Shown one piece after another: positions 1 through 64,000 of a stretch of 64,000 nt of DNA (positions are counted from its first letter, which is position 1; each line of letters starts with the position of its first letter). The DNA lies in IMG/VR virus record IMGVR_UViG_3300025770_000870, positions 177,919 to 241,918 of that record, one strand, 5' to 3'. The translations under genes and the position numbers were made by a program. Under the pieces are notes generated by a model that made no database searches, was not told the DNA's origin, and worked only from the letters and a program-made list of their open reading frames with translations.

Positions 1-87
1 GTAAATCCTTTTATAACCAAGGAGGTTTTAATAGAATGGAGTAATATAAAGAAAACTTTCGAGAGTTTTATCTACAAAAGAGATTAA

Positions 88-738
88 TTATTTCTTTTTC
101 TTATCTTCTTCTTTACCGGTCATCGCCCTTTTAATTAAATCATTCAATTTTCTATTATCCATTACTTCACCACCTTCATCCTTTACTCCTTCATCGGCAG
201 CGTGAGCGACTTGTGATTTAAGAACATCTGGACTTTCAATATCATTCAAGCCTAAATCGCTTCTTAGTGTTTTGTAGAATTTTTCAAGATCTGTTCTTTG
301 TGTTGATAGAAATTTAGAATTTTCTCTTATCTGACCAATTGTTTGATTGACAACTTCGTGCATTCTAGCTGAGTTATCACCGTTATCTACCTGCCTTAGT
401 TGATTTAAGAAGTTTTTACGAGTCATTTTAGAAAGAAATATAGCCTCGGCATAAACTAAAGCATCTTCCCTCATTTTTGTTTTTATGTATGAGTGTTCTT
501 TTAATTGTGGTACATCACTTAGATATAAATCTACAAGTGACTCTAAGACTTCCATTGATTGTTGTGATGAAACACTTAAATCTGAATCGTAATCATATAT
601 CTCTATTTCTCCTAGATCTGGTAAGTCCTCGGGTTTAGCTAAGTGGTCAGATATATCAAAATTGAAATCATTACTTTCTGACTGAATTTGGTCAAATTCA
701 TCTTGTAATCTATTTCTTTCATTCTCACTTTTAGACAT
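88..738 (-). CDS. hypothetical protein (acidic, helical), divergent from terminase
   Basis: 216-aa ORF sharing a 45-bp AT-rich intergenic TATATATA element with TerL; no recognised motif. Confidence 0.7.
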   Translation of the reverse strand: MSKSENERNRLQDEFDQIQSESNDFNFDISDHLAKPEDLPDLGEIEIYDYDSDLSVSSQQSMEVLESLVDLYLSDVPQLKEHSYIKTKMREDALVYAEAIFLSKMTRKNFLNQLRQVDNGDNSARMHEVVNQTIGQIRENSKFLSTQRTDLEKFYKTLRSDLGLNDIESPDVLKSQVAHAADEGVKDEGGEVMDNRKLNDLIKRAMTGKEEDKKKK

Positions 739-783
739 AGAGGTGGTTTTTTACAATATATATAAAAAAAATATGCTTTCTTT

Positions 784-2916
784 ATGGCTAAGGAACAAGT
801 ACAGAGACAAATGATATTCACAACCATTCTGGTTGATGATGCTACTGATAAAATAAATGATGGTGTTGTTGTTAAGAGATACCAGAACCCTTGGCTAAAA
901 AGTGAAGTTGGTTTAAGAAGAGCTGGTGTTACTTTTAAGATGACTACTACTGAACAACAAGAGTATATTAGATGTGCTTTGGATGTTCACTATTTCACTG
1001 AAAAATATTGTAAGGTTAAAACAGAGGACGGTAGTGTAGGTAATATAAAACTTCGAGATTATCAAAAAGATATGATGGATAATTTTGTTAATAATAGATT
1101 TAATATATTAATGGCATCCAGGCAGGTCGGTAAGACTATATCATCCTCTATTTTTATGTTACATACAATTTTATTTAATAATGATAAGAATGTGATGATA
1201 GTTGCGAATAAAGGTGATACTGCGGTTGAGATTGTTGATAAGATGAAATCTATTTATACTTTATTACCTTTCTTTCTAAAGCCTGGTATAAAAACCTGGA
1301 ACCAGAAATCATTAACATTTGAGAATGGGTGTAGGATAAAGACATCTGCTAGAACAAAGACACCTGCGATTGGTTTTACTATTGATGTTTTATATCTTGA
1401 TGAGTTTGCTCATATACCATCCAATATTATAGAACCATACTACACGGCTGTATTTCCAACTGTATCAGCAATTAAGAATTCTAAGATTATAATAACATCA
1501 ACACCCAATGGTATGAACTTATTCCATAAATTACTTACTGATGGTGAGAGACCAGATGGTGATCCTAGAAGGAATAACTTTAAAGCTCATAGGGTTTATT
1601 GGTATCAAGTACCGGGTAGGTTTGTTACTTATGTTAGATTGAATGATCATAAATTATATGAACAGGGTATTGATAAGGAATATATTTTAAAATTTCTTCA
1701 AGAAAACCTTGGTGATATTACTAAAGTTGATATGTCTTATAATATTGATTTACAAAAAAATATTATAAGTGTACTTAATAATGATAAATGCTCTGATGAT
1801 GATATTAGATCATTGATGATAGTAAATTCAAAGGACGAGGAGATTCCTTTATTTTCTGTTGCTGAGTTAACAACTTGGAAAGAAGAAGCTATTAAGGATA
1901 TTGGTGGAGAAGATGCTTTTAACCAAGAGTACGGTTTGAGATTTATCAATGCTAGTAAATCTCTATTAAATGAGTCTATTATAGATGATTTATTAAAGTC
2001 TAAGAAAAATTATATTCATGAGGAAATTTCAGAATTTGAAAAACTTAGATTTAGTTATAATGAATTAAGATGGGTTGATGATGATGTTTACCTACCATTA
2101 ATGAGAAAGGATTATAAAATTGTATTATCTGTGGATATCGCCGAGGGTTTAGGACAAGATTATTCAATAATAAATATATTCAGAGTTAATAATAAGACAA
2201 AGGAAGTCATAGATAACCAAAAGGCAGCATATACATCAATTGTTGATTTCTTTAAATTAGAACAAATAGGTATATATAGGAGTAATTTAGTATCTGTTAA
2301 GCAATTGGCTGAGATTTTATATCTTATTGCCTTTGAGTATTTTAATCCAGATAATGTTAAAGTTGTTTTAGAATTAAATAATTATGGCAATACATTATTA
2401 GCTGAGCTACCACATGTTTTTGAGGGTAATAATGATTATGGTTCTTCTATTTTTGTTAGATATAAACATAGAGCTGATGCTAACGAAGAGAAGGTTGGGT
2501 TAAAAGTTGGAGAAAATAAAAATTTATTGGTTAAGGATTATCAAGACTTAATGATATCTAAGGGATTCTCAATTAATAATGAGGAAACAATTAGAGAGAT
2601 AACAACCTTTGTTAAACACACAACAACTGCTGGTAATACCAGATATGCTGCTGATGTAGGTCATGATGATTGCGTTATGACTATTGTTAACTCAACATCT
2701 ATATTTAAAAAGAGTGAATTTCGTGAAATGGTTGAGGAATGGTCGAGTAAATTTACAGATAGAGATCTTATGTCTTATATAAATGGGTGCTTGAAAAACT
2801 TTGATTATGTTGAGGGTGTGGATTATGGACAAGTACTAAAGGTTAGAAGAAATTTCCAAAATCGTAATAAGAATACTGGATTAGATAATAACATTGGTAC
2901 TTGGTTTGGTCAATAA
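784..2916 (+). CDS. terminase large subunit (T4 gp17-like)
   Basis: Q motif LRDYQ, Walker A ASRQVGKT, Walker B YLDEFAH, coupling motif ITSTPNG, nuclease motifs SVDIAEGLGQDYS and GHDDCVM. Confidence 0.95.
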   Translation: MAKEQVQRQMIFTTILVDDATDKINDGVVVKRYQNPWLKSEVGLRRAGVTFKMTTTEQQEYIRCALDVHYFTEKYCKVKTEDGSVGNIKLRDYQKDMMDNFVNNRFNILMASRQVGKTISSSIFMLHTILFNNDKNVMIVANKGDTAVEIVDKMKSIYTLLPFFLKPGIKTWNQKSLTFENGCRIKTSARTKTPAIGFTIDVLYLDEFAHIPSNIIEPYYTAVFPTVSAIKNSKIIITSTPNGMNLFHKLLTDGERPDGDPRRNNFKAHRVYWYQVPGRFVTYVRLNDHKLYEQGIDKEYILKFLQENLGDITKVDMSYNIDLQKNIISVLNNDKCSDDDIRSLMIVNSKDEEIPLFSVAELTTWKEEAIKDIGGEDAFNQEYGLRFINASKSLLNESIIDDLLKSKKNYIHEEISEFEKLRFSYNELRWVDDDVYLPLMRKDYKIVLSVDIAEGLGQDYSIINIFRVNNKTKEVIDNQKAAYTSIVDFFKLEQIGIYRSNLVSVKQLAEILYLIAFEYFNPDNVKVVLELNNYGNTLLAELPHVFEGNNDYGSSIFVRYKHRADANEEKVGLKVGENKNLLVKDYQDLMISKGFSINNEETIREITTFVKHTTTAGNTRYAADVGHDDCVMTIVNSTSIFKKSEFREMVEEWSSKFTDRDLMSYINGCLKNFDYVEGVDYGQVLKVRRNFQNRNKNTGLDNNIGTWFGQ

Positions 2917-2921
2917 AAATA

Positions 2922-3203
2922 CTAATTTACTTCCATAGTTACTGATAACCCAGCACTTTCCAATTTATCTTTCATTGTTGAAATAGTTTCTAAGTCTCCG
3001 TACTTTACATCACAGATTCCTTTGAAGTGTACAAGATGAGCACATTGATTAGCTTGTTCTTGTTCATGGTCACAAACCTTCATTAAACAAGTGATTACCC
3101 AATCAAATGAATTGTGATCATCGTTATGTAAATCAAGTCTAAATGGTTTAGAAAGTATTTCATCTACCTTAGTCTCACTTTTTTTCTTTGTAATAGTTGC
3201 CAT
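2922..3203 (-). CDS. clpS: ATP-dependent Clp protease adaptor ClpS
   Basis: LHNDDHNSFDWV...VHFKG.C.V...LESAGL matches the ClpS core. Confidence 0.9.
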   Translation of the reverse strand: MATITKKKSETKVDEILSKPFRLDLHNDDHNSFDWVITCLMKVCDHEQEQANQCAHLVHFKGICDVKYGDLETISTMKDKLESAGLSVTMEVN

Positions 3204-3228
3204 TTTTATTATTTCCTTTTTGTATATA

Positions 3229-3744
3229 TTAATATGTATTTGTTATCTTATTTACTATATCAACAACTGTTACCTCACAATCTTGTTCACTAGCCCATTC
3301 TCTGAACTTTACAAGGTGTTCGTGTCTATCATCATACATGATGAAATTATCACAGTTTGTTTTTTCAATTAATTTTTCGAAAAGTTTGGTTTTGAATTTG
3401 AATGTATCTCCACCATCATTTAAGTGAATTTCATCAAATGATAAATTGTGTTTATTTAGAATTTTTTCAACATTTCCTCTCATTCCTGGTGATTTTTCTA
3501 ATCTACCAGTTGCCATTATTATGTAGTTATCCTCATCTGATACTGCTTCAAGATATCTTTGATATACCCATTCATTTTTATCAACTTCGAAAACATCATT
3601 ATCCAAAGATTCCGATTTACCCCACCATCCAACATATGGCCATGTCATCTCGGTCTTTTTCAACCAAATATCTTTACCTTCAGTCGGCATTGGTGAGTGT
3701 ACTAATGTACCATCAAAATCGAAACAGTATAATGTTTTTGTCAT
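3229..3744 (-). CDS. HAD-superfamily phosphatase (Swiss-army-knife RNA-repair HAD-like)
   Basis: FDFDGTL motif I, ATGR motif II, MYDDR motif IV. Confidence 0.8.
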   Translation of the reverse strand: MTKTLYCFDFDGTLVHSPMPTEGKDIWLKKTEMTWPYVGWWGKSESLDNDVFEVDKNEWVYQRYLEAVSDEDNYIIMATGRLEKSPGMRGNVEKILNKHNLSFDEIHLNDGGDTFKFKTKLFEKLIEKTNCDNFIMYDDRHEHLVKFREWASEQDCEVTVVDIVNKITNTY

Positions 3745-3783
3745 GTTGTTATATATTTATTTTGTCATGTTGTTATATATTTA
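3736..3783. repeat. perfect 24-bp tandem duplication (2 copies) of promoter plus start codon
   Basis: TTTTGTCATGTTGTTATATATTTA at 3736-3759 and 3760-3783. Confidence 0.9.
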
Positions 3784-3872
3784 ATACAAATATAAGTAAA
3801 ATCCTTGAATTTTTCAAATAATACAAGGAGATAATTTGTTAATTTATATATACACCAAAATAAAAAAGTTTT

Positions 3873-4286
3873 ATGAAGTTAGATATTAAGTCAATTCTCA
3901 TATTAATACTTCTAGGGTTTACACTTATATTTGGGTATAAGTGGTACTTTAGTACTGATGGTGAGATTGGTGAAAAATTAGACCAATTACAGGAAAGGTA
4001 TGATGAGATTGAATTAAAGAAACAAGAATCTAATAAAAGGTTAGAAGATAATTCCTTTATTATAGATTCTTTGATGTTAGTTGATAGTCTAAATGGTGAA
4101 AAAATTGCATTACTAGAATTTAATATTAGAGAAGCTGAGGATAAAGCTACCGAAAGCGCTGATAACCTTAGTAGGATAAAAAGAGAATTAGCGGATACTA
4201 GAAAGAAGATAGAAGAATTAAAGAAAAATCCACCAAATAGAACAGGAGACGATTTACTTAATTCTATAAAAAATAAAACGAAATAA
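3873..4286 (+). CDS. membrane-anchored coiled-coil protein (possible i-spanin-like)
   Basis: N-terminal hydrophobic helix ILILILLGFTLIFGY followed by a long heptad region. Confidence 0.5.
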   Translation: MKLDIKSILILILLGFTLIFGYKWYFSTDGEIGEKLDQLQERYDEIELKKQESNKRLEDNSFIIDSLMLVDSLNGEKIALLEFNIREAEDKATESADNLSRIKRELADTRKKIEELKKNPPNRTGDDLLNSIKNKTK

Positions 4287-4786
4287 TGAAAAGTTTATTA
4301 ACATTGTTGGTTGGGTTATTAATTTCTATTAATGTACTTTCACAAGAAATAGAATATCCTAGATATGAATTAGATTCTTTGGGTCAAAGTGTTGTTGTTA
4401 TGACAATAGAACAAGCTCAAAAGCTTGATAATAATTCTGATTTATTACAACTATTTGAGCAGTTAAATGTCCAGATTGGTAGTTATGATTCGGTTTGTGT
4501 TAAGGCGGTTAATGATAAGAATATTTTGATATCAGAACAAAAAGTTTTAATAGAACAATTAAACACTAGTATTGATACTAAGGACACCACAATCGAAACT
4601 TTACAAAAACAAGTAACTGAGTATCAGTTAAGGGAGGTTATGTTTAATGATCAATTGATAAATCTAAAGGATCAGATAGATTTGAAAGATAAACAGATAC
4701 GTGAGATGAAAACTAAGATGATAATAGGAGGAGGTCTCGGAGGTCTCGCTATTGTTGGTTTAATAATATCTATATTATTACCATAA
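4286..4786 (+). CDS. exported coiled-coil protein with C-terminal TM helix (possible spanin partner)
   Basis: signal-peptide-like N-terminus, coiled coil, C-terminal GGGLGGLAIVGLIISILL; translationally coupled to the upstream ORF. Confidence 0.5.
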   Translation: MKSLLTLLVGLLISINVLSQEIEYPRYELDSLGQSVVVMTIEQAQKLDNNSDLLQLFEQLNVQIGSYDSVCVKAVNDKNILISEQKVLIEQLNTSIDTKDTTIETLQKQVTEYQLREVMFNDQLINLKDQIDLKDKQIREMKTKMIIGGGLGGLAIVGLIISILLP

Positions 4787-4848
4787 TTAAGTTGTAAAAA
4801 ACGGCTTTTAATACTTAATATATAACTTATAAAAAAATTCTATTAAAT

Positions 4849-5442
4849 ATGAAGCATATTAGAACGTATGAAAAATATCGTATTGTAAAGAACAGATCTG
4901 AAATTATCAAAGAAGCTGTTCTACAAGTTAATGATATTTATAAAGTAAAGACAATGATTGATATTCCTCAATCTTTGATTAACTCTTATGTTAAGAAAGT
5001 TAAAGAAACTACTGGTAAGAACCTAAGACAATTTTTTGGTGATGTTGACATCGCTGAGGAAATTGTTAAATATATTAATATGAACAATCTTGATATAGAG
5101 AAGATTCCAGGTGGAGCTTTGATGGGTGGTCAAGAAGAAACACAAGTTCAGCAAGCTCAACCAGAAGCACAACCACAAGCTCAAATGCAACCTCAGGTTC
5201 AACCAGAAGCACAACAAACACAACCACAAGGTGAGTTTGAAGAGCCACAAGCAGATGCTCAAGTACAGGCTCAAGATGGTCAAGTACAAGTTCAAGCAGA
5301 TGGTCAAACACAAGTACAAGATGGTCAAGTACAGGCTCAAGATGGTCAAGTACAGGCTCAAGATGGTCAAACACAAGGTCAAGTACAAGGTCAAGCACAA
5401 GACGAAGATGAAGAAGAGGACGAAGAAGAACTTCCACTTTAA
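4849..5442 (+). CDS. Gln-rich low-complexity protein with CTS-like N-terminus
   Basis: starts MKHIRTYEKY; QAQDGQV repeats; acidic tail EEEELPL; late-promoter motif upstream. Confidence 0.75.
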   Translation: MKHIRTYEKYRIVKNRSEIIKEAVLQVNDIYKVKTMIDIPQSLINSYVKKVKETTGKNLRQFFGDVDIAEEIVKYINMNNLDIEKIPGGALMGGQEETQVQQAQPEAQPQAQMQPQVQPEAQQTQPQGEFEEPQADAQVQAQDGQVQVQADGQTQVQDGQVQAQDGQVQAQDGQTQGQVQGQAQDEDEEEDEEELPL

Positions 5443-5465
5443 TTTATAGAAAATATTAAAAAATG

Positions 5466-5497
5466 AAACCCATCAAATAAACTTTGATGGGTTTTTT
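5466..5497 (+). terminator. intrinsic terminator
   Basis: AAACCCATCAAA-taaac-TTTGATGGGTTT followed by a T-run. Confidence 0.8.
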
Positions 5498-5515
5498 ATT
5501 TAATATATACTTACA

Positions 5516-6130
5516 ATGAGATACCTAAAGGCATATGAGAATTATAATACTGATACAACACTTATAATTGTTGATGTTCAAAAATCATTTAAGAAATTCT
5601 TTTCTGAGATGTACATAAATAAATTAAAAAAGTATTGTAATGAATTTGTCAATGTTTATCAAATCTGGGATAACCATACAGATGGTAAAATTGTTGATAA
5701 AGACTACTTATATGATAAAAATCCTGAAATTCCAATACATGATGATTTATACCATTTTCCTAACCAAAGTGAGTTAATCGAAAAGAGATATAATTATGAT
5801 GTAGATGCTGATTTTTATAAAAAAATTCTAGATAAGGAAGTTTATAAAGAGATTAGTGATAAAGAGGATAATAAACAATTAAAAAAAGGTGACTTTTTCC
5901 GAACAAAAGAGGGAACTATTATAGTTTATATTGGTAATAATCATAAATGGTTCCAAGTTCCTATTAAATTATATAAACATCTTGTTGAATTAAGGGGTAA
6001 GAGTGTTATTATTGTTGGTGGTTCTGATTCTGAATGTTTGGAGGATATTATTACATCTGCTGAAAGTCTTGGTGTTAATATTAAAAGAGATTATAAGTAT
6101 ATCTACTCAGCAAATCATTGTCCTATCTAA
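5516..6130 (+). CDS. isochorismatase/cysteine-hydrolase-fold protein
   Basis: LIIVDVQKSF N-terminal motif and IIVGGSDSECLE; CTS-like start MRYLKAYENY. Confidence 0.6.
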   Translation: MRYLKAYENYNTDTTLIIVDVQKSFKKFFSEMYINKLKKYCNEFVNVYQIWDNHTDGKIVDKDYLYDKNPEIPIHDDLYHFPNQSELIEKRYNYDVDADFYKKILDKEVYKEISDKEDNKQLKKGDFFRTKEGTIIVYIGNNHKWFQVPIKLYKHLVELRGKSVIIVGGSDSECLEDIITSAESLGVNIKRDYKYIYSANHCPI

Positions 6131-6504
6131 ATTACTGAAGCATAAACCTCATAGTCTTTGAGATTGAATGTTATAACCATATACTCTTGGTGTCTATCTG
6201 GATCTTCGAAAAACTCAACTGTTAGCCCATAGTCTATACCATCTATTTCCTCTATATAATCTGATATTTGTGCTCTAATATCTCCTTCGATAGCTTCTGC
6301 TGATAATCTTGTTTCATATAATAGAGCTGGTAAATCTGCTCCGAAGTTTGGATCACCTAATAAATCACCTTTATTAGTGAAAATGACCATTTCGTATTTT
6401 TGTACGATCACCCTAATCACATCATCCTCAATCATTTCTTTATCGGTGAATCTTGGGTGACCAGGGTAACCTATGTAGAAGTCTATAAAATTAATATCTG
6501 CCAT
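6127..6504 (-). CDS. baseplate wedge protein, gp25/GPW-like
   Basis: TNKGDLLGDPNFGADLPALLYE matches the GPW_gp25 T.KGER...P.FG..L..LLFE pattern. Confidence 0.8.
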   Translation of the reverse strand: MADINFIDFYIGYPGHPRFTDKEMIEDDVIRVIVQKYEMVIFTNKGDLLGDPNFGADLPALLYETRLSAEAIEGDIRAQISDYIEEIDGIDYGLTVEFFEDPDRHQEYMVITFNLKDYEVYASVI

Positions 6505-6536
6505 GTGTTTATATATTAATTTTTATATATACTCAT

Positions 6537-7106
6537 ATGAAATATCTGAAATTTTTTGAATCTTATAGAGGAACTGTATCTGTTAATAGAGATATTTTTA
6601 TAAAGGTTTTATCTGATTATAGTAGTATATATGATGATGGTTTGGTTACACAATTAGAGGAATTGGGATTTGAGAGTAGTGATGTAATTGCTGATATGAT
6701 AGAAGATTCATTGAATAATGGTGATCGTATAAGTTTAGAGGCTATAACACTTTTAGTTGATGAGATATCAAGAGGTAATTCTGAGAGGAGCGCAAGTAAG
6801 TTACAGGATATTTATAATGAATGTGAATATCATTTAAATAATAGTACTGTTGATGTTATTGATAACTTGAAAGATATATTCTCTGAATATGTTGATGATA
6901 ATAAAGCAATGATATATAAAACTGGTGATAAATCTGACAACCGATGTGTCGTTTTACTAAAACAGGTTGATGTTTTGTTAAATATCGATTTCGATGAAGT
7001 ATTAAATAGGGTTAAAGAATTTGTAAACTTAAAACATATGGAATATGTTGGTAGTAAAGACCGAATTAAATTTGAGTTTTATGAAAGATATCCTGATGAA
7101 GATTAG
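6537..7106 (+). CDS. hypothetical protein with CTS-like N-terminus
   Basis: starts MKYLKFFESY, a few nt after TTATATATAC. Confidence 0.7.
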   Translation: MKYLKFFESYRGTVSVNRDIFIKVLSDYSSIYDDGLVTQLEELGFESSDVIADMIEDSLNNGDRISLEAITLLVDEISRGNSERSASKLQDIYNECEYHLNNSTVDVIDNLKDIFSEYVDDNKAMIYKTGDKSDNRCVVLLKQVDVLLNIDFDEVLNRVKEFVNLKHMEYVGSKDRIKFEFYERYPDED

Positions 7107-8062
7107 TTCAATATATCTCTTAACTTACCAATTATAGTCATCCCTAAAACAATAGGATCTGTGTTAGTCTCTAATTTTGACGAATAATCTGATATTATAT
7201 AATTACACTCGAATAACTTATCAACATTTTTACCTTGTTCCATAGACCATTTTATAAATGGTGTTCCTAATACTTTAATCATACCATCTATTTTCTCAGG
7301 ACCGAACATATTCATTAAGAAATGATAGATTTTTTCGTAATCCATTGATGTGTCATATATAGTCTTGTATAAATCTAACCTAACCTTATTAGAAACATTA
7401 GATGATGATGTCGATTCTCCAGTTTTTATGTGTGTTTCAAGATCAACCATTATTTCTCTGAAATCTGGGAACTTCTTATTGATAATAGTAACTAAACTTT
7501 CCTTTGATATTTCTTCTTCTTCTGTTGGTAATACAGTATTATTAATTCTCTTGTATATTGCTTGTTTTAGAAACTTTTCTTCTTCTAAATTCTCACAATC
7601 GAAGTTTAATCTAGGTATTCTGGATTTAATACCACCATCTATCTTATTTAAGTGATTGGTTGTTATTATAAACCTAACATTTTTACTATACTTTTCTATA
7701 AATGCTTTAAACCCATCTTGAAACTGAGCGGATGTTCTTTCAAACTCATCAAAAAATATATATTTATAATCTGATTCTGTTTCCATCATAGGTGAAAACT
7801 TACAAAAATCATCAATTTCATTTCTAAGTAAATCAATTGATGTCTCGATAGAACTATTTATTTCTAGGAATGGTTTATCCTTGGTGTATTTACCAATGAG
7901 TATTCTAGCTAAGCTGGTTTTGCCAGTTCCATAATTTCCATGAAAAATATAATTTCCATCAATTCCGTTTTCAAAATGCTTTCTGATTCTAGGTAATAGA
8001 ATCACATCATCCATAGTCTTTGGACGCCATCTTTCCCATAATAATAATTTTTTTACGCTCAT
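7103..8062 (-). CDS. sliding-clamp loader ATPase subunit (T4 gp44/RFC-like)
   Basis: WERWRPKT box, GNYGTGKT Walker A, FFDEFE Walker B, IKSR (SRC-like) motif. Confidence 0.9.
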   Translation of the reverse strand: MSVKKLLLWERWRPKTMDDVILLPRIRKHFENGIDGNYIFHGNYGTGKTSLARILIGKYTKDKPFLEINSSIETSIDLLRNEIDDFCKFSPMMETESDYKYIFFDEFERTSAQFQDGFKAFIEKYSKNVRFIITTNHLNKIDGGIKSRIPRLNFDCENLEEEKFLKQAIYKRINNTVLPTEEEEISKESLVTIINKKFPDFREIMVDLETHIKTGESTSSSNVSNKVRLDLYKTIYDTSMDYEKIYHFLMNMFGPEKIDGMIKVLGTPFIKWSMEQGKNVDKLFECNYIISDYSSKLETNTDPIVLGMTIIGKLRDILN

Positions 8063-8124
8063 AACATGTATATTGATATTTTGTGATAAGTTTTGGAGAA
8101 GATTTAGTTTTTATATATACATCT

Positions 8125-9168
8125 ATGATAGGTGAAAGATTTAATATGGAGGATGTTTTCTTCCGAGATTTAACAGTTTGTGTTCTTGATACCTTAGAAG
8201 GTCAAGTTAATTGGGTTAATAGATTTTCTTCTGGGGATGTTTATGTAAAAGTACCTTTTTATTACTCATTGACGGGTGATGAGAGGTTTTTATTGGATAC
8301 ATTTCAGGATGATGTGGTTTCTGAAAATAGATTTGTTGAATTAAACACCGATATTATACCAAGGGGTCACATAACAATGACTGGATTTAATATTAATTCT
8401 GATGAATTCTCCAATCCTAATGTTTGGTTGAGAATGGTTGTCGAGAATGAGGTTGAGATAAGAAAGATTTTAGCTAAAGTTAGAGCAGTTCCTATTACTG
8501 TTAGTTATGATTTGGAAATATTACTTTCTAGTGAAGTAGATACGTTCAAGTGTAGTCAGGCAATAATGGATACTTTATGGTTATATAAATTTATGTATTT
8601 TGAGCATAACTTTATGAATATAGATGCTGTTATATTAATGCCAGATGGTAATTCAATAGAAATGGCACGTGAAAAAAATATGTCTTCTGATAATAATATT
8701 AAGATGAAGGTCTCATTTGAGGTACAAACATATTATCCAGCTTTTAGAAAAGATAGATATAATGGTGTGGGTTATCCTAGGAATTATGGTGATGGTATGA
8801 CTGATTTAAATGGTCATACAATAGTAGATGGGTTTTCGGAGGGATTTGGTACTGATAACCCATCGAATTCTCCTGGACCGTTCGCGCCCGGAGGTGGTAC
8901 TAATAACGTACCGAATTCTCCTTATGATTATATTGGTGGTCTAGATCCTAATATTAATACTGGTACTACACCATATGGTGCTACTGGTAATTATACATAC
9001 ATTCAAAATCCTAATGGTTCCGGTGATCCTGATTATTATATCACACCTAAAAGAACTAGATGGTTTAATAATATACTAAGAGCTAGACAAAAATCTAGTA
9101 TACCAATAAATAACCCAAATTCACAAGATCCTAATAATGGATCATCAGGAAATCCTTACACTCCGTAA
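8125..9168 (+). CDS. tail completion/sheath terminator (T4 gp15-like) with Gly/Pro/Asn-rich extension
   Basis: VPFYYS, IIPRGHI and VPITVSYDLEI resemble gp15 blocks; start probably the ATG near 8125-8126 (MIGERF) just after the late promoter, not the 8083 track start. Confidence 0.55.
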   Translation: MIGERFNMEDVFFRDLTVCVLDTLEGQVNWVNRFSSGDVYVKVPFYYSLTGDERFLLDTFQDDVVSENRFVELNTDIIPRGHITMTGFNINSDEFSNPNVWLRMVVENEVEIRKILAKVRAVPITVSYDLEILLSSEVDTFKCSQAIMDTLWLYKFMYFEHNFMNIDAVILMPDGNSIEMAREKNMSSDNNIKMKVSFEVQTYYPAFRKDRYNGVGYPRNYGDGMTDLNGHTIVDGFSEGFGTDNPSNSPGPFAPGGGTNNVPNSPYDYIGGLDPNINTGTTPYGATGNYTYIQNPNGSGDPDYYITPKRTRWFNNILRARQKSSIPINNPNSQDPNNGSSGNPYTP

Positions 9169-9269
9169 ATATTTTACGATCTGTTAAAGGAATATATAAA
9201 AATGGTAAAAAATGACTTTTTACTATTAATATATAATAATAAGTAGAAAAAAAAATAATATTTTAAAGT

Positions 9270-10553
9270 ATGAAGAATCTTAAACTCGAGTTGTTTAACT
9301 TCAAGAAAAATCTTTCACTTGATCAAGAAGACGTTGCACTTATTGTAGAGGGGCATATGAATGCTTGTAATGAGCATGCCGAGAAAGCAATAATTAATTC
9401 TCTTAATGAGAAATTAAGATCTTTCACGTATGATAGCGCTGTGAAGGGTCTATTGGAGAGTTTAAACGATGATATGTCAAATCACGAACTAATATATGAA
9501 TTAAAAAGTTTATATAATGTTCTTAATACCCAAAACCAAGGAGAGCTTTATAGACAACCAATTAATGTTCTTTTACAAACAATCAATTTAGAATCTGATG
9601 AAGATAGAATGTCTAAGGTTTTGAATGAATTAGCTATTTATGACTGGGTTCCAGAAATTAAAGTATTTGTTCATAACTTAACAAAGTCTCCGGAGAAAAG
9701 AAATAACCTATTGAGTGGTGGTTCTGGTGAGTCAGTATTCACTATTGTTGAATCTGTTGAAGATGGTCACATCGCTTTAATTAAAGATTCTTGGTTCTTA
9801 CTTACAGAAAATGTTATTGAAAAAACACTTTTAGAAAACCATGTTAAAAATGAAGAAGACTTAAAAAGTCTTAGAATGATTGAATCAGCTATGAAATATG
9901 CTACTATCAGTGAAGATAGAGTTAATTTCAGAATATCTGAATATCTAACAATTGGTCTTTCTGTTAGTAAAAAAGGTGGTATCTTTATTAATGAAGATGA
10001 ATTAAATGAAGAAACTACATTAGAAAGTCTTTTCTCATCTCCAATTGTTCCTATTGTTAACAAAAACTTTTACCCTATTTTACTTGAGGTATCTCATAAT
10101 ATGGATAAATTTGTTGAATTGGATGTTGTTAAAAAGATTAATAACTTAATCAACCCTTATTTAGAGTGTTTTGCATTCAATTATAAAAACACTACTTTCT
10201 TATATAGATGTGATGAGAGATATGGTAATTCATTCTTTAAGTATGAATCAGCTATCGAACTTGTTAATGAAGTAAGAAATGAACTTAATTATGATTTGAC
10301 ATATTTTTATGAAAATAAATTAGATGGTGAGTTAATCATTAAGAGAAAGCTTGAAGATAAAGAAAGAGAAATCACTCTTAAATTAGAGGATGTCAATTTC
10401 AATATTGAAAAGGTTAAAGGTTCTATACAAATGATTGGTGAATCGGAAGTTTTATCAACAGCTCTTAATAACCTAGAGAAAAGAAAAGTAAATCTTGATG
10501 GTGAATTATTGGGTATTAAAGAAGTACAATTCAAAGAAGTAACTAAACTTTAA
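9270..10553 (+). CDS. late-expressed hypothetical protein (possible head/core protein)
   Basis: 427-aa ORF behind TTAATATATA, many [LI]-x-E sites, followed by a terminator. Confidence 0.6.
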   Translation: MKNLKLELFNFKKNLSLDQEDVALIVEGHMNACNEHAEKAIINSLNEKLRSFTYDSAVKGLLESLNDDMSNHELIYELKSLYNVLNTQNQGELYRQPINVLLQTINLESDEDRMSKVLNELAIYDWVPEIKVFVHNLTKSPEKRNNLLSGGSGESVFTIVESVEDGHIALIKDSWFLLTENVIEKTLLENHVKNEEDLKSLRMIESAMKYATISEDRVNFRISEYLTIGLSVSKKGGIFINEDELNEETTLESLFSSPIVPIVNKNFYPILLEVSHNMDKFVELDVVKKINNLINPYLECFAFNYKNTTFLYRCDERYGNSFFKYESAIELVNEVRNELNYDLTYFYENKLDGELIIKRKLEDKEREITLKLEDVNFNIEKVKGSIQMIGESEVLSTALNNLEKRKVNLDGELLGIKEVQFKEVTKL

Positions 10554-10571
10554 TTATAAAAAATAAATATT

Positions 10572-10603
10572 AAAAAATCCTCAAAGAAATTTGAGGATTT
10601 TTT
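10572..10603 (+). terminator. intrinsic terminator
   Basis: AAAATCCTCAAA-gaaa-TTTGAGGATTTTTT. Confidence 0.8.
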
Positions 10604-10691
10604 GTTTATATAAACTTTTCATGATTTAGTCCTATAACATGAAAGCATGAAAGAACAAATAGAGTTCTATAAAAAAATAAATGCTAATTAA

Positions 10692-11057
10692 ATGTACTTA
10701 AATAATAAAGATTTATATGTAGAGATTATCGTATCAAAAGCCCAAGGAAGATTAACCAGATCGGCTGAAAAAATGTTAGAACTTCTAGCTAAAAAAACAA
10801 TCAAAAAAATGAGATACTACTCAAATGACGACAAAATGGATTGTTATCAAAGTGGGTTGTTGGATATGTTCCAAAACTGGTTCAACTTCAATGAGGAAAA
10901 ATCGGTTAATGCCTTCGCATACTTTACAGAAGTCTTCAAGAGAGGTATTGCCAAGGGTTATAATGAACTTTATAAGAAAAAAGGTGATAACGAACACAAA
11001 ATAAAATTAATCTCAATAGAGGGTTCTAATGATGGTCAAGGTATTCACTCTTTGTAA
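10692..11057 (+). CDS. late-transcription sigma factor (T4 gp55-like, short)
   Basis: MYLNNKDLY start and NFNEEKSVNAFAYFT match gp55 blocks YVNNKEL and NF.PEK..N.FAYFT. Confidence 0.8.
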   Translation: MYLNNKDLYVEIIVSKAQGRLTRSAEKMLELLAKKTIKKMRYYSNDDKMDCYQSGLLDMFQNWFNFNEEKSVNAFAYFTEVFKRGIAKGYNELYKKKGDNEHKIKLISIEGSNDGQGIHSL

Positions 11058-11143
11058 TAAGTCATCAAAGGTATTCACATGTTTGGTCGGATCTCCGAAT
11101 TTGAGAGAAACCAAATAAGAAAACAGAAAATAAATAAGATACT

Positions 11144-11178
11144 AAAAAACCCACTCAAATAAATGAGTGGGTTTTTTT
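11144..11178. terminator. bidirectional intrinsic terminator
   Basis: AAAAAACCCACTCA-aataaa-TGAGTGGGTTTTTTT between convergent genes. Confidence 0.85.
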
Positions 11179-11196
11179 ATTTAATATAAATTATAT

Positions 11197-12279
11197 TTAT
11201 ACTGAAACTGGTACTTCACTAAATATCGTCTCTAACATTCTTTCAGTAACTTGGTATGGGTCACAATTAGAAGCTGGTCTTCTATCTTCAAAATACCCTT
11301 TCTTATCAACAATTGATTGTGCTGGTATTCTAATACTTGTGTCTCTCGTACTGTAACCGTGTGTAAATTCGTGTATAGTTGAAGTTTCATGTTCTCCTGT
11401 CATTCTCTTATCATTCTCTAATCCATATACTGCCATGTGCTCTTTGTGAGTTTCTTTTAATTTCATAACAGCTTCATCTATTAAAGATAATCCACCTTCT
11501 TCTCTCATTTCCTTTGTTGAGAAGTTAACGTGACACCCTGATCCATTCCAATCACCAGTCATTGGCTTTGGGTGTAATGATACAATAACATTGTATTTTT
11601 CAGCTACCCTTTCTAATAAGTATCTAGATACCCACATTTGGTCACATCCATTTAGTGGTTTCACTGGTCCAATTTGATATTCCCATTGGCCTAACATAAC
11701 TTCCGCATTTACTCCTGAGATGTCTAAATCAATTTCTATACACATATTCATATGATCTTCAACTATACCTCTACCAACAACACTATCAGATCCTATACCA
11801 CAATAATAATCTCCTTGTTGTCTTGGTTCACCTTTTTCGAATCCTAATGGTAGTGCTCCATTCGTTCCAAATGGATTTCTATCTTTCTTCGTTAAAGTGT
11901 ATTCTTGTTCCCATCCAAACCAAGGTAATTCATCCTTTTCGATTGTTTCGTCTATACCTAGTTCTTCGATTTTTTCTTGTAGTTTGTTTCTGTGATTACT
12001 TTCGTGTTGTGTACCATCTGGGTTTAATACCTCACAAAAAACTAATTTGTTTTGGTCACCTCTAAATGGGTCCTTAGTTATGAAAACTGGATTTAGTAAA
12101 CAATCTGTATTCTTCCCCTTTCCCGCTTCTGCTTGTTTTGTTGAACTTCCATCAAATGACCACATTGAGTAGTCTTCCACTTTTAAGGAATCCTTTGTTT
12201 TAATTACTTTTGTTTTACTTCTTAGTTGTTGTGGATTTGACCCATCCAACCATATATACTCTAATTTAATATTTTGCAT
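11197..12279 (-). CDS. glnII: glutamine synthetase type II
   Basis: EYIWLDG, FDGSST, NAEVMLGQWEYQIGP, WNGSGCHVNFST, YFEDRRPASNCDPY. Confidence 0.95.
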   Translation of the reverse strand: MQNIKLEYIWLDGSNPQQLRSKTKVIKTKDSLKVEDYSMWSFDGSSTKQAEAGKGKNTDCLLNPVFITKDPFRGDQNKLVFCEVLNPDGTQHESNHRNKLQEKIEELGIDETIEKDELPWFGWEQEYTLTKKDRNPFGTNGALPLGFEKGEPRQQGDYYCGIGSDSVVGRGIVEDHMNMCIEIDLDISGVNAEVMLGQWEYQIGPVKPLNGCDQMWVSRYLLERVAEKYNVIVSLHPKPMTGDWNGSGCHVNFSTKEMREEGGLSLIDEAVMKLKETHKEHMAVYGLENDKRMTGEHETSTIHEFTHGYSTRDTSIRIPAQSIVDKKGYFEDRRPASNCDPYQVTERMLETIFSEVPVSV

Positions 12280-12375
12280 AAAAATAGTTTTTGTTTTTGT
12301 TTTTATTTTTATTTTTACTTTTTTTTTAAACTTTGTTTACTTTTTAATATAAAAAAACATATATAAAATATAATT

Positions 12376-12672
12376 ATGAATAAAGTTATTTTACAAATAT
12401 GGGAAGAATCAGAGAGGGGTCAAGGATCACGGCCTGATGGTTGCTCTTTACACATTGATTTAAATAATCAAAAAAAATATGTAAAGGATTCTTATGAAGA
12501 TAGAAGTGGTGATGTTCCTGATACCTATGAAAGAATTGTTGGTGATCCAATAGAGGCTTTTATTGATGATGGTTTATTTGATATTATCAATGAAGATAAA
12601 AATGTTAGATTATTTGAAAATGAGTTAAATAATCTAATAAAAATGGAAGAAATTATAATAAATCATGATTAA
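12376..12672 (+). CDS. hypothetical phage protein
   Basis: 98-aa ORF with WEESERG.G.RPDG.SLH block; AAACT-N15-TATAAA upstream. Confidence 0.65.
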   Translation: MNKVILQIWEESERGQGSRPDGCSLHIDLNNQKKYVKDSYEDRSGDVPDTYERIVGDPIEAFIDDGLFDIINEDKNVRLFENELNNLIKMEEIIINHD

Positions 12673-13006
12673 TGTATTTTACATATTACCTATTTTATTC
12701 ATTTTTATGAATGTTTATCATATGCTTAAGAATAAGCAATTAGATAAGAGATTTAGAGAAAGAGATATAATTGGTATGTCAAGATTGGATATTATATATT
12801 ATTTTACTAAAATTTCATATTGGATATGGGTACCAATTGGTTTCTTTACTAATCAACCAGAACTATTCTATGTATTATTTGTTTTGGGATTTTTGAAATT
12901 TCCCACTTACCATTTTAATAAAAATATTTTCAGGATCTATAATGATATATACCCAATTTTTTCTATATCCACACTAATTACAATTTTTTTTCATTGGTTG
13001 TTTTGA
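12665..13006 (+). CDS. small multi-pass membrane protein
   Basis: several hydrophobic segments; overlaps the upstream ORF. Confidence 0.6.
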   Translation: MINVFYILPILFIFMNVYHMLKNKQLDKRFRERDIIGMSRLDIIYYFTKISYWIWVPIGFFTNQPELFYVLFVLGFLKFPTYHFNKNIFRIYNDIYPIFSISTLITIFFHWLF

Positions 13007-13839
13007 AATTCGTACCATTTTTCAATATTAATAGATTCTGATACATCAAAGTTTTTAAAATTCTTAATTCTTGGTAATCTACCTTTCCATTTTTTATTTA
13101 AAAATAATAGTTTGTTTTTATCAATTTTACAATTTTTATTCGAAATACTACCCTCATTAAAAAGGTTTATCATTTCATCCATACTTAATGTTTTATGTTT
13201 TTTGTCAAAATTTGGATCCGGATGCGACCATCCAAATTTTACTAACCAATTTAATAAAACTTCTTTACTATATTCTTTGTAATCCTCTGTTGTTCCATTA
13301 CCAGTTCTTTTCGATAGTTTTTTATTACCTTCGAATAAAAGACCAGCATGTGTTATTTCTGGAAATTGTTTATCAGACTCAACCTCACAAATTTTATTCC
13401 ATATTATTCTTTGTTTTATTTCATTAGAAATATGATCTACACCTCTTACTATATTTGTTACGTCATAATCATAATCATCTAATATAGAAGAGAAGTTATA
13501 GGTTGGGAATCCATTATTTCTAAGTATAACCATTTCATAACCACCCATATCTAACACATAACCCTTTTCAGTTTTCGTTCCGATTTTCTCAGCAACTTCT
13601 TTATATCTGTCTAATCTTTCTGATTGTCTAAATGTTATATCACTATCCAAACCAAATTTATTCATTTGATCATAGATATAATCTATCCATTCTGGTTTAT
13701 TTCTTTCTTGATCGGTGTCATCAATACGTAGTATGAAAGTACCATTGTTAGCTTTAGCCATTAAATAGTTTAGCAATGCTGTTCTTAAAGTTCCTAAGTG
13801 GAATTGTCCTGTTGGTGACGGAGCTACTCTTGTTATCAT
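12991..13839 (-). CDS. minimal glutamyl-tRNA synthetase-like protein (no anticodon-binding domain)
   Basis: RVAPSPTG, HLGT (HIGH), LRIDDTD, QSER, RGVDH, KLSKR (KMSKS), LGWS-like FGWS; only 282 aa. Confidence 0.85.
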   Translation of the reverse strand: MITRVAPSPTGQFHLGTLRTALLNYLMAKANNGTFILRIDDTDQERNKPEWIDYIYDQMNKFGLDSDITFRQSERLDRYKEVAEKIGTKTEKGYVLDMGGYEMVILRNNGFPTYNFSSILDDYDYDVTNIVRGVDHISNEIKQRIIWNKICEVESDKQFPEITHAGLLFEGNKKLSKRTGNGTTEDYKEYSKEVLLNWLVKFGWSHPDPNFDKKHKTLSMDEMINLFNEGSISNKNCKIDKNKLLFLNKKWKGRLPRIKNFKNFDVSESINIEKWYEFQNNQ

Positions 13840-13894
13840 AATAATATTATTTTTACTTATTAAGTATATATTAAAAATAATATGAGTAAATTTT

Positions 13895-14416
13895 TTAACT
13901 AAACATTTTCAAATGATCTTCTGTTATTATAATAAATTCATAACCCTTTTTATTACACCAATTTATCATAGTTTCCCATTTATTCTTGTTCTTATATGCC
14001 ATTTTTAAGTCATACTCGAAGTTTTTCAACTTTTTAGTTCCTTTTTCAGGAACACTAAGTTTACCAGCATTAAGAGCGATTACCATATTATATTCCTTTT
14101 TAGGTTTTACTTCAACAACTACTTGTTTTAGTACACCATTTACCCTCATTTCATAATAGAAATCTACATAATACGTATGTTTTTTAACTTTAGCATCTCC
14201 ATTTTCAAAATGTGTCATTTGGTAAGGTATATTTAAACATTCGGCTCCCCACATTGTTACTTGATCATTATTATCTAACCAAAACATTATTTTCTTTTCC
14301 CAAGAACTCCTATAATAAAGTCCACGTTCAGCATTTAACTTTATCACTTTATCTTTATTTTTTGGTATATAATTACCACCATGATATTTAGAATTATTTG
14401 GTTTCGAGTTTAACAT
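13895..14416 (-). CDS. head completion protein (T4 gp4-like, TnsA-type nuclease fold)
   Basis: YRSSWE, HTYYVDF, VEVKP, W...GYEFIIITE. Confidence 0.9.
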   Translation of the reverse strand: MLNSKPNNSKYHGGNYIPKNKDKVIKLNAERGLYYRSSWEKKIMFWLDNNDQVTMWGAECLNIPYQMTHFENGDAKVKKHTYYVDFYYEMRVNGVLKQVVVEVKPKKEYNMVIALNAGKLSVPEKGTKKLKNFEYDLKMAYKNKNKWETMINWCNKKGYEFIIITEDHLKMFS

Positions 14417-14455
14417 TATGATTATAATTTTTTTTATATATAAAAGAAAAATGTC

Positions 14456-15172
14456 TTGATGGGTGAATTAGCAGAAAGAGTTAAAATAAATTTATTGGTT
14501 AATGGTAATGGCATTCCGGATAACTTCAAAAATAATTCTTTATTTTTTTATAATAAATATCAAGAATCTACTAAGGAGGTTCTAGGAGTTTCTGTTACTG
14601 ATATACAACCTGGAGGGTTTTATTTTATACACTATTTAGATACCTCTAGTTGGATGCAATTTTCTCCAGTTTTTGTATCTGATTATAAGAAATTCTCAAA
14701 TAAAATTATTATATTTGCTATCAACTTTAACTTTATACCTATTGAGGTTAGAACATTGTTATTTGATCAGTATGTTAGTGAACAAGACTTTGAGAATGAT
14801 GCTTTATTAAAAGTTGATTATAAAGGTGTTTATGATAAATTAAGAGATTTGGGTTTTGAATATGCTATGGTGGAGTATGATGCTTCAAGAGTTAAATTAG
14901 TACATAAAATAGAATTAGACCTATTACCAAGATTTTTATATTCACAACATCCTAAAAATATTTATGACCCTAAGAAGTTAATACAAATATGGGATGCTAA
15001 GATAGCTAATAGGGATGAGAGACATAAAGAAATGATGATGGCTAGTATAGATGAATTCTTTGATATAAATAATGATATATCGGAGAAGTATGGTGTTCTT
15101 AGAAACCACGTTTCTAGAATACGAAATAATATGAAGAAGTATGGACCGGGAGGTTCTAACACATGGACTTAA
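14456..15172 (+). CDS. DNA end-protector (T4 gp2-like), tentative
   Basis: PGGFYFIHY...SPVF...AINFNFIP resembles the gp2 G.MY.F.Y...P....GLNLHY pattern; adjacent to gp4-like gene. Confidence 0.5.
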   Translation: MMGELAERVKINLLVNGNGIPDNFKNNSLFFYNKYQESTKEVLGVSVTDIQPGGFYFIHYLDTSSWMQFSPVFVSDYKKFSNKIIIFAINFNFIPIEVRTLLFDQYVSEQDFENDALLKVDYKGVYDKLRDLGFEYAMVEYDASRVKLVHKIELDLLPRFLYSQHPKNIYDPKKLIQIWDAKIANRDERHKEMMMASIDEFFDINNDISEKYGVLRNHVSRIRNNMKKYGPGGSNTWT

Positions 15173-15184
15173 AAAATAATAATA

Positions 15185-15535
15185 ATGAGAATTTTCAGAA
15201 AAAGTAAAAAAGAACTTAGTGGTGATGTAAAACCTATGGGTATTAAATATACAATAGAAAGACCAAGTGAGTCTGATATTGCTAACTTACAGAGGCAAAG
15301 AGAAAATATGAAAAAGCCAATTACTAATAAGGTTGATAAGATGATTTTACAGGATATTTCGGATAGATTATATGGTCCTGATTCTGATGATTATATTAAA
15401 TCGTTGAATAAATTGAATAAATTATTTAAACCTAGAGCTGGAAAATCATGTAATGATTTCTTTGATCCAGATATAGTGGAGAATGTCAAGAAAAACCAGA
15501 AAAAAATAAATGAAATAATAAAACACGAGTCTTAG
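15185..15535 (+). CDS. hypothetical protein
   Basis: 116-aa ORF ending inside a terminator hairpin. Confidence 0.6.
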   Translation: MRIFRKSKKELSGDVKPMGIKYTIERPSESDIANLQRQRENMKKPITNKVDKMILQDISDRLYGPDSDDYIKSLNKLNKLFKPRAGKSCNDFFDPDIVENVKKNQKKINEIIKHES

Positions 15536-15548
15536 CTCGTGTTTTTTT
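15520..15548 (+). terminator. intrinsic terminator
   Basis: AAAACACGAG-tcttag-CTCGTGTTTT plus T-run. Confidence 0.75.
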
Positions 15549-15608
15549 GTTACAGGAGGTAGGTGTTAAAATTAATATATAACTTAAATTTTTAAATTAT
15601 TTTAATAT

Positions 15609-17306
15609 ATGCCATCATATAATAACTTTAACGGAGCAGCAGGAGCAGATTCTAACTTCGCTGCTAGTAATTCAGCAGTTGAGAATAAAGGACTATTTAG
15701 TCGTATTCTAAGAAACCTTTCAAATTATGGTATGAACTATGATGATATGATCATCAGAAATCAAGTTGGTATCGGTATAAATGAGGATCCATATTCAGCT
15801 AGAGGTAATTCGATGTATGATTTCTTTAGTCAGAGAGCTGTGGCTTCTGTTTTGAATAGAAAGTCAATACCTTATCTAGATAAAGCATATGGTGATAAGA
15901 GAAGAATACTTAGAGAGTATTCTATTAAGGATGAAATAAGAGATTTTGTGAGTACTATATCGGATGAGTCTATTGTTTTTAATGATGATGTTGCCTTTTG
16001 CTCACCTAAATCACTATCAAATGAATATCCACAAGAAGTAAGAGATAAGTATCAAGAATATTTCGAAAAAATATACAATAAGTATGGATTTTCTGATGGT
16101 ATTAGTGCTTGGGATATGATGAGAGATTTCCTTATTGATGGTTATATAGCTATTGAGATTATATATGATGATAAGAAAAAGAATATTGTTGGTTTCAATA
16201 GAATGAGACCAGAAACTTTAGTACCTGCTTATGAACCAGCTATTGGACACTTATGGATACAATTTCCAGAGGATCCACAATTAAGGAGAATATTTTTAGA
16301 TTCACAAATAGTTTATATATCATATTCAACACAGAATGATTATTCAGAAACTTCTTATGTTGAAGGTTTGATAAAACCATATAATCAATTAAAAATATTA
16401 GAACAAACTAGAATAATGTTCAATGTTATAAACGCTACTCTTTATCAAAAATTTACAATTCCTATTAAAGGATTGTCTAGACAAAGAGCAGAAGAACAAA
16501 TAGGTCAGTTAATACATGATTATTCAGAAGAAGTTGAGTGGGATGATAGTCTAGGAACACTTACTATCAATGGTGCTAAGCACTTACCTTACAATAAACA
16601 AATATGGTTTCCTGAGGGAGATGCTGGTACTCCTAATATGGAGATGGTTTCACCAGAAGGTCATGATTTGAATGATGAAACTATGTTATCTTGGTTTTAT
16701 AAGTCTCTTAAAAGAGCTTCTAAGATACCTATATCTAGATTCGAAGGTGAAAATGGTGGTGGTAACCTTTTTGGTGACGCTTCTGAGATGACTAGAGATG
16801 AGATTAAATTTCACAATTTTATTAGTAGATTAAGAGCTAACTTTAAAGAACTTATTGTTAAGCCACTTAAATTACAAATGTTAATTGAGTTTCCTGAATT
16901 AACAGAGGATGAGGTATTTACTAATAGAGTTGATATTGACTTCTATACTAATCAAATATTTGAAGATTGGAAGAAGATAAATAACTTAGCTAAGAAATCA
17001 GAAATAGTTGGAACTTTATTAGGTGTTATGAGAACAGATGAAAAACCTTATTTTCACATTGAGTGGATAATGGATAATATATTCAAGCTTACTCCAGAGG
17101 AGAAAGCTGAGAATGACAGGTATTGGGCTCGTGATGCTGGTGAAGGTGTTGGTTCTGGTGAAGAAGGCGCTGAAGGCGGAGATGATGGAGGCGACTTTGG
17201 TGAATCTGGTGATGTTGGTGGTGTAGATGATGCTGGTGGTGGAGATGATGGTGGAGATGCTGGTGGAGATGCTGGTGGAGATGACGGTGGAGAATTTGAA
17301 TTCTAA
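15609..17306 (+). CDS. portal protein (T4 gp20-like) with Gly/Asp-rich tail
   Basis: FLIDG, SYVEGLIKPYNQLKILE, ITRDE-like MTRDEIKFHNFISRLR; late promoter upstream. Confidence 0.92.
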   Translation: MPSYNNFNGAAGADSNFAASNSAVENKGLFSRILRNLSNYGMNYDDMIIRNQVGIGINEDPYSARGNSMYDFFSQRAVASVLNRKSIPYLDKAYGDKRRILREYSIKDEIRDFVSTISDESIVFNDDVAFCSPKSLSNEYPQEVRDKYQEYFEKIYNKYGFSDGISAWDMMRDFLIDGYIAIEIIYDDKKKNIVGFNRMRPETLVPAYEPAIGHLWIQFPEDPQLRRIFLDSQIVYISYSTQNDYSETSYVEGLIKPYNQLKILEQTRIMFNVINATLYQKFTIPIKGLSRQRAEEQIGQLIHDYSEEVEWDDSLGTLTINGAKHLPYNKQIWFPEGDAGTPNMEMVSPEGHDLNDETMLSWFYKSLKRASKIPISRFEGENGGGNLFGDASEMTRDEIKFHNFISRLRANFKELIVKPLKLQMLIEFPELTEDEVFTNRVDIDFYTNQIFEDWKKINNLAKKSEIVGTLLGVMRTDEKPYFHIEWIMDNIFKLTPEEKAENDRYWARDAGEGVGSGEEGAEGGDDGGDFGESGDVGGVDDAGGGDDGGDAGGDAGGDDGGEFEF

Positions 17307-17323
17307 AAGATATTTAAAAAAGG

Positions 17324-17355
17324 AAACCTCTTAAAATTAATTAAGAGGTTTTTTT
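17324..17355. terminator. bidirectional intrinsic terminator
   Basis: AAACCTCTTAA...TTAAGAGGTTTTTTT between convergent genes. Confidence 0.8.
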
Positions 17356-17809
17356 ATGCCGCAGTTTTTGGGTCGGGTATATCAAAGTAAAATTGTGTTA
17401 CGCTATTACAACTTGGAAGTTTCATTTGTTTAACTTCTAGTAAACACCCCGATTCTAATATGTTTTTTAATTCTTTACCTTTTGGTGTATCTAGAACTTT
17501 TAATACTATTTTTAACTCATCCACTTTATTATTCGTTATGATAAAAGACATTGACCTAACAAAAAATGATATACTTTTTAATAATATATCAGAATATTCT
17601 GGTTTTCCTAAACTACCATATACCGGACTATTTATTTTTGATATTTCGGTTACGTCAAATCCAATCCTTTTACCTTCGTTTAATAAAACATTAAGTTTTA
17701 TCTCACGTTTATATTGTATCCATTGTGGAAATTTAGTTAGTAATCGATCATAGTTATTTAACTCAACATCATTTCCTAAAACAACATTATATTCTAGTAA
17801 ATCATCCAT
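17354..17809 (-). CDS. degenerate prohead-protease (gp21) paralog with REIKLNVLL motif
   Basis: VYGSLGKP and LKVLDTPKGKELKNILESGC align with VYGEFDHP and IKLLSTYWGKEAKALVDDGC of the 20295 protein. Confidence 0.6.
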   Translation of the reverse strand: MDDLLEYNVVLGNDVELNNYDRLLTKFPQWIQYKREIKLNVLLNEGKRIGFDVTEISKINSPVYGSLGKPEYSDILLKSISFFVRSMSFIITNNKVDELKIVLKVLDTPKGKELKNILESGCLLEVKQMKLPSCNSVTQFYFDIPDPKTAA

Positions 17810-19713
17810 TACATTTTTATGAAATCTATTTGTTTCTTTTCTAAATCAACACCATTAACTATGATAGTTATCTCATCACCTAATCTGATTCTATCCCCAA
17901 CATCATTAAAGATTTGATAGTTTTGTGTGTCTATATTATAATTACCTTCTAAAGATTGGTATCTTATCATACCCTCACATTTACTTTCTGTTAATTCAAC
18001 ATATAATCCCCAATCAGTTACACCAGAAACTATCCCAGTGAATACTTTCCCAATTTTATCTAAAAGATATTCGGCTTGTTTGTATTTTATAGAATCTCTT
18101 TGGGCTCTGGATGCTATCAATTCTCTACTTGAACACCATTTAGCCTCATCTTCAACTTTAGTAGGGTTTCCTTGTTTCTTATTATGTAAGAAATCAAGTA
18201 ACATTCTATGTGTCATTAAATCCGGATACCTACGTATTGGACTTGTGAAGTGTGAATAGTGTGTGAATCCTAATCCATAATGTCCTATGTTTTGTATTGT
18301 GTATGTTGCTTTAGACATACATCTAGTTACAACCGTACTTAACATATTTTCTTCTGGTGTTCCTTTAACATCTTGTAATAACTTGTTTATAGATTTTTTA
18401 AGATCTTCAGATTCGCCTTCTATTTTGAATTCGTGACCAAAAGTCTTACACACATTTGATAATGCTGTTAACTTCTCCATATTAGGAGTATCATGTACTC
18501 TAAATACATTAGTTCTCGAATTACTTGATAATAGTTTAGCAACAGATTTATTAGCTAGTAACATAAATTCTTCAATTAATTTATTAGCTTCTTTCTGTTC
18601 TTTGAAATAAACACCAATTGGTTTCTTATTATCCTCTGCTAATTCGAATCGAACTTCCACACCACCCATCTCTAATGAACCGTCTTTAATTCTTTTCTTT
18701 CTTATTTTCTTAGCTAATGTGTTTAGATGATTAATCATCAATGGATAAACACTACCATCACCTGTGTATTTTTCATCATTACCCTCGATTATCTCTTGAG
18801 CATCCTCATAAGCAAATCTCATATCAGAATGTATGACTGTTTTACCGTGCCATTCTTTAACAATTTTACCATCCGAGTCTAGTGTAAATACAACTGAAAA
18901 TGCTAACCTATCTTCATTAGGTTTTAATGAACATATTCCATTACTAAGTCTTTCTGGTAACATAGATACACATCTATCAACTAGATACACAGATGTTGCT
19001 CTTTCATAAGCTTCATCATCTAATTTAGTACCAGGTTTAACATAGTGTCCAACATCAGCAATATGTACTCCTACTTCAAATCTATTATCATTCATTACTT
19101 TAAGTGATAATGCGTCATCAAAATCACGAGCATCTACTGGGTCGATTGTTATTGTTGTTGTATCTCTCATATCTCTACGAGATTTTATTTCCTTTTCGGT
19201 TATTACTTCTGGTGTGAGTTCTGATTCGTTTATAACATCTTGTGGAAAATCAACTGGTAATCCATATTCATACATTATCGAATTCATCTCAGCGTTATTA
19301 TCACCAACATCTCCTAATATCTTAGTTATCTTAGCTTGTGGGGATTTACTATCTACCCACTTTGTGAGTTCGACTATAACCTTTTGGTTATCTTCCGATT
19401 TTAATCCACCCTTGATATAGAAATCAACTGGTATTCTTTTATTATCTGCTATAACAAATGTTGATTTACCATTAATATGTACCTTACCAACGAATTCTTT
19501 CTTATTCCTTGATATTGTGTTAATTACTTTAGCTTCTAATTTCCTATCACCCCTAAATACTTCTACAATTACTTTATCTAAGTGTAAAGCATTTTTAGTA
19601 TTCTTCTTATAAATGAAAATTGATTTATCGTTTATTGTGATTGTTGCGTGTCTGTTTGTTGAGAACTCTATTTGACCTTCGTAACGTTCTCCTTCTTTTA
19701 TATTATTATTCAT
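17809..19713 (-). CDS. rnr: ribonuclease R (RNB family 3'-5' exoribonuclease)
   Basis: TIDPVDARDFDDALS, VHIADV, HFTSPIRRYPD, C-terminal S1 domain; likely start MNNNIKEG at 19713. Confidence 0.95.
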   Translation of the reverse strand: MNNNIKEGERYEGQIEFSTNRHATITINDKSIFIYKKNTKNALHLDKVIVEVFRGDRKLEAKVINTISRNKKEFVGKVHINGKSTFVIADNKRIPVDFYIKGGLKSEDNQKVIVELTKWVDSKSPQAKITKILGDVGDNNAEMNSIMYEYGLPVDFPQDVINESELTPEVITEKEIKSRRDMRDTTTITIDPVDARDFDDALSLKVMNDNRFEVGVHIADVGHYVKPGTKLDDEAYERATSVYLVDRCVSMLPERLSNGICSLKPNEDRLAFSVVFTLDSDGKIVKEWHGKTVIHSDMRFAYEDAQEIIEGNDEKYTGDGSVYPLMINHLNTLAKKIRKKRIKDGSLEMGGVEVRFELAEDNKKPIGVYFKEQKEANKLIEEFMLLANKSVAKLLSSNSRTNVFRVHDTPNMEKLTALSNVCKTFGHEFKIEGESEDLKKSINKLLQDVKGTPEENMLSTVVTRCMSKATYTIQNIGHYGLGFTHYSHFTSPIRRYPDLMTHRMLLDFLHNKKQGNPTKVEDEAKWCSSRELIASRAQRDSIKYKQAEYLLDKIGKVFTGIVSGVTDWGLYVELTESKCEGMIRYQSLEGNYNIDTQNYQIFNDVGDRIRLGDEITIIVNGVDLEKKQIDFIKM

Positions 19714-19723
19714 ATTCCTTTTA

Positions 19724-20137
19724 TTAGGAAATATCGTTTTGTTTATTATCGCGTTTGGATATGTTGTCAACACCGTACTTATCTATAAGTGTTTTTTTCA
19801 TTTTTTTCAATATTTTATTGTTTTGTATTGGATAGTCAACACCGTAATTTTCTCTTAATGATTTTTTCCTTTTTGATTCTGAGCATTTTCTACAAGAGTA
19901 TTCACCCCAGTTATTATCATATTTAATATAGTTCTTGAATATTACATCCTTTTCGATTCCACATTTATCACACTTACACTTTATTTTATAGTGGGATCCT
20001 TTGGATAGTAATTCAACTGGTATTATTAATAATTCACCAATTGTAACATCACTATATCCTAGATTTTCATAGTATGAATAGTTTGCTTCGCTTATTTTAA
20101 CTTTTATCTCTCTAGTTATTATCATAAAAAACCTCAA
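19724..20137 (-). CDS. zinc-ribbon protein with KYGV repeats (homing-endonuclease-like DNA-binding remnant)
   Basis: CKCDKC...CRKC followed by NYGVDYP and KYGVDNI repeats; no nuclease motif seen. Confidence 0.5.
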   Translation of the reverse strand: MRFFMIITREIKVKISEANYSYYENLGYSDVTIGELLIIPVELLSKGSHYKIKCKCDKCGIEKDVIFKNYIKYDNNWGEYSCRKCSESKRKKSLRENYGVDYPIQNNKILKKMKKTLIDKYGVDNISKRDNKQNDIS

Positions 20138-20215
20138 AATTTTAATTATTTATTAAATATGTGTTGTCCTCTTCCCGTACTCACCAAACCTTCTTTAATA
20201 AAAGATTATAGAGCC

Positions 20216-20234
20216 TCTGTAAAGAATCCACCTT
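20216..20234 (+). promoter_or_regulatory. 19-bp element upstream of the prohead protease late promoter
   Basis: TCTGTAAAGAATCCACCTT, identical copy at 22439-22457 with the same spacing to ATATATAC. Confidence 0.7.
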
Positions 20235-20294
20235 TGTTATTTTTAGAATTTACATTGTCAATATATACTAAGAAGCAAAAAATAATTATTTTAC

Positions 20295-22436
20295 ATGAAA
20301 CCGGTTTTAATAGTAGAAAATTCACAAAACCAACTTATTAGAGAGAGTAACTCTGCTAATAAGGGGTACACATTAGGTGGTACATTCACCGAATTCGGTG
20401 TCAAGAACAGAAATGAACGTATTTATTCGGCTGATAAATTTTTACCAGCATTGAATGAAATGAATGAACGTATAAGTGGCTTAGGTGCTGTTTATGGTGA
20501 ATTCGATCATCCAGACGTTTTTGACACATCACTCTCAAGAGCCTCGCATATTATCACAAAGGCAAGTTATATCCAAGAGAAAAATATCGTAGCGGGAGAG
20601 ATTAAATTACTAAGTACTTACTGGGGTAAGGAAGCAAAAGCACTTGTCGATGACGGGTGTCCTGTATTCGTTTCTTCAAGAGCTGCTGGTATTACTGAAT
20701 CTGATGGTTCAGTTTCCCTTAAAAAATTATTTACTTATGACATTGTTGCTGACCCAGGATTTGCGTCAGCTAAAATGGATGTTAAGGTACTTAATGAGTC
20801 ATTGGGATATAATGACGAAAAATCTAACTTTAGGATATATGAAATGTCCGATGAGTCAAAAATAAATGAGTTATTCAATATGAACAAAAATGAGTTTGTA
20901 ACAAAAAAACAATTGACTGACTACTCTAACTACTTAGTTAACGAATTAGCATCAACTAAGAAGACAGTTAATACAGCCATTACTAAAGGTAATGTAGCTC
21001 CAAAGAAATTGGAACAATTATTAGAGTATTATGAAGAGTTAAACAACTCTAATTCAAAAGTAGCTAAGTATCTTGATTATTTATCAGAAAAGGTACAAAT
21101 AGTAGTTAATGAGAATAAATCATTAAAGAAGACAACTGAGAAATTAGTTAAACATAATGATTATTTAGCAGAAAACTTAGAGAAATCTATTAATTACGCT
21201 GAGTATTTAGGTGAAAACTTAGATAAGAACATTGATTATTCTGAGTATTTAGCTGAGAATTTAGACAAGAACATATCTTATGCTGAGTATTTAGCTGAGA
21301 ATGTTGATAAAAACATTTCATATTCTGAGTATTTAGCTGAGAGTTTAGATAAGAACATTGCTTATTCTGAATATATCGCTGAGAATTTAGACAAAAACAT
21401 CGCTTATTCTGAGTATATCGCTGAGAATTTAGACAAAAACATTGCTTACTCTGAGTATATCGCAGAAAACGTTGATAATAATATCGCTTATTCTGAATAC
21501 TTATCTGAGCATGTTGAAGGTAACATTGCTTACTCTGAGTATATCGCAGAACATTTAGATGATAACATCGCTTATTCTGAGTATGTAGCAGAGAATCTTG
21601 ACAAATCAATTAATTATCAAGGATTGATAGTTGAGAGATTAAACGGAGATAAATTATTTGAATCTGTTGAAGGATCTGAAAGCTTCCCATCTCTAGACGA
21701 TGCTGGTTTTGAAGCTTTTGATGATGAAGAAAACAAAGATGAAGAAAATTGTAATCTTGAAGTATCATTAGATAATAATGATGAAGAAAATGGTGTTGAA
21801 GAATCTGTTGAGAATACAGATGATTACGCAACAGAAGAAAACAAAGATGAAGAAAATAAAGATGAAGAAAACAAAGAAGATAAAACTGAAAGCCATGATA
21901 TGGTAAACGGTGATAGTGATTCTGAATTATCTGAATCTATTGATAAACTAATTGAAGAAGCTAAAAAACGAAAAGTTTCTGAAACAACAGATGTGAATTT
22001 CTTGAAGTTCATGTCTAAATCACAAGTTGACAGCTTTTACGCTTTGTCAAATGACGAACAAGAGTCAGTTAAAGTCCATATAAACGAAAGAGACTACTTT
22101 ACTCAAAAAGATGTTTTGTTATTGATATCTGAAGCACTATCAACTAAGAACGAATCTCTTGAAGAGAGAATAATCAGATTGATGCCTGAAAACACAAAGC
22201 CAATCTGGGAACAATTAAACGACACTTCTAAGAAATCTATCTTGTCACAAGCTAGATTATATCCAGAAGACGTTTTAACTACTGAGGCACAAGTTGAACA
22301 TTTTTGGTCAACTAGAAAGCTAAAGACAAATGAGTCTGTAACAAAGAAACTTGTATCACATGAAAGCCTTATCCAAGAAGATAAACTTTCAGATAATGAT
22401 GTTCAAGCGATAATGGAAAGATTCAAAAATATTTAA
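20295..22436 (+). CDS. prohead protease (gp21-like) fused to a scaffold/core domain
   Basis: KNRNERIY, YGEFDHP, SHII, VSSRAAG, DIVADPG; then 14-aa repeats and an acidic region. Confidence 0.9.
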   Translation: MKPVLIVENSQNQLIRESNSANKGYTLGGTFTEFGVKNRNERIYSADKFLPALNEMNERISGLGAVYGEFDHPDVFDTSLSRASHIITKASYIQEKNIVAGEIKLLSTYWGKEAKALVDDGCPVFVSSRAAGITESDGSVSLKKLFTYDIVADPGFASAKMDVKVLNESLGYNDEKSNFRIYEMSDESKINELFNMNKNEFVTKKQLTDYSNYLVNELASTKKTVNTAITKGNVAPKKLEQLLEYYEELNNSNSKVAKYLDYLSEKVQIVVNENKSLKKTTEKLVKHNDYLAENLEKSINYAEYLGENLDKNIDYSEYLAENLDKNISYAEYLAENVDKNISYSEYLAESLDKNIAYSEYIAENLDKNIAYSEYIAENLDKNIAYSEYIAENVDNNIAYSEYLSEHVEGNIAYSEYIAEHLDDNIAYSEYVAENLDKSINYQGLIVERLNGDKLFESVEGSESFPSLDDAGFEAFDDEENKDEENCNLEVSLDNNDEENGVEESVENTDDYATEENKDEENKDEENKEDKTESHDMVNGDSDSELSESIDKLIEEAKKRKVSETTDVNFLKFMSKSQVDSFYALSNDEQESVKVHINERDYFTQKDVLLLISEALSTKNESLEERIIRLMPENTKPIWEQLNDTSKKSILSQARLYPEDVLTTEAQVEHFWSTRKLKTNESVTKKLVSHESLIQEDKLSDNDVQAIMERFKNI
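21174..21635 (+). repeat. 11 x 42-bp in-frame tandem repeat (NLDKNIAYSEYIAE consensus)
   Basis: units counted in the translation from NLEKSINYAEYLGE to NLDKSINYQGLIVE. Confidence 0.9.
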
Positions 22437-22438
22437 TG

Positions 22439-22457
22439 TCTGTAAAGAATCCACCTT
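22439..22457 (+). promoter_or_regulatory. 19-bp element upstream of the major capsid late promoter
   Basis: identical to 20216-20234. Confidence 0.7.
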
Positions 22458-22521
22458 GGTAAAAATCAAGAATTTGTGGGTTTATATATACATTAATTAA
22501 AAAAAATAAAAAAAGAAAATT

Positions 22522-24252
22522 ATGTCACACATTAGAATAGACAAACAAAAAGCTATGAAGAAATGGTCTCCAGTATTAGAGAACATGGGAGTTGCTGGTG
22601 AAGATAGATTGGATTGGATGTCAGAATATGCTGAATTTCACTCAATCAATGAAAACGCTTACGCAAACGCTTCAAACGTATCGGGTATGGGAGCTGTAGT
22701 AGCTGCACAACCTAATTCATTAGCTGGTAACACAATTGGCAATTACGCTGACTCAACTGGTTCAGGTGATGTTGGTCAAAACCTTTTACCGGTAGCGATG
22801 AAAATAGCAGCTCAAACAATCGGTTTAGATTTAGTAGCTGTTAAACCTTCTCCAGGTCCAAAAATTGATTTATTATATATCGACTTTAGATATGATGATG
22901 CTCATTTAGGAGATTCAGACGAAAGACCACAAGTCTTTAAGATTGCACCAAACGCTACATTTTTAACTACTGGTGCTGGTGGTATGACAGCAGTTATCGC
23001 TGGATTAAGAGCTCAATTAGCTACGAATACAATCACTGAAACAGTTGGTGGTTTAACTGGTAGAATGTGGAATGATATCACAGATGGTTCAGATGTAGTT
23101 GTAGAACCAACACCTTCAAAAGAAGGAAAAGTTGAATTTTTAGGATTCTCTAGAATTGATGGTTATCCAATGTTCAGAGCTTACAGACAGATGAATACAT
23201 CTCACACAGATGTTGGTTCAGCTCAAGCAAACTGGGGATTTGACCCGACTAGAAACACATTTAGTCCTACAATGTCAATGGCTTCTCAAATTACTGATTT
23301 AGGAGATGTTACTTTAACTGATGAGCCTACTATTGAATTAGTATCAGCTCTTGAAGATCACATTCCTGGTTTCTCTGCAAACTGGATGTCGGATGCTACT
23401 GGCCCTGCTGGTAACTATCCAATGGATAGAGAAATGGACGATAAAAGATACTCTGGTATCATCGGACCAAAAATTAGTTCTAAAACAGTTGCCGTAGGTA
23501 CTATTGAAGTATCTTCAGCTCTTAGAAGAACTGAAATTGAAGATATCAAAGCTAACACTGGTATGGATATCGTTCAAAAAATGGAGTCAATTCTTGTTAA
23601 TGAATTATCTCAAACAATCTCTAAGCAAATTGTTGCTAAGATATTTGAAATGGGTTCACTTAACAGATTATCTGCACCAGCTTATGTTGGAACAGCACCG
23701 GCACCATTAGCGGGACAAACAATCTTTGACTTAAACACAGCTTATGCAACTGTTGCTGCTGGTAATGGAAACGTTGGTGGTGAAACTACACACGCTGTTC
23801 AAAGAAAGCTTGTAACTAAGATAGCTCACGCTTCTAACTACATCGCTACAGAGGGACGTGTTGGTCCAGCTCAATACCTTATTACAAATGGGGGATTAGC
23901 AGCAGCACTTTCTGATATCTCTGGTTATACAATTAACCCAGTGAAATCAAAAATCAATGGTCAAGGTCAATTATACCCAGTAGGTTCAATTGGAGATATT
24001 TCAATATATGTTGATCCATATATGAGATATAACGACAATAGAATTGCTCTTGGTAGAAAGAACAATCCAGATCAACCAGGTATTATTTTTGTACCTTACT
24101 TAATGGCTCAGTCTATATCTGTAATTTCTGAAGCGACTTTCGCTCCTAGAATGTTACTAAGATCTAGATACGCTGTAACAGAAGTTGGTTGGTTCCCACA
24201 AAAACAATTTATGACTATCGAAGTTACAGATGTGAATACACTTCTTAACTAA
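22522..24252 (+). CDS. major capsid protein (T4 gp23-like)
   Basis: KKWSPVLE start, QTIGLDLVAVKP, IFVPY, TFAPRMLLRSRYAV; lies downstream of protease/scaffold. Confidence 0.92.
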   Translation: MSHIRIDKQKAMKKWSPVLENMGVAGEDRLDWMSEYAEFHSINENAYANASNVSGMGAVVAAQPNSLAGNTIGNYADSTGSGDVGQNLLPVAMKIAAQTIGLDLVAVKPSPGPKIDLLYIDFRYDDAHLGDSDERPQVFKIAPNATFLTTGAGGMTAVIAGLRAQLATNTITETVGGLTGRMWNDITDGSDVVVEPTPSKEGKVEFLGFSRIDGYPMFRAYRQMNTSHTDVGSAQANWGFDPTRNTFSPTMSMASQITDLGDVTLTDEPTIELVSALEDHIPGFSANWMSDATGPAGNYPMDREMDDKRYSGIIGPKISSKTVAVGTIEVSSALRRTEIEDIKANTGMDIVQKMESILVNELSQTISKQIVAKIFEMGSLNRLSAPAYVGTAPAPLAGQTIFDLNTAYATVAAGNGNVGGETTHAVQRKLVTKIAHASNYIATEGRVGPAQYLITNGGLAAALSDISGYTINPVKSKINGQGQLYPVGSIGDISIYVDPYMRYNDNRIALGRKNNPDQPGIIFVPYLMAQSISVISEATFAPRMLLRSRYAVTEVGWFPQKQFMTIEVTDVNTLLN

Positions 24253-24273
24253 ATAGTTAAATTGAAAATACCG

Positions 24274-24301
24274 AAAAAAGACTCCTTGTGGGTCTTTTTT
24301 C
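24274..24301 (+). terminator. intrinsic terminator after capsid gene
   Basis: AAAAAGAC(T)-loop-(G)GTCTTTTTT. Confidence 0.65.
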
Positions 24302-24326
24302 TTTTTAAATAATTTATATATACACT

Positions 24327-24716
24327 ATGATTAAAAAGTATAATTATTTCTTTGAGTCTAAGAAGACTAAGTTCCCTAATATTAAGAAAGTTGAAGTAGA
24401 AGGATTCTTTATTCATATAGGTAGAGACTCCAAATCTAACGACCACTTAACATTTAACGTTGCTGATGATAAAGACATCTGGATGCACGCTAAGGGTGTT
24501 CCTGGGAGTCATGTTATTATAAGAGTTAGAGAAAACTTACCAACTCAAGAAATACTAAGATATGTTGCTGAATTAGCTAAAAAGAATAGTAAAGCTAGTA
24601 AAGAAGATAATGTAACTGTTGTTTATTGCCAAAGAAAATTTGTTAAGAAAGAAAGTGGTATGAATGAGGGTCAAGTAAGAGTTGATTATATCAATGCCTA
24701 CGAAATCGTAGTTTGA
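24327..24716 (+). CDS. standalone NFACT-R (DUF814, RqcH/FbpA C-terminal RNA-binding) domain protein
   Basis: IGRDSKSNDHLT, DIWMHAKGVPGSHVII, VVYCQRKFVKK; CTS-like start MIKKYNYFFES. Confidence 0.9.
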   Translation: MIKKYNYFFESKKTKFPNIKKVEVEGFFIHIGRDSKSNDHLTFNVADDKDIWMHAKGVPGSHVIIRVRENLPTQEILRYVAELAKKNSKASKEDNVTVVYCQRKFVKKESGMNEGQVRVDYINAYEIVV

Positions 24717-24753
24717 TATTTAATATATAAGATTAATAAAATAAATTTTTATA

Positions 24754-26109
24754 ATGGCAGGAGAAACTAAAAGAGTAAAATTTTCGGATAAATTACTAAA
24801 GATACTTAAAAGTATGGAGGATAATAATAGTTATCTAGCTTTTGAACTTCTTTGGATGAATGATCCAACTGCAAAATATCATAATGGCCTTAATATAACA
24901 AATGTTGATTGTGGTACAGATAAATCATCAGATTTTAATTTCACTGTTGTTATTGGTGGTAAGAAAAATATAATGAAAATTGGTAAATTCATTAGATATT
25001 ACTTTTCTAATCTATTTAGTAGTGATGAGATAACAAAATTTGCTCATGCTTTCAATAGAGTGAAGAATGGTGGTAAGGCTGAACAATCTGGTAAAAAAGT
25101 TGAAATACCTGAGTTTAGTTATAATCCAAAAGACCCTAGGTCTACATTCTTATCACTTGTTACAGAAACATACCCACACCCACATGAGGAGAAAGTTATG
25201 AAATACTTACCAAAAGACTTAGATAAAGATGAATTTGGTAATTATTATAAAGTGATTCCTGGTGATGATACTACAATGTTTAGTTCTCACCTTGATACGG
25301 CTGATAGAAGTCCAGTTCCTACTAACCTATTCACTAAAGAGGTAGATGGGGATGAGATAATCTATACTGATGGTAGTACAATATTAGGGGCTGATGATAA
25401 GTCTGGAGTTACTGTTATGATGTATATGATGGTTCATAATATCCCAGGTATTTATTATTTCTTTATTGGTGAAGAAAGAGGTGGTATTGGTTCTAATCAA
25501 TTAGCTGATGTTTATGATAAATTTGATTTCCTAAAAAATGTTAAGAAATGTATTTCTTTTGATAGAAGAAGAACAATTTCTGTTATAACACATCAAATGG
25601 GTGGTCGTTGTTGTTCTGATGCTTTTGGTACAGGACTTTGTAAAGAGTACAATAAACAAGGACTTAACCTTTCATTGGATAATGGTGGCGTTTATACTGA
25701 TTCTGCTTCATTTATGGATATTATTCCTGAGTGTACTAATTTATCTGTTGGTTATTTAAATGAACACACAGGTAGAGAAGAACAAAACATGACATTTTTA
25801 ATACAGTTGTGTAAAACTTCTATTAATGTTGATTGGGCTGGATTACCAGTTGCTAGAAAAGTAGGTTTGAACCTTGATTTAGTGCAGAAGCACAAATCTT
25901 TAATTGATGTTATAAAAAATGCAGTATTTGAATTAGAGGTGAAGATGGTTGGGTTTGAGGATAAAATATATATAAGAATAGATTTAGATGATACTAATCT
26001 AGTAACTGTTTATGATACTTTGAATATTGTACAAAACTTACTTGATAAACATAAAGTAGATAGTATGTGTATTTTTACTGAAACATATCTTAAAATAGAA
26101 TTAACATAA
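24754..26109 (+). CDS. M28-family metallopeptidase with N-terminal extension
   Basis: SHLDT, GADDKSG, GEERG, SFDRR, TDSA, NEHT zinc-ligand motifs. Confidence 0.8.
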   Translation: MAGETKRVKFSDKLLKILKSMEDNNSYLAFELLWMNDPTAKYHNGLNITNVDCGTDKSSDFNFTVVIGGKKNIMKIGKFIRYYFSNLFSSDEITKFAHAFNRVKNGGKAEQSGKKVEIPEFSYNPKDPRSTFLSLVTETYPHPHEEKVMKYLPKDLDKDEFGNYYKVIPGDDTTMFSSHLDTADRSPVPTNLFTKEVDGDEIIYTDGSTILGADDKSGVTVMMYMMVHNIPGIYYFFIGEERGGIGSNQLADVYDKFDFLKNVKKCISFDRRRTISVITHQMGGRCCSDAFGTGLCKEYNKQGLNLSLDNGGVYTDSASFMDIIPECTNLSVGYLNEHTGREEQNMTFLIQLCKTSINVDWAGLPVARKVGLNLDLVQKHKSLIDVIKNAVFELEVKMVGFEDKIYIRIDLDDTNLVTVYDTLNIVQNLLDKHKVDSMCIFTETYLKIELT

Positions 26110-26110
26110 T

Positions 26111-26605
26111 ATGAAGAATATTAAGAATTATAAGAAGTTCCTAGAAAAGGAAAATATAAGAGAGGATGAGAACTCATATCTTAATGATGATATTAACGAT
26201 CCTTGGGGTGATCCAAGTGATAGATGGTCTGATCGGTCGGATTATGATGATGAGGGTTACCAGTATCTTAATGGTGGTGAGTCTAGATCTAGTGAGGATG
26301 ATAATGATGATAGAGATGATGTTCAACATTTACTTTACTTGTTAAGAACAATGTTTAAGAACAATGGTATTGAGGTTGAAATAGAACATAAGAACTTAGA
26401 TATTATGATATATTGTGTTATGAATAGAAAGGAAAGATTAAAAGATGTTATTAATGTTTTAGATGTGGCTAATAAATTGAAGAAGGATGTATTACCACAA
26501 TATGATTGTGAGTTTGAGATGTGGGAAACTAGAAAAGGTAAACCAATGTTAACCTTTAACTTCTTTTATGATGAAGGTTTGAACGATGATCGTGTTCCAT
26601 TTTAA
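26111..26605 (+). CDS. acidic hypothetical protein with CTS-like N-terminus
   Basis: starts MKNIKNYKKFLE; ends LNDDRVPF. Confidence 0.7.
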   Translation: MKNIKNYKKFLEKENIREDENSYLNDDINDPWGDPSDRWSDRSDYDDEGYQYLNGGESRSSEDDNDDRDDVQHLLYLLRTMFKNNGIEVEIEHKNLDIMIYCVMNRKERLKDVINVLDVANKLKKDVLPQYDCEFEMWETRKGKPMLTFNFFYDEGLNDDRVPF

Positions 26606-26675
26606 CTATAAACAATCCATTTTAACAACTTTTAAATATTTTAGTATATTATATATACATTAATTACAAACACTT

Positions 26676-27052
26676 GGGGGTGTCATAGAATAGATTCGCA
26701 GAGTAAAGGTAGTTATGCAGGTATCGGATTGTTAAATACCCGATTAATAAATTAAATAACAAAACAGTAAACGGAAACGTAACAGAAGTAGCAAGCAAAG
26801 AAGATTTAGTATTTGCTCTACAAAACAACCTACTTAACGTAGGGGAGTTAGTTGAAGCTTAATAGAGGAAACTCTTGAAAATTTAACAACTGATTTACAC
26901 AGTTAAAAAGGTAAGACCGTTATTTGATAATTTTTAGAAGTCTTTTCAAAAAAATTATCTAGTTTGAAAGTTTAGAAAAACTTTCTAAGCCTGTAAATGA
27001 ATAATTATTGTTAACTGAGGAAGACACGATGGGCAGTACATCGTCATCTCCA
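26676..27052 (+). ncRNA. ssrA: tmRNA (one-piece)
   Basis: 5' GGGGGTG pairs with 3' CATCTCC (27045-27051) including the G3.U70 alanine determinant and discriminator A; T-arm ACGATG/CATCGT; helix 2 TGCAGG/CCTGTA and TAGTTAT/ATAATTA; internal tag ORF 26773-26862; late promoter upstream and terminator downstream. Confidence 0.88.
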
Positions 27053-27087
27053 CAAGAGCCGATTGAATACTTTCAATTGGATTTTTT

Positions 27088-27120
27088 AACCTCACTTCCT
27101 ACATGGGAGTGAGGTTTTTT
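27088..27120 (+). terminator. intrinsic terminator after tmRNA
   Basis: AACCTCACTTCC-tacat-GGGAGTGAGGTT plus T-run. Confidence 0.85.
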
Positions 27121-27184
27121 AATGCTATAGAACTATGACGTATTGTTTTTGATAAACTAATCTATTATTTTAAATATAATAGTT

Positions 27185-27661
27185 ATGATTAATAAATTCG
27201 AAGGTCGCTGGAGATTTCTATCAAACTTCTATCCGTGTGTGGTAGAACACCAAGGTATATCATATCCATCAAATGAACATTATTATGTTGCTATGAAAGT
27301 GACGGATGAACAATTTATTAATGGTAGATATTATACCGCTGGTGATTTCAGAGAAATGATAGCGACAATACCAAGTGCTGCTATTGCTAAAAAGTTAGGA
27401 CAGAAAATAAAGGTTCGTAAAGATTGGGAAGTTAAGAAGATTGAATTTATGAACTGGGGTGTTAGAGAAAAATTTAATAACAACTCAACTCTTCGAGAAT
27501 TATTATTATCAACTGGTGACGATGAACTAATCGAGGGTAATTTTCATAAAGATACTTTTTGGGGAGTTTGTAATGGAAAGGGTAAAAACCATCTTGGTAA
27601 AATTCTTATGGAAGTAAGAAGAGAGTTGAGAGGTGAGAAGAGAGTTGGTCTGTTTATTTGA
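27185..27661 (+). CDS. NADAR (YbiA/DUF1768) family protein
   Basis: FLSNFYP, YPSNEHYY, REKF...LRELLLSTGDDELIEGN...DTFWGV...GKNHLGKILMEVR. Confidence 0.92.
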   Translation: MINKFEGRWRFLSNFYPCVVEHQGISYPSNEHYYVAMKVTDEQFINGRYYTAGDFREMIATIPSAAIAKKLGQKIKVRKDWEVKKIEFMNWGVREKFNNNSTLRELLLSTGDDELIEGNFHKDTFWGVCNGKGKNHLGKILMEVRRELRGEKRVGLFI

Positions 27662-27755
27662 ATAAAAAAGGGAAACTTTTGATAAGATTGCTTCTATAAC
27701 TAAAAGTAAGAAAAAATATAGAAAATAATTTCTAAAAAATATAAAACCAATAAAA

Positions 27756-28727
27756 ATGTCTGTTATTAGCTATTTTGGTGGCAAGTCCTCAAAGGTCTTC
27801 CATCAGTTCATCAACACAAGAATACCAAAAGATGGTATCAAAACTTATGTAGAACCATTCTCAGGTGCAATGGGAACGTATATGGATGACCCAAATCTTA
27901 AATTCGATACAGTTGTTTATAATGATAAGAACCGCCACCAGGTGAACTTATATAAGTGTTGTCAAAATCCAACAGAAATGTTGATACATATAGATAATCT
28001 AAAGAGTGGTTTATTACACACAACAGAAACGGATCCAATAAAAAATTGGGATTTTTATAAAGCTATTTATAAGACATTTCAAAAGAATGATTTCTTAGAT
28101 GATATGGATTTTGAGATTGGGGATTATGAAAAAGCTGCTATGTATGCTTTCTTAATTACATCAGCTCATAATTCAGTTTATCCAAGAGGAGCAGGGTTTA
28201 ATGGTTATAAGAAGAATAATGGCAAACTTAAAATAGAAGCACTTGTTAATAAACTAAAGAAGGGTAAGTACACAGAGAAATTGGAATCAATTACTGAGTT
28301 CTATAATATTGATTTTGAGGAATTGATAAACAAATATGATTCAGTAGATACATTTCTTTACTTAGACCCACCTTACGCTAGATTTGACGAGGCTAAAGGA
28401 ATGGATGATGCTAGGAGACTATTCTGGTATGGATGTGATGATGAAGGTGTCTTTGGACCCGAATCACATAGAAGGTTATTAGAAATGCTTAAAAAGACTG
28501 ATTGTAGATGGTCATTATCTTATTATTACTTTCCTTTATTAGAAGAATTATTACCAAGAGACCAATATAACTGGGTTGAGAAAGAAGTATTTAGAAGTTC
28601 TGCTCATGGTGGTAACAATTCGGATAATAAAAAGGTACAAGCTAAAGGTGTTGAGATGCTTATTATGAATTATAATCCAGAAACGGGAGAAAAAATCACT
28701 AATAAGGATGTCGAATGTGAACTTTAA
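27756..28727 (+). CDS. DNA adenine methyltransferase (Dam/D12 class)
   Basis: YFGGKS, YVEPFSGA, YNDKN, LYLDPPY. Confidence 0.9.
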   Translation: MSVISYFGGKSSKVFHQFINTRIPKDGIKTYVEPFSGAMGTYMDDPNLKFDTVVYNDKNRHQVNLYKCCQNPTEMLIHIDNLKSGLLHTTETDPIKNWDFYKAIYKTFQKNDFLDDMDFEIGDYEKAAMYAFLITSAHNSVYPRGAGFNGYKKNNGKLKIEALVNKLKKGKYTEKLESITEFYNIDFEELINKYDSVDTFLYLDPPYARFDEAKGMDDARRLFWYGCDDEGVFGPESHRRLLEMLKKTDCRWSLSYYYFPLLEELLPRDQYNWVEKEVFRSSAHGGNNSDNKKVQAKGVEMLIMNYNPETGEKITNKDVECEL

Positions 28728-29460
28728 GATTGTTGATATTTTCGAGAGTGTTAAGGATGATATTTTTTCAATTCAACCATATTTATCTATTAATAATAAT
28801 CTAAAAAATTTCACTACTAATACATTTAGTTTATCAATTCCGATGGAATTGGATGGGTTTGGTGTTGATACTGATGCTGAGATGATAAGTCTTATTAGGA
28901 TTGAGATGAATCAAAGTATTTATAAAACAATTTTGAAAGAATTATTCAATACTTCAAAATTTGATTATATAGATATTTCTAAAACTGTTAATACTCACCA
29001 ATCTGTTAATGATATTATTGATTTTTTATCTATTGATTGTATAGATAAAAAATATAAGTATTTAGTTACGAATACTTCTATGGCTAATTCAATAGGTGAT
29101 AGTTCATTATTTAACTTTAAACCAAGTGCATCGGTTGTAGAATCTCAAGGTTTACCATATTTATTTGGGTCTTTGATTAAATATGATGTTTATATAGATC
29201 CTTTTATGAAATTTGATGATAATAGAATTTGCTTATTTGATTCTTGTGAGATTAATATAGAGAATATAAATCAAACTGTTACATCAGCGGCCACATTTGC
29301 ACCTAAGATGATGATAAGTTATGATGTGGCTTTTAAAATAGCAGACTCTAAGGTTATATTTGTTTTAGATGGTAATGAATCAAGTAGTTCTTATAAGCAA
29401 TATAAACAATTACAGCGTGATATAAAAATAAATTCTTTATTAGATGGCTCAACAGATTAA
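28708..29460 (+). CDS. truncated major-capsid paralog with C-terminal RDIKINSLL motif
   Basis: YDVYIDPFMKFDDNRICL and AATFAPKMMI align with ISIYVDPYMRYNDNRIAL and EATFAPRMLL of the 22522 capsid. Confidence 0.75.
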   Translation: MSNVNFKIVDIFESVKDDIFSIQPYLSINNNLKNFTTNTFSLSIPMELDGFGVDTDAEMISLIRIEMNQSIYKTILKELFNTSKFDYIDISKTVNTHQSVNDIIDFLSIDCIDKKYKYLVTNTSMANSIGDSSLFNFKPSASVVESQGLPYLFGSLIKYDVYIDPFMKFDDNRICLFDSCEINIENINQTVTSAATFAPKMMISYDVAFKIADSKVIFVLDGNESSSSYKQYKQLQRDIKINSLLDGSTD

Positions 29461-29665
29461 TAATACATTCCAGGTGAATTCGGCTTCTAATAAAAATGCT
29501 ATTGTGGTTGATCCAGATGGATACACAACTATTGATAAATTAATACTTGTTGATCAAAAAGATGGAACTAAGTGGGATTTTTCAATTTATGATGGTGAGG
29601 TATTAGTTGAGCCACATGGTAAATCAGAAAAAAGAGAATATAGAATCAATAAGGTTATTTCTTAA
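29444..29665 (+). CDS. small protein, tail-fibre-like fragment with REYRINKVI motif
   Basis: LILVDQKDGTKWDFSIYDGEVLV resembles a fibre beta-hairpin motif; shared C-terminal motif. Confidence 0.5.
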   Translation: MAQQINNTFQVNSASNKNAIVVDPDGYTTIDKLILVDQKDGTKWDFSIYDGEVLVEPHGKSEKREYRINKVIS

Positions 29666-30113
29666 TTAATTTAATCTTTAAGTTACCATTTCCTTTTATT
29701 AGTCTATGATAAACACCCATAGGTATTTCTACAATACCCTCAATTACTTTTGGAAGTTGATTATCGATTTGAATCATCCAATCAGTTTCATTTATAGACT
29801 CTATAATTCTATCTTCTCTATCACGATGCCAAATAAATTCACCTGAATCAGTTTCTTGTTTAAATTCTCTGATAAATGTATTCTCTGATAACTGTTCTTC
29901 AATAAATGGTAATACAACGTCTGGGTTTTCATTTTGCCATTCTTTCAAAGCTTTCATATCAAATTCTTTTAATTCATTATCATATCCACATTGGTGACAT
30001 AAATATTTTCTATCATCATTTATTTCAATTTCCCAATTCCAATCACAGTTATCACAAGTAATTTCTTTGATTTTAGCGATTTCGAATATTTTATATGTTT
30101 CTAAGTGTTTCAT
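29655..30113 (-). CDS. zinc-ribbon plus cupin-like protein with CTS-like N-terminus
   Basis: MKHLETYKIFE; CDNC...CHQC; IWHRDREDRIIE and GVYHRLIKG. Confidence 0.6.
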   Translation of the reverse strand: MKHLETYKIFEIAKIKEITCDNCDWNWEIEINDDRKYLCHQCGYDNELKEFDMKALKEWQNENPDVVLPFIEEQLSENTFIREFKQETDSGEFIWHRDREDRIIESINETDWMIQIDNQLPKVIEGIVEIPMGVYHRLIKGNGNLKIKLIKK

Positions 30114-30133
30114 TTATTATAAATACTAATATT

Positions 30134-30703
30134 TTACCAATACCCAGGGTAGGTTCGCCCATTCCAAAGATGTCCGTATTTCGTGAGACGACAAGCCCAA
30201 TATCCAGCAGTTGTTCTATCCTTTTTGGTTGAGCATTTATGTCTAGCCGCGAAGCTCTTTCTAGCATCTGGGTTACTAACTTTAGCTGTTAGTCCACCAT
30301 GTACATCTCCAAAGGCAAGTTTTTTAACATTACCAGTCTTTGGGTTTTTAACATAAACGTGATATTTCTTAGTCCCGCCTCTTTTAGGATAATTTAATTT
30401 AACTTCTTTACCCTTATACTCTGCTTCATTTAATTCTTGAATATTTTCTATTGGTAAATCAAGTGGTACTAATTCATTATTAAACACTCCGAACCTACCA
30501 ATATCTGTTGATTCGAATAATTCATTATCTATATCACACAATTCAACAGTATTAGAATCGAATAACTTTCTAGCTTCTTTTATTACTTCATAAAAAGCAT
30601 CTGAACCAGGTCTAAAAACATTTTCAGTTATAGGTTTAGAACTATCTAAATGGTATTTTAGATTCTCTGATATTTCTTTATATTGATTAAATTTGTGTAT
30701 CAT
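30134..30703 (-). CDS. conserved T4-like phage protein (basic C-terminal domain) with CTS-like N-terminus
   Basis: VYVKNPKTGNVKKLAFG...ARKSFAARHKC...AGYWAC block familiar from large myoviruses. Confidence 0.65.
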   Translation of the reverse strand: MIHKFNQYKEISENLKYHLDSSKPITENVFRPGSDAFYEVIKEARKLFDSNTVELCDIDNELFESTDIGRFGVFNNELVPLDLPIENIQELNEAEYKGKEVKLNYPKRGGTKKYHVYVKNPKTGNVKKLAFGDVHGGLTAKVSNPDARKSFAARHKCSTKKDRTTAGYWACRLTKYGHLWNGRTYPGYW

Positions 30704-31119
30704 TCTTCTACTTCATTTTCACCATCACTTGTAAATTCAGAGAAGTTAATAACACCAACACCATCACTCTCAACACATTCGCATCCGGGGCATCCACATT
30801 CACAGCCAGCTTCTCCGGTGCAATTATCACAACAAGCACAATCTCCTGATAAAGTTTCATCACTTTCTTCTTCTAATTCATTCTCCATATCAATATTCTC
30901 AATATTCTCAATATTATCGATGTTAATCGTTATGAAGTTTTCAAACTTAACAATCTTATCCATTTCTTTTTTAAATGCCTTATCAACCTTTTCTTGGTCC
31001 TCAACAGATGTTGTGAATCCAGGTTCAACATCTTTATCAACTAGTTCTTTAGCATCAAATGTAATTTCTTGTGTTTCTTCTTCTTTTTTGGCTTCATTAA
31101 ACCTTTTAATCTTTTTCAT
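30700..31119 (-). CDS. acidic protein with metallothionein-like Cys cluster and CTS-like N-terminus
   Basis: MKKIKRFNE; CACCDNCTGEAGCECGCPGCEC. Confidence 0.7.
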   Translation of the reverse strand: MKKIKRFNEAKKEEETQEITFDAKELVDKDVEPGFTTSVEDQEKVDKAFKKEMDKIVKFENFITINIDNIENIENIDMENELEEESDETLSGDCACCDNCTGEAGCECGCPGCECVESDGVGVINFSEFTSDGENEVEE

Positions 31120-31127
31120 AGTTTTAA

Positions 31128-31334
31128 TTATTTCTTTTGGTACATTCCTTCCAGTACTTGGTACATAGCATCAACAACTCCATAAGAGTCAACTCCGAAG
31201 TCACCTTCATATTTTTCAGCAATTGAGATTATATCCTTTTCAAGTTCTTCCCATTTATCTCCAGATCTTTGTTTTTTTAGAACATCATCCCAATTAAACT
31301 CTTCACTTTCGTTAAATTTCTTTAAGTGTTTCAT
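31128..31334 (-). CDS. small protein with CTS-like N-terminus
   Basis: MKHLKKFNES. Confidence 0.7.
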   Translation of the reverse strand: MKHLKKFNESEEFNWDDVLKKQRSGDKWEELEKDIISIAEKYEGDFGVDSYGVVDAMYQVLEGMYQKK

Positions 31335-31708
31335 TATTTACTACTTATTTTTTTAATTATCTGAGCACATTTTTCATACTCTTCTTTATCTTCATATTCA
31401 GTTAGAAACTCTCTTAATTGTTGAGTATCTGCCAATTCTAATTTTATTAGAAATTTAATTTCCTTTAATTCATCGAAGTTTTTTATTTCATGGTCAATTA
31501 TTTTATCAACAATTTCTCTATCAAATTGTGACATTCCCATAAAATCATTCCAATCATTAATATCATTATCTTTTAAGAATTCTAAAATGTTAAATAAACA
31601 AGTATCTAATCTTGATTTTTTAGATGACTTATTTGTTTTTTTCTTATTAAATATCTTTCTAAAGAATTCTTCGTTTATAAATTCCATATAGCTATCGATT
31701 CTTATCAT
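31334..31708 (-). CDS. protein with C-terminal UVR (UvrB/UvrC)-like motif and CTS-like N-terminus
   Basis: likely start MIRIDSYMEFINE at 31708; ends EYEDKEEYEKCAQIIKKI. Confidence 0.6.
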   Translation of the reverse strand: MIRIDSYMEFINEEFFRKIFNKKKTNKSSKKSRLDTCLFNILEFLKDNDINDWNDFMGMSQFDREIVDKIIDHEIKNFDELKEIKFLIKLELADTQQLREFLTEYEDKEEYEKCAQIIKKISSK

Positions 31709-31778
31709 TACATATATATTAATTTTCTCTATCAAGAAATGTAAAATTAATATATAAACAAAACCGGAATGTAAATAG

Positions 31779-34700
31779 ATGTCAAATCATAAGAATCTTG
31801 TATTTTTCAATAAAGAAGGAGACTACTTAAACTTTAATTATAGTGAATCTAATGATAGATTCGAAGGAGATATGCTCTTTCACGAAAATTCAACAGATAC
31901 GTTTAAGACTTATGGTCTTTATACTATGGAAAATATACCATCTTTTGAGTTTGAATTACCTGGTGAATTAACAACTAAAAAGTTTCAATTATTTAATGAA
32001 TATGGTTTAAACCTATATGGTGCTAAGTATGATGACCAAGATATAATAAATATCGAACCGGTTAATAACGATCCCTCTTTCTACTCTAAATGGATATATG
32101 GTATTGACTTTGAATCAAAATTCCCAACAGGAACACTTATCAAGTTTAATAGTCCTTTATTTGAGTTTAATAATATTAACCAAACATATGCTGTTGTTAG
32201 TAGTAAGAAAAATGCTATTATGATTATTGGGCAGATGGATAATGCTACATTTGAAAGTACTTACTATTCATCATATATTGATGTGAATAGTTATGATAAT
32301 AAAACGATAACGGGAATTAATGCTGTTGGTGTTTATAATTATATAGATTCTTCTTATGATAATAATTTATCTGATTGGTCAGAGCCGGATTTTTATGATG
32401 AATATTATGTTGGTAAGAAATTAAATTTAGTTAATACTGAATTTAATGATTCGGTAGTCTCTGTTGAGAATATAGATGTTACAGATCAAGTTCATTTTGA
32501 ATTCTCAACAAACAATTCTAATTTACCCGATGATTCAAATTTTATAATAGAAGTTATAACAAAAACTGATATACCTAAGGTGTATGAAGGAGGGTTAAGT
32601 ATAACTACTGATAGTAGAATCTATATAAATAACGTTTTTAATTACCCACATATACTAAAATCTGGTACGGAATTCAAAATTATAGGATCTGTTGATAATC
32701 AAAATTTTTTAAGAGTTTCTAATATACCAACATTTGCTGGTAACACACAATTAACATATTATGCTACACAGTCTCAAGTTTTATTCAATAATAGAATATA
32801 TGAATGTGTAAAAGGTTATACACAAAGCTTTGCATCACAAACAACATCCTTTGTAACACCTTTAAATACTAATTATTGGTCTAACCCAACTTATGTTAAA
32901 GTTGAACAGTCCACGGTTGCAGAATCTTTATTATCTGCTCAGATATATTTAACAACAGATAGATATTATTTTTATACTGGTTGGACTAGTTCAGCTGCTG
33001 TTACATTAGCGTCTGCTGCTGATAAATATAAAGAAGATCTTAAAATATTTAATATTGATTTATTTTATAAAAATAATACATTAAAATCTGATTTAATTTA
33101 TCCTAGTGATTATGCTAAAGTTAACTTTTATCATAGTGAAATAGGTGCTACCTATTCCATCGGCTCTGAATTAAAAACTTCTGAGAGATTGGTTGAGGTT
33201 GAAGAAGAATTAAATTATGAATTAAATTATGATATATCTGAGAATTTCAAATATAATATTGTTTTTACTGATATTGATGAATTTGGTATACTGGTCGAGG
33301 TCAATAAAATGATATATGATGAAGAAGTTGCCTTTATTTATACCGGATCAATCATTGATATGGAAAGAACAATAGATAGAACTTTAAGATCTTGGTTATC
33401 ACGGTGGTATTTAAGATTATTATCATTAGGTATAATAGCTGAATTAAAATATGTAGGTAATTATACTTCTGTATTTTATAATTCAATTGTTTTGAGAACA
33501 GAATATCCTAATGTTCCACTTGATATAAATAATGTTGAGGTTGGTATAACAGCAAATTATCATATAGAACACTCTAGAGTTTTGTTCGATGACATGGGAC
33601 CATTTTTAAATATCATAATAAATGATGAATCATATTCACAACAAACAATTTATAGTGGATTACTTCCGGATATCCCATCTACTTTATCAGCTTGGATGGA
33701 AAAACATTCTGAGATATTAGTCAGCTTCGAGATTTTCGTAACAAATATTAATAATTTATTGAAATTTGATATTAAGCATTTGGGTAGAAGACTAGATTAT
33801 ACAATAACTACTGGTAAATTAAATATACCGGGTTTACAAGATTATATAATAACAGAAAAGATATTAGGTAATCATGGTATGTTAATAGCTTCTAATGAGG
33901 TTTTACTACCTGATACATCATTAACATCATTTGAGGATTCTGGGTTCGCTACGGGTATGGTATTTGCTATAAACAATACATACCATCCATATGTTAATCA
34001 AGATTTTAATATACAATTTTTAGACCCACAGGTGCTGAATTTGAGTTATCAAGGACCTTTTTGGGGATTAACCGATAGTATTTGTAATTCATCAGCTTTT
34101 GTTACATTAGCATTTGATTATGGTTTTGGCCAAACTGGTTGCCAGCCAATAATTGTACCAACTCAATCTGAGGGTGGTGCGTTTGGCGGAGGTGATGATG
34201 GTGCTTCTCCAGGATTACCAATGAGCTCCTTCGATTTGAATATGTTCTCTTTATCATATAATCTGAATGAATATGTGGTTAATGAATATGATTTAAATTC
34301 TTTCTCTGGGACTACCGGATTAGTTGATATTAAATATGTTCAGTTATCTAATTCTATGTATGCTTATGGAGATGAATTAGTTGTTATAGATGCTTATATA
34401 GGACAATATATAACAACAGTTGCTTTACCAGGTAATACACAAAGTATAGAGGTTGAATTTAACCCTATAAATAATTATCTTTACTGTTTATCTAAAAACA
34501 GTATTTATGTTGTTGATCCTCTTATTAATACCTTGATTAACACAATTTCTTTATCTAATGACGCTTTTGATATCGGGATGAATCCAATAAATGGTGATGT
34601 TTATGTTACATATGATAATATACCATATATTGATATTTGGGAATATAATAATTTAACTAATATACCAAATCATAATCTGACAACACCATCACCATTAGAT

Positions 34701-37646
34701 ACTAAGACGGGAAAAATGGTATTTAATGATTTTGAAGGTGATATGTATATTACAACTAATGCTGATTTGGTAGTTAGAATAGATGGTTTAACAAGAACAT
34801 TTCAGACGAGTTATGGTGTTACTGGATTAACACATTCGATTTTTTATGAACCGGTTAATGAGGGTATATATGTTTATGGATCTGCTAGTTTATGGAAAAT
34901 AGATAATGGCGCTACACAATCGATTGCTTTACCATCACAAGCATTCAATGATGTTATATTTAATAATATAACTGGTGAGATGAACGTATCCGATTCATCT
35001 ACAAATTTTACTAGAATGAATTTAGATACTGATTTTTATTTACAAACCGGTGTTTCTAATTATGGGTATTTAATGATAAATCAATTTGATGGTGATGTTT
35101 ATTTATCATCACAAACATATGATAATATACTGGTTTTGGATGGTGTTGATGGTACTGTTAAATATACCGCTCCTGTGAGCGCACAGACGACAAAATTAGT
35201 TTATAATCCTGAAAGAAAATCTATATGGGCAATACAGCCATCTATAAACTCAGTCGTTGAGCTTGATGTTGAGCTTGGTGGTGTTATAAATTTATTACCA
35301 CCAACATATGATACAATTGAGGATAATCAATACGGTACTTTGGATCCAGATTATGAACAAAGAGAAAGTATTTGGTTAAAAACCAGAGATTATATGAGAA
35401 GACCGAGAGAAAATTTTGAGGGTGATGTCTCTGTTAAGTATTATTGGAGGTGGCTTTCTGATAATGTTCCTCAATTCTTCTTATATGATTTTAGTGGTAT
35501 TCAATTAGATAGAACCACAACTGGATCATATTCTTATATTGGTGAAAGACCTTTAACAGAAGTAGTTCTTAATAAATATCCAAATAGTGATATTAGTAAG
35601 GTATCTTTGTCACAATACCAACAAACTATATTCGATAAGGTCGAACAAACATTAAGTTATGTTGATGATGAGGATGATATTTCAACTGATGTAGAACCTT
35701 TGCAATTATTTTTGGGATTCAAATCTGAAAATCCAGGTGCTTTAAGATCTGTATTGCAATTGTATAAGAAAGAAGAAATTTATTTCGATATTATATCGGA
35801 TACTGTGAATAGTATTACACTTGAAACTTTGGATATTAATAATGAGAATAAAAGAGGTCAATTAACAATATTAGAATCATCAATTGAAACATTTACTAAA
35901 AAGGGATTAAAACCTGGTCAACATATTGTTGTTTATTTAAAGGATACTATGAATGATGAAAATCAGTATATATCTGGTAATAATGGTATTCTTTTGAAGG
36001 TTAGGGAGGTTTATACCAAGACGTTAGTTGTGGATTTCTTTAATCTATCTTATGACTTCATAGAGTATGAAAATACTGTTATATCGGATTATCCATTTGT
36101 CGGTACTAATACTTATTTAGATTTAAGTATAAAGGTTGTTGATAGAGAAATAGGTAGGTTCACAACCTATGCTGAGACAGAGGAGGAAGATATTCGATTT
36201 AAAGTAGAATTGGGTAATGTTGGTAAATTAATTGGTCCAAATGAAGTTTTTATATTCAAGGAGTATGATATATTAGAGGGTGGTATAGACTGGCCTTATC
36301 TCAATAAGAAGAGAAAGGAGATGTTGATGATGAAACATTTGATATATCCTTATATCGGAGCTTATAAGTCTATTATAAATGCGATTAATTACTTTGGTTA
36401 TAATGATTTACAATTGAATGAATATTATAAAAATGTTGATCCAGCTTCCGAGAATTTCTCTAAGTTGTTTAAGGTTGAAATACCTGATATATTTGATAAT
36501 AGTGTTGATGGTTGGGAAGAAAATGACTTCATAAAACACACAATGCCGAATAATAAATTTGATGGTACAAATTTATTTAATTTAACATATTTTATAACAG
36601 ATAAAGAGGGTAATAATGTACTCAGTTATAGTATTGATGAAATTATTATAAAATTACAAGGATTGAAATTTTGGCTTAAGAATAATATTATCCCATTGAC
36701 ACATAAGATAATGGATATAACAGGTAAATCTTATATAAATAATGGTACTTATATAGTACACAAGGTACATGATGTTAGAATATTTAATATAAATCAAGAA
36801 ATGACACCGATAACATTTAAATTAAATGAGTCTTATTTATCTCCTGTTAATAGTGGATCTACTGTTTATGATTGTGTTCTTGATTTTTATTCAATAATAC
36901 CTGGAGTTGGTGCTGAGATTACACCATCGGAGACATTATTAGAAAAGCCTAAAACTTTTAATGGTTCTAATTTGGTTCTTCCTGATTATTTTAATATTAA
37001 AATAAGAACTTATAAAACTTATAAAGAATGGGCTCCTTTTAAAACTTATATTACCGGTGATAAGGTTACTTATTATGATAAATTATATGAGTCTGTTATT
37101 GATAACAATAAGGTTAAAAATCCTAGAAAATATGAAAATGCTACTGAGTGGAATGCTACTGATGGTTACCAATTAACTAATATAGTTCAATATAGAAGAG
37201 ATTTTTATGTTTATAGTGGTTTAGGTAATACACAATCAATCATCAGTCCTAATTTAGATCCAGGAAATTGGTTAGATGTTACTGAGTGGAGGCAACTTGA
37301 TTATGATCCTGTACAGACTATAAATGAATTTAGATCTGGTGATGATTTGTTACCATTTAATTTCATTATTGATTCAAATATTGACCCGTTTATAGTCATT
37401 GAAGTTACATCAGATAATGGATATGGTAGTGTTTATAGTGATAAAAAAAATTATGAAATTAGAGGATTGAAAGATTTAACAGAACCATATAATCCTATTG
37501 ATCCAATTGGTCCTTTTGAGCCAATACCACCAGTTTATGGAGAACAACCAGCAATTCCTTTCCATGGTGGGCATGGAAACCCACATGGTGAGCCACCAGT
37601 ACTACCACCACCCGGCCGTGGAGGAATTCCAAATATTTCGCCGTAG
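31779..37646 (+). CDS. large virion structural protein (baseplate/fibre, central beta-propeller)
   Basis: 1955 aa, YVTN-like repeats (EFNPINNYLY, MNPINGDVYV, YNPERKSIW), GAYKSIINAINYFGY wedge-like block, late promoter. Confidence 0.7.
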   Translation: MSNHKNLVFFNKEGDYLNFNYSESNDRFEGDMLFHENSTDTFKTYGLYTMENIPSFEFELPGELTTKKFQLFNEYGLNLYGAKYDDQDIINIEPVNNDPSFYSKWIYGIDFESKFPTGTLIKFNSPLFEFNNINQTYAVVSSKKNAIMIIGQMDNATFESTYYSSYIDVNSYDNKTITGINAVGVYNYIDSSYDNNLSDWSEPDFYDEYYVGKKLNLVNTEFNDSVVSVENIDVTDQVHFEFSTNNSNLPDDSNFIIEVITKTDIPKVYEGGLSITTDSRIYINNVFNYPHILKSGTEFKIIGSVDNQNFLRVSNIPTFAGNTQLTYYATQSQVLFNNRIYECVKGYTQSFASQTTSFVTPLNTNYWSNPTYVKVEQSTVAESLLSAQIYLTTDRYYFYTGWTSSAAVTLASAADKYKEDLKIFNIDLFYKNNTLKSDLIYPSDYAKVNFYHSEIGATYSIGSELKTSERLVEVEEELNYELNYDISENFKYNIVFTDIDEFGILVEVNKMIYDEEVAFIYTGSIIDMERTIDRTLRSWLSRWYLRLLSLGIIAELKYVGNYTSVFYNSIVLRTEYPNVPLDINNVEVGITANYHIEHSRVLFDDMGPFLNIIINDESYSQQTIYSGLLPDIPSTLSAWMEKHSEILVSFEIFVTNINNLLKFDIKHLGRRLDYTITTGKLNIPGLQDYIITEKILGNHGMLIASNEVLLPDTSLTSFEDSGFATGMVFAINNTYHPYVNQDFNIQFLDPQVLNLSYQGPFWGLTDSICNSSAFVTLAFDYGFGQTGCQPIIVPTQSEGGAFGGGDDGASPGLPMSSFDLNMFSLSYNLNEYVVNEYDLNSFSGTTGLVDIKYVQLSNSMYAYGDELVVIDAYIGQYITTVALPGNTQSIEVEFNPINNYLYCLSKNSIYVVDPLINTLINTISLSNDAFDIGMNPINGDVYVTYDNIPYIDIWEYNNLTNIPNHNLTTPSPLDTKTGKMVFNDFEGDMYITTNADLVVRIDGLTRTFQTSYGVTGLTHSIFYEPVNEGIYVYGSASLWKIDNGATQSIALPSQAFNDVIFNNITGEMNVSDSSTNFTRMNLDTDFYLQTGVSNYGYLMINQFDGDVYLSSQTYDNILVLDGVDGTVKYTAPVSAQTTKLVYNPERKSIWAIQPSINSVVELDVELGGVINLLPPTYDTIEDNQYGTLDPDYEQRESIWLKTRDYMRRPRENFEGDVSVKYYWRWLSDNVPQFFLYDFSGIQLDRTTTGSYSYIGERPLTEVVLNKYPNSDISKVSLSQYQQTIFDKVEQTLSYVDDEDDISTDVEPLQLFLGFKSENPGALRSVLQLYKKEEIYFDIISDTVNSITLETLDINNENKRGQLTILESSIETFTKKGLKPGQHIVVYLKDTMNDENQYISGNNGILLKVREVYTKTLVVDFFNLSYDFIEYENTVISDYPFVGTNTYLDLSIKVVDREIGRFTTYAETEEEDIRFKVELGNVGKLIGPNEVFIFKEYDILEGGIDWPYLNKKRKEMLMMKHLIYPYIGAYKSIINAINYFGYNDLQLNEYYKNVDPASENFSKLFKVEIPDIFDNSVDGWEENDFIKHTMPNNKFDGTNLFNLTYFITDKEGNNVLSYSIDEIIIKLQGLKFWLKNNIIPLTHKIMDITGKSYINNGTYIVHKVHDVRIFNINQEMTPITFKLNESYLSPVNSGSTVYDCVLDFYSIIPGVGAEITPSETLLEKPKTFNGSNLVLPDYFNIKIRTYKTYKEWAPFKTYITGDKVTYYDKLYESVIDNNKVKNPRKYENATEWNATDGYQLTNIVQYRRDFYVYSGLGNTQSIISPNLDPGNWLDVTEWRQLDYDPVQTINEFRSGDDLLPFNFIIDSNIDPFIVIEVTSDNGYGSVYSDKKNYEIRGLKDLTEPYNPIDPIGPFEPIPPVYGEQPAIPFHGGHGNPHGEPPVLPPPGRGGIPNISP

Positions 37647-37761
37647 TGTTTCGAATCCAAAATAATAGCTCATCAAAAGTTGAATATTTTACCTAACGCT
37701 CGATTAATTTAATGGTACACGTTTCCAGACATATACGGTTTTTAGTAAAACTAAACATCAT

Positions 37762-37795
37762 AAAAAAACCCCATCATAAAAATGATGGGGTTTTT
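37762..37795. terminator. bidirectional intrinsic terminator
   Basis: AAAAAACCCCATCAT-aaaa-ATGATGGGGTTTTT. Confidence 0.85.
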
Positions 37796-37816
37796 ATTTA
37801 TTGTTTATTCTATTAT

Positions 37817-38497
37817 TTAGTTGTTTGGTTCAACAACGTTTGCTTCAACAACTTCCGATTCAACCTCTTTAGCTACTGGTGGTGCGATATTAACACCCTC
37901 TTCAAAAGAAAGTACCCAGTCTTGTATTTGAGTTGAAAGATTCTTAGCTGTAGCATCATAGTAATTAAATACTTTACTGATTGCTCCAATTCTACGTAGA
38001 ACTTGTGCGAAGTAATAAGCTGCGTTTGTAAGTCCTTTTACTTTATGCTCTGATATTAAGTGATAGATATATGTTATCTCAGTTGCGTTTACAGGAAAAG
38101 ATACTAGGTCTGTATCATTTGTGTATTTAGCTTCTTTCATACCACCTAATAATTCTGTTAGTTCGATAGCAAAGAATACAGTATTTGTATCATATTCTAA
38201 ATGCTTAAGAATTAAATCAGTTAAGAATTTATATTGTTTTCTGTTTAGGTGAAAATTATATTTCGCATTTGTCATAACAACCGACAATTCTTTCCAAAGC
38301 ATTTGTGAATTTTTATAAAGTTCATCTTTTTCTTCAGCGGATTTACCTTCACCATGATTATTTATCATATAATCATTGATTTCTTCTATTTTAGAATCAA
38401 GAGCTGATTCATTTTCAGGTGTTAATAACAGTTGTTCTATTTCATTTTCCATGAAAGTAACATCTGGTTTGATAACATTTGTTTCGATTTGTGTCAT
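37817..38497 (-). CDS. hypothetical helical protein
   Basis: 226-aa ORF in a minus-strand operon. Confidence 0.7.
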   Translation of the reverse strand: MTQIETNVIKPDVTFMENEIEQLLLTPENESALDSKIEEINDYMINNHGEGKSAEEKDELYKNSQMLWKELSVVMTNAKYNFHLNRKQYKFLTDLILKHLEYDTNTVFFAIELTELLGGMKEAKYTNDTDLVSFPVNATEITYIYHLISEHKVKGLTNAAYYFAQVLRRIGAISKVFNYYDATAKNLSTQIQDWVLSFEEGVNIAPPVAKEVESEVVEANVVEPNN

Positions 38498-38527
38498 ATT
38501 AATTAATTTATTTTTTATCTATATTTA

Positions 38528-38782
38528 TTATACTCTTTCTGTGTAAATTGTTTCGTCAAATATTGAATTTAATGATTCTAATTTATCTTTTGAGTTTGTA
38601 TATTTTTCAATCCATTTATCATGTTCATCCATTAAATCAGAATGTTCACCTATAGCTACTAAGTTGTTTACATATAGTGAAAGGTTAGCTCTTGCTTCTT
38701 CCATTTCTGCTTCATACTTTTTTCTTAAAGCTTTGATGTAGTTATATCCTAGGTTTTCACCTTGTTTTATCTTGTTTTCCAT
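38528..38782 (-). CDS. small coiled-coil phage protein
   Basis: ALRKKYEAEMEEARANL...IGEHSD block typical of T4-like phages. Confidence 0.7.
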   Translation of the reverse strand: MENKIKQGENLGYNYIKALRKKYEAEMEEARANLSLYVNNLVAIGEHSDLMDEHDKWIEKYTNSKDKLESLNSIFDETIYTERV

Positions 38783-38783
38783 A

Positions 38784-39215
38784 TTAAACTATAAATTCTT
38801 CGTCACTTTTAGCATCCTTTTGTTGCTCTTGATACAATTCCTCAACTTTATTAGCTCTTGCTACTTTTTCCACACCATATTTGTTTACTAATCCAGAGAA
38901 TGTATTAAGGTCTGTTCTAACTAATTTAATTTTACCAGAATCGATGTTAATATTAATTTTATCAATTTCTTGTTCGAATAAAATTGTTATTGATTCATCA
39001 TCATAAGCAGTTAATAAATCTTCATTGATTGAAATCAATAATTCCTTATCCATGATTGCTACATACTTATCTGGTATTTTACTCACGTTGATGATTGCTT
39101 TTTGTTTCTGGTCTCCTTGAAATTGAAATTTCATTGATACAGGGAATGACTTTTTATTGAAAATCTCATAAAAGTCGCTTATTGTGTCTTCCGACAGTTC
39201 GTAAAATCTATCCAT
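38784..39215 (-). CDS. degenerate phage metallopeptidase-like protein
   Basis: ILFEQEIDKI...DLNTFSGLVNKYG recalls the HEL.H...HDV.EF...YG family with the His ligands lost. Confidence 0.4.
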   Translation of the reverse strand: MDRFYELSEDTISDFYEIFNKKSFPVSMKFQFQGDQKQKAIINVSKIPDKYVAIMDKELLISINEDLLTAYDDESITILFEQEIDKININIDSGKIKLVRTDLNTFSGLVNKYGVEKVARANKVEELYQEQQKDAKSDEEFIV

Positions 39216-39269
39216 TGTTTAATGTTTTTGTTTTTATATTATAAGGTGTATATATGAAAAGTTTACTAT

Positions 39270-39743
39270 TTATATAAATAAAAATAGTAATATCGTTGAT
39301 AAAACGACAGCAGTTGGTATTACTTTATAATATAAGTTATTGTAATACTTATCTGACTTAAAAATTGAAAATCCAACAACAATTAAGTATGAGTATTTAT
39401 CAACTTTATCAATCTTATAAACATCATAAAGTTCTAGTAGTCCTTTTGAAGATAAATACTTTGATAATTCTGATGTATATTCTTTTATGTAGGTTTCTGA
39501 TATTTTATCTATATCTGCCTTTTTAAGTGAAAAATTTTCCCCTATTAAATCTTCTGGTACGTTAAGTACTGTGTAAATTCTCTTAGCACTATCAATTCTA
39601 ACATTGAATTTTGGCTCTAGTTCAAATTGTATTTCCTTTAAAATCTTTTTATAAGATCTAAAGAGTTTGATCTTTTTAAAGAGTGATATATTCTTATTCA
39701 TAAATGTTATATCATTAATAATGTTTTTGTTTATGTGAATCAT
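39270..39743 (-). CDS. hypothetical protein with C-terminal TM anchor
   Basis: ends VIPTAVVLSTILLFLFI. Confidence 0.6.
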   Translation of the reverse strand: MIHINKNIINDITFMNKNISLFKKIKLFRSYKKILKEIQFELEPKFNVRIDSAKRIYTVLNVPEDLIGENFSLKKADIDKISETYIKEYTSELSKYLSSKGLLELYDVYKIDKVDKYSYLIVVGFSIFKSDKYYNNLYYKVIPTAVVLSTILLFLFI

Positions 39744-39755
39744 TAATTTTAAAAA

Positions 39756-42700
39756 TTAGTTTAATTCCTCTACATTCTGAATCTTTCCATCACTCGCATC
39801 TTGTATAAATTCATCTATTGTGTTTGTTGATTTGTCAATATTTGTCAATAATCCTATTAATAAATCCAGTTGTTGTGGTATTGATCTACCTTCTAAACCA
39901 TACTTAGTTTTATCTGTAAGATTAGGTAACTTAACATTCTTTTTACCAACTGATTCTGGTTTATCTTCTCCACCCCATAATCCGGTAAATTTACCGAGGT
40001 CATCCATTGGGTGCCATCCACCATCATTCTCACTTTTTATTTGACTTAAATCATTTGCTAATTGATCAGTTTGAAGAGATTTAACTTCCTTTAGCTTTTC
40101 CATGTTGATTGCTTCTAAAGCAATTCCAAATTTCTCAAAAGAGGTGGTTAATATATCATATGAATCCGCTAATACAACCATACCACCTGCAATTCTCATT
40201 ATTGGATCCTCTCCAAATCCAAATGCGCCAGCAACACTACCCAAGAAGGATCCTTCTTTTTCTTCGACTCTTGTTAAATACTCAGCTAATCTAGTATAGT
40301 CTATTATATTTCTGCTTAATTTCTTTATAAAGAGAGGGTCTATTTTAACATCAAAATATTTTTTATTTTTATAAAAAATATAAGCTGTGTTTGCCATAGC
40401 TTGTGCTACTCTATCAATAATACCCATATCTTTTTCAGTTCTAACCACTTCCGTTTTCGTACTCGTCTTAGCACCGAAACCAGCAAATCCTCCTGATTTA
40501 CTACTTGTAGTTTTTGTTGAAGTAGTTACTAACATATCATCAAGCCATTTTCCCAACTTTGCGAATCCCATTACATTCGTAGCTATATTTGGTATAAATT
40601 TTGGATCTAGTTTAACTGCAAAATATCTTTTATTATCAAAAAGAATACGGGCTGTGTTTGCCATTGATTGAACACCACCCTCCAACATTGAGGAGTTCAC
40701 AGAAAAACTGTATTCGCTGTATCCAGCCATAGTTAAATCATAAAATATATCTAAAAAGGAATTTATCGCCTTTCGAATACCGATACCCCATGCTTCATCA
40801 GGATGATTTTGCCAATATTCTTTCCCAACACTCCCTAGTGTTTCTCCAGCACTCCTTATAGATCTAGCTATGATTCTTATCCCAGATCCTAGTGATTGTG
40901 CTACTTCCTCTTGGCTTGGTCCAGTCCATCCACCACCATTTGTCATCATCAGATTAAAGACTTCCGAGAACGATCCAATTGCTTCTGCAACACCTTTACC
41001 CCAACCTTTACCAGGAACATTGTCCTTTTTCCATATTTCTGGGATAGTGTCATAAAATATCCAACCCGCATCAACTATCGCCCTTGAAACCGATCGAATT
41101 CCGTAACTCATTGCCTTTATTGTCGTAACAGACGAAGAATACCAGCTCGTATTGTTCATAGCTTCAAATACTGGTGCAAATGAGTTAATTGCTGCTCCAA
41201 CACCTTCTCCCCAACGTTTTTTTGGATAGTTTTTCTTAAATGCTGCTTTATTTTCTGCGAATATACCCGCTGCATCTATAATAGCATAAGATATAGATCG
41301 GATAGCTCTTTCCATATCAGCTACTGATGGTCCATTGGACCACCCTCCTTGATTGTTCAAAACCTCATATACTGGTGCGAATGCGCCAATTGCTGTTCCA
41401 ACCCCTTCGGCCCAACGTTTTGATGGTCCATCCTTGAATTGGTCACTCGCTCCGGAAAATTTATCAGCGGCTGATATAATACCATCAGAAACCGTTGTGA
41501 TAGCATTCGTAAAATCATCAGGACCTACACCACTACCACCAAGTATTGACATTATAGAATTCATCTGCATCATTTTATAAATAGGCATAAATGCTCCTAA
41601 TGCTATCGATATTCCTTCTGCCCACTCTTTTGTTGGACCACCTTTATAATTTCCCTTATAAAGAGTATGTGATACGGCTACTATTGTATCTGCTATCGTC
41701 AACATCATACCCTGTGCTACTAAAAATGGATCATCTCCTCCGAAGAATGAAATAATAGCACCCGCTACACTCATGACACCCAATGCCATTATAATTGGTG
41801 TAAATGTTAAATATAATAATGCTGTAGCTGTTGCCCATTCTAACATACCTGCATTATCATATTTACCCTTGGATAGAATATCTGATACTTTTGCTATAGT
41901 AGCAGCTACAACTAGTATAGCACCTAAACCAGCTAAAAATATTAGTGCTTGTGGACCAAATACCATCAGACCCAAGAGTATAGCGGCGGTAGCCATAACT
42001 GTCATAGCTAAGGCCACTCCGGCTAACCACTCTATACCTGGGTAGGTTTCATAAGTACCTAATGCTTGAATGTAATCCAATGCTACAATAGCAAGTGCTA
42101 CAACTAGTATAGCAACTAAACCAGCTAAAAATACTAGTGCTTGTGGACCAAATACAAACGATCCTAAGAGTACAGCAGCGACACCCATCGCTACCATACT
42201 TAAACCTACTCCGATTATCCAATCTAAACCTGGATATGTATCATAATTACCTAATGCTAAAATGTGTGATGTTACCATTACTGCTACCGCTATAATCAAA
42301 ATTGCTAATCCACCTTTTAATAGATCAACAACACCCATCTTACTTAATACCTTCATTGGTCCGACTAATGCAATAGTAAGACCGGCCATTAATACACCAA
42401 TTGCTGCTATTTTAAGTATTAGTCCCCAACTTATATCAGCGGTTAATGCTAAAATGTGTGATGATACCATAATCGCTATTGATATCAATGTAAAGAATAT
42501 TGGTATTTTAGGGAGTGATGACCATTCCATTTTATTCATTGCTTTAACTATTTTTACCATCCCAAATGATAAAACAACAAATAATATTGCTATAAGTACT
42601 GATGTAAACCATTGCATAAGACCCACTGGTTGTACTAAAGAGAGTGCGTATGATGCTCCTGCTATACCTAGTGCGATAGCTGGTAGAATTAATGGTAAGA

Positions 42701-43580
42701 AAATAGATGCTTGTATTAAATCTTTGGTACCCATTCCCTTAAATGCTTGTAACATATTTCTAATACCATATGATACTACTGCGAATATTGCCGCTATGAA
42801 TATAGATGCTATTACTTGTGAGAATCCTATTGGTTGTACTAATCCTAATGCGTATGATGCGAGAGCAATACCTAATGCGATAGCTGGTAAAATCAATGGT
42901 AAGAAAAGAACAGATTTCACTATACTGGCCATTGATAGACCCTTAAATGCTCCTAATAATTTTCTAATACCAAATGCAATTACCGAAAATACACCAGCTA
43001 CAAAAACAGCGGTTATTGCTTGCATAAATGATATAGGCCTTATCATTGATAATGCGTAAGATGAAAGAGCTACTGCTATTGACATAAATACCATAGCTAA
43101 AGAAGCCAGAGCTATATCTTTTAATGAGGATCCTTTGGTCGCTTCCGCCACTTGAGCAAACGCGAATCCTATTGCTACCATAGCTAATCCTAAACCAATA
43201 GCTGATAAAACATCAACCGGTCCGACTAATTTCAACGCTAATCCTATTGCTAAAACAGCTACTGCTATTAGTAATATAGTACCAACACCTTTTTTAATAC
43301 TACTTTCTTTCTTCTTATCAGTACCACTTTCCTCAATAACATCCTTAGATTTCTCTTTGGAAAGAGCTATTATTGTTTTCTGATTGGTTAAAATTTCTTG
43401 AGTATCAGTTTTAATTGATTGTATACCTACGTTTATGGCTTCTAATTTCTTACCAAAATCACCTCCTTTTAATGCAGCGCCTGTTGCAGAAGCACCATCT
43501 TTCTTACTATCGAGAGCTGCCGCTATCATTTCTAATGAAACTGATAAATTGTCTAATGCTTTTAATAATTGCTTATCCAT
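39756..43580 (-). CDS. tape measure protein
   Basis: 1274 aa, Ala/Gly/Leu-rich amphipathic and hydrophobic repeats, periodic W..G....I..F motifs, late promoter. Confidence 0.75.
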   Translation of the reverse strand: MDKQLLKALDNLSVSLEMIAAALDSKKDGASATGAALKGGDFGKKLEAINVGIQSIKTDTQEILTNQKTIIALSKEKSKDVIEESGTDKKKESSIKKGVGTILLIAVAVLAIGLALKLVGPVDVLSAIGLGLAMVAIGFAFAQVAEATKGSSLKDIALASLAMVFMSIAVALSSYALSMIRPISFMQAITAVFVAGVFSVIAFGIRKLLGAFKGLSMASIVKSVLFLPLILPAIALGIALASYALGLVQPIGFSQVIASIFIAAIFAVVSYGIRNMLQAFKGMGTKDLIQASIFLPLILPAIALGIAGASYALSLVQPVGLMQWFTSVLIAILFVVLSFGMVKIVKAMNKMEWSSLPKIPIFFTLISIAIMVSSHILALTADISWGLILKIAAIGVLMAGLTIALVGPMKVLSKMGVVDLLKGGLAILIIAVAVMVTSHILALGNYDTYPGLDWIIGVGLSMVAMGVAAVLLGSFVFGPQALVFLAGLVAILVVALAIVALDYIQALGTYETYPGIEWLAGVALAMTVMATAAILLGLMVFGPQALIFLAGLGAILVVAATIAKVSDILSKGKYDNAGMLEWATATALLYLTFTPIIMALGVMSVAGAIISFFGGDDPFLVAQGMMLTIADTIVAVSHTLYKGNYKGGPTKEWAEGISIALGAFMPIYKMMQMNSIMSILGGSGVGPDDFTNAITTVSDGIISAADKFSGASDQFKDGPSKRWAEGVGTAIGAFAPVYEVLNNQGGWSNGPSVADMERAIRSISYAIIDAAGIFAENKAAFKKNYPKKRWGEGVGAAINSFAPVFEAMNNTSWYSSSVTTIKAMSYGIRSVSRAIVDAGWIFYDTIPEIWKKDNVPGKGWGKGVAEAIGSFSEVFNLMMTNGGGWTGPSQEEVAQSLGSGIRIIARSIRSAGETLGSVGKEYWQNHPDEAWGIGIRKAINSFLDIFYDLTMAGYSEYSFSVNSSMLEGGVQSMANTARILFDNKRYFAVKLDPKFIPNIATNVMGFAKLGKWLDDMLVTTSTKTTSSKSGGFAGFGAKTSTKTEVVRTEKDMGIIDRVAQAMANTAYIFYKNKKYFDVKIDPLFIKKLSRNIIDYTRLAEYLTRVEEKEGSFLGSVAGAFGFGEDPIMRIAGGMVVLADSYDILTTSFEKFGIALEAINMEKLKEVKSLQTDQLANDLSQIKSENDGGWHPMDDLGKFTGLWGGEDKPESVGKKNVKLPNLTDKTKYGLEGRSIPQQLDLLIGLLTNIDKSTNTIDEFIQDASDGKIQNVEELN

Positions 43581-43659
43581 AAAAAACTTTTATTTCCAAA
43601 GTATATATAAAAACTGGATACGTCTTCTTAATATATACATGTACAAATAATACATTATT

Positions 43660-44109
43660 ATGGGATTTAAAAAGTTAGTTAATTACTACGTATTACGCAA
43701 ATCTTTAAAAGAAATCGAGATGAATAGAATTTTAGAAAAAATATACAAGAAAATAAAAATTTCTACTAAAGAAAAGAAATTTTTGGATTTATATAATCGT
43801 ACTACCGAAGAGGTTGCTAAGGATTTGATGTTCTTGTCTAAAAATGCAACTTCTAGAAAGGTTAAAGAAATATTAGAAAGAGGTAAGAAAGTCATTTGTG
43901 ATTTACATGATAGGGATGGTAAAATTGGACTTGAGATACTTAGTATTGAGAATAATGTCGATTCTGTTACATGTGATGTTATTATGAGAAATGAGACACA
44001 TCAATTACATGATAGATTTTTATATAATATTATTTATAATAATATAAAAAAAGAGTATTCATTACAAGAACAAGACGAATATTATGAAAAAATAGAAGCT
44101 ACGAAATGA
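43660..44109 (+). CDS. hypothetical protein
   Basis: EMNRILEKIYKKIKISTKEKKFLD helix motif near the N-terminus. Confidence 0.65.
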   Translation: MGFKKLVNYYVLRKSLKEIEMNRILEKIYKKIKISTKEKKFLDLYNRTTEEVAKDLMFLSKNATSRKVKEILERGKKVICDLHDRDGKIGLEILSIENNVDSVTCDVIMRNETHQLHDRFLYNIIYNNIKKEYSLQEQDEYYEKIEATK

Positions 44110-44378
44110 TAAAGAAATTTAAACAATTTAATGAAGAAATATCTGGTACTGAATTGGTTGGTCCTATTGGTCCTGCTTATGGTGAGACGGGGTTACAGAA
44201 TAAAACCATAAATTCACATGACACAAATGTTATTTATTCAGAGATGGATTCTAAGATATATACAATAGATGAATATAATGATATTTATGGTGAGTACCTT
44301 AAATTTGGTGGATCTCCGTTAGATGGATTTACAAAAGAAAATATAGATATAATATTGGATTTTTTACAAACTAATTAA
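44106..44378 (+). CDS. small protein with CTS-like N-terminus
   Basis: MIKKFKQFNEE. Confidence 0.7.
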   Translation: MIKKFKQFNEEISGTELVGPIGPAYGETGLQNKTINSHDTNVIYSEMDSKIYTIDEYNDIYGEYLKFGGSPLDGFTKENIDIILDFLQTN

Positions 44379-44423
44379 TTTAATTTATATATACATTTTG
44401 ATAAAAAACAGAAATCAAAATTT

Positions 44424-45752
44424 ATGAGCAAGTTAGTAACATTAAACGGGTTAAATGATGAAGAAATATTAAATGATATATTCATCGATGAGATAATTGT
44501 CCTTGAAGATATACAGGGAAGTAAAATATGGGTTAATTGGGATGGTAAGCATTTTAATATCAAACCTAAATCTATATCAAATGAGTCAATAAATCTAATT
44601 GACTTAGCAATGCAAAATTATTATAATCCGGCTATCAATTATTTAAATTCATTAGATGATAGAACAAAAAGCCTTTTAAATAAAAAATGGTGGTTTTGTT
44701 TCGAGTATTTTCCTGATGAGCAACCTGCTAATATAGAGTATAATAGAGTTCCTAAGAATAATCTTGTTCTTACAGCTATTTCTAAGTCTAGAAAATATGA
44801 ATTTACTATTGAAGAGTTAGATGAGTATTCTAGATTATTTAATGTTGATGTGGTGCCGGTTATATATCAAGGTACTTTGACCGAAAGTATGAAAGAAGCG
44901 ATAAAGTATTTTATTAATACTAGTGAGGATGATTTAGAGTATATTTTTGGTGAAAAGTCATTTGCATTCTTCTTTTATGGAATATTAAACCCATCAGTTA
45001 ATAACTCTTTCTTAATGGATAATGAATTCCAAAATAATGTTGAGAAACTTATTATTAAGAGTAAAACAAAGGATATTTCATTTCAGTTATTAAATCCTTT
45101 ATATAAAAGGTTGAGTGATGATAATCATACAGACTTTGTTGAGATTTATACATTAATATTAATTAATTTCTTGAATTTTTCTCAATCTATTAATTTAGAA
45201 GATATTAAATTGAAAGGTGATAGAAAAGATGAAGTTTACATATATTTAGTTTCTAAAATATTCAATGTTTATATATCGGAGGTCAAACAAGATTTACTTG
45301 ACTTTGACTTTGTTGTTCCTGAATTCTTTGATAAGGATAAATTTAAGATAAATATTGAATTGATTAGTAATAAATTAACAAAGGATTATATAAAAGAGAG
45401 TGATAAATTAGAATATATTTTTAAGGTTATTCTTGGATCTTTCAACAAGAAAAGAAAGAAACCAATTGGTATATTCACTGAGAATACAGTTAAGTTATTT
45501 AATAAATTTGTAGTTGATATCGATGATTATATCGATACTTATTTAGGAAAACTACATGAAATTGAATTAGGTAGATCTGGTCTACTAGATTTCGGTGACT
45601 TCTTTGATATTCAATATGATACTGATGGAGAGGGTGAAGTTTATCCAGATGTTTACTCAGAGTTTTCTAAGACTGGTGGTCAGAACAAGAAGAAGAAAAA
45701 AGGTAAGGGTGGTAAATTCCCAATTGATCCAGGTAAAATTCCATTTAAATAA
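44424..45752 (+). CDS. RNA-ligase-fold protein lacking the catalytic Lys
   Basis: LEDIQGSK in place of EKxDGxN, FCFEYF (motif III-like), VVPVIYQG. Confidence 0.5.
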   Translation: MSKLVTLNGLNDEEILNDIFIDEIIVLEDIQGSKIWVNWDGKHFNIKPKSISNESINLIDLAMQNYYNPAINYLNSLDDRTKSLLNKKWWFCFEYFPDEQPANIEYNRVPKNNLVLTAISKSRKYEFTIEELDEYSRLFNVDVVPVIYQGTLTESMKEAIKYFINTSEDDLEYIFGEKSFAFFFYGILNPSVNNSFLMDNEFQNNVEKLIIKSKTKDISFQLLNPLYKRLSDDNHTDFVEIYTLILINFLNFSQSINLEDIKLKGDRKDEVYIYLVSKIFNVYISEVKQDLLDFDFVVPEFFDKDKFKINIELISNKLTKDYIKESDKLEYIFKVILGSFNKKRKKPIGIFTENTVKLFNKFVVDIDDYIDTYLGKLHEIELGRSGLLDFGDFFDIQYDTDGEGEVYPDVYSEFSKTGGQNKKKKKGKGGKFPIDPGKIPFK

Positions 45753-45943
45753 TGATTGATATTAAAATGACCTCTGTCGAGGTAAAGGCCGAAGTACGCG
45801 AACTAAAATGTAAATATACTCGTGAAATGGCTAAGGATATACACTATTATAGTGGTTTAGATCCTTTTAGTATGGATAATAGAAGAACAACAAGAAAAGA
45901 TTCGATTAATAATATTTTTAATATAACAAAACATGATAAATAA
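45752..45943 (+). CDS. 63-aa gp23-capsid-like fragment with RKDSINNIF motif
   Basis: SVEVKAEVRELKCKYTREMAKDIHYYSGLD resembles the gp23 block V.AKSR.LKAEYT.ELAQDL.A.HG.D. Confidence 0.6.
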   Translation: MIDIKMTSVEVKAEVRELKCKYTREMAKDIHYYSGLDPFSMDNRRTTRKDSINNIFNITKHDK

Positions 45944-47195
45944 TCCGCCTATAAAGAATATGAAGGTATCAAAAAAATTATCCAGTACGGATTCTTCCAA
46001 AAATATAGTTGAAAAGCTAAACAAGAAAACTTTCCTATTACAATACTTACCATCCGTTTTAGAATACTTAGAATCAGAAAAATACATAAATTATAAAAAT
46101 GAAAAGTTAAAAACAGCTTACTTGATCGATATCATACATAATATGGTATTAAAATATTATTTCAAGAAAGAGAATAAATTTGTTATAAATGCAACTATAT
46201 TGAAAGATAAGTATGGATATCTTTATAATTATTATATCAATTATCTAATTGAGACCAAGATAATAAGTATGGTTTCTAATTATAGGAAAGGTGTATCTTC
46301 TCGTAAATATTCACTAAATGCTAAAATCATCAAATCAAAGATTCAAAGAAGATATAGAAACAAAGATAAAGTCTTATTGAAGAAATATAAAAAGAAAGTA
46401 ATGGATAGCATTGACTTCTCTGATAATGATGATTATTTGATAGGTAAAGATATCCGAGAGAAATTAATATCTGACCTTTTTTCCGTTGAGATTCAATTCG
46501 ATAGAGCTATATTTTTCCTGGATGCATTAAAAGATGAAAAATATGATGTCTATAATAGAAATGTTTATTCTGTTGAGTGTGTTAATGATAAGCATATATT
46601 TTATCACTTTGATAGCTATGGTAGAATGCACACCAATTTCACAATACTTAGATCATTCATTAGAAAGAATTGTTTATTGATAGATGGTGAGGAAACTTGT
46701 GAGATAGATATTAAAAATAGCCAACCATTATTCCTATCTAAATTAATAAAAGATAGTGATACTAAGTGGGTCAAGGAGGAAGAGTTTGAATTATTTAGAG
46801 AACTAACACTTAGTGGTAATTACTACCAATACATGATGAATGTATTGGGTATTAAAAATAGAAACGATGCTAAGGAATTAACATACAAAGTTCTTTTTGG
46901 TAGAAACATTACTAGTAAGGCTGATATTGGATTTAGAAAGGCTTTCCCGACTATACACAATTTTATAAAATTATATAAAAAGGATAATGGTAATTATAAA
47001 ACGATGGCTTATGATTTACAAAAAGCAGAGTCGAATCTTATATTCAATCGAATAATAAGACGTATAATTGTATTATACCCAGAAATAAAAATGATAACGG
47101 TACATGATAGTATTGTTTTTCCTAAAAAATATAAAGACATTATTGATGATATCTTTGAACAAGAACTTGAAAATGAATTCAATTTAACAAAATAA
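45933..47195 (+). CDS. family-A polymerase-like palm/fingers protein with N-terminal wHTH-like region
   Basis: YGRMH, motif A EIDIKNSQP, motif B RNDAKELTYKVLFG, motif C TVHDSIV; no exonuclease domain. Confidence 0.6.
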   Translation: MINNPPIKNMKVSKKLSSTDSSKNIVEKLNKKTFLLQYLPSVLEYLESEKYINYKNEKLKTAYLIDIIHNMVLKYYFKKENKFVINATILKDKYGYLYNYYINYLIETKIISMVSNYRKGVSSRKYSLNAKIIKSKIQRRYRNKDKVLLKKYKKKVMDSIDFSDNDDYLIGKDIREKLISDLFSVEIQFDRAIFFLDALKDEKYDVYNRNVYSVECVNDKHIFYHFDSYGRMHTNFTILRSFIRKNCLLIDGEETCEIDIKNSQPLFLSKLIKDSDTKWVKEEEFELFRELTLSGNYYQYMMNVLGIKNRNDAKELTYKVLFGRNITSKADIGFRKAFPTIHNFIKLYKKDNGNYKTMAYDLQKAESNLIFNRIIRRIIVLYPEIKMITVHDSIVFPKKYKDIIDDIFEQELENEFNLTK

Positions 47196-47382
47196 TATAT
47201 ACAATATGAAAACTTACTATTTAAAATCAAAATTATCAAAAGAGGTTATAAGTAAATCAGTTTTTGAATCATTATCAATAGCTATTGAGTATTTTTCTGA
47301 AGTTAAGAGATTAAACCCTGAAGAACTTCTTAAAATATACATAGTCAATGATAGTGAACTAAAATAGTTAATATATACCTTT

Positions 47383-47922
47383 GTGATTGATTTAACTAAC
47401 CCCAAAATATCATATATTGTGATATCATCTGAAAAGATTGATGATATTATGTCAATTTTGTATGCTAAAAATTATCAAATTATACCGATAAAGGGTTATT
47501 ATCAAGGTCAATATGAGGATTCATTGATGGCTTTTGGTGTTGATAATGATGAGTTAAGAAAAGATTTGATTTTTTTACTTAACCATTTTAGAGAGGATTG
47601 TGGTATAGTTAAATACTTTGGTGAGACCGGTGCTAAGAAAGTGTTCAAAGACGGCTCAGAGAAGCCCTTAGGTATCGTATTGTATAATACAGACTCAGAT
47701 AACATTTCATATTTATATGATGGTATATCGTTCTCTTTTGTTGAACAAGTTAGATATTGGAAACCTAAGAATAAAGAAGATTTTTCTGTTGGTATGTTAG
47801 TTGAATATATGAATAATAATAAGTGGTATGAAAAGGAAGTTATTAATCCATCAGAAGAATACCATAAGCTATATAAGCTTATGATAAAGTATGATAAGAT
47901 TAGAGTAGCTACTACTAACTAA
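47383..47922 (+). CDS. hypothetical protein (possible SAM-lyase/DUF3293-like fold)
   Basis: KGYYQGQYEDSLMAF...FREDCGIV pattern. Confidence 0.4.
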   Translation: MIDLTNPKISYIVISSEKIDDIMSILYAKNYQIIPIKGYYQGQYEDSLMAFGVDNDELRKDLIFLLNHFREDCGIVKYFGETGAKKVFKDGSEKPLGIVLYNTDSDNISYLYDGISFSFVEQVRYWKPKNKEDFSVGMLVEYMNNNKWYEKEVINPSEEYHKLYKLMIKYDKIRVATTN

Positions 47923-48718
47923 TCTCAAACCAAACAATTCGATTCTCGAATGTTGGTGTTTCTTTTATAAAATAAGTTTGATAATTATCTCCGTTATTAA
48001 CATTGTTAACAACATTTAATCCTGTACATCTCTCACCTTTTGGTCTTACTCCGATTACTTTACTTGGATTTATTTTACTTGAGTGTATTACTTGAGCCCC
48101 ATTTATATTACCTATGATGTCATCATAATTATTTGATAAATTAAAATTATATGATGTTGATAATAAGTATTCTACTATATTATCTCCTATAATAAATGCG
48201 GTAGCGGGACCTAAGTTACTTTTCATAGATAAAACATTACTAATAAATGTCATCTTTGTGATTATTCTTCTGGAATCAGCATCTGATTGTTCATTTGTTG
48301 TTAAAAATTTATCATTTTTTAATTTAAGAGTTACGTCTGTGTAAAATTTACATTTTTTCATTGGTTTACTTGTTAAAGTATCCAATGTTGATATAATATC
48401 ATTATATAATAATGCTTCACTTATGAATTTTTTAGCAGTTACATTTTGCGACATCATTCTTGTTGAGAATGTTCCAATTGTATCCAACCCATCATAAATA
48501 CCTTGCGGTAACCAATCCATATCATCATATTCTTCTTGTTTTTCAGCAAGAACAGAATTTATAGATGATTGTCTATGTCTTCTTTTGAGTTCATTCATTA
48601 TCCACTCATCATCAGATGATAAAGTATCCGTATAATAAATAACACCCTTGGGTAAAGAGGGTTTATTATTTTCTGTGTAATTACATATCAATTTTATATT
48701 AGACAGCAAGGTGCTCAT
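47915..48718 (-). CDS. degenerate major-capsid paralog fragment with RHRQSSINSVL motif
   Basis: RRIITKMTFISNVLSMKSNLGPATAFII aligns with capsid RKLVTKIAHASNYIATEGRVGPAQYLIT. Confidence 0.6.
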   Translation of the reverse strand: MSTLLSNIKLICNYTENNKPSLPKGVIYYTDTLSSDDEWIMNELKRRHRQSSINSVLAEKQEEYDDMDWLPQGIYDGLDTIGTFSTRMMSQNVTAKKFISEALLYNDIISTLDTLTSKPMKKCKFYTDVTLKLKNDKFLTTNEQSDADSRRIITKMTFISNVLSMKSNLGPATAFIIGDNIVEYLLSTSYNFNLSNNYDDIIGNINGAQVIHSSKINPSKVIGVRPKGERCTGLNVVNNVNNGDNYQTYFIKETPTFENRIVWFEIS

Positions 48719-49466
48719 ATTTGTTTTTCATTCCTATTTTTGGTATAGATGCGTTTGTTATCTTTTGTATTTCTTCTTTACTCATCTTGGAAGTTTTTTC
48801 TAATAATTGTAAAGTTCTTTGGTAATATCTATTATCAGGAGCCACTCTTTCATGGTATAGGTGATAACATCTAGCTTTTAATTCGGTGTGTTTCAAGAAG
48901 TGTTTAACTTTCATTGTTTGATAATCATCTTCACCACCCCAGCCTATAAAGTCTTCGTTCCACCCACCAATTCTTAATAAAGAATCTCGTCTGAAAATTG
49001 CTATACCTCCTGAAATATTTATTTTTTGGTTATCTGTCTCACCTCTACCAGGTCTATTAATATTAACAACCTGTTCCAAAGGTAGATTGGACTCCTGTGG
49101 ATTTAGATCAACCACGGAATGATATGGACTAACCATATCATATTCTGTTAATGCCTGGAGACCCTTTATGAAATCTTTTGGATTCATAACTAAATCAGAA
49201 TCACCACAAACAATTATGTTTGAGTTGGAGTGTTTTAATCCTATATTAAATGCCCAAGACCTATTATAAGGCATTTTTGATTTTATGAAAATATGCTTAC
49301 ATCTTAAATTTAAGTGTGATATTTTTGAGTGTTTATCTTGTTCTACAAGAATAATTTCTGATCCTGAAAAGGAGTTAGCCCAATCCAGTGTTCTTCTTAG
49401 GTTGTTTAACCTATCTATTGTGTGTCTATATCCTATTATAAACGTGAATTTGTATGATTGTTGCAT
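48699..49466 (-). CDS. glycosyltransferase (GT2/GT7 galactosyltransferase-like)
   Basis: YNRSWAFNIG, DSD motif, GGWNEDFIGWGGEDD, YHLYH. Confidence 0.88.
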   Translation of the reverse strand: MQQSYKFTFIIGYRHTIDRLNNLRRTLDWANSFSGSEIILVEQDKHSKISHLNLRCKHIFIKSKMPYNRSWAFNIGLKHSNSNIIVCGDSDLVMNPKDFIKGLQALTEYDMVSPYHSVVDLNPQESNLPLEQVVNINRPGRGETDNQKINISGGIAIFRRDSLLRIGGWNEDFIGWGGEDDYQTMKVKHFLKHTELKARCYHLYHERVAPDNRYYQRTLQLLEKTSKMSKEEIQKITNASIPKIGMKNKYEHLAV

Positions 49467-49571
49467 TAAAAAAGTTATTTTTTATTTATATAAACACTTA
49501 TAGCTTTTGTTTTATAGTTCTTAACTAAACATTATATAAATATTATTCTATAATACTTTAAATCTTATATT

Positions 49572-49976
49572 ATGGATAAAAAAGTAGGAAGATTTGAAAA
49601 AATATTTTTTCCTGAACTAAATATAAAAGTGGATTCTAAAATAGACACTGGTGCTTATAGCGTTTCTTTACACGTTGAGGATATCAACGAAGTGGATGGT
49701 AAATTATACTTCTGGGTTGGTGATGAATCTAATAAATTCATATATGATGATTTTAATATTATTAGTGTTAAGAGTTCTTTTGGTAAAAATCAAAAAAGAT
49801 ATTCTATAAAATTGAAGATGCATCTGGGTAAACTTACCTATGATGTTTTCGTATCACTGAGTGATAGAAAAAAAATGAAGTTTCCTTGTTTGATAGGTAG
49901 AAAATTTCTACATAAACACGGATTTTTGGTAGATGTGAGAAAAAAGAATTTACATGATAGAAATAAAAAAATGTAA
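49572..49976 (+). CDS. RimK-associated putative ATP-dependent zinc/aspartic protease
   Basis: SKIDTGAYSVSLH and LSDRKKMKFPCLIGRKFL. Confidence 0.88.
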   Translation: MDKKVGRFEKIFFPELNIKVDSKIDTGAYSVSLHVEDINEVDGKLYFWVGDESNKFIYDDFNIISVKSSFGKNQKRYSIKLKMHLGKLTYDVFVSLSDRKKMKFPCLIGRKFLHKHGFLVDVRKKNLHDRNKKM

Positions 49977-50493
49977 TTATTTTACTGGTGATAATAGCAT
50001 CTCTGATGGTATTAAAGATATTGTTAATTTTTTAGAATTATCAGGCAGAAATTATTTGCTATTAACTCCACCTAAAAATAGTGACATTGATAAATCAACA
50101 CAAACAAATACAATAAAATATTATTTGGATAATCAATTACACTTTAATAACTTTGTTGAGTTTGTTGATATTATAGAAAATGAAGGCAATTTATTTAGGG
50201 TTGATTTGTTGGTTTTGGATTTTTGGCATTTAACACCTATTGAGATATCTATTTGGAAAAAAGAAATTGATAAATTGGGATTAGACCATTTGATAATAGC
50301 TAAAGAATATCACTATAAATCTACTGATGATGTTACAGACTATCATCTTAGAAGAGAGTATAAAACGGTTGGTAAAAATGAATTATTTATAACTGATAAT
50401 ATAAATAAATGGACATCAACTTTAGAATCTTTAATAAAATCTTATAGAAGAGATAAGAAAATCAATGATATATTTGGTGGAACTGATAATTAG
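49954..50493 (+). CDS. degenerate RecA/DnaB-like fold protein with RDKKINDIF motif
   Basis: Walker-B-like VDLLVLD without an intact Walker A; shared C-terminal motif. Confidence 0.5.
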   Translation: MIEIKKCNYFTGDNSISDGIKDIVNFLELSGRNYLLLTPPKNSDIDKSTQTNTIKYYLDNQLHFNNFVEFVDIIENEGNLFRVDLLVLDFWHLTPIEISIWKKEIDKLGLDHLIIAKEYHYKSTDDVTDYHLRREYKTVGKNELFITDNINKWTSTLESLIKSYRRDKKINDIFGGTDN

Positions 50494-50528
50494 CCCTATA
50501 TTTGTTATTAAATATAAACTAAATATAT

Positions 50529-51611
50529 ATGAGAACTAGACGAAAATTTATTAAACTAACAAAGTTTACATATCCATATGGAACCGAAAATCAATTAAAA
50601 AAATTCTTACCGAAGGGATATACAGAAGATGAGCATGGTAATTTCTATTTGAAGATTGGTGATAAACCATCTACTATGTTTACTTGTCACCTTGATACGG
50701 CTTGTGCTGAACAAGAAAGAGTTAATCATGTATTTCGTGGTAAGTTTGTTGGTACTGATGGGACTACAATTTTAGGAGCTGATGATAAAGCCGGAATGGT
50801 TATTATCTTATCACTTATCGAAAAAAAAGTACCTGGACTTTATTACTTCTTTATTGGAGAGGAAGTTGGGTGTATTGGTTCAAACGCACTTTCCGGAACT
50901 TGGTTAAAAACTGAATTCTCTGAATACATTACAAAATGTGTATCTTTTGATAGAAGAGGTACTACTTCTGTTATTACAGAACAATTGTATGGTAGATGTG
51001 CGTCTGATGAATTCGCAACTGAACTTTCACTTAGATTAAATAATGTTGGTAAATTTAATTTCTCACCTGATGATACTGGAGTTCTAACAGACTCAATTAA
51101 CTTTATGGATTTTGTACCGGAGTGTACTAATATATCTGTTGGTTATTATAATGAACATGGTGGTGATGAAATCCAAGATTTGGATTTCTTGAAGAAATTA
51201 AGTAAAGCTGTTTGTGAAATTGATTGGGAAACACTTCCAATTAAAAGAGATCCAATATCTGATTTTGATGATGATGATGATGATTTACATGAGTATGAAG
51301 AAGATGGTAAATTCTCAACAGAGTTCTATTCATACTTTAAGAGTAAAGAAGATGTGAAGAAAATGTATATATCTATTAATCATATAGAATCCGAAAAAGC
51401 TGAAATACGCAATTGGTTATATGTGAGTGGTTCTTATCCTGGATTTACTGATATTTTATGGAATGGCCATAAATTAAGAGTTAAAATTAATGATGATATA
51501 GAAGTTGTTGGTGATAGAATTGAGTTAATTGATTTGATGCCGGAATTAGGATCTGTTCCTAAAAGTCAATTAAGTGCTAGTGTTAAAAAATATAGAAGTA
51601 TTGTGATGTAA
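50529..51611 (+). CDS. second M28-family metallopeptidase
   Basis: CHLDT, GADDKAG, GEEVG, SFDRRG, TDS, NEHG; clearly paralogous to the 24754 ORF. Confidence 0.8.
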   Translation: MRTRRKFIKLTKFTYPYGTENQLKKFLPKGYTEDEHGNFYLKIGDKPSTMFTCHLDTACAEQERVNHVFRGKFVGTDGTTILGADDKAGMVIILSLIEKKVPGLYYFFIGEEVGCIGSNALSGTWLKTEFSEYITKCVSFDRRGTTSVITEQLYGRCASDEFATELSLRLNNVGKFNFSPDDTGVLTDSINFMDFVPECTNISVGYYNEHGGDEIQDLDFLKKLSKAVCEIDWETLPIKRDPISDFDDDDDDLHEYEEDGKFSTEFYSYFKSKEDVKKMYISINHIESEKAEIRNWLYVSGSYPGFTDILWNGHKLRVKINDDIEVVGDRIELIDLMPELGSVPKSQLSASVKKYRSIVM

Positions 51612-52136
51612 TCAGATTCTTTTATCTGGACTTACAAAATCATTATAGGTGTCTGCCTTTACAACGAGGTAGGCATCTTCTAGTTCATACCAATTTCCTT
51701 CATCCACATCATCACCTCCTAATCCTCTATTAGCAACATCATCAGTAAAAACTTTGAACTTATAAATTGAATAACCACCATCAAAATAAACAGCGATAAC
51801 TTCATCACCGTCCTTAACAGAATCTCTTTCATCAGAAAGTTCTTTTAATTCATTAACATCAATTTCACTTGATCTTATTTTTTTGAAATCTTTTCCTAGA
51901 TTTTGATGAACTTGTTTAGATATTAACTTAGCCATTTTCTCTTGAAGGTCACCCAATTCAAATGATTGTCCTGGTGTTATATCTCCTGATACTGTATCAA
52001 ATTCTCCGTGTATATCAAAAAATAAATCATTAATTTTATCTTCTAATAAATCTAATGTATATTTATAAATATCATCCTCTGTATGAGAAACCTTTTCAAA
52101 AGACTCAGTTATATATTCTGACCATTTTTTAATCAT
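51612..52136 (-). CDS. hypothetical protein with CTS-like N-terminus
   Basis: MIKKWSEYITES. Confidence 0.7.
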   Translation of the reverse strand: MIKKWSEYITESFEKVSHTEDDIYKYTLDLLEDKINDLFFDIHGEFDTVSGDITPGQSFELGDLQEKMAKLISKQVHQNLGKDFKKIRSSEIDVNELKELSDERDSVKDGDEVIAVYFDGGYSIYKFKVFTDDVANRGLGGDDVDEGNWYELEDAYLVVKADTYNDFVSPDKRI

Positions 52137-52285
52137 AATTTAGGGGTTTTATATTCTGGTTTATTTGCTATTATTAACATCTGTCCAGTTGTTAACTCAT
52201 TATAATTCCAACCATTCTTTTTACAAAAGCCTATTATAAACCTCTCTCTTAGTATCGATTTTCCTTTATTTGCTTTCTTTTTCAT
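52133..52285 (-). CDS. 50-aa basic hypothetical protein (not in ORF track)
   Basis: hand translation MKKKANKGKSILRERFIIGFCKKNGWNYNELTTGQMLIIANKPEYKTPKL*; ATGA overlap with the next gene. Confidence 0.65.
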   Translation of the reverse strand: MKKKANKGKSILRERFIIGFCKKNGWNYNELTTGQMLIIANKPEYKTPKL

Positions 52286-52287
52286 AA

Positions 52288-52695
52288 TTAAATTAAAAAT
52301 ATATATATGAACACTTGTAAAGAAACACCAAATAAAACCATTGGTGTTTTCTTTTTATCTTGTTCTGAAGGTGGTAAATGCACATGTGTCTCTGTTATTG
52401 AATTTTTATCCAATTTTTTAATTGTTTGTTCAAATATTATTCTATGAAAATACTTGAACATAAAAATTTGTGCTATTATAAATGGTATTGATACCCATCC
52501 AATTGTATATGTTAATAATGTCCCAGTCGTTAATAACACTAAAAATCTTTGAATATTGAATATTTTTTTAGCACAAAATTCAGAACTCCTTTTATTTTTA
52601 CTCTTGATATGTTCAAAAAAACCTTCCCGTAAACCTTCCGACATAGAATAAAGTATCCAGATTAAGTTTGTTATTGTTATTGCTATAAAATCCAT
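52288..52695 (-). CDS. membrane protein
   Basis: three to four hydrophobic segments. Confidence 0.65.
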   Translation of the reverse strand: MDFIAITITNLIWILYSMSEGLREGFFEHIKSKNKRSSEFCAKKIFNIQRFLVLLTTGTLLTYTIGWVSIPFIIAQIFMFKYFHRIIFEQTIKKLDKNSITETHVHLPPSEQDKKKTPMVLFGVSLQVFIYIFLI

Positions 52696-52750
52696 ACTTA
52701 TAAACTTCTGCTTTTTTGTATATATTAAATATAATAACTATATTTGTTGT

Positions 52751-53209
52751 ATGTTTGAAATAAAAGGTAAAATAGTATTCGATCCAATCGATAAAACTAA
52801 GAAGCACTCTAAGCAGTCTTCCTGGAAGAAAGTCGTTATGATCGAGTTCAAGGATGATACTTGGTCTTACTATTCTTGGTTTTTAAAAAAAAGATTTGGA
52901 CTAGTCTTGAATAAACCACTTCGAGGAACCCACTTTACTATTATTAACGATATTGTTGATGATGTAATATACAAACAAGCTAAGAAAATGTTTGATGGTA
53001 CTGAAATAACAATTCAATACGATCCAACAAATATACGTTCTAATGATAAAGGTCACTGGTGGATAAAGGCTTATTCTGATGATGCTATAAATATAAGAAG
53101 TGTTATGGGATTGGGTGATCCTTATTTCGGTTTCCACATTACTATGGGATTAGCTACTAACACACAATTAGAACACTCTAAATATATTAAACAATATTTG
53201 AGATTGTAA
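52751..53209 (+). CDS. 2H-phosphoesterase-fold protein
   Basis: two Hx[T/S]h motifs, THFTI and FHITM, about 70 aa apart. Confidence 0.6.
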   Translation: MFEIKGKIVFDPIDKTKKHSKQSSWKKVVMIEFKDDTWSYYSWFLKKRFGLVLNKPLRGTHFTIINDIVDDVIYKQAKKMFDGTEITIQYDPTNIRSNDKGHWWIKAYSDDAINIRSVMGLGDPYFGFHITMGLATNTQLEHSKYIKQYLRL

Positions 53210-53238
53210 ACTAAAATAATAATACCACTATAATCTAT

Positions 53239-53715
53239 GTGGTTAATAATCTAAGAAATATAATTATTGGTGATACCAATGTAGGAAAATCTACTTATTT
53301 GTATCAAATAGCAAACACATTAAATAAATGTGGGTATTCGGTATGCCTTATTGATGGTGATGGGTCTGGTATATCAAACCCTATTGATAATGATGTTATA
53401 AACCTTGTGAATAAGAATGATGTTAGGTTATTTAAGATGGTAAATAATATTGATGATATTGATGTTATTTTAATTGATGATATTGGATATTTATCTTCTG
53501 AGTGTATATCTGAGGTTTCTGATAGTAAAAAGGTTATTATATCAATTTGTTTCAAGGACTGGGGATCCAAACTGAATAAGTTTGTTGAAAAAAGTGAAAT
53601 ATTTAAATTGACTAAGACAACAATTGAGTATAATAATTCTATTATAGATAGAAATGGATATTTATTACAATCAATAAGAGAAACAAAACTAAAATACTTA
53701 TTAAATGAAAAATAG
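53239..53715 (+). CDS. miniature P-loop NTPase (RecA/DnaB-like) with RETKLKYLL motif
   Basis: GDTNVGKST Walker A, VILIDD Walker B, only 158 aa. Confidence 0.6.
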   Translation: MVNNLRNIIIGDTNVGKSTYLYQIANTLNKCGYSVCLIDGDGSGISNPIDNDVINLVNKNDVRLFKMVNNIDDIDVILIDDIGYLSSECISEVSDSKKVIISICFKDWGSKLNKFVEKSEIFKLTKTTIEYNNSIIDRNGYLLQSIRETKLKYLLNEK

Positions 53716-54763
53716 TGTGGATAAACAGTATATAGATTTTCTAAAATATATACTTGAAAATGGTGAATTAAAAGAAGATAGAACCGGAACCGGAACCATT
53801 TCAATATTTGATTATTCAATGACATTTGATATGTCAGAGGGTTTTCCGTTATTAACTTCTAAGAAAGTTTTTACAAAAGCTGTAATACACGAGCTAATAT
53901 GGTTTTTGAGAGGTGATACAAATATAAAATATCTTGTCGATAATGGTGTTAATATTTGGAATGGTGATGCCTTTAAGAATTATATGAAGAATTCTAGTGA
54001 ATTTAAGGGTGATTGGCCAGATACTATGATTGATTTTATTGATAGGGTTAAATCTGATGGTGAATTTGCTAAGAAATGGGGAGATTTAGGCCCTGTTTAT
54101 GGTAAACAATGGAGAAACTGGAAAGGTTATAAGAAAGTTGTTAATGGTTGGGAACATAATTCTCCTTCTAGTTGGAAGGACGTTCCTCAGGTAGACCAAA
54201 TAGCCGATTTAATAAGAGACCTTAAAAATAATCCAGATTCTAGAAGGCTTATGGTCAGTGCTTGGAATCCTGGAGAGCTTGATAAGATGGTTTTACCACC
54301 TTGTCATTATGGGTTTCAGTGTTATACTAATAAAATGACACACGATGAAAGAAGGGAATGGTGGTGTTCGTCAATAAATAAGTCTTTAATATATTCACAG
54401 GATATGACTGATGATATGTTAGATGATAGAGAAGTACCTAGAAAAAAATTGAGTCTTAAATGGAATCAAAGATCAGTGGATTCATTTTTAGGATTACCAT
54501 TTAATATAGCATCATATGGTATATTATTACACCTTTTAGCTAGAGAGGTTAATATGGTTCCAAATCAATTAAAGTTTTCTGGTGGTGATTGTCATATATA
54601 TACTAACCATGTTGATCAAGTAAAACAACAATTAACAAGAGAAACATTTGGTTTGTGTAAAATAGAATTAAATAACATTTCGATAGATAATTTATATTTT
54701 GATAATATCAAGATTATTAATTATGAATCATCTGGTGTTATAAAAGCACCTTTATCAAACTAA
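53705..54763 (+). CDS. thyA: thymidylate synthase
   Basis: DRTGTGT, FPLLTSKK, ELIWFLRG, LPPCHY, QRSVDSFLGLPFNIASY, HIYTNH. Confidence 0.97.
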   Translation: MKNSVDKQYIDFLKYILENGELKEDRTGTGTISIFDYSMTFDMSEGFPLLTSKKVFTKAVIHELIWFLRGDTNIKYLVDNGVNIWNGDAFKNYMKNSSEFKGDWPDTMIDFIDRVKSDGEFAKKWGDLGPVYGKQWRNWKGYKKVVNGWEHNSPSSWKDVPQVDQIADLIRDLKNNPDSRRLMVSAWNPGELDKMVLPPCHYGFQCYTNKMTHDERREWWCSSINKSLIYSQDMTDDMLDDREVPRKKLSLKWNQRSVDSFLGLPFNIASYGILLHLLAREVNMVPNQLKFSGGDCHIYTNHVDQVKQQLTRETFGLCKIELNNISIDNLYFDNIKIINYESSGVIKAPLSN

Positions 54764-54808
54764 TTTATTATTAATAGATGGGTTTAAAAATTAAAATTAA
54801 AAATATAA

Positions 54809-55303
54809 ATGAGTAATTTAGCAAAACAATATGAATATTTAGAAAAACTTGTTGAACAGGTTAAAGATATGGATACTGATGAATTATCAGATGAGGTGGA
54901 TAATGAATCTTCTACTAAGGTAATTGAAGAACAAAAGATATTTTTTTGGATTAGACTTTATTTAAGTGAGGAAGATCCTAATGTTAAAGTTGGTGATGAT
55001 ATCACAATAGAATGGGTACATACGGGTGAGAAGTTAAAAACTAAATTTGCTGCTTATGGTAAAGAAGGTGTTAATAAAGACCAAGGTGATGAAATGACAA
55101 ATTATAACCCAGAAGATGATAAAAGAATACTTTGTTTGATGATAGATACTAAAATGATTAACTTCAATGATGATTTACCTTTTATAAGAACATTATTTAA
55201 GACTGGTTATCATTATGAGTATCAATTAGTGAAAAGAAATGATTTAACATTTACTAATGATAGAAGTGGTATTATGTTGGATTATTTTGATTGTGATTTT
55301 TAA
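54809..55303 (+). CDS. hypothetical protein
   Basis: 164-aa ORF downstream of thyA. Confidence 0.7.
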   Translation: MSNLAKQYEYLEKLVEQVKDMDTDELSDEVDNESSTKVIEEQKIFFWIRLYLSEEDPNVKVGDDITIEWVHTGEKLKTKFAAYGKEGVNKDQGDEMTNYNPEDDKRILCLMIDTKMINFNDDLPFIRTLFKTGYHYEYQLVKRNDLTFTNDRSGIMLDYFDCDF

Positions 55304-55412
55304 TAAAAGTGTATTTCATACTTTATATATACTTTAATTAATTATATCCCGAAATATCAAGGAAACGAGTTTTTGGATATAATATATACAGTATAAAAAA
55401 TTATATTTTAAT

Positions 55413-55808
55413 ATGAAATATTTAAAGACGTTTGAAAATTACTCTCCAGTAAATGAAGAGGAAGAAGGAATAAGAAAGTTCTTTACTGGTCATGACAGTA
55501 GTGATGATAGAGATAAGGCTATGGTAGCTTTCAATAAAGCTTTAGATGATGCTGAAGAAGCTGCAAATAAAAATCCAAAGGGTTATTCGTTTAACAGAGA
55601 ACGTTTAGAAAAAGAAGCTAGTGAAAATAACTATAAAGGTGGATTAAGAATCCAAAGAGGTGGTAGAAAAGACAGATCACCCGGTCAAGCATCCGCTAAT
55701 TCGAGTAGAATGTACGTTGTTTATGACGATGGTGTTACTGGATTTGTAGATGTGTTTGTAAAACCAGCAGCTGCTAATAGAAAAGATAGTGGATTTAATA
55801 GACCATAA
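55413..55808 (+). CDS. hypothetical protein with CTS-like N-terminus
   Basis: MKYLKTFENYSPVNE; late promoter upstream. Confidence 0.75.
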   Translation: MKYLKTFENYSPVNEEEEGIRKFFTGHDSSDDRDKAMVAFNKALDDAEEAANKNPKGYSFNRERLEKEASENNYKGGLRIQRGGRKDRSPGQASANSSRMYVVYDDGVTGFVDVFVKPAAANRKDSGFNRP

Positions 55809-55829
55809 TTCATAAGGAGTTAAATAAAT

Positions 55830-55859
55830 AAAAAAAGGGACTTTTGAGTCCCTTTTTTT
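55830..55859. terminator. bidirectional intrinsic terminator
   Basis: AAAAAAAGGGAC-ttttga-GTCCCTTTTTTT. Confidence 0.85.
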
Positions 55860-55868
55860 ATGCCTTTT

Positions 55869-56285
55869 TTATGATGCTGTTGATGATAAAATATTTTTAT
55901 CAATTTTATCTAGTGAGTCCATACCAGTTTCATTAATCTTATCAAGTATATCATCAATCGAAGTCGTTTCTACTCGAAAATCTTCAAATAGGTAAGGTGT
56001 TAATTTCTCTACTTCTGGATATTTTTTTTGTGTCTTACCCTTAATAACCGAATCAGTTACATCAAGAACATCAAATTCAAATCCGTATTTTGTGAAAATA
56101 TTAGCAAATGTATCAACTTTATAATCATTTAGTCTAATAAAGACATCATCATTTTCTGTGAATCCTACATATTTTACATCCTCAGGATTTAAACAATTAG
56201 TAAAGTCATTATATATTGGGTGTTTTACATCCTCAATATCGACAAGTTTCGTGAATTTTAGTAAGTAAATTTTGTTAGCTTTCAT
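55869..56285 (-). CDS. hypothetical protein with C-terminal DUF6576-like motif
   Basis: SIDDILDKINETGMDSLDKIDKNIL. Confidence 0.65.
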   Translation of the reverse strand: MKANKIYLLKFTKLVDIEDVKHPIYNDFTNCLNPEDVKYVGFTENDDVFIRLNDYKVDTFANIFTKYGFEFDVLDVTDSVIKGKTQKKYPEVEKLTPYLFEDFRVETTSIDDILDKINETGMDSLDKIDKNILSSTAS

Positions 56286-56482
56286 AATAGTGGTTTTAAT
56301 GAATATCTTAATTGATATACTACAATATACGAATAATATATCAATTAACCTAATTTTTAGTAAGTTATTTTTAATATAATTACTTTATATATTGTCTAAT
56401 AAATATACACATATTATTTCGATAAACAAAACATTTCATAACTTTTCTCTATAAATTATCTATAATAAATTAAAATAAGAAT

Positions 56483-58021
56483 ATGTTAGTCGAAACTCAA
56501 TATTTAACACATAGTAAAAAATTAGTAGTAAGTTACGTTGATAAGACGGGCGATATAAAATTAAAATATTATAATTGGGATAATCCAATGAAATATGTTT
56601 CTTGTGAAGATACTGATAAGCAAAAGCATCCAAAGTTTAAATCTTGGGATGGTAAGAATGTTAAGCAAATAGAGGTTAATCACCCAGATAGATATGCTGT
56701 TTATGAATTCTTAGATGGTTTACCAGAGAGTGAGAGAGAAGAAATATTCGAATTTAATTTACCTAAAATATACTTTATTGATATTGAGACAGAAATTGTT
56801 GATGGCTTTCCAGAAGCTGCTGATATTTATAAGGAGGATGCTGATGGTAATAATATCCTTATAAAGGAGGGAGCTTGTACTAGAGTATTATCTATATCGA
56901 TAGTTTATGATGATAAAATCATTCTATTGGGATTAAAGGATATGCCGGAAGATATGCAGGAAAGAATAATAACAAATACCAATGAATATTTCAAAGATGT
57001 TGGTGGTGTAGAGTATAAATTTAAGTATGTCAAATATGAAGATGAGTTTGATATGTTATATGCTTTCTTTCATAAGATGGTTCCTAAGATGCCACTACTA
57101 ACTGGTTGGAATTTCCTTAAATATGATTGGTTGTATTTAGTTAACCGTTGTAAAAAGATATCAAAATGGGTAAATGGTAAAGAATATACCATAAATCCAA
57201 ATGTTTCATCTTTAACAAAAAGATTAAATAAGAAATGGGGTACTGAATATGAAGTTCCTGCTCATAGGATGATTTTTGATTATATGCAGTTGTATGAGAT
57301 ATGTGATACATCTATTAAAGTAAAGGAATCATCATCTTTAGATTTCGTTTCGAGTAAATTAGTTGGTGTTGAAAAGATTAAATACACTGGGTCGTTACAG
57401 AAGCTATATGAGGATGACTTTGAAACATTTATGTATTATAATGCTGTCGATTCTGTATTGGTACAAAAAATACATGATTCAAGAAATTATATCTCTATTA
57501 TTTATGCGATTTCTTCATTGTCTAAAATCAGAATAGTTGATGTTGTTTCTCAAATGAATAATGCTCTTGGTTCATTAGCTATTACAGAAGGCGTTTTGAG
57601 AAACAGATTTCGTGAAATGGATAACATAGTATTATTCAAAGAAGAAAAGGGTGATGCTGAATCCACAATCGCCGGCGGATGGGTTAAGGATCCTGTCGTG
57701 GGTATGAATGAGTGGGTTGTGTGTTACGATTTTGCTTCCTTGTATCCAACTACACAAAGGCAATTTTATATATCACCAGAGAACTTTGTGGGTATCCAAG
57801 ATAAAGAGGATAAGGCTAAGTGTGCTAATGGTAGACCGATTGAAGATAATATGGTCGTCTGTGTAAACGGTAGTGTTTTTGAAAAAAGATTATCACCTAC
57901 ACTTAGGATGTTGGAGGATGTTTATGGTGATAGAAAGAAGAATAAGAAAATAATGATGGTTAAGAAAGAAGAACGTAAAGATATTCTTGATCAAATAGCT
58001 GAATTAGAAGGAGAGATATAA
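56483..58021 (+). CDS. family-B DNA polymerase, N-terminal half (3'-5' exonuclease + motif A); split gp43A-like
   Basis: ExoI FIDIET, ExoII GWNFLKYD, ExoIII YNAVDS, motif A YDFASLYP; ends in the fingers with no KxxxNSxYG or YGDTDS. Confidence 0.9.
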   Translation: MLVETQYLTHSKKLVVSYVDKTGDIKLKYYNWDNPMKYVSCEDTDKQKHPKFKSWDGKNVKQIEVNHPDRYAVYEFLDGLPESEREEIFEFNLPKIYFIDIETEIVDGFPEAADIYKEDADGNNILIKEGACTRVLSISIVYDDKIILLGLKDMPEDMQERIITNTNEYFKDVGGVEYKFKYVKYEDEFDMLYAFFHKMVPKMPLLTGWNFLKYDWLYLVNRCKKISKWVNGKEYTINPNVSSLTKRLNKKWGTEYEVPAHRMIFDYMQLYEICDTSIKVKESSSLDFVSSKLVGVEKIKYTGSLQKLYEDDFETFMYYNAVDSVLVQKIHDSRNYISIIYAISSLSKIRIVDVVSQMNNALGSLAITEGVLRNRFREMDNIVLFKEEKGDAESTIAGGWVKDPVVGMNEWVVCYDFASLYPTTQRQFYISPENFVGIQDKEDKAKCANGRPIEDNMVVCVNGSVFEKRLSPTLRMLEDVYGDRKKNKKIMMVKKEERKDILDQIAELEGEI

Positions 58022-58025
58022 TTAA

Positions 58026-58664
58026 TTACTTGACCTTAATAGGTTCCCAATTTAAATTTGGAAGTCTTTCTTTTATAACCTTAGTTGCTTTTCTTAAAAA
58101 TTTTGAATTATCATCATAGAATATAACTTTATTAACACCAGTTTCTTTAACAAGTTCAACTATTTTGTGACCTTTCCACTCACCCGCATTTTTTATTCTG
58201 GTTGGTAACATATGTAATCCATATTTTGGATATTCAATTCCTAACTTTGATAAAACGGATATTAACTTTTCTTTTATTACTTCTGGTCTAGCTGTTACTA
58301 TACATTTATTATCCACCTTATTATATAGGTCAATTAGTGGTTTTAATTCTGTTGGTAAACTCTCATCTGTTTGTGAAAATATATTTGGAGTTACTAGATA
58401 TAATCTAGATTTTTTTCTAACCCAGTTTCCAAATTCTTTATATCTATATGTTGGGTCGTCAAGATATATGCGACCATTTTCCCATTTTAAATCTTCGATT
58501 TTACAACCTGATCTTCTAATAGAAATATCTAATAGGTCTTTGACTGAATAACTCTCCTTTAAGTATTTTAGAGCTAGTTCCTCAAAACTAGGAGTCTCTA
58601 CTAATGTATCATCAAAATCAAATACATATAAGGTATCATATTCTTCAAATCTGTTAATCCTCAT
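58026..58664 (-). CDS. second HAD-superfamily phosphatase with CTS-like N-terminus
   Basis: FDFDDTL, VTAR, FYDDN; starts MRINRFEEY. Confidence 0.8.
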   Translation of the reverse strand: MRINRFEEYDTLYVFDFDDTLVETPSFEELALKYLKESYSVKDLLDISIRRSGCKIEDLKWENGRIYLDDPTYRYKEFGNWVRKKSRLYLVTPNIFSQTDESLPTELKPLIDLYNKVDNKCIVTARPEVIKEKLISVLSKLGIEYPKYGLHMLPTRIKNAGEWKGHKIVELVKETGVNKVIFYDDNSKFLRKATKVIKERLPNLNWEPIKVK

Positions 58665-58833
58665 AAAGAACTTCGTTAATTATATCCGAAAGCATATCAC
58701 CAAACATAAATATACATTTATTATAAACGATTTTATCATCAGTCTCTCCTAGACCAATCAAATTTTCGATATATATTTCAATGTCTTCTTTTGTTGTGTA
58801 AGTTCCGAATTCGTCATAAAAGTGCGGTATCAT
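58654..58833 (-). CDS. 59-aa acidic hypothetical protein (not in ORF track)
   Basis: hand translation MIPHFYDEFGTYTTKEDIEIYIENLIGLGETDDKIVYNKCIFMFGDMLSDIINEVLYED*. Confidence 0.6.
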   Translation of the reverse strand: MIPHFYDEFGTYTTKEDIEIYIENLIGLGETDDKIVYNKCIFMFGDMLSDIINEVLYED

Positions 58834-58938
58834 AAAATATTTAGGTGTTTTCTTATATATTTATATTACTTCTTAAAAAAGTACATTTTACAACTAAAGT
58901 CTAAAAAAAGATATAATTTTTATAAAATAAATTATTCT

Positions 58939-60606
58939 ATGTCTCTAAAAAAAGATTTATCCAAATACAAACCTAGAAAAGAACAACAAGAAGCTTTAGA
59001 ATTTATTGATGGTCAATTCAATGCTGATCCTCTAAAGAAATTCTTTCTACTTAATTTACCAGTTGGGACCGGTAAAAGTCACTTAGCTTTGATGATATCA
59101 GAATGGTATCGAAAAAATGTTAACCGAACAGCTAGAGTTGATATTATAACTAACAGTAAAATATTACAAGATCAATATGCTGATACTTATAAATCAATAT
59201 CCGATTTAAAGGGTAAAGATAATTATGAGTGTGAGCAATACTCTTGTTCTTGTGCTCAAGGTGCTGAGTTTAATAAACTTAATAAGACTACTTGTGATTC
59301 TTGTCCATATTCAAATTCTAGAGAATCTTATATGGCTGGGGGTATTTCATTGACAAATTTCTATCTTTATATATTATACGCTATGTATAATCCTAAGATG
59401 ATGGAGAATAGAGGGGCTAGGGTATTGGTGGTCGATGAAGCTCATGATTTTGATGATGTTATGTCTGATTTTGTTTCTATTAGAATGACAGAGGGTATAA
59501 TTAAGAAATTTATGTTTAGTGACGAAAAGAATCTTATTAAGAAATTAAAAGCTGTTCGTAACATAGAACAGTATGTTTCATATCTTAGAATATTAAATAG
59601 TGAGATACTATCAACTGTTGAGAGTATGGAAAAGGGAATTGGTTCTAAGAGTAGAAATGTTCGAGAAGATAAGAGAGATCTTAAATTAAGTAAGTTATTT
59701 AAATCTAAAAATTCGGATGTTAAGGTAATGCAATTAGTTAATGATTTGAGACAGTATCAAGTCAAGATAGAACTTTTCTTAAAAGAGTTCAAGGAGAATC
59801 CAAATAACTGGGTGCTTGAATCTAGATATAATGAAAAGTTAAGGCAAAAAGAGTTATCATTAGAGCCTATTTGGGCTTATGACTACTTAGATAAGTATGT
59901 ATTTAGTAATTATGATATGGTTTTTCTTATGTCTGGTACTATTTTGGATAAGAATTTATTCTGTCAGTTGAATGGTTTAGATATTAAGAAAGCAGCTTAT
60001 TACTCAATTGAGTCTCCATTTCCATTAAAGAATAGACCACTATATTATATGCCTCTTGGTAAGATGTCATATAAGAGTAAAGAGGAAACATTCAAAAGAT
60101 ATATTCCATATATTAAGAAGTTATTGAGTAAGTATGAGGGTAAGAAAGGTATTATACACACCAATTCATTTGAATTAGCTAATTGGATACAGAAATCAAT
60201 AAAGGATCCAAGATTGGTTTACCATGATTCATCCAATAAAGATGAAGTTCTAAAGATGCATTTTGAGAGTGATGAACCAACAGTTATTGTTAGTCCAAGT
60301 ATGGGTACTGGTGTTTCGTTTGATGATGAAAGAGCTAGATTTCAAATAATCGCTAAGGTTCCTTATCCTAGTTTAGCTTCTCAGAAGAATAAATTGAGAC
60401 AAAGTAATAACCCGGATTGGTATGCTTGGAAGACGGTTTCTGGTATAATACAGATGAGTGGTAGAGCAGTTAGGTCAAATACTGACTACTGTGATACGAT
60501 TATAATCGATGGTTCTTTTGGTGATGTTATTAAACATAGTTCACACTTCTTACCACAATGGGTACAAAGTGCGGTCAAACGTATTAATATAAAAATAGAA
60601 GCCTAA
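58939..60606 (+). CDS. DinG/Rad3(XPD)-like SF2 helicase
   Basis: PRKEQ, PVGTGKS, VVDEAH, MSGT, GVSF, QMSGRAVRS; likely start MSLKKDL at 58939. Confidence 0.88.
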   Translation: MSLKKDLSKYKPRKEQQEALEFIDGQFNADPLKKFFLLNLPVGTGKSHLALMISEWYRKNVNRTARVDIITNSKILQDQYADTYKSISDLKGKDNYECEQYSCSCAQGAEFNKLNKTTCDSCPYSNSRESYMAGGISLTNFYLYILYAMYNPKMMENRGARVLVVDEAHDFDDVMSDFVSIRMTEGIIKKFMFSDEKNLIKKLKAVRNIEQYVSYLRILNSEILSTVESMEKGIGSKSRNVREDKRDLKLSKLFKSKNSDVKVMQLVNDLRQYQVKIELFLKEFKENPNNWVLESRYNEKLRQKELSLEPIWAYDYLDKYVFSNYDMVFLMSGTILDKNLFCQLNGLDIKKAAYYSIESPFPLKNRPLYYMPLGKMSYKSKEETFKRYIPYIKKLLSKYEGKKGIIHTNSFELANWIQKSIKDPRLVYHDSSNKDEVLKMHFESDEPTVIVSPSMGTGVSFDDERARFQIIAKVPYPSLASQKNKLRQSNNPDWYAWKTVSGIIQMSGRAVRSNTDYCDTIIIDGSFGDVIKHSSHFLPQWVQSAVKRINIKIEA

Positions 60607-60635
60607 AAAAAGAGACTCGATTGAGTCTCTTTTTT
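60605..60635. terminator. bidirectional intrinsic terminator
   Basis: AAAAAAAGAGACTC-gatt-GAGTCTCTTTTTT. Confidence 0.85.
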
Positions 60636-60653
60636 GTTTTATATATCTGTTAA

Positions 60654-60995
60654 TTATTTCTTTTCTATTGTTACTTCATAATAAGTACCATTTCTACCAC
60701 CTACACTAAGTACTGGAAATTTCTCTTTCATTTCTTTGAGAATTTCCTCATCAAAAGGCATATATACATAAAAAGCTTCTTTACCATCATTTTTCCATCC
60801 ATCTCCATTCCAAATGAATGCTGTTTTATCTGACCCAGGATCACTTACACCCTTGAACTTTTTACCTAAATCATGACCCTCATTACCTGAGTTGATATCT
60901 TTAACTTCTAAATCATTGTTTTGTAAGAAGGATTTAGCCATGTCAATTTCTTTAGATTCTACACTTTCGTTAAATTTTAACCAATTCTTAATCAT
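60654..60995 (-). CDS. hypothetical protein with CTS-like N-terminus
   Basis: MIKNWLKFNES. Confidence 0.7.
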   Translation of the reverse strand: MIKNWLKFNESVESKEIDMAKSFLQNNDLEVKDINSGNEGHDLGKKFKGVSDPGSDKTAFIWNGDGWKNDGKEAFYVYMPFDEEILKEMKEKFPVLSVGGRNGTYYEVTIEKK

Positions 60996-61468
60996 TATTT
61001 CTTTTTCTTTTTAGCTAAGATTGCTTTTTGTAATCCAGCTGGAAGTTTCTTTTGACCCGCAGTTAATCCTTTGGTATCTACTTTATCTTCCTTCTTATCT
61101 TCCTTCTTATCTTTAGTATCTTTCTTACCTTTAACATCTTTCTTATCATCCTTATCAACATCTTTACCTTCTTTTTTCTTACCTTTTTGTTTATCTAAGT
61201 AAGCTTTTAACCCAGCGTTCATGCCTTTTTTCTCAACTACTTGTGATTCTTCGTCACCCCAGAGTCTTATTTTTCTTTGGTTTTCTTTTTCTTCTAAATC
61301 TTCTTCTTCTTCATCTGATACGGAACCTAACTGTCCTTCAAAATCTTCAATACCTTCAACATCATCGATTAAATCTGTATTTTCTTCTTCCGGATTGATA
61401 TCATCTTCATTATTAAATCTACCAAGATCTCTAGGATCGTAGTTTTCAAATTTCTTTAGGTATTTCAT
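60995..61468 (-). CDS. bipolar acidic/Lys-rich protein with CTS-like N-terminus
   Basis: MKYLKKFENY; acidic first half, K/D-rich second half. Confidence 0.75.
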   Translation of the reverse strand: MKYLKKFENYDPRDLGRFNNEDDINPEEENTDLIDDVEGIEDFEGQLGSVSDEEEEDLEEKENQRKIRLWGDEESQVVEKKGMNAGLKAYLDKQKGKKKEGKDVDKDDKKDVKGKKDTKDKKEDKKEDKVDTKGLTAGQKKLPAGLQKAILAKKKKK

Positions 61469-61603
61469 ATATGTTAATATTTTTTATAACTTATATATTA
61501 AATTATATAATGTAATTTCTTGATTTATCTTCTTTTGTTAATGTTTTTAAAAAAAAACATTTTATTTCACCTTTTTTCTAGGTGGTTTTTAATATATATT
61601 AAT

Positions 61604-62416
61604 ATGAATAGTATAAAGAGATATGGTGAATATGTGAGTTTCGATGACATGGCCTTTGAGTTTGTTGACTCATTCCAAACGATGATAAAAGAGAATGATG
61701 AGTTGGATGATGATGGTGATTGGAAAACACATTGGAAAAAATTTAAAAACGATTTAAAATTACACGGTGGTCTTATCGGTACATTTGGTGCTGGTATCGG
61801 TGCTTTCATACCCGTTGTTCAATCAATGATGGGTAATATGAATATATCAACCGAGGTCACTCTTGAAATTTCTGTATTACTCACTATATGTTCATTGACT
61901 ATAATTTATTTAGAAGAAAAGAAATTTAAAAATTATGAGGAAGAAGCTTTATTAACAAAAGATTCTAAATCTATGTTAGAAGAATTGAAGATGAGAGGTA
62001 TTGGAAACGGCCTTGTTAAATTGGTTATCAAATCTTTTGAATCTGTGACTAATATATTTTCGGTTATTGGAAAACATTTAGGAGCTCTTGTTGGAGGTGT
62101 TATTGATATGTTTACTTATACAGCTTTAATGATTCCTGTTATGAATGGTATATTGTATTTAATTGGTAAGTATGAACTTACTCCTGAAACAGTTATTCAA
62201 AATCTTATAGGCCTTGCTGCTGGTATAGGTACATTAGTTGCTAAACATGGCATAAATTATATAATTAATAAGATTAAAGGAAAATTCAAAATAGAAAAAG
62301 GTGATGTCCTTGATGAACTCGACACACCAAAAATCCAAAAATTTAATCTTTATGGATCCGATATCGATGATATGTTTGATGATATTGAACCTATAAACGA
62401 TGAGAACTTAATTTAA
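61604..62416 (+). CDS. membrane protein with CTS-like N-terminus
   Basis: likely start MNSIKRYGEY at 61604 after AATATATA; several Gly-rich hydrophobic helices. Confidence 0.65.
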   Translation: MNSIKRYGEYVSFDDMAFEFVDSFQTMIKENDELDDDGDWKTHWKKFKNDLKLHGGLIGTFGAGIGAFIPVVQSMMGNMNISTEVTLEISVLLTICSLTIIYLEEKKFKNYEEEALLTKDSKSMLEELKMRGIGNGLVKLVIKSFESVTNIFSVIGKHLGALVGGVIDMFTYTALMIPVMNGILYLIGKYELTPETVIQNLIGLAAGIGTLVAKHGINYIINKIKGKFKIEKGDVLDELDTPKIQKFNLYGSDIDDMFDDIEPINDENLI

Positions 62417-62479
62417 GATACTGGATTATTATAAACTTAGTTAGTTCATTTAATATAATATTAAAATAAAAGATATTTA

Positions 62480-63814
62480 ATGACTACACCTCAATTAGAG
62501 AAAGTATATTTTAATTACGTTGTAAGCAACAAGAAGTTTTTCGAGATCGTAAAACCGTTCTTCTTTAGGAATTCAGAAATCCAATTTGTTTATGGGGTAA
62601 TTAGAAATTATATGTTAAGTGGTAAAGACCCTGACATTCCAAGCCCAAGACAAATATTAGATATGGTTTCTTTAGAAGATAAAGAAGGTAATATCACGAA
62701 AGATATTTTAAAATCAATACTAAAAGTAGATCTTAAAGAATATGATGAGAAGAATTTCATCGAACCTAATTTTAATGGTTGGGTACTTTCTAATAGGTTG
62801 AAAACTGGTACTGTTGATATAATAGATGAGACAAGAGGTCTTGATAATATATCTGATTTTGATAAAGCGATTGAAGCAGCAAATAGAATAAAATGTATAG
62901 TTGATGATATGTCAAGTTTAAATTTTATTCAAGATGATGATTTAGGATCCGATTTTGATGATGCTGAAAATCACATACAAGATTCTTCCAAATTTAAAGT
63001 TAAATGTGGATTTGAGACAATTGATCATATGCTTGGTGGTGGATGGGACATTCAAACACTAAATGTGATAATGGCTGAAACTAATGGTGGTAAATCACTA
63101 TGGATGCAAAATTTTGCTGTTCATTCCGCTAATATGGGTTCTAACGTCCTATATATAACTATGGAAATGAGTGAGCGAAAAGTTATGAAGAGACTTGGTG
63201 CTATGAGATTGAAGATTCCTATCAATGATTATGATAATGTATCAAAGGATACTGATTTAATTAAAAAGAAAATAGCGGCTTTGAGTCAAACTGAGGGGGT
63301 TGGTGATATTTTTGAAAAGAGTGTCGGTAAAATTTATACTAAATTTTGGGCTGCTGGTACCGCGAACATTTCAGACTTTGATAACTATATTCAAAGATTG
63401 AAAGAAAAGAAAGGTATTAAGATAGACATGATAGTTGTTGATTATATAACATTAATTGCTCCTATTAAAGGAATCGGATCTGATAACTTATACTCTAAAG
63501 GTAAACAATTAGCCGAGGGTCTGAGAGCACTGGGAGCTAAATATATGTGTCCTGTTATCACCGGTGTTCAAGTAGCTAAAGATGCTTGGGGATCATCTGA
63601 TATAACATTAGAGAGTGTTCCTGAGTCTAAGGCGATAGCCGAAACTGCTGATACATTCTTCGCTATTATCAGAACGGAAGAAATGAAAAGACAAAACCTT
63701 TATAGGTTTAAGTTATTAAAACAAAGAGATGGTGATTTCTTAAAATCACAGATAAGGTTGAATTTGAATTCGACATATTTGACTCTTGAAAATGATCAAT
63801 TTATCGATCAATAA
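62480..63814 (+). CDS. replicative DNA helicase (T4 gp41/DnaB-like)
   Basis: AETNGGKS Walker A, YITMEMSE, IVVDYI Walker B, TGVQ, ESKAIAETAD. Confidence 0.93.
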   Translation: MTTPQLEKVYFNYVVSNKKFFEIVKPFFFRNSEIQFVYGVIRNYMLSGKDPDIPSPRQILDMVSLEDKEGNITKDILKSILKVDLKEYDEKNFIEPNFNGWVLSNRLKTGTVDIIDETRGLDNISDFDKAIEAANRIKCIVDDMSSLNFIQDDDLGSDFDDAENHIQDSSKFKVKCGFETIDHMLGGGWDIQTLNVIMAETNGGKSLWMQNFAVHSANMGSNVLYITMEMSERKVMKRLGAMRLKIPINDYDNVSKDTDLIKKKIAALSQTEGVGDIFEKSVGKIYTKFWAAGTANISDFDNYIQRLKEKKGIKIDMIVVDYITLIAPIKGIGSDNLYSKGKQLAEGLRALGAKYMCPVITGVQVAKDAWGSSDITLESVPESKAIAETADTFFAIIRTEEMKRQNLYRFKLLKQRDGDFLKSQIRLNLNSTYLTLENDQFIDQ

Positions 63815-63829
63815 AAATGAAAAAAATCT

Positions 63830-64000
63830 ATGATTAAAAAGAAAGATGAAGAATTCGATGATGAGTTGAATGATGAAATAAATGATGATGATAAATTAGA
63901 CATCGTTGAAGAGTCGGGTGATGCTGAAGAGTCGGGTGATGCTGAAGAGTCGGGTGATGCTGAAGAGTCGGGTGATGCTGATAAGAAGAAAGAGGGAGAT
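63830..64000 (+). CDS. partial acidic protein (runs off the window end)
   Basis: MIKKKDEEFDDELNDEINDDDKLDIVEESGDA... open to position 64000. Confidence 0.6.
   Translation, partial: MIKKKDEEFDDELNDEINDDDKLDIVEESGDAEESGDAEESGDAEESGDADKKKEGD
63908..63979 (+). repeat. 4 x 18-bp perfect in-frame tandem repeat (EESGDA)
   Basis: GAAGAGTCGGGTGATGCT repeated four times. Confidence 0.95.

What the first reader, a model, noticed from the sequence alone, without database searches (positions are those of the whole stretch)
4849..62416. About 17 unrelated proteins share an N-terminal capsid-targeting-like signal
Seen in sequence: MKHIRTYEKY (4849), MRYLKAYENY (5516), MKYLKFFESY (6537), MIKKYNYFFES (24327), MKNIKNYKKFLE (26111), MKHLETYKIFE (30113), MIHKFNQYKEISE (30703), MKKIKRFNE (31119), MKHLKKFNES (31334), MIRIDSYMEFINE (31708), MIKKFKQFNEE (44106), MIKKWSEYITES (52136), MKYLKTFENY (55413), MRINRFEEY (58664), MIKNWLKFNES (60995), MKYLKKFENY (61468) and MNSIKRYGEY (61604). 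Most follow the late ATATATA promoter or lie in its operons. Established knowledge: T4 internal proteins carry a 10-aa capsid-targeting sequence (MKTYQEFIAE) that gp21 removes after Glu. Inference: this phage packages a large, diverse cargo (NFACT-R, a HAD phosphatase, a cysteine hydrolase, a cupin, a metal-binding protein, a membrane protein) for injection with the DNA.
Basis: partly seen in the sequence, partly recalled or inferred. Interest (0 to 1): 0.82.

Follow-up and report, generated by a model that had tools for sequence, protein, structure and literature searches.

The report
Shared N-terminal tag in huge phage
In this very large T4-related phage, roughly one gene in seven starts with the same ten-residue peptide on otherwise unrelated proteins; it is most likely an address label that loads them into the assembling capsid, as in phage T4 but on a scale (over 100 proteins per genome) not described before.

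Summary
13 match a model trained on another genome or are backed by orthologues; 4 are marginal. No other ATG in six frames matches. The proteins share nothing beyond the first ~12 residues.

A related 635-kb phage (LR745206.1) has about 110 such genes among 921 ORFs, spread genome-wide. The motif M-K-[YH]-[LI]-K-x-[FY]-(N/E/K..)-E-[S/N/A] is selected at the amino-acid level. It is absent from 596 Gb of cellular genomes but common in large viral contigs.

The window encodes a T4-type head module: portal, a gp21-like protease fused to a repeat scaffold, and a gp23-like capsid protein. The most conserved tag positions (4, 7 and a Glu) are those that T4 genetics assigns to capsid targeting and processing.

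In the cultured relative phage PAU, an analogous N-terminus marks the annotated scaffold and 4 of 5 annotated "internal capsid proteins".

Best reading (confidence about 0.6): a capsid-targeting propeptide, hugely expanded. Packaging, cleavage, injection and "late" timing remain unproven. Tagged proteins are acidic and mostly without known domains. Some may be disposable core components rather than injected cargo.

The parts
4849..5442 (+). tagged gene, MKHIRTYEKY; acidic Q/E-rich protein
   Evidence: PSSM 16.1 bits, HMM rank 5. Orthologue in LR745206.1 keeps the tag. Promoter-like element 24 nt upstream.
5516..6130 (+). tagged gene, MRYLKAYENY; isochorismatase-like fold (weak)
   Evidence: PSSM 15.6. 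In 43 orthologues E8 is invariant, the linker at 11-14 is hypervariable and the domain starts at T15. AF2: residues 1-11 have pLDDT < 50 and the fold starts at 15. Foldseek result.
6537..7106 (+). tagged gene, MKYLKFFESY
   Evidence: PSSM 11.4, HMM rank 8. Promoter-like element 5 nt upstream.
24327..24716 (+). tagged gene, MIKKYNYFFES; NFACT-R domain; immediately after the capsid gene
   Evidence: PF05670 E = 8e-16 from residue 23. 58 orthologues carry varied tag forms that always end ..ES|KK.
26111..26605 (+). tagged gene, MKNIKNYKKFLE; acidic
   Evidence: PSSM 10.5, HMM rank 9. Orthologues: MKLKKFNQLFE, MKIKTFIKYLE and others.
29655..30113 (-). tagged gene, MKHLETYKIFE; last gene of a five-gene tagged operon
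   Evidence: PSSM 19.9, HMM rank 4.
30134..30703 (-). marginal member, MIHKFNQYKEISE
   Evidence: PSSM -2.4, HMM rank 14 among noise. No orthologue in LR745206.1.
30700..31119 (-). tagged gene, MKKIKRFNEA; acidic, Cys-rich C-terminus; second tag-like Met at 30963
   Evidence: PSSM 16.3, HMM rank 6. Relatives start at MDKIVKFENF.
31128..31334 (-). tagged gene, MKHLKKFNES (best match in the window)
   Evidence: PSSM 23.7, HMM rank 1.
31334..31708 (-). marginal member, MIRIDSYMEFINEE; first gene of the operon
   Evidence: PSSM -2.6, HMM rank 16. ..EFINE resembles MA9V-2 FINE|A and T4 EFIAE|A. Promoter-like element 4 nt upstream.
44106..44378 (+). tagged gene, MIKKFKQFNEE
   Evidence: PSSM 9.4, HMM rank 10. 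Orthologue: MIKKFYQFINE.
51612..52136 (-). marginal member, MIKKWSEYITES
   Evidence: PSSM -5.8, not in the HMM top 45. The orthologue N-terminus is identical.
55413..55808 (+). tagged gene, MKYLKTFENY
   Evidence: PSSM 19.4, HMM rank 3. Identical copies in four IMG/VR contigs.
58026..58664 (-). tagged HAD-type gene, MRINRFEEY, then the DxD strand
   Evidence: HMM rank 11. Aligns to the untagged HAD paralogue with an extra ~8 N-terminal residues.
60654..60995 (-). tagged gene, MIKNWLKFNES
   Evidence: PSSM 10.9.
60995..61468 (-). tagged gene, MKYLKKFENY; acidic then Lys-rich
   Evidence: PSSM 19.5, HMM rank 2. Promoter-like element 23 nt upstream.
61604..62416 (+). marginal member, MNSIKRYGEY; hydrophobic segments
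   Evidence: PSSM -3.8. The orthologue starts ..MKIQRYQEYENY.
20295..22436 (+). prohead protease (gp21-like) fused to a scaffold-like repeat and acidic region
   Evidence: phrog_207 E = 1.6e-30; Pfam S77 is weak. 29% identity to T4 gp21 over 112 aa, including the His and Ser motifs.
21158..21604 (+). 42-nt tandem array encoding 14-aa repeats ..YSEY[IL]AENLDKNIA
   Evidence: TRF: about 10 copies. Translation. Each unit carries a hydrophobic-x-Glu site like the T4 ..EFIAE.
22522..24252 (+). major capsid protein, T4 gp23 family, with a homologous N-terminal propeptide
   Evidence: PF07068 E = 3e-26. KKWSPVLEN compares with T4 NKWKPLLEG. ..SINE|NAY compares with PAU ..LME|NY.
15609..17306 (+). portal protein
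   Evidence: phrog_213 E = 9e-58.
784..2916 (+). large terminase, T4 type
   Evidence: PF03237 E = 8e-20.

Best explanation
The shared N-terminus is a capsid (prohead-core) targeting propeptide of the T4 type.

Proposed mechanism. A short amphipathic peptide, with a hydrophobic residue at position 4 and an aromatic one at position 7, docks the newly made protein onto the scaffolding core. Here the core is the repeat-rich C-terminal half of the protease-scaffold protein. The gp23-like shell then closes around it. The gp21-like serine protease cuts after the Glu at position 8, 9 or 11, in a hydrophobic-x-Glu | Ser/Asn/Ala context. This frees the mature protein inside the head. Some freed proteins would stay and leave with the DNA. 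The very acidic, low-complexity ones would probably be degraded core material.

What is new. In T4 a handful of proteins use this route. In this huge-phage lineage the tag has spread to about 12-14% of all genes, mostly fast-evolving proteins with no known domain.

Shown: the tag, its position-specific conservation at the protein level, its restriction to viruses, the T4-type head genes, and the parallel in phage PAU.

Inferred: docking, cleavage, packaging and injection.
For: 1. The tag is real, strictly N-terminal and portable.
- Window: 11 of 75 N-termini score at least 9 bits, against 0 of 442 internal Met.
- LR745206.1: 113 of 921 N-termini score at least 10 bits, against 13 of 3536 internal Met.
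- 97 of 110 tagged proteins there are singletons once the tag is trimmed.

2. Selection acts on the peptide, not the RNA.
- Synonymous codon use at tag positions equals genome-wide use.
- Orthologues swap K/R, Y/F and I/L but keep E8 invariant. A hypervariable 4-residue linker follows, then the domain.
- AF2 places residues 1-11 outside the fold.

3. T4-type machinery is present: portal, a gp21-like protease with conserved His/Ser motifs, a gp23-like MCP with a homologous propeptide, and terminase.

4. Match to T4 genetics.
- In T4, CTS positions 4 and 7 matter for targeting, and positions 8 and 10 for processing (PMC9026906). The T4 CTS is MKTYQEFIAE.
- Here position 4 is L/I in 87% and position 7 is F/Y in 81%.
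- 107 of 110 tags have a Glu at positions 7-14. P3 is hydrophobic in about 70%. P1' is S/N/A/G in 77 of 107.

5. The same site type recurs where cleavage is expected.
- The window protease has 14-aa repeats containing Y-[IL]-A-E-N.
- The MA9V-2 protease-scaffold has about 13 [ILFM]-N-E-[SA] sites, and its MCP propeptide has ..EFINE|A.
- The PAU MCP matures at or next to ..ALME|NY according to N-terminal sequencing (PMC5646251; sequence).

6. Cultured relative PAU.
- 19 of 296 genes begin MK[TS][IL]xxL[YF]E, against 0 of 1438 internal Met.
- 14 of them lie around the head genes.
- Carriers include the annotated scaffold and 4 of 5 annotated 'internal capsid proteins' (p = 6e-5).

7. Tagged genes behave like accessory or arms-race genes.
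- Only 2 of the 40 largest have any Pfam hit, against 41 families for 40 size-matched untagged genes.
- They turn over faster: 12 of 17 have an orthologue in LR745206.1, against 55 of 58 untagged.

8. Tagged genes are enriched for the promoter-like element that also precedes terminase, portal, protease and MCP (OR 3.8, p = 5e-10).
Against: - There is no direct evidence that any tagged protein is in a virion or is cleaved.
- About 110 tagged proteins per genome is far beyond any documented capsid cargo.
- Tagged genes are spread over the whole genome rather than concentrated at the head module.
- Tagged proteins are on average acidic (-0.053 against -0.018 net charge per residue), unlike the basic T4 internal proteins.
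- In class-A tags (..K-x-F-E|N-Y) the P3 residue is not hydrophobic.
- Marine metatranscriptome contigs cover protease and MCP but not the adjacent tagged genes 24327 and 26111. These genes are therefore not expressed at capsid-gene level there.
- Phages with the same protease-scaffold type showed no shared N-terminus in the 50 kb sampled (PTm1, Lak-B1).
- The putative cleavage motif is not depleted inside tagged proteins, although it is too rare to test.
- The basis of the PAU 'internal capsid protein' labels could not be traced to a paper.
Confidence: 0.6

Rival explanations
1. The peptide is a genuine protein-level sorting or recognition tag, but for a destination other than the capsid interior. 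Examples: recognition by a phage chaperone, a timed degradation signal, or recruitment to another phage-made assembly or compartment.
For: - The tag shows protein-level conservation, is strictly N-terminal, is disordered and is separated from the domain by a linker.
- The number of tagged genes (about 110) and their genome-wide spread are unusual for capsid cargo.
- They include enzymes and a multi-pass hydrophobic protein.
- RNA levels next to the capsid gene are low.
Against: - No candidate receptor or compartment gene was identified.
- The specific match to T4 CTS determinants (positions 4 and 7, terminal Glu) would be coincidental.
- The same applies to the putative protease sites in the MCP and scaffold.
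- It would also leave the PAU association with annotated internal capsid proteins and scaffold unexplained.
Confidence: 0.2
2. The motif reflects translation initiation: an N-terminal codon or nascent-peptide optimum for the many apparently leaderless or Shine-Dalgarno-less mRNAs of this phage. It would have no role in the finished protein.
For: - Half of the tagged genes have the promoter-like element only 4-6 nt before the ATG, implying leaderless mRNAs.
- The tag begins with A-rich Lys codons.
- Huge phages encode translation factors (PMC7162821).
Against: - Synonymous codon choice at tag positions mirrors the genome.
- The conserved features are an aromatic residue at 7 and a Glu at 8-11, not nucleotides.
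- Only about 12% of genes have the tag, and housekeeping enzymes lack it.
- Untagged genes use the same 4-5 nt spacing.
- Phages of the same G+C content and host phylum lack it (PTm1, Lak).
- There is no tagged protein in 596 Gb of cellular genomes.
Confidence: 0.08
3. The shared start is a historical relic. The genes descend from one ancestor by duplication, or were built on a mobile promoter-plus-start cassette, and the N-terminus has no function of its own.
For: - Tagged genes often lie in tandem arrays. Examples are five in a row at 29655-31708 and arrays in LR745206.1.
- Most are small and have no known domain.
- The promoter-like element is frequently adjacent.
Against: - A relic would decay. 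Instead the tag is the best-conserved part of fast-evolving proteins and is maintained in class across orthologues at 70-98% identity.
- It is found in lineages from 20% to 48% G+C.
- It sits on domains of independent origin: NFACT-R, HAD, methyltransferase.
- DNA identity is not cassette-like. Third codon positions are 53% identical against 61% at positions 1 and 2.
Confidence: 0.07

Closest known systems
Phage T4 capsid targeting sequence (CTS) of internal proteins IPI-III, with the similar 10-residue propeptides of gp24 and Alt
   Same: - An approximately 10-residue peptide at the extreme N-terminus of otherwise unrelated, fast-evolving proteins.
- Hydrophobic or aromatic residues at positions 4 and 7, ending in Glu followed by a small residue.
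- The phage has a gp21-type protease, a gp23-type shell and a core.
- T4 sequences: MKTYQEFIAE, MAKINELLRE and MELITELFDE.
   Different: - The consensus differs (MK[YH][LI]KxF[NE]E[SN]).
- Scale: about 110 genes per genome (12-14% of ORFs) scattered genome-wide, against fewer than ten in T4.
- The carriers are mostly acidic rather than basic.
- Packaging and cleavage are unproven here.
Sphingomonas phage PAU shared N-terminus MK[TS][IL]xxL[YF]E(AKLNEA) on scaffold and 'internal capsid proteins' (GenBank JQ362498.1 annotation)
   Same: - The MCP is of the same gp23 family and is related to the window's.
- The tag architecture is the same and strictly N-terminal (19 of 296 genes, 0 of 1438 internal Met).
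- A ..LNE|[AS] site is also present in the MCP propeptide.
   Different: - PAU's tag is a different variant and scores below 4 bits with the window-lineage model.
- It is mostly confined to the head module (14 of 19 within 21 kb).
- No publication describing it was found.
Long N-terminal propeptides of phiKZ / 201phi2-1 / SPN3US head and ejection proteins
   Same: - A gp21-related protease cuts after Glu in a short motif.
- The propeptides are thought to target proteins into the prohead.
- There are tens of head proteins, including ejected enzymes (PMC5694885).
   Different: - Those propeptides are 20-130 residues long, are not a common 10-mer, and are shared only between paralogues.
- The cleavage motif is (S/A/G)-x-E.
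Cargo-loading peptides of encapsulins and encapsulation peptides of bacterial microcompartments
   Same: A short amphipathic terminal peptide joined by a flexible linker to diverse cargo, and sufficient for encapsulation. This is a working analogy from established knowledge.
   Different: - There is no evolutionary link.
- Those peptides bind the shell and are not removed.
- They are usually C-terminal in encapsulins.

Membership tests
T4-type capsid targeting sequence (CTS) propeptide | A short (about 10-20 aa) peptide at the extreme N-terminus shared by otherwise unrelated proteins of one phage | tested here: met
   Window and LR745206.1 statistics, and all-vs-all BLAST after trimming.
T4-type capsid targeting sequence (CTS) propeptide | The phage encodes a gp21-family prohead protease and a gp23-family shell assembled on a core | tested here: met
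   - Protease: phrog_207 E = 1.6e-30. BLASTP to T4 gp21 gives 29% over 112 aa with the GE.xHP and VSSR motifs. Pfam S77 is only below threshold.
- MCP: PF07068 E = 3e-26.
T4-type capsid targeting sequence (CTS) propeptide | Targeting determinants: hydrophobic or aromatic residues at positions 4 and 7 (T4 IPIII genetics) | tested here: met
   EM model: position 4 is L 0.60 / I 0.27; position 7 is F 0.47 / Y 0.34. The T4 rule is from PMC9026906.
T4-type capsid targeting sequence (CTS) propeptide | Processing determinant: Glu at the end of the tag in a hydrophobic-x-Glu | small-residue context | tested here: inconclusive
   - 107 of 110 tags have a Glu at positions 7-14; P3 is hydrophobic in about 70%; P1' is mostly S/N/A/G.
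- Class-A tags (..xFE|NY) lack a hydrophobic P3.
- The protease specificity is inferred only.
T4-type capsid targeting sequence (CTS) propeptide | The mature protein is present inside proheads or virions with the tag removed | not testable with these tools
   Only indirect evidence: the PAU record labels 4 tagged proteins 'internal capsid protein' and 1 'scaffolding'.
T4-type capsid targeting sequence (CTS) propeptide | The tag alone suffices to package a foreign protein | not testable with these tools
   Needs a cultured member and fusion constructs.
T4-type capsid targeting sequence (CTS) propeptide | Synthesis together with head (late) genes | tested here: inconclusive
   - A shared promoter-like element precedes terminase, portal, protease and MCP, with enrichment OR 3.8.
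- That element also precedes non-structural genes.
- Metatranscriptome contigs cover MCP and protease but not the neighbouring tagged genes.
Sec / lipoprotein signal peptide | A hydrophobic h-region of 7-15 residues after a basic n-region | tested here: not met
   The tag is charged and amphipathic with a Glu at 8-11. True signal peptides (MKKLLTMLLIL..) were separated out.
Single paralogous protein family | Detectable similarity beyond the N-terminus | tested here: not met
   - No significant pair in the window.
- 97 of 110 are singletons in LR745206.1.
- Distinct Pfam domains: NFACT-R, methyltransferase.
Translation-initiation codon bias | Nucleotide-level constraint, present across gene classes and in organisms of like composition | tested here: not met
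   - Codon usage equals the genome's.
- Absent from PTm1 and Lak-B1 and from cellular genomes.
- Housekeeping genes are untagged.

The most novel reading that the evidence does not exclude
Huge phages of this lineage load a 'starter proteome' of the order of a hundred different, rapidly evolving proteins into the capsid through one universal ten-residue address tag, and deliver at least part of it with the DNA. If so, the packaged or injected proteome of uncultured huge phages can be read directly from sequence. The tag would also be a ready-made handle for packaging foreign proteins.
Probability: 0.4. Interest if true: 0.85.

Novelty: new variant of a known kind. Interest (0 to 1): 0.7.

Why it matters
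Most genes of huge phages have no known function, and none of the largest phages is cultured. A sequence-readable label marking which proteins go into the capsid would sort about 12-14% of those genes into one functional class. That class would be head-core or injected proteins, plausibly first-minute host take-over and anti-defence factors, as with T4 IPI and Alt.

It would also suggest that very large capsids carry a virion proteome closer in complexity to giant eukaryotic viruses. It would extend the T4 capsid-targeting principle across distant T4-like lineages (T4, PAU, MA9V-2, Mahaphage-type phages). Finally, it offers a simple, testable packaging handle in the cultured relatives.

Tried and rejected
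1. Chance or composition: rejected by the internal-Met and six-frame controls.

2. Hidden paralogy: rejected by trimmed all-vs-all BLAST.

3. DNA-level cassette or codon effect: rejected by the synonymous-codon test.

4. A host or cellular signal: one scan of 596 Gb of bacterial and archaeal genomes gave 3 hits. All were an 11-codon mini-ORF in one archaeal MAG.

5. A general feature of AT-rich Bacteroidetes jumbo phages: PTm1 and Lak-B1 (50 kb each) have none.

6. Depletion of the putative cleavage motif inside tagged proteins: the motif is too rare, no signal.

7. Cultured relatives of two tagged proteins from other lineages: tblastn found none.

8. PDB sequence search with the protease: only a designed coiled coil matched the repeats.

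9. Pfam and PHROG annotation of tagged proteins: almost nothing.

10. Literature searches for the motif, for CTS-like tags in huge or jumbo phages, and for the basis of the PAU annotations: nothing found.

11. Metatranscriptome contigs: they show the head genes transcribed, but give no timing and no read 5' ends.

Full report
**What the window is.**
- It has about 30% G+C and holds about 75 ORFs.
- Its DNA matches only two unannotated "uncultured phage" records of 635 and 642 kb (LR745206.1 at 82% identity, and LR756502.1).
- These belong to the huge-phage set in which all genomes above 634 kb were predicted to infect Bacteroidetes and were placed in the "Mahaphage" clade (PMC7162821).
- The window carries a T4-type morphogenesis core:
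  - large terminase, 784-2916 (PF03237);
  - a gp15-like protein, 8125-9168;
  - portal, 15609-17306 (phrog_213);
  - head maturation protease, 20295-22436 (phrog_207, E = 1.6e-30; weak Pfam S77);
  - gp23-family major capsid protein, 22522-24252 (PF07068, E = 3e-26).
- The protease domain aligns with T4 gp21 at 29% over 112 residues, across the GE.xHP and VSSR motifs.
- Its C-terminal two-thirds holds a 42-nt tandem array of about ten 14-residue units (..YSEY[IL]AENLDKNIA), followed by an acidic region. It is therefore a protease-scaffold fusion.

**The observation.**
- All 17 N-termini are at the stated places.
- A position matrix learnt by EM on the other genome (LR745206.1) gives at least 9 bits to 11 of 75 window N-termini. 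It gives that score to none of 442 internal Met and none of 1226 other ATGs.
- A gapped HMM from the same source ranks claimed N-termini 1 to 11 of 1075 Met-peptides.
- Counting 24327, whose 58 orthologues carry clear variants, 13 members are solid. Four are marginal: 30703, 31708, 52136 and 61604.
- None was missed.
- Once the first 14 residues are removed, the 17 proteins share nothing.

**It is much bigger than the window.**
- I fetched all 634,780 bases of LR745206.1.
- About 110 of 921 ORFs start with M-K-[YH]-[LI]-[KR]-x-[FY]-. They continue either N-E-S, or E-[NS]-[YF], or K-[IL]-F-E-S.
- N-termini scoring at least 10 bits: 113 of 921. The same score is reached by 13 of 3536 internal Met and 19 of 55,919 arbitrary positions (p = 1.6e-64).
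- Tagged genes lie in every 50-kb bin, often in tandem runs.
- 97 of 110 are BLAST singletons after trimming.

**It is a peptide-level signal.**
- Synonymous codon usage at tag positions equals genome-wide usage.
- Among 43 orthologues of 5516-6130 (70-98% identical), E8 is invariant. Positions 3, 4, 5 and 7 change only conservatively.
- Residues 11-14 are the most variable in the protein, and the conserved domain starts at residue 15.
- An AlphaFold model (pLDDT 82, pTM 0.82) leaves residues 1-11 below pLDDT 50, with the first strand at 15-19.
- The architecture is therefore tag, then linker, then domain.

**It is viral, not cellular or compositional.**
- The degenerate DNA pattern for MK[HY]LKxFENY has 47 matches in IMG/VR.
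- Every match is at the first ATG of an ORF of 72-252 codons, or at least 23 codons where the ORF is cut off by the end of the fetched locus.
- They cover many different proteins, on contigs mostly 100-640 kb, with 20-48% G+C.
- Neighbouring genes there often carry the tag too, for example 9 of 20 genes in L003.
- The same pattern in 596 Gb of bacterial and archaeal genomes hits only an 11-codon mini-ORF repeated in one archaeal MAG.
- Phages of similar G+C and host phylum with the same protease-scaffold type show no shared N-terminus in 50 kb each. These are Tenacibaculum phage PTm1 and Lak-B1.

**What kind of genes carry it.**
- Of the 40 largest tagged proteins of LR745206.1, only two have any Pfam hit: a methyltransferase and a DUF.
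- Forty size-matched untagged proteins hit 41 families, including aminoacyl-tRNA synthetases, PRPP synthetase, GrpE, S1 and an exonuclease.
- PHROGs add almost nothing.
- Tagged proteins are more acidic and turn over faster. 12 of 17 have an orthologue in LR745206.1, against 55 of 58 untagged (p = 0.013).
- In the window, one tagged protein is NFACT-R. One is HAD-type, with an untagged HAD paralogue at 3229-3744. One has a weakly isochorismatase/nicotinamidase-like fold.

**Why capsid targeting is the best reading.**
- The T4 internal proteins share only a 10-residue CTS (MKTYQEFIAE). It is cut once by gp21 and is sufficient to package foreign proteins.
- Suppressor genetics put targeting at residues 4 and 7, and processing at residues 8 and 10 (PMC9026906).
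- The T4 gp24 and Alt propeptides read from the T4 record have the same shape: MAKINELLRE and MELITELFDE.
- Here the most conserved tag positions are 4 (L/I, 87%) and 7 (F/Y, 81%).
- 107 of 110 tags have a Glu at positions 7-14. P3 is hydrophobic in about 70%, and Ser/Asn/Ala/Gly follows in 77 cases.
- Sites of the same type occur where cleavage is expected:
  - The window MCP propeptide is homologous to that of T4 (KKWSPVLEN against NKWKPLLEG). It has ..SINE|NAY where PAU has ..ALME|NY.
  - The PAU MCP is trimmed from 585 to 520 residues according to N-terminal sequencing (PMC5646251; sequences).
  - The MA9V-2 protease-scaffold has about 13 [ILFM]-N-E-[SA] sites.
  - The MA9V-2 MCP starts ..WSEFINE|AAPK, and small genes between its portal and protease genes start MKTFTYFINEA and MKNFFSFINEA.

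**The cultured relative PAU gives the strongest indirect support.**
- In the complete PAU genome, 19 of 296 genes start MK[TS][IL]xxL[YF]E, often followed by AKLNE[AS]. None of 1438 internal Met does.
- 14 of the 19 lie within 100-121 kb, around portal, protease, scaffold and MCP.
- The carriers include the annotated scaffold gp152.
- They also include four of the five genes annotated "internal capsid protein". Two of those (gp199, gp270) lie far from the head module (p = 6e-5).
- I could not find a paper stating how those labels were obtained. They are therefore taken as the record's own words.

**What argues for caution.**
- Nothing here shows packaging, cleavage or injection.
- A hundred-plus cargo species is unprecedented.
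- The carriers are acidic, and many look like T4 core proteins gp67/gp68 (acidic tails). Part of the set may be disposable core material rather than injected effectors.
- Class-A tags lack a hydrophobic P3.
- Marine metatranscriptome contigs cover protease and MCP up to the terminator after the MCP gene, but not 24300-26590, which holds two tagged genes.
- The promoter-like [TA]ATATATA element is enriched before tagged genes: 55 of 110 against 164 of 782 (OR 3.8). It also precedes terminase, portal, protease and MCP.
- That element precedes other genes too, and its timing is unknown.
- Its two spacings (4-6 nt and 20-30 nt) suggest that many mRNAs are leaderless.

**Rivals and verdict.**
- A different sorting function cannot be excluded (0.2).
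- Translation effects (0.08) and a functionless relic (0.07) fit the data poorly, for the reasons given above.
- I found no description of this expansion in the searched literature.
- Verdict: a real, strong and widespread feature. It is best explained as a T4-type capsid-targeting propeptide that this huge-phage lineage has expanded to more than 100 genes. It is a new variant of a known kind.

Noticed in passing
window 20295-22436 (array 21158-21604): The prohead protease is fused to a scaffold-like region. That region is built of about ten 14-residue repeats (..YSEY[IL]AENLDKNIA, a 42-nt tandem array), followed by an acidic Asp/Glu/Lys-rich stretch.
   Followed up: partly
window 17809-20125, minus strand: A 634-aa nuclease (phrog_13933) and a homing-endonuclease-like ORF sit between the portal and protease genes, on the opposite strand. 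They look like a mobile insertion in the head module.
   Followed up: no
window-wide, e.g. 5502, 6517(-), 24310, 31720(-), 50522; also LR745206.1: A promoter-like [TA]ATATATA element occurs at two preferred distances from the ATG: 4-6 nt and 20-30 nt. The short class implies leaderless mRNAs. The element also precedes terminase, portal, protease and MCP.
   Followed up: partly
window 24204-24330: Marine metatranscriptome contigs of four runs cover protease and MCP. They end at 24204-24236, just before the hairpin plus T-run after the MCP stop. Nothing is assembled over 24300-26590.
   Followed up: partly
window 30700-31119 (-), internal Met at 30963: This tagged ORF contains a second tag-like start (MDKIVKFENF). 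In four of five relatives the ORF begins there. This suggests a fusion of two tagged mini-genes or alternative starts.
   Followed up: no
window 3229-3744 (-) and 58026-58664 (-): Two HAD-type paralogues. One is untagged (PF10307, RNA-repair 'Swiss army knife' HAD). The other carries the tag as an extra ~8 N-terminal residues.
   Followed up: partly
window 31779-37646 (+) and 39756-43580 (-): Two very large ORFs (1955 and 1274 aa) have no Pfam match. G+C rises to 0.38 at 40-42 kb, against about 0.29 elsewhere.
   Followed up: no
JQ362498.1 (phage PAU), loci L149, L151-L154: PAU has its own shared N-terminus, MK[TS][IL]xxL[YF]E(AKLNEA), on 19 genes, including the scaffold and annotated internal capsid proteins. 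I found no paper describing it.
   Followed up: yes
OR513085.1 (Chryseobacterium phage MA9V-2), locus L150 36979-40602: The 1207-aa protease-scaffold protein carries about 13 [ILFM]-N-E-[SA] sites. The MCP N-terminus and two small head-module genes share ..FINE|A.
   Followed up: partly
L048-L050 (one Methanobacteriaceae MAG): An 11-codon mini-ORF, MKYFKFFENYS, with identical upstream sequence is repeated on three contigs. It is unrelated to the phage tag and is probably a repeat element.
   Followed up: no

What the first reader, a model, noticed from the sequence alone, without database searches (positions are those of the whole stretch)
12991..13839. Extremely reduced GluRS-like enzyme
HIGH (HLGT) and KMSKS (KLSKR) motifs and the stem-contact fold (LLNWLVKFGWS...DKNKLLFLN) are present. 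The anticodon-binding domain is missing, and most of the zinc/acceptor-binding insertion between QSER and the VILR...PTYNF block is deleted (only about 25 aa, with no CxC). It is therefore smaller than GluQ in that region but keeps a part GluQ lacks. The C-terminal tail (RIKNFKNFDVSES, IEKWYEFQN) resembles the CTS motif, and the gene has a late promoter. Inference: it may glutamylate a non-canonical RNA, protein or small molecule.
Basis: partly seen in the sequence, partly recalled or inferred. Interest (0 to 1): 0.66.

Follow-up and report, generated by a model that had tools for sequence, protein, structure and literature searches.

The report
Phage mini glutamyl-tRNA synthetase
A giant marine phage carries an intact, strongly conserved glutamyl-tRNA synthetase cut down to its catalytic core plus the tRNA D-arm contact domain. 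It belongs to a large phage-only clade that often sits inside phage tRNA gene arrays, and nobody has tested what it does.

Summary
The ORF at 12991-13839 (-) is real and encodes a 282-aa GluRS catalytic-domain protein. HIGH (HLGT), KMSKS (KLSKR), the complete glutamate pocket and the stem-contact (D-arm) domain are kept. The anticodon-binding domain is absent, and the acceptor-arm insertion is reduced to about 15 residues.

It is not a decaying gene: dN/dS is 0.06-0.21, and it is as conserved as the portal protein between related phages. It is also 66% identical in an unrelated 368-kb phage.

It belongs to a well-supported, phage-restricted clade of GluRS lacking the anticodon domain and carrying RIDDTD instead of RIEDTD. 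No close relative was found in 185,579 species genomes. In several lineages the gene lies inside or beside phage tRNA arrays or tRNA-repair genes.

The host genome is a megaphage of at least 546 kb that also encodes a separate full-length GluRS.

The most likely function is a minimal tRNA glutamylating enzyme, but this is untested. It fails the membership tests for GluQRS. I rate it a new variant of a known kind, and I found no description of it in the literature I could search.

The parts
12991..13839 (-). Complete ORF, 282 aa plus stop: mini-GluRS (P0001)
   Evidence: An identical protein occurs in five other IMG/VR contigs.
13582..13839 (-). First half of the Rossmann fold (residues 1-86), including the glutamate-binding Arg4
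   Evidence: PF00749 positions 4-89. Model strands and helices. Arg4 is invariant.
13789..13800 (-). HIGH motif, HLGT (residues 14-17)
   Evidence: Read directly from the sequence. H14 and G16 are conserved.
13711..13728 (-). RIDDTD (residues 38-43), the clade's variant of the GluRS RIEDTD motif
   Evidence: Invariant in the family. It tracks the ABD-less clade.
13537..13581 (-). Remnant of the acceptor-arm-binding insertion (residues 87-101): a short beta-hairpin replacing about 80 residues of E. coli GluRS
   Evidence: Gap between the two HMM stretches. Alignments A1 and A3. The DTD-to-PTY spacing is 74, against 132-145 in canonical GluRS.
13291..13536 (-). Second half of the Rossmann fold (residues 102-183), with the glutamate-pocket residues Tyr114, Asp122 and Arg132
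   Evidence: Residue roles are taken from PMC2978374.
13306..13320 (-). KMSKS motif, KLSKR (residues 174-178). Ser176 corresponds to E. coli GltX Ser239.
   Evidence: Read from the sequence. S176, K177 and R178 are invariant.
13072..13290 (-). Stem-contact / D-arm-binding domain (residues 184-256), with a clade-specific 6-residue insertion (PDPNFD...)
   Evidence: TIGR00464 match runs to position 319. VIA alignment pairs model 1-255 with GluRS domains I-III. Alignment A3.
12994..13071 (-). Variable, mildly basic C-terminal tail (residues 257-282). Not conserved and modelled with low confidence.

Best explanation
The gene encodes an intact, strongly constrained member of a phage-specific clade of miniaturised glutamyl-tRNA synthetases.

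It keeps the class I catalytic core: HIGH, KMSKS and the Arg/Arg/Asp/Tyr pocket that reads the glutamate side chain. It also keeps the helical domain that in GluRS grips the tRNA D-arm. It has lost the anticodon-binding domain and all but a hairpin of the acceptor-arm-binding insertion.

Most likely it still performs GluRS chemistry. It would bind ATP and L-glutamate, dock a tRNA through the D-arm and inner corner with the 3' end in the active site, and esterify glutamate onto tRNAGlu-type tRNAs, either the host's or those of phage tRNA arrays. There would be little or no anticodon checking. This would give the phage a host-independent supply of Glu-tRNA during infection.

Shown: the architecture, the conserved catalytic residues, purifying selection, restriction to phages, and linkage to tRNA genes and tRNA-repair genes.

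Inferred: catalytic activity, the tRNA acceptor, and the benefit to the phage.
For: Architecture and fold:
- The best sequence and structure matches are all bacterial GluRS. VIA Z is 26-28 with rmsd ~2 A over ~245 residues. The closest compact match is the Methylacidiphilum GluRS 8jpv; the same genus is listed among the pZBD-deleted GluRS in PMC4381286.

Glutamate pocket:
- T. thermophilus Arg5/Tyr187/Asp195/Arg205 (PMC2978374) correspond to Arg4/Tyr114/Asp122/Arg132, which are invariant across the family and the wider clade.

Selection and spread:
- dN/dS is 0.06-0.21 with saturated synonymous sites.
- Identity to a related 464-kb phage is 78.5%, against 75.6% for the portal protein. Identity is 65.8% in a 368-kb phage that shares no portal homology.

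tRNA linkage:
- The gene lies inside or at the edge of tRNA arrays in the L034/35, L036, L041 and L187 lineages, with tRNA-Glu genes within 2 kb in three of them. A tRNA-Trp gene is adjacent in G003.
- In L016-L020 and L030-31 its neighbours are RNA ligase, PNKP, PTH2 and an HD_4 hydrolase.
- Other cut-down aaRS cores lie adjacent in L033 and L187.
- Most phage tRNA-Glu genes near it carry the U11-A24, U13-G22, A46 and no-47 D-helix determinants (read by eye; identity set from PMC9976931).

Precedents:
- C-truncated E. coli GluRS is reported to remain tRNAGlu-specific (Dubois 2009, as cited in PMC2777447).
- The pZBD is dispensable or deleted in some cellular GluRS (PMC4381286).
- A 403-aa Margulisiibacteriota MAG protein annotated as GluRS has a spacing of 82, against 74 here.
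Against: - There are no biochemical data for any member of the clade.
- No natural class I synthetase lacking both the acceptor-binding insertion and the anticodon domain is known to charge tRNA.
- All known GluRS need correctly placed tRNA even to activate glutamate (PMC4393105).
- This phage already has a full-length GluRS (L050) and has no tRNA-Glu gene in its 546 kb of assembled DNA.
- Small phage contigs with no tRNA genes in the retrieved DNA also carry clade members, one of them two genes from an Acb2/Tad1-type anti-defence gene.
- The clade-wide Glu-to-Asp change in RIEDTD could signal an altered reaction.
- Neighbourhoods are not conserved overall.
- Metatranscriptome contigs covered the neighbouring glutamine synthetase gene but not this gene.
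Confidence: 0.45

Rival explanations
1. An RNA-modifying glutamyl transferase that works like GluQRS. It would activate glutamate without a canonical acceptor end and esterify it onto a modified nucleoside (for example queuosine in tRNAAsp) or another RNA hydroxyl.
For: - Like GluQRS, it is an ABD-less GluRS paralogue of about 280 aa.
- The structural match to GluQRS is significant (Z 20.6-22.6).
- It sits in tRNA arrays that also contain tRNA-Asp genes.
- It coexists with a full-length GluRS in this phage, as GluQRS does with GltX in bacteria.
Against: - It falls below the GluQRS equivalog cut-offs (123 vs 277 bits) and scores higher against gltX (218 bits).
- It lacks the Zn-type insertion that GluQRS keeps.
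- It retains the full D-arm-contact domain.
- Its sister lineages are ABD-bearing GluRS.
- GluRS structures score higher than GluQRS.
Confidence: 0.15
2. A glutamate-adenylating ligase for a non-RNA acceptor, such as a small molecule, a protein or a DNA base. Loss of the insertion domain would have opened the active site.
For: - The tRNA-handling domains are heavily reduced.
- The RIEDTD motif is altered clade-wide.
- Some members lie beside GSP_synth, nucleotidyltransferase or methyltransferase genes, or beside a glutamine synthetase as in this window.
- Phage DNA hypermodification can draw on the aminoacylation machinery (PMC13219725).
Against: - The D-arm-binding domain is retained and conserved, which would be pointless without tRNA.
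- No conserved partner gene exists.
- The glutamine synthetase neighbour is lineage-specific and absent in L027/L028.
- The tRNA-array linkage recurs across lineages.
Confidence: 0.13
3. A decoy or bypass for host defences that act on GluRS or tRNAGlu, such as HipA-type kinases that phosphorylate GltX Ser239. It would either soak up the toxin or supply an enzyme the toxin cannot reach.
For: - HipA inactivates GltX at the KLSKR serine (PMC8262856).
- A HipA-like/DUF3037 pair is an experimentally shown anti-phage system and also occurs in Bacteroidota (PMC12548924).
- The KLSKR serine is invariant here.
- The L016-L020/L030-31 neighbourhood combines PTH2, an HD_4 hydrolase, RNA ligase and PNKP, which I read as possible counters to translation-targeting toxins (the counter-toxin reading is my inference).
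- One clade member lies near an Acb2/Tad1 gene.
- Clade members occur in small phages with few translation genes.
Against: - The support is purely circumstantial.
- A pure decoy would not need the fully conserved glutamate pocket.
- The serine is also conserved in ordinary GluRS, so its presence is uninformative.
- No hip genes or host genomes were examined.
Confidence: 0.15
4. A decaying remnant of a captured gltX gene with no function.
For: Two domains are missing, and scores fall below the equivalog cut-offs.
Against: - The frame is intact in every copy seen, and homologues are numerous (7,883 proteins at E<=1e-5 in the word search, the best 120 all 225-284 aa with PF00749 only).
- dN/dS is 0.06-0.21.
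- Catalytic residues are invariant.
- It is as conserved as the portal protein.
- The model is confident.
Confidence: 0.02

Closest known systems
Bacterial glutamyl-tRNA synthetase (GltX), especially the pZBD-deleted forms (group V of Chongdar et al. 2015, PMC4381286; closest compact structure 8jpv, Methylacidiphilum)
   Same: - Same fold for domains I and III (Z ~27, rmsd 2.0 A).
- HIGH and KMSKS motifs.
- Identical glutamate-binding residues.
- 30-38% sequence identity.
- No zinc motif.
   Different: - No anticodon-binding domains.
- Domains I-III span 255 residues here, against 286 in 8jpv and ~312 in proteobacterial GluRS.
- The hairpin part of the acceptor-binding domain is also gone.
- RIDDTD replaces RIEDTD.
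- There are two small clade-specific insertions.
- It is found only in phages.
GluQRS / YadB (glutamyl-queuosine tRNAAsp synthetase)
   Same: A free-standing, ABD-less paralogue of the GluRS catalytic domain, of similar length.
   Different: - GluQRS keeps a Zn-type insertion and lacks the last stem-contact helix.
- The phage protein fails the GluQRS HMM cut-offs.
- On sequence, structure and tree it is closer to GluRS.
Engineered C-truncated E. coli GluRS (residues ~1-314; Dubois et al. 2009, Dasgupta et al. 2009, as cited in PMC2777447 and PMC3927822)
   Same: A catalytic domain plus D-arm-contact domain without the anticodon domain. It is reported to remain tRNAGlu-specific.
   Different: The laboratory construct keeps the whole acceptor-binding insertion. 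The phage protein is a natural product that has also lost that insertion.
Class I synthetase 'urzymes' (laboratory constructs lacking CP1 and the anticodon domain; from my own knowledge, not checked here)
   Same: The same two parts are removed from a class I core.
   Different: Urzymes are engineered and about 130 aa long. This protein is a natural, selected 282-aa enzyme that keeps the stem-contact domain.
Full-length aaRS genes of huge phages (Al-Shayeb et al. 2020, PMC7162821)
   Same: Encoded by a Mahaphage-type megaphage. The same phage has such a full-length, Bacteroidota-like GluRS (L050).
   Different: Only ~30% identical to that GluRS, with a different origin and a reduced architecture. 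That paper and the jumbo-phage review PMC7824862 do not mention truncated GluRS.

Membership tests
Canonical bacterial GluRS (TIGR00464 gltX_bact) | Class I HIGH and KMSKS ATP-binding motifs | tested here: met
   HLGT at residues 14-17 and KLSKR at 174-178; conserved in the family.
Canonical bacterial GluRS (TIGR00464 gltX_bact) | Glutamate-specific pocket (T. thermophilus Arg5, Tyr187, Asp195, Arg205) | tested here: met
   Arg4, Tyr114, Asp122 and Arg132 are invariant. Residue roles are from PMC2978374.
Canonical bacterial GluRS (TIGR00464 gltX_bact) | Acceptor-arm-binding insertion domain (domain II / CP1) | tested here: not met
   Profile positions ~89-175 are unmatched. About 15 residues remain. 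The spacing is 74, against 132-145 in canonical GluRS.
Canonical bacterial GluRS (TIGR00464 gltX_bact) | D-arm-binding / stem-contact helical domain (domain III) | tested here: met
   The HMM match runs to position 319. Model residues 184-256 superpose on GluRS.
Canonical bacterial GluRS (TIGR00464 gltX_bact) | C-terminal anticodon-binding domain (PF19269) | tested here: not met
   The protein ends at residue 282. There is no PF19269 match in G000, G003 or G004; the only match in G001 belongs to a separate 495-aa GluRS.
Canonical bacterial GluRS (TIGR00464 gltX_bact) | Score above the curated equivalog cut-off | tested here: not met
   217.9 bits, against a cut-off of 289.95.
Canonical bacterial GluRS (TIGR00464 gltX_bact) | tRNA-dependent glutamate activation and formation of Glu-tRNAGlu | not testable with these tools
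   Needs enzyme assays.
GluQRS (TIGR03838 / PRK05710) | Score above the curated equivalog cut-offs | tested here: not met
   123.2 bits against 276.7; the other four GluQRS models are also below cut-off.
GluQRS (TIGR03838 / PRK05710) | Retained insertion domain, usually with a CxC...Yx3C zinc motif | tested here: not met
   There is no Cys in residues 76-103 and the insertion is deleted. Motif definition is from PMC4381286.
GluQRS (TIGR03838 / PRK05710) | Closer kinship to GluQRS than to GluRS | tested here: not met
   38% identity to E. coli GluRS against 32% to GluQRS. Z is 26-28 against 20.6-22.6. The sister lineages carry anticodon domains. Caveat: GluQRS served as the outgroup of the tree.
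GluQRS (TIGR03838 / PRK05710) | Glutamylation of queuosine-34 of tRNAAsp | not testable with these tools
   Needs biochemistry.
pZBD-deleted cellular GluRS (Chongdar group V) | pZBD cut to 10-17 residues, with the rest of domain II and the anticodon domain kept | tested here: not met
   The pZBD is deleted, but the remaining hairpin (~30 residues) and the anticodon domain are also missing.
Phage 'RIDDTD' mini-GluRS clade (defined here) | No anticodon domain, Asp in place of Glu in RIEDTD, a stem-contact insertion, and monophyly | tested here: met
   A clade of 47 representatives (41 both ABD-less and RIDDTD) has SH-like support of 99. The window's family is a subclade with support of 100. This is a FastTree analysis only.

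The most novel reading that the evidence does not exclude
The mini-GluRS clade is a phage counter-defence tool. It would be a GluRS stripped of the parts that host toxins or regulators recognise. It would keep tRNAGlu charged, or act as a decoy, when HipA-type kinases or similar abortive-infection systems switch off host GltX. It would then belong with the RNA ligase/PNKP, PTH2 and alarmone-hydrolase genes that sit beside it in some phages.
Probability: 0.15. Interest if true: 0.85.

Novelty: new variant of a known kind. Interest (0 to 1): 0.62.

Why it matters
If the protein is active, it would be the smallest natural GluRS-type enzyme, working without the two modules thought necessary to place and select tRNA. 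That gives a natural test case for how little of a class I synthetase suffices, a question so far addressed with engineered 'urzymes' and truncations.

The clade is large and phage-restricted. It has moved between unrelated phages and is tied to phage tRNA arrays. It probably reflects a common but unrecognised way in which phages control Glu-tRNA supply or evade translation-directed host defences.

It also shows that counts of 'tRNA synthetases' in phage genomes may include proteins that are not ordinary synthetases.

Tried and rejected
- **Late promoter.** No TATAAATA lies upstream, and promoter-like sites occur at chance level in this AT-rich DNA.
- **CTS-like tail.** The tail is not conserved and has low model confidence.
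- **Split GluRS with the anticodon domain encoded separately.** PF19269 is absent from G000, G003 and G004. In G001 it is present only as part of a complete 495-aa GluRS.
- **Recent duplicate of the phage's own GluRS.** Rejected, since identity is only ~30%.
- **Functional link to the neighbouring glutamine synthetase.** The GS gene is missing in L027/L028, where gene order is otherwise the same.
- **A conserved partner gene.** None was found across 38 viral loci.
- **Cellular homologues of the reduced form.** The genome-contig scan gave only ordinary GluRS at 34% identity or less over the whole query.
- **Cultured-phage homologues.** None was found except the metagenomic record LR745206.1. 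The PHROGs hit is to a family whose 493-position profile is the length of a full GluRS.
- **RNAs in the window.** No tRNA and no Rfam family was found.
- **Expression.** RNA-library contigs cover only the GS gene (11281-12121). Contigs cannot show absence, so this decides nothing.
- **C-terminal extensions in some clade members.** They have no Pfam domain, so there is no domain-fusion clue.
- **Literature.** No description of a truncated phage GluRS turned up. The Sekine 2003 structure paper was not held, so the tRNA-contact residues could not be mapped.
- **Complex prediction** was not used, because no protein partner was indicated.

Full report
**1. The observation**

The ORF at 12991-13839 on the minus strand is open and encodes 282 residues. 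Pfam PF00749, the GluRS/GlnRS catalytic domain, matches at 2e-47 in two stretches. NCBIfam gltX_bact matches residues 102-255 to profile positions 173-319 of 470. HLGT (residues 14-17) and KLSKR (174-178) are present.

Against E. coli GluRS (PDB 8i9i), residues 3-86 align to 5-89 and residues 102-256 align to 169-315. About 80 residues of the acceptor-arm insertion are therefore replaced by about 15, none of them Cys, and nothing follows the stem-contact domain.

Scores are below the curated cut-offs for both gltX (218 vs 290 bits) and GluQRS (123 vs 277 bits).

An AlphaFold2 model built on 16 homologues is confident (pLDDT 88, pTM 0.84) except for the last ~27 residues. It superposes on bacterial GluRS domains I-III with Z 26-28. 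For example, model 1-255 aligns to 8jpv 7-292 at rmsd 2.0 A, and to 7k86 3-314. GluQRS scores lower, at Z 20.6-22.6.

- The C-terminal tail is neither conserved nor confidently folded.
- There is no late-promoter octamer upstream, and promoter-like matches occur at chance level in this 30% GC DNA.

**2. The genome**

The window is the end of a 241,918-bp IMG/VR virus record. Bases 62447-241899 of that record are 99.999% identical to bases 1-179452 of a 483,262-bp viral contig. The two contigs join into at least 545.7 kb.

The portal protein is 92.5% identical to that of LR745206.1 (634 kb), 78% to LR756502.1 (642 kb) and ~31% to the Lak phages. This is therefore a Mahaphage-type megaphage. That group's largest genomes are predicted to infect Bacteroidetes (PMC7162821).

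The window carries T4-type genes: large terminase, gp15-like, gp55-like, portal, gp23-like capsid, DNA polymerase B and DnaB.

The same phage also encodes a separate full-length, 495-aa GluRS with an anticodon domain. It is only ~30% identical to the protein studied here. The reduced protein is therefore a distinct paralogue, not this phage's only GluRS.

**3. It is a selected gene**

The word search returned 7,883 proteins at E<=1e-5. The 120 best are all 225-284 aa, 67-100% identical, and carry PF00749 only. They lie on contigs of up to 348 kb.

Across 19 distinct viral copies, synonymous sites are saturated (pS 0.57-0.76), dN is 0.17-0.35, and dN/dS is 0.06-0.21.

Between this phage and a related 464-kb phage (G003), the protein is 78.5% identical, compared with 75.6% for the portal protein and 78.5% for the gp55-like protein. 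A 368-kb phage (G004) with no detectable portal similarity still carries a 65.8% identical copy. This implies transfer between unrelated large phages.

Homing-type endonuclease genes flank the gene in several lineages. The neighbour is TnsA-like here and GIY-YIG/NUMOD elsewhere.

**4. It belongs to a wider phage clade**

A profile search of 1.84 billion cluster representatives found 22,909 GluRS-type proteins. Among the best 150, about 48 lack the anticodon domain and are 250-330 aa long. Nearly all of these carry RIDDTD instead of the canonical RIEDTD.

The spacing from that motif to the PTY motif measures the size of the insertion:

| Group | Spacing |
|---|---|
| Ordinary GluRS | 132-145 |
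| pZBD-deleted forms | ~100-110 |
| The window's family | 74 |
| A few other representatives | 62-85 |

A FastTree of domains I-III gives a clade of 47 representatives with support of 99; 41 of them are both ABD-less and RIDDTD. The window's family forms a subclade with support of 100. The nearest outside lineages are small GluRS that still carry an anticodon domain. This fits stepwise loss: first the anticodon domain and the pZBD, then, independently in several sublineages, the rest of the insertion.

Every context examined is phage-like. Examples are an integrase/endolysin contig, a P22-portal contig with an Acb2/Tad1 gene two genes away, and 40-60 kb phage contigs. A scan of one genome per 185,579 prokaryotic species found no close relative, only ordinary GluRS at 34% identity or less over the whole query. 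The ESM Atlas places the protein in viral clusters.

**5. What it most likely does**

The four residues that form the glutamate-specific network in T. thermophilus GluRS are Arg5, Tyr187, Asp195 and Arg205 (PMC2978374). They correspond to Arg4, Tyr114, Asp122 and Arg132, which are invariant here. Glutamate and ATP binding are therefore very probably intact.

The domain that binds the tRNA D-arm in GluRS (described for P. aeruginosa GluRS in PMC12088422) is retained and conserved.

Genomic context repeatedly points to tRNA:
- The gene sits inside or at the edge of tRNA arrays in four separate lineages: G004/L034, L036, L041 and L187. tRNA-Glu genes lie within 2 kb in three of them.
- A tRNA-Trp gene is directly downstream in G003.
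- In the L016-L020/L030-31 lineage the gene lies between PTH2-like, HD_4 and ClpB-like genes on one side and RNA ligase and PNKP on the other.
- Other cut-down synthetase cores are adjacent in L033 (ArgRS-like) and L187 (class II).
- Most nearby phage tRNA-Glu genes carry the D-helix identity elements (U11-A24, U13-G22, A46, no residue 47) that are major determinants for E. coli GluRS (read by eye; PMC9976931).

Published work supports feasibility:
- A C-truncated E. coli GluRS is reported to stay tRNAGlu-specific (cited in PMC2777447 and PMC3927822).
- The pZBD part of the insertion is naturally deleted in some cellular GluRS (PMC4381286).
- A MAG protein annotated as GluRS combines an almost equally short insertion (spacing 82) with an anticodon domain.

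My best reading is therefore a minimal tRNA-glutamylating enzyme with relaxed anticodon control.

Several points argue against this reading:
- There is no biochemistry for any clade member.
- All known GluRS need correctly placed tRNA even to activate glutamate (PMC4393105), and here the placing domain is gone.
- This phage has a full-length GluRS and no tRNA-Glu gene in the assembled 546 kb.
- Small phage contigs with no tRNA genes in the retrieved DNA also carry clade members.

**6. Rivals**

A GluQRS-like RNA modification, a non-RNA acceptor and a decoy or bypass role all remain possible.

The decoy/bypass idea rests on two published facts. HipA inactivates GltX at the KLSKR serine (PMC8262856). 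A HipA-like/DUF3037 pair is a demonstrated anti-phage system that also occurs in Bacteroidota (PMC12548924). The link to this protein is inference only.

Pseudogene decay is excluded by the selection data.

**7. Novelty**

I found no description of this reduced phage GluRS. The sources checked were the huge-phage paper, a jumbo-phage review, the GluRS evolution papers, and keyword searches of the held literature. PHROGs has no family for it.

It is a new variant of a known kind, a GluRS paralogue. It has an architecture not reported for a natural synthetase, and its function is unknown.

Noticed in passing
window 11197-12279 (-): A 360-aa glutamine synthetase gene (Gln-synt_N + Gln-synt_C) lies two small ORFs away from the mini-GluRS. 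It is absent from L027/L028, where gene order is otherwise the same. It is the only part of 11000-16000 covered by metatranscriptome contigs (11281-12121). A bidirectional terminator-like hairpin lies at 11144-11177.
   Followed up: partly
window 13895-14416 (-); L020:6789-7886: A TnsA-like endonuclease gene lies directly upstream of the mini-GluRS. In other lineages a GIY-YIG/NUMOD homing endonuclease occupies the same side. This suggests the gene lies at a hot spot for mobile endonucleases.
   Followed up: partly
G000 1-241918 with G001 (L107-L131): The window's 242-kb record, rated 89% complete, overlaps a 483-kb contig by 179 kb at 99.999% identity. The phage genome is therefore at least 546 kb, and the completeness estimate is misleading. 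Only four tRNA genes (Arg, Cys, Met, Gln) are present in that span.
   Followed up: yes
L050:436-1923 (G001 298660-300147): A full-length 495-aa GluRS with an anticodon domain is encoded in the same phage. It resembles the long Bacteroidota type, with a DTD-to-PTY spacing of 154.
   Followed up: partly
L033:3252-4421; L187:6273-6995: Other apparently cut-down synthetase cores lie next to mini-GluRS genes: a 389-aa protein with a partial ArgRS catalytic-domain match, and a 240-aa class II (tRNA-synt_2b) core. Miniaturised aaRS may be a wider phage phenomenon.
   Followed up: no
G004 228804-228879; L036:6281-6359: ARAGORN calls tRNAs with CTA (amber) and TCA (opal) anticodons, plus several tRNAs with odd anticodon loops, in phages that carry the mini-GluRS. 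These may be suppressor tRNAs and could indicate stop-codon recoding. The calls were not checked.
   Followed up: no
window 17809-19773 (-): A 654-aa RNase R/II-type exoribonuclease (CSD2, RNB and S1 domains; RNB at 1e-110) is encoded between the portal and capsid genes, which is an unusual cargo for a structural module.
   Followed up: no
window 21138-21604 (+), inside ORF 20295-22436: A tandem array of about 9.5 copies of a 42-bp unit (14-aa repeat, 78% matches) lies inside a 713-aa protein with no Pfam match. The gene sits just upstream of the gp23-like capsid gene, so the protein may be a scaffold or decoration protein.
   Followed up: partly
window ~17130-17306 (+): The T4-type portal protein ends in a ~55-residue Gly/Asp/Glu-rich acidic tail that lies outside the Portal_T4 match.
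   Followed up: no
L016-L020, L030-L031 (about 4-11 kb in each locus): A recurrent cluster contains a PTH2-like gene, an HD_4 (RelA/SpoT-type hydrolase) gene, a ClpB-like ATPase, the mini-GluRS, RNA ligase and PNKP. It looks like a tRNA/translation repair or counter-defence island.
   Followed up: partly

What the first reader, a model, noticed from the sequence alone, without database searches (positions are those of the whole stretch)
17354..17809. Catalytically dead prohead-protease paralog
PVYGSLGKPEYSDILLKSISFFVRSMSF...LKVLDTPKGKELKNILESGC aligns almost colinearly with AVYGEFDHPDVFDTSLSRASHIITKASY...IKLLSTYWGKEAKALVDDGC of the real protease. Both conserved His residues (HP and SH) and the SSR serine motif are absent. 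It carries the REIKLNVLL tag and is coupled to RNase R on the opposite strand from the head genes. It could inhibit premature gp21 activity or act as a decoy for protease-sensing defences.
Basis: partly seen in the sequence, partly recalled or inferred. Interest (0 to 1): 0.7.

Follow-up and report, generated by a model that had tools for sequence, protein, structure and literature searches.

The report
Dead copy of phage head protease
A marine giant phage carries a small, fast-evolving gene that has the fold of its capsid-maturation protease but has lost the catalytic residues, and it shares a short peptide tag with several unrelated proteins; similar protease copies are known from other giant phages, and their job is still unknown.

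Summary

It belongs to a large unannotated family (117 clusters at 50% identity) of Mahaphage-like megaphages. The gene sits in an opposite-strand cassette inserted between the portal and protease genes. Its constant upstream partner is a DUF7487 zinc-ribbon, homing-endonuclease-like gene. RNase R is an optional insert, so the RNase R link is not conserved.

The gene is under purifying selection (dN/dS 0.2-0.3) but diverges far faster than its neighbours (34% versus 83-89% identity). The most conserved surface-type element across the family is the KREIKLNxLL helix. The same peptide recurs at the extreme C-terminus of unrelated proteins, including a truncated capsid-protein paralog.

Identity is well supported; function is not. 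An inhibitor or decoy role remains untested, and the complex prediction gave no answer. Diverged protease paralogs were already described in phiKZ-like phages in 2017.

The parts
17354..17809 (-). 151-aa pseudo-protease gene (ORF151) with a gp21-like fold over residues 1-146
17426..17632 (-). Residues 60-128, the stretch with detectable sequence homology to the protease domain
   Evidence: BLASTP E 4e-6; hhalign 97%, E 7e-11.
17603..17605 (-). Lys69 codon, at the position of the catalytic His (His72 of the window protease, His85 of T4 gp21)
   Evidence: hhalign alignment. Column composition in 92 relatives is D16, K14, N12, E11 with no conserved His. T4 numbering mapped.
17429..17431 (-). Lys127 codon, at the position of the catalytic Ser (Ser127 of the window protease, Ser140 of T4 gp21)
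   Evidence: hhalign alignment. The column is K in 42 of 92 and S in 5 of 92. Only 1 of 92 members has both a nearby His and a Ser.
17672..17722 (-). Tag helix, residues 30-46 (W..YKREIKLNVLLNEG), the most conserved element of the family
   Evidence: Arg35 invariant and Leu43 over 90% conserved in 92 sequences. Predicted helix 29-43. A 24-position HMM of this stretch hits the C-terminus of the capsid-protein paralog at E 5e-8.
17809..19713 (-). RNase R / RNase II family gene (634 aa from the conserved ATG); its stop overlaps the ORF151 start
   Evidence: Pfam RNB 1e-110, CSD2, S1. Start inferred from relatives. Absent between the two genes in LR756502 and L010.
19724..20125 (-). DUF7487 zinc-ribbon, homing-endonuclease-like gene (133 aa); first gene of the minus-strand cassette and constant upstream partner of the family
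   Evidence: Pfam PF24308 6e-7. PHROG 12131 'homing endonuclease', N-terminal 127 of 313 positions only. Found upstream in the window, L001, L002, L010, L013-L015 and both P0203 contigs. dN/dS 0.00-0.09.
17324..17351 (.). Hairpin followed by a T run, between the convergent portal gene and ORF151; a likely terminator for the cassette
   Evidence: Terminator-like site on the minus strand, 11-pair stem; sequence read.
20295..22436 (+). The real prohead protease, fused to a scaffold-like domain (713 aa) with His72, Ser127 and Asp149 and about 9.5 copies of a 14-aa repeat
   Evidence: PHROG 207 head maturation protease 1.6e-30. Pfam Peptidase_S77 E 0.0012, below the cut-off. Tandem repeat at 21199-21596, period 42.
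15609..17306 (+). T4-type portal gene, the left flank of the cassette
   Evidence: Pfam Portal_T4 2e-56.
29416..29442 (+). Same tag (RDIKINSLL) five residues from the C-terminus of a 250-aa truncated capsid-protein paralog (28708..29460)
   Evidence: Motif scan. HMM hit E 5e-8. BLASTP to the major capsid protein E 3e-15. Tag kept in orthologs that are 56% and 30% identical overall.
53677..53703 (+). Same tag (RETKLKYLL) three residues from the C-terminus of a 158-aa P-loop NTPase (53239..53715)
   Evidence: The LR745206 ortholog, 49% identical overall, ends with KRELKLNTLLDEE.

Best explanation
ORF151 is a non-catalytic descendant of the T4-type (Peptidase S77, gp21) prohead protease domain. 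It keeps the whole protease fold but has lost the His and Ser of the active site, so it can bind but not cleave. SHOWN: the fold, the homology, the loss of catalytic residues, and purifying selection. Also shown are membership of a large megaphage-specific family and the gene's position as the last gene of an opposite-strand cassette. That cassette (DUF7487 homing-endonuclease-like gene, optional RNase R, then this gene) is inserted between the portal and protease-scaffold genes of some lineages only. INFERRED: the body of the protein evolves very fast, while the conserved positions are a few core residues and one element, the KREIKLNxLL helix. The same peptide sits at the extreme C-terminus of several unrelated proteins of this phage, including a truncated capsid-protein paralog. 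I therefore think the helix is an address tag that docks these proteins onto one common partner, and that the dead protease body is a variable binding module rather than a one-to-one regulator of the nearly invariant protease. My most likely specific reading (about 0.3) is that the partner lies in the assembling head, in the scaffold or protease core. ORF151 would then be a tagged internal or accessory head protein, working like the capsid-targeting-sequence proteins of T4. Identity as a pseudo-protease: about 0.9 or more. The confidence below is for the whole statement.
Against: No binding partner was identified. The complex prediction with the protease domain gave no answer. The cassette lacks the T[AT]ATATATA promoter-like motif that precedes the portal and capsid genes and a variant of which precedes the protease gene, so co-expression with head genes is not indicated. 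The tag carriers are heterogeneous (P-loop NTPase, zinc-ribbon protein, a protein with an N-terminal hydrophobic segment), which fits a general hub as well as a capsid address. In ORF151 the tag is internal and is predicted to be part of the fold, not a free tail. The gene is missing from some relatives, so it is dispensable. RNA evidence is too thin to show expression.
Confidence: 0.5

Rival explanations
1. Protease regulator or inhibitor. The dead copy co-assembles with the active protease domain, which in T4 forms pentamers, or occupies its substrates. This would delay cleavage until the prohead is complete.
For: Same fold as the protease and a gene next to the protease gene. Dead paralogs regulating active enzymes are a known theme (PMC5201418, listed). 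The former active-site positions Lys127 and Gln128 are moderately conserved, in 42 and 56 of 92 members.
Against: The protease domain is 86-100% identical among the best 120 of 1617 relatives, yet ORF151 falls to 34% identity. A dedicated partner of an invariant protein should keep a conserved interface. The complex prediction was under the mark and counts as no evidence. The gene is absent from LR756501 and LR756504, which have the same protease. It has a different strand and promoter context from the head genes.
Confidence: 0.15
2. Conflict protein unrelated to head assembly. The protease fold has been recycled as a rapidly evolving binder of a host or rival-phage factor. This includes the reader's decoy for protease-sensing defences and a cargo gene of the homing-endonuclease-like cassette used in phage-phage competition.
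For: Hypervariability with retained purifying selection, and allele-like jumps from 73% to 34% identity. dS of this gene against L013 is 0.18, where the protease has 0.005, which suggests recombination of alleles. Constant linkage to a DUF7487 homing-endonuclease-like gene in a presence/absence cassette.
Against: I know of no defence system that senses a gp21-type protease; this rests on my own knowledge and I made no literature search aimed at this question. A decoy should mimic the conserved surface of the protease, but the surface is what varies. This reading does not explain the conserved tag.
Confidence: 0.2
3. Functionless leftover: a decaying partial duplicate of the protease gene created when the endonuclease cassette invaded the portal-protease junction.
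For: Location at a homing-endonuclease insertion site next to the parent gene, and higher dN/dS than the neighbours.
Against: Intact ORFs of 135-170 aa in 117 clusters at 50% identity. dN/dS 0.2-0.3, well below 1. A confident complete fold. It is closer to a foreign protease than to the neighbour. It has a conserved tag.
Confidence: 0.04
4. Chance similarity, or a generic beta-barrel such as a tail-tube or Hcp-like fold, rather than protease ancestry.
For: Pfam finds no family for the protein. A sequence search of the PDB finds nothing. The single T4 gp21 sequence is not detected by the family profile.
Confidence: 0.01

Closest known systems
T4 gp21 prohead (capsid assembly) protease, MEROPS/Pfam Peptidase S77 (formerly U9), PDB 5JBL
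   Different: No catalytic His or Ser. No C-terminal scaffold or targeting extension. Only 151 aa. Encoded on the opposite strand in a separate cassette. Evolves many times faster. Not a peptidase by sequence.
Diverged prohead-protease paralogs of phiKZ-like giant phages: SPN3US gp117, 201phi2-1 gp206 (145 aa), PhiPA3 gp143 (136 aa) (Ali et al. 2017, PMC5694885)
   Same: A small (about 136-150 aa) second copy of the head protease domain in a giant phage, lacking the C-terminal targeting region, with unknown function. BFVD structure hits of the model include small uncharacterised proteins of jumbo phages.
   Different: gp117 keeps the aligned Ser and Asp, whereas the megaphage family has lost both His and Ser. 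It is a different phage lineage with a T4-like portal and capsid (Mahaphage relatives). The duplication may well be independent, but this was not tested with a tree. The tag and the DUF7487 cassette are not reported for gp117.
T4 internal proteins IPI, IPII, IPIII with the capsid targeting sequence
   Same: Works-like comparison only: one short conserved address peptide on otherwise highly diverse proteins (PMC3012670).
   Different: The T4 sequence is an N-terminal peptide of about 10 residues removed by gp21. Here the tag is C-terminal in most carriers and internal in ORF151. Packaging has not been shown and there is no sequence similarity.
T4 Inh (minor head protein annotated as inhibitor of the gp21 protease)
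   Different: No similarity: hhalign probability 0.2%.
Short protein P0236 (157 aa) with a downstream 88-aa scaffold-repeat ORF, from other metagenomic megaphage contigs
   Same: A sister form of dead protease copy (E 5e-10 to ORF151, E 9e-14 to the window protease). Its catalytic His is replaced by Ser and the SSR motif is lost.
   Different: It keeps more protease-like sequence and lies beside a DNA polymerase gene. It is followed by a miniature copy of the scaffold repeats. It has no N-terminal tag helix.

Membership tests
Peptidase S77 (T4 gp21 prohead protease) | gp21 / assemblin-like fold | tested here: met
Peptidase S77 (T4 gp21 prohead protease) | Significant match to the family's sequence profile | tested here: inconclusive
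   Pfam PF03420 gives no hit for ORF151 or for any of 92 relatives. An in-session profile-profile comparison with gp21-type proteases gives 97%, E 7e-11. The family profile also hits a Pfam-verified S77 protein at E 3e-4.
Peptidase S77 (T4 gp21 prohead protease) | Catalytic His and Ser (T4 His85 and Ser140), plus the Asp of the triad | tested here: not met
   Lys69 and Lys127 stand at the His and Ser positions, and no His or Ser is conserved in the family. The Asp aligned with Asp149 of the protease is kept here (Asp143) but only in 31 of 92 members. That this Asp is the triad residue is my alignment-based inference.
Peptidase S77 (T4 gp21 prohead protease) | C-terminal extension that targets the enzyme to the scaffold core and is auto-processed | tested here: not met
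   The protein ends at residue 151, right after the fold. The real protease carries a 540-aa scaffold-like extension.
Giant-phage diverged protease paralogs (SPN3US gp117 type) | Second, short, diverged copy of the prohead protease domain encoded apart from the functional protease | tested here: met
   for this gene. The description of the gp117 group is in PMC5694885.
Giant-phage diverged protease paralogs (SPN3US gp117 type) | Direct sequence relationship (common origin) with gp117, gp206 or gp143 | not tested
   Only structural neighbours among small jumbo-phage proteins were seen. No alignment with gp117 itself was made.
T4-type capsid-targeted internal proteins | Targeting peptide that brings the protein into the prohead core, with the protein found in proheads or virions | not testable with these tools
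   Only the shared-tag pattern is available. No proteomics exist for this uncultured phage.

The most novel reading that the evidence does not exclude
The KREIKLNxLL peptide is a portable address tag of marine megaphages. It would be placed at the extreme C-terminus of unrelated proteins, and once inside a dead protease. It would load a set of fast-evolving cargo into the prohead for delivery into the host. That cargo would include inactivated copies of the head protease and of the capsid protein. This would be a C-terminal counterpart of the T4 capsid targeting sequence or of encapsulin cargo-loading peptides.
Probability: 0.15. Interest if true: 0.8.

Novelty: new variant of a known kind. 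Interest (0 to 1): 0.55.

Why it matters
Pseudo-enzymes derived from a virus's own assembly protease are barely studied. The only earlier report, SPN3US gp117 and relatives, left the function open. This family is large, fully inactivated, hypervariable and linked to a mobile-looking cassette. That makes it a good system for asking what a dead capsid protease is kept for. The shared peptide tag gives a concrete handle. Finding its partner would show whether the largest known phages have a general protein-addressing system, which could also be used to load foreign proteins. If the protein does modulate the protease, it would add a control step to capsid maturation.

Tried and rejected
- Pfam on ORF151 and on all 92 relatives found no family.
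- PHROGs gave only a 0.38 E-value hint to the head maturation protease.
- A sequence search of the PDB with the family profile found nothing. The real protease domain also fails to find 5JBL by sequence.
- T4 gp67 and gp68, which lie between the portal and protease genes in T4, were inspected by eye and are not similar.
- T4 Inh is not similar.
- The single T4 gp21 sequence is not detected by the family profile.
- The ESM Atlas feature search gave no usable lead.
- Complex prediction of the protease domain with ORF151 scored 0.28, under the 0.32 mark, and is declared no evidence.
- I tested whether the tag is really a DNA element, such as a promoter embedded in gene ends. This is rejected because the instances use different synonymous codons and the two best instances share only 39 of 63 bases.
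- I tested whether the N-terminal tag module exists as a stand-alone mini-protein. The short database entries look like truncated or frameshifted fragments.
- Metatranscriptome contigs are too sparse to show transcription. One contig from a 90-95% relative bridges the RNase R end and the ORF151 start.
- Two relatives' proteins taken from annotated phage records could not be sent to the remote search and folding tools. They were left out of those jobs.

Full report
WHAT IS THERE. Window 17354..17809 (minus strand) is an intact 151-aa ORF with an ATG start and a TAA stop. It is the last gene of a three-gene minus-strand unit. The first gene is a 133-aa DUF7487 zinc-ribbon protein that matches only the N-terminal part of phage homing-endonuclease families (19724..20125). 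The second is an RNase R / RNB-family gene (17809..19713; Pfam RNB 1e-110). The third is ORF151, whose ATG overlaps the RNase R stop as TAATG. The unit is wedged between a T4-type portal gene (15609..17306, plus strand) and a 713-aa protein (20295..22436, plus strand). That protein has a gp21-type protease domain at its N-terminus, followed by a scaffold-like region with about 9.5 copies of a 14-residue repeat. A hairpin with a T run lies between the convergent portal gene and ORF151.

The window is AT-rich (30% G+C). It is 84% and 79% identical in DNA to two of the largest phage genomes known, LR745206 (635 kb) and LR756502 (642 kb). The record lengths returned (634,780, 636,363, 642,428 and 735,411 bp) match the four largest genomes of Al-Shayeb et al. 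2020, which are placed in the Mahaphage clade and predicted to replicate in Bacteroidetes (PMC7162821). Sequencing runs that hold the stretch are marine and seawater metagenomes.

IS THE SIMILARITY REAL. Yes, on four independent lines.
- BLASTP of ORF151 against the neighbouring protease gives 33% identity over 61 residues, E 4e-6.
- tblastn against 50,697 phage records finds weak hits to gp21 proteases of another megaphage (E 6e-3) and of cyanophages, besides orthologs in the two related megaphages.
- A profile of close relatives searched against 1.8 billion representative proteins finds 117 clusters. Nearly all are 135-170 aa. One full protease, P0240, scores E 3e-4. P0240 has GELDHP and SSRAAG motifs and a precomputed Peptidase_S77 hit.
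- A 92-sequence family alignment compared with an alignment of eight gp21-type proteases gives 97% probability, E 7e-11, for columns 60-128 against 63-128. The reciprocal search of all ORFs of the 242-kb contig picks the protease ORF (E 5e-6).

CATALYTIC RESIDUES. In an alignment with T4 gp21, the window's real protease has His72 and Ser127 at the positions of T4 His85 and Ser140. ORF151 has Lys69 and Lys127 there, and Phe82 in place of the second conserved His. Across 92 relatives the His position is unconserved (D, K, N, E). The Ser position is K in 42 members and S in only 5. Just one member has both a nearby His and a Ser. The invariant or nearly invariant positions are Arg35, Leu43, Gly111 and Phe140, so no alternative nucleophile is conserved. 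The Asp aligned with Asp149 of the protease is kept in this copy (Asp143) but only in 31 of 92 members. Treating that Asp as the third triad residue is my alignment-based inference. The His-Ser-Asp triad of gp21 is stated in PMC5694885. By sequence, the protein is a pseudo-enzyme.

FAMILY, CONTEXT, EVOLUTION. The gene has the same position and orientation in LR745206, LR756502, three long metagenomic contigs (L013-L015) and contig L010. The two P0203 contigs show the same gene arrangement, but their flanking genes were not identified. Wherever the upstream gene is visible it belongs to the same cassette. The DUF7487 gene is seen in every context that reaches far enough upstream. The RNase R gene lies between the two in the window, LR745206 and L013-L015, and it is also the gene directly upstream in the short contig L009. 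It is missing in LR756502, L010 and the P0203 contigs. The 735-kb genome has portal and protease adjacent with nothing between them. LR756504 has a 612-aa endonuclease-type ORF there and no ORF151 homolog. The unit therefore behaves as an optional insertion.

Pairwise dN/dS of ORF151 against close alleles is 0.21-0.30, which is purifying selection. The portal, RNase R, DUF7487 and protease genes give 0.00-0.16. Amino-acid identity to LR745206 is 34%, where the four neighbours are 83-89% identical. dN is 4-17 times that of the neighbours. dS against L013 is 0.18, where the protease gene has 0.005, which points to exchange of divergent alleles. By contrast, the protease domain is 86-100% identical in the best 120 of 1617 relatives. 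ORF151 is more similar to the foreign protease P0240 (41%, E 2e-11) than to its own neighbour (33%, E 2e-6). It is therefore not a recent local duplicate.

A sister form, P0236 (157 aa), keeps more protease-like sequence but has also lost the catalytic His and the SSR motif. It lies beside a DNA polymerase gene and is followed by an 88-aa ORF made of the scaffold repeats. This echoes the gp117-gp118 pair noted in SPN3US.

THE TAG. The stretch W..YKREIKLNVLLNEG (residues 30-46) is the best conserved part of the family and is predicted to be a helix.
- A 24-position HMM of this stretch, built only from ORF151 relatives, hits the last 22 residues of a 250-aa protein at 28708..29460 with E 5e-8 among 1689 ORFs. 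That protein is a truncated, diverged paralog of the major capsid protein (BLASTP E 3e-15). Its orthologs, only 56% and 30% identical overall, keep the tag at their C-termini.
- A pattern written after seeing these cases occurs 7 times in the six-frame ORFs of the 242-kb contig, against 0.27 expected from shuffles. Five of the six hits other than ORF151 end 2-7 residues before a stop codon. That positional property was not part of the pattern.
- The carriers are unrelated to each other: the capsid paralog, a P-loop NTPase (53239..53715), a 66-aa zinc-ribbon protein, a 170-aa protein with an N-terminal hydrophobic segment, and a 78-aa protein.
- The LR745206 ortholog of the NTPase (49% identical) ends with an even better copy of the tag.
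- The instances use different synonymous codons, so the constraint acts on the peptide and not on the DNA.

What the tag binds is unknown.

EXPRESSION SIGNALS. The motif T[AT]ATATATA occurs 34 times in the window. Twenty-four of these lie 13-43 nt upstream of a gene start in the right orientation, including the portal and capsid genes; the protease gene has a one-base variant. There is no copy upstream of the DUF7487 gene or inside the cassette. The cassette therefore probably uses another promoter class, which is an inference. Two metatranscriptome assemblies hold only scattered contigs. One, from a 90-95% relative, bridges the RNase R end and the ORF151 start. DNA carry-over cannot be excluded.

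HOW IT MOST LIKELY WORKS.
- Shown: a complete gp21-like fold without the catalytic His and Ser; selection for an intact protein; very fast divergence of the body; conservation across the family confined to a few core residues plus the tag; and sharing of that tag with unrelated proteins.
- Inferred: the protein acts by binding. The tag docks it, and the other carriers, onto one common partner. The variable body is a binding module rather than a dedicated partner of the nearly invariant protease.
- My preferred specific reading (about 0.3): the partner is in the assembling head. Two carriers are dead copies of head proteins and sit in the head-gene region. T4 also offers a working precedent, with one conserved targeting sequence on highly diverse internal proteins (PMC3012670).
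- Against this reading: the cassette's different promoter context, the heterogeneity of the carriers, and the internal, folded position of the tag in ORF151.
- The inhibitor reading (0.15) is weakened by the mismatch in evolutionary rates and by the gene's absence from relatives with the same protease. The complex prediction (0.28 against a mark of 0.32) counts neither for nor against it.
- A conflict or decoy role (0.2) fits the hypervariability and the mobile-looking cassette. It does not explain the tag, and a decoy should conserve the protease's surface.
- A functionless remnant (0.04) and chance similarity (0.01) are contradicted by the selection, family and structure data.

COMPARISON WITH WHAT IS KNOWN. 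The protein is a homolog of Peptidase S77 but not a member in the enzymatic sense, because the triad test fails. The closest described phenomenon is the diverged prohead-protease paralog of SPN3US (gp117) and its counterparts 201phi2-1 gp206 and PhiPA3 gp143. Ali et al. 2017 reported these and called such a paralog unprecedented in the literature to their knowledge (PMC5694885). Those copies keep the aligned Ser and Asp, and their function is unknown. This family differs in several ways: full loss of His and Ser, a different phage lineage, hypervariability, the DUF7487 cassette and the shared tag. T4 gp67, gp68 and Inh are unrelated.

NOVELTY AND VERDICT. This is a new variant of a known kind. 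The idea of a second, diverged head-protease copy in giant phages is published. This inactivated, tagged, cassette-borne megaphage family is, as far as my searches show, unannotated; sources call it a hypothetical protein. Interest is moderate (0.55). The recurrent C-terminal tag is the most promising lead and deserves a study of its own.

Noticed in passing
window 28708..29460 (+): A 250-aa truncated, diverged paralog of the major capsid protein (BLASTP E 3e-15 to residues 439-546 of the capsid protein at 22522..24252). It carries the same tag at its C-terminus. It also evolves fast, with 56% and 30% identity to the LR745206 and LR756502 orthologs.
   Followed up: partly
window 53239..53715 (+); contig G000:C1 59671-59868 (+), 78763-79272 (-), 133239-133472 (-): A recurrent C-terminal peptide, roughly R-[DE]-x-K-[IL]-[ND]-x-[IL]-L, lies 2-7 residues before the stop codon of unrelated small proteins. 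These are a P-loop NTPase, a zinc-ribbon protein, a protein with an N-terminal hydrophobic segment and a 78-aa protein. There are 7 hits against 0.27 expected. The partner and function are unknown.
   Followed up: partly
window 20216..20234 and 22439..22457 (+): An identical 19-nt element (TCTGTAAAGAATCCACCTT) lies about 25-30 nt upstream of the promoter-like ATATATA motif of both the protease-scaffold gene and the capsid gene. There are 2 exact copies against 0.05 expected. It may be a shared regulatory site for these two head genes.
   Followed up: no
whole window, e.g. 15573, 22482, 24314, 24721, 31748, 43610: The motif T[AT]ATATATA occurs 34 times. Twenty-four copies lie 13-43 nt upstream of gene starts in the right orientation. 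It looks like the phage's own promoter motif, comparable in style to the T4 late promoter TATAAATA.
   Followed up: partly
window 21199..21596 (+), inside the protease-scaffold gene: About 9.5 tandem copies of a 42-nt (14-aa) unit (consensus near NIAYSEYIAENLDK) form the scaffold-like part of the protease fusion. The repeat number and gene length vary between relatives (685-722 aa).
   Followed up: no
window 17809..19713 (-): A full-length RNase R / RNase II family exoribonuclease (CSD, RNB and S1 domains) is encoded by the phage. It is under strong purifying selection (dN/dS 0.07-0.10) and is present in only some relatives.
   Followed up: partly
window 17130..17306 (+), end of the portal gene: The portal protein ends in a long Gly/Asp/Glu-rich low-complexity tail. 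Its length and composition vary between relatives, but it always finishes with EFEF (NFDF in LR756504).
   Followed up: no
L007 736-1462 and L008 655-1369 (metagenomic contigs of another megaphage lineage): A 157-aa dead protease copy (P0236) overlaps a downstream 88-aa ORF made of scaffold-type repeats, directly after a DNA polymerase gene. This appears to be a split miniature duplicate of the protease-scaffold gene, reminiscent of SPN3US gp117-gp118.
   Followed up: partly
window 13895..14416 (-) and 12991..13839 (-): Relatives' precomputed Pfam hits mark these as a Tn7 TnsA-like endonuclease N-terminal domain protein and a class I glutamyl/glutaminyl-tRNA-synthetase-like protein, just upstream of the head genes. 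GIY-YIG endonuclease genes are inserted nearby in two relatives (L014, L015), so this region is a hot spot for mobile nucleases.
   Followed up: no
contig G000:C1 137058-137447 (-): A 130-aa ORF has an internal copy of the tag followed by the same beta-strand context as ORF151 (KIDNILSDEEVIDFDID). The full-family HMM scores it at E 0.0015. It may be a second, very distant relative of the N-terminal part of ORF151.
   Followed up: no
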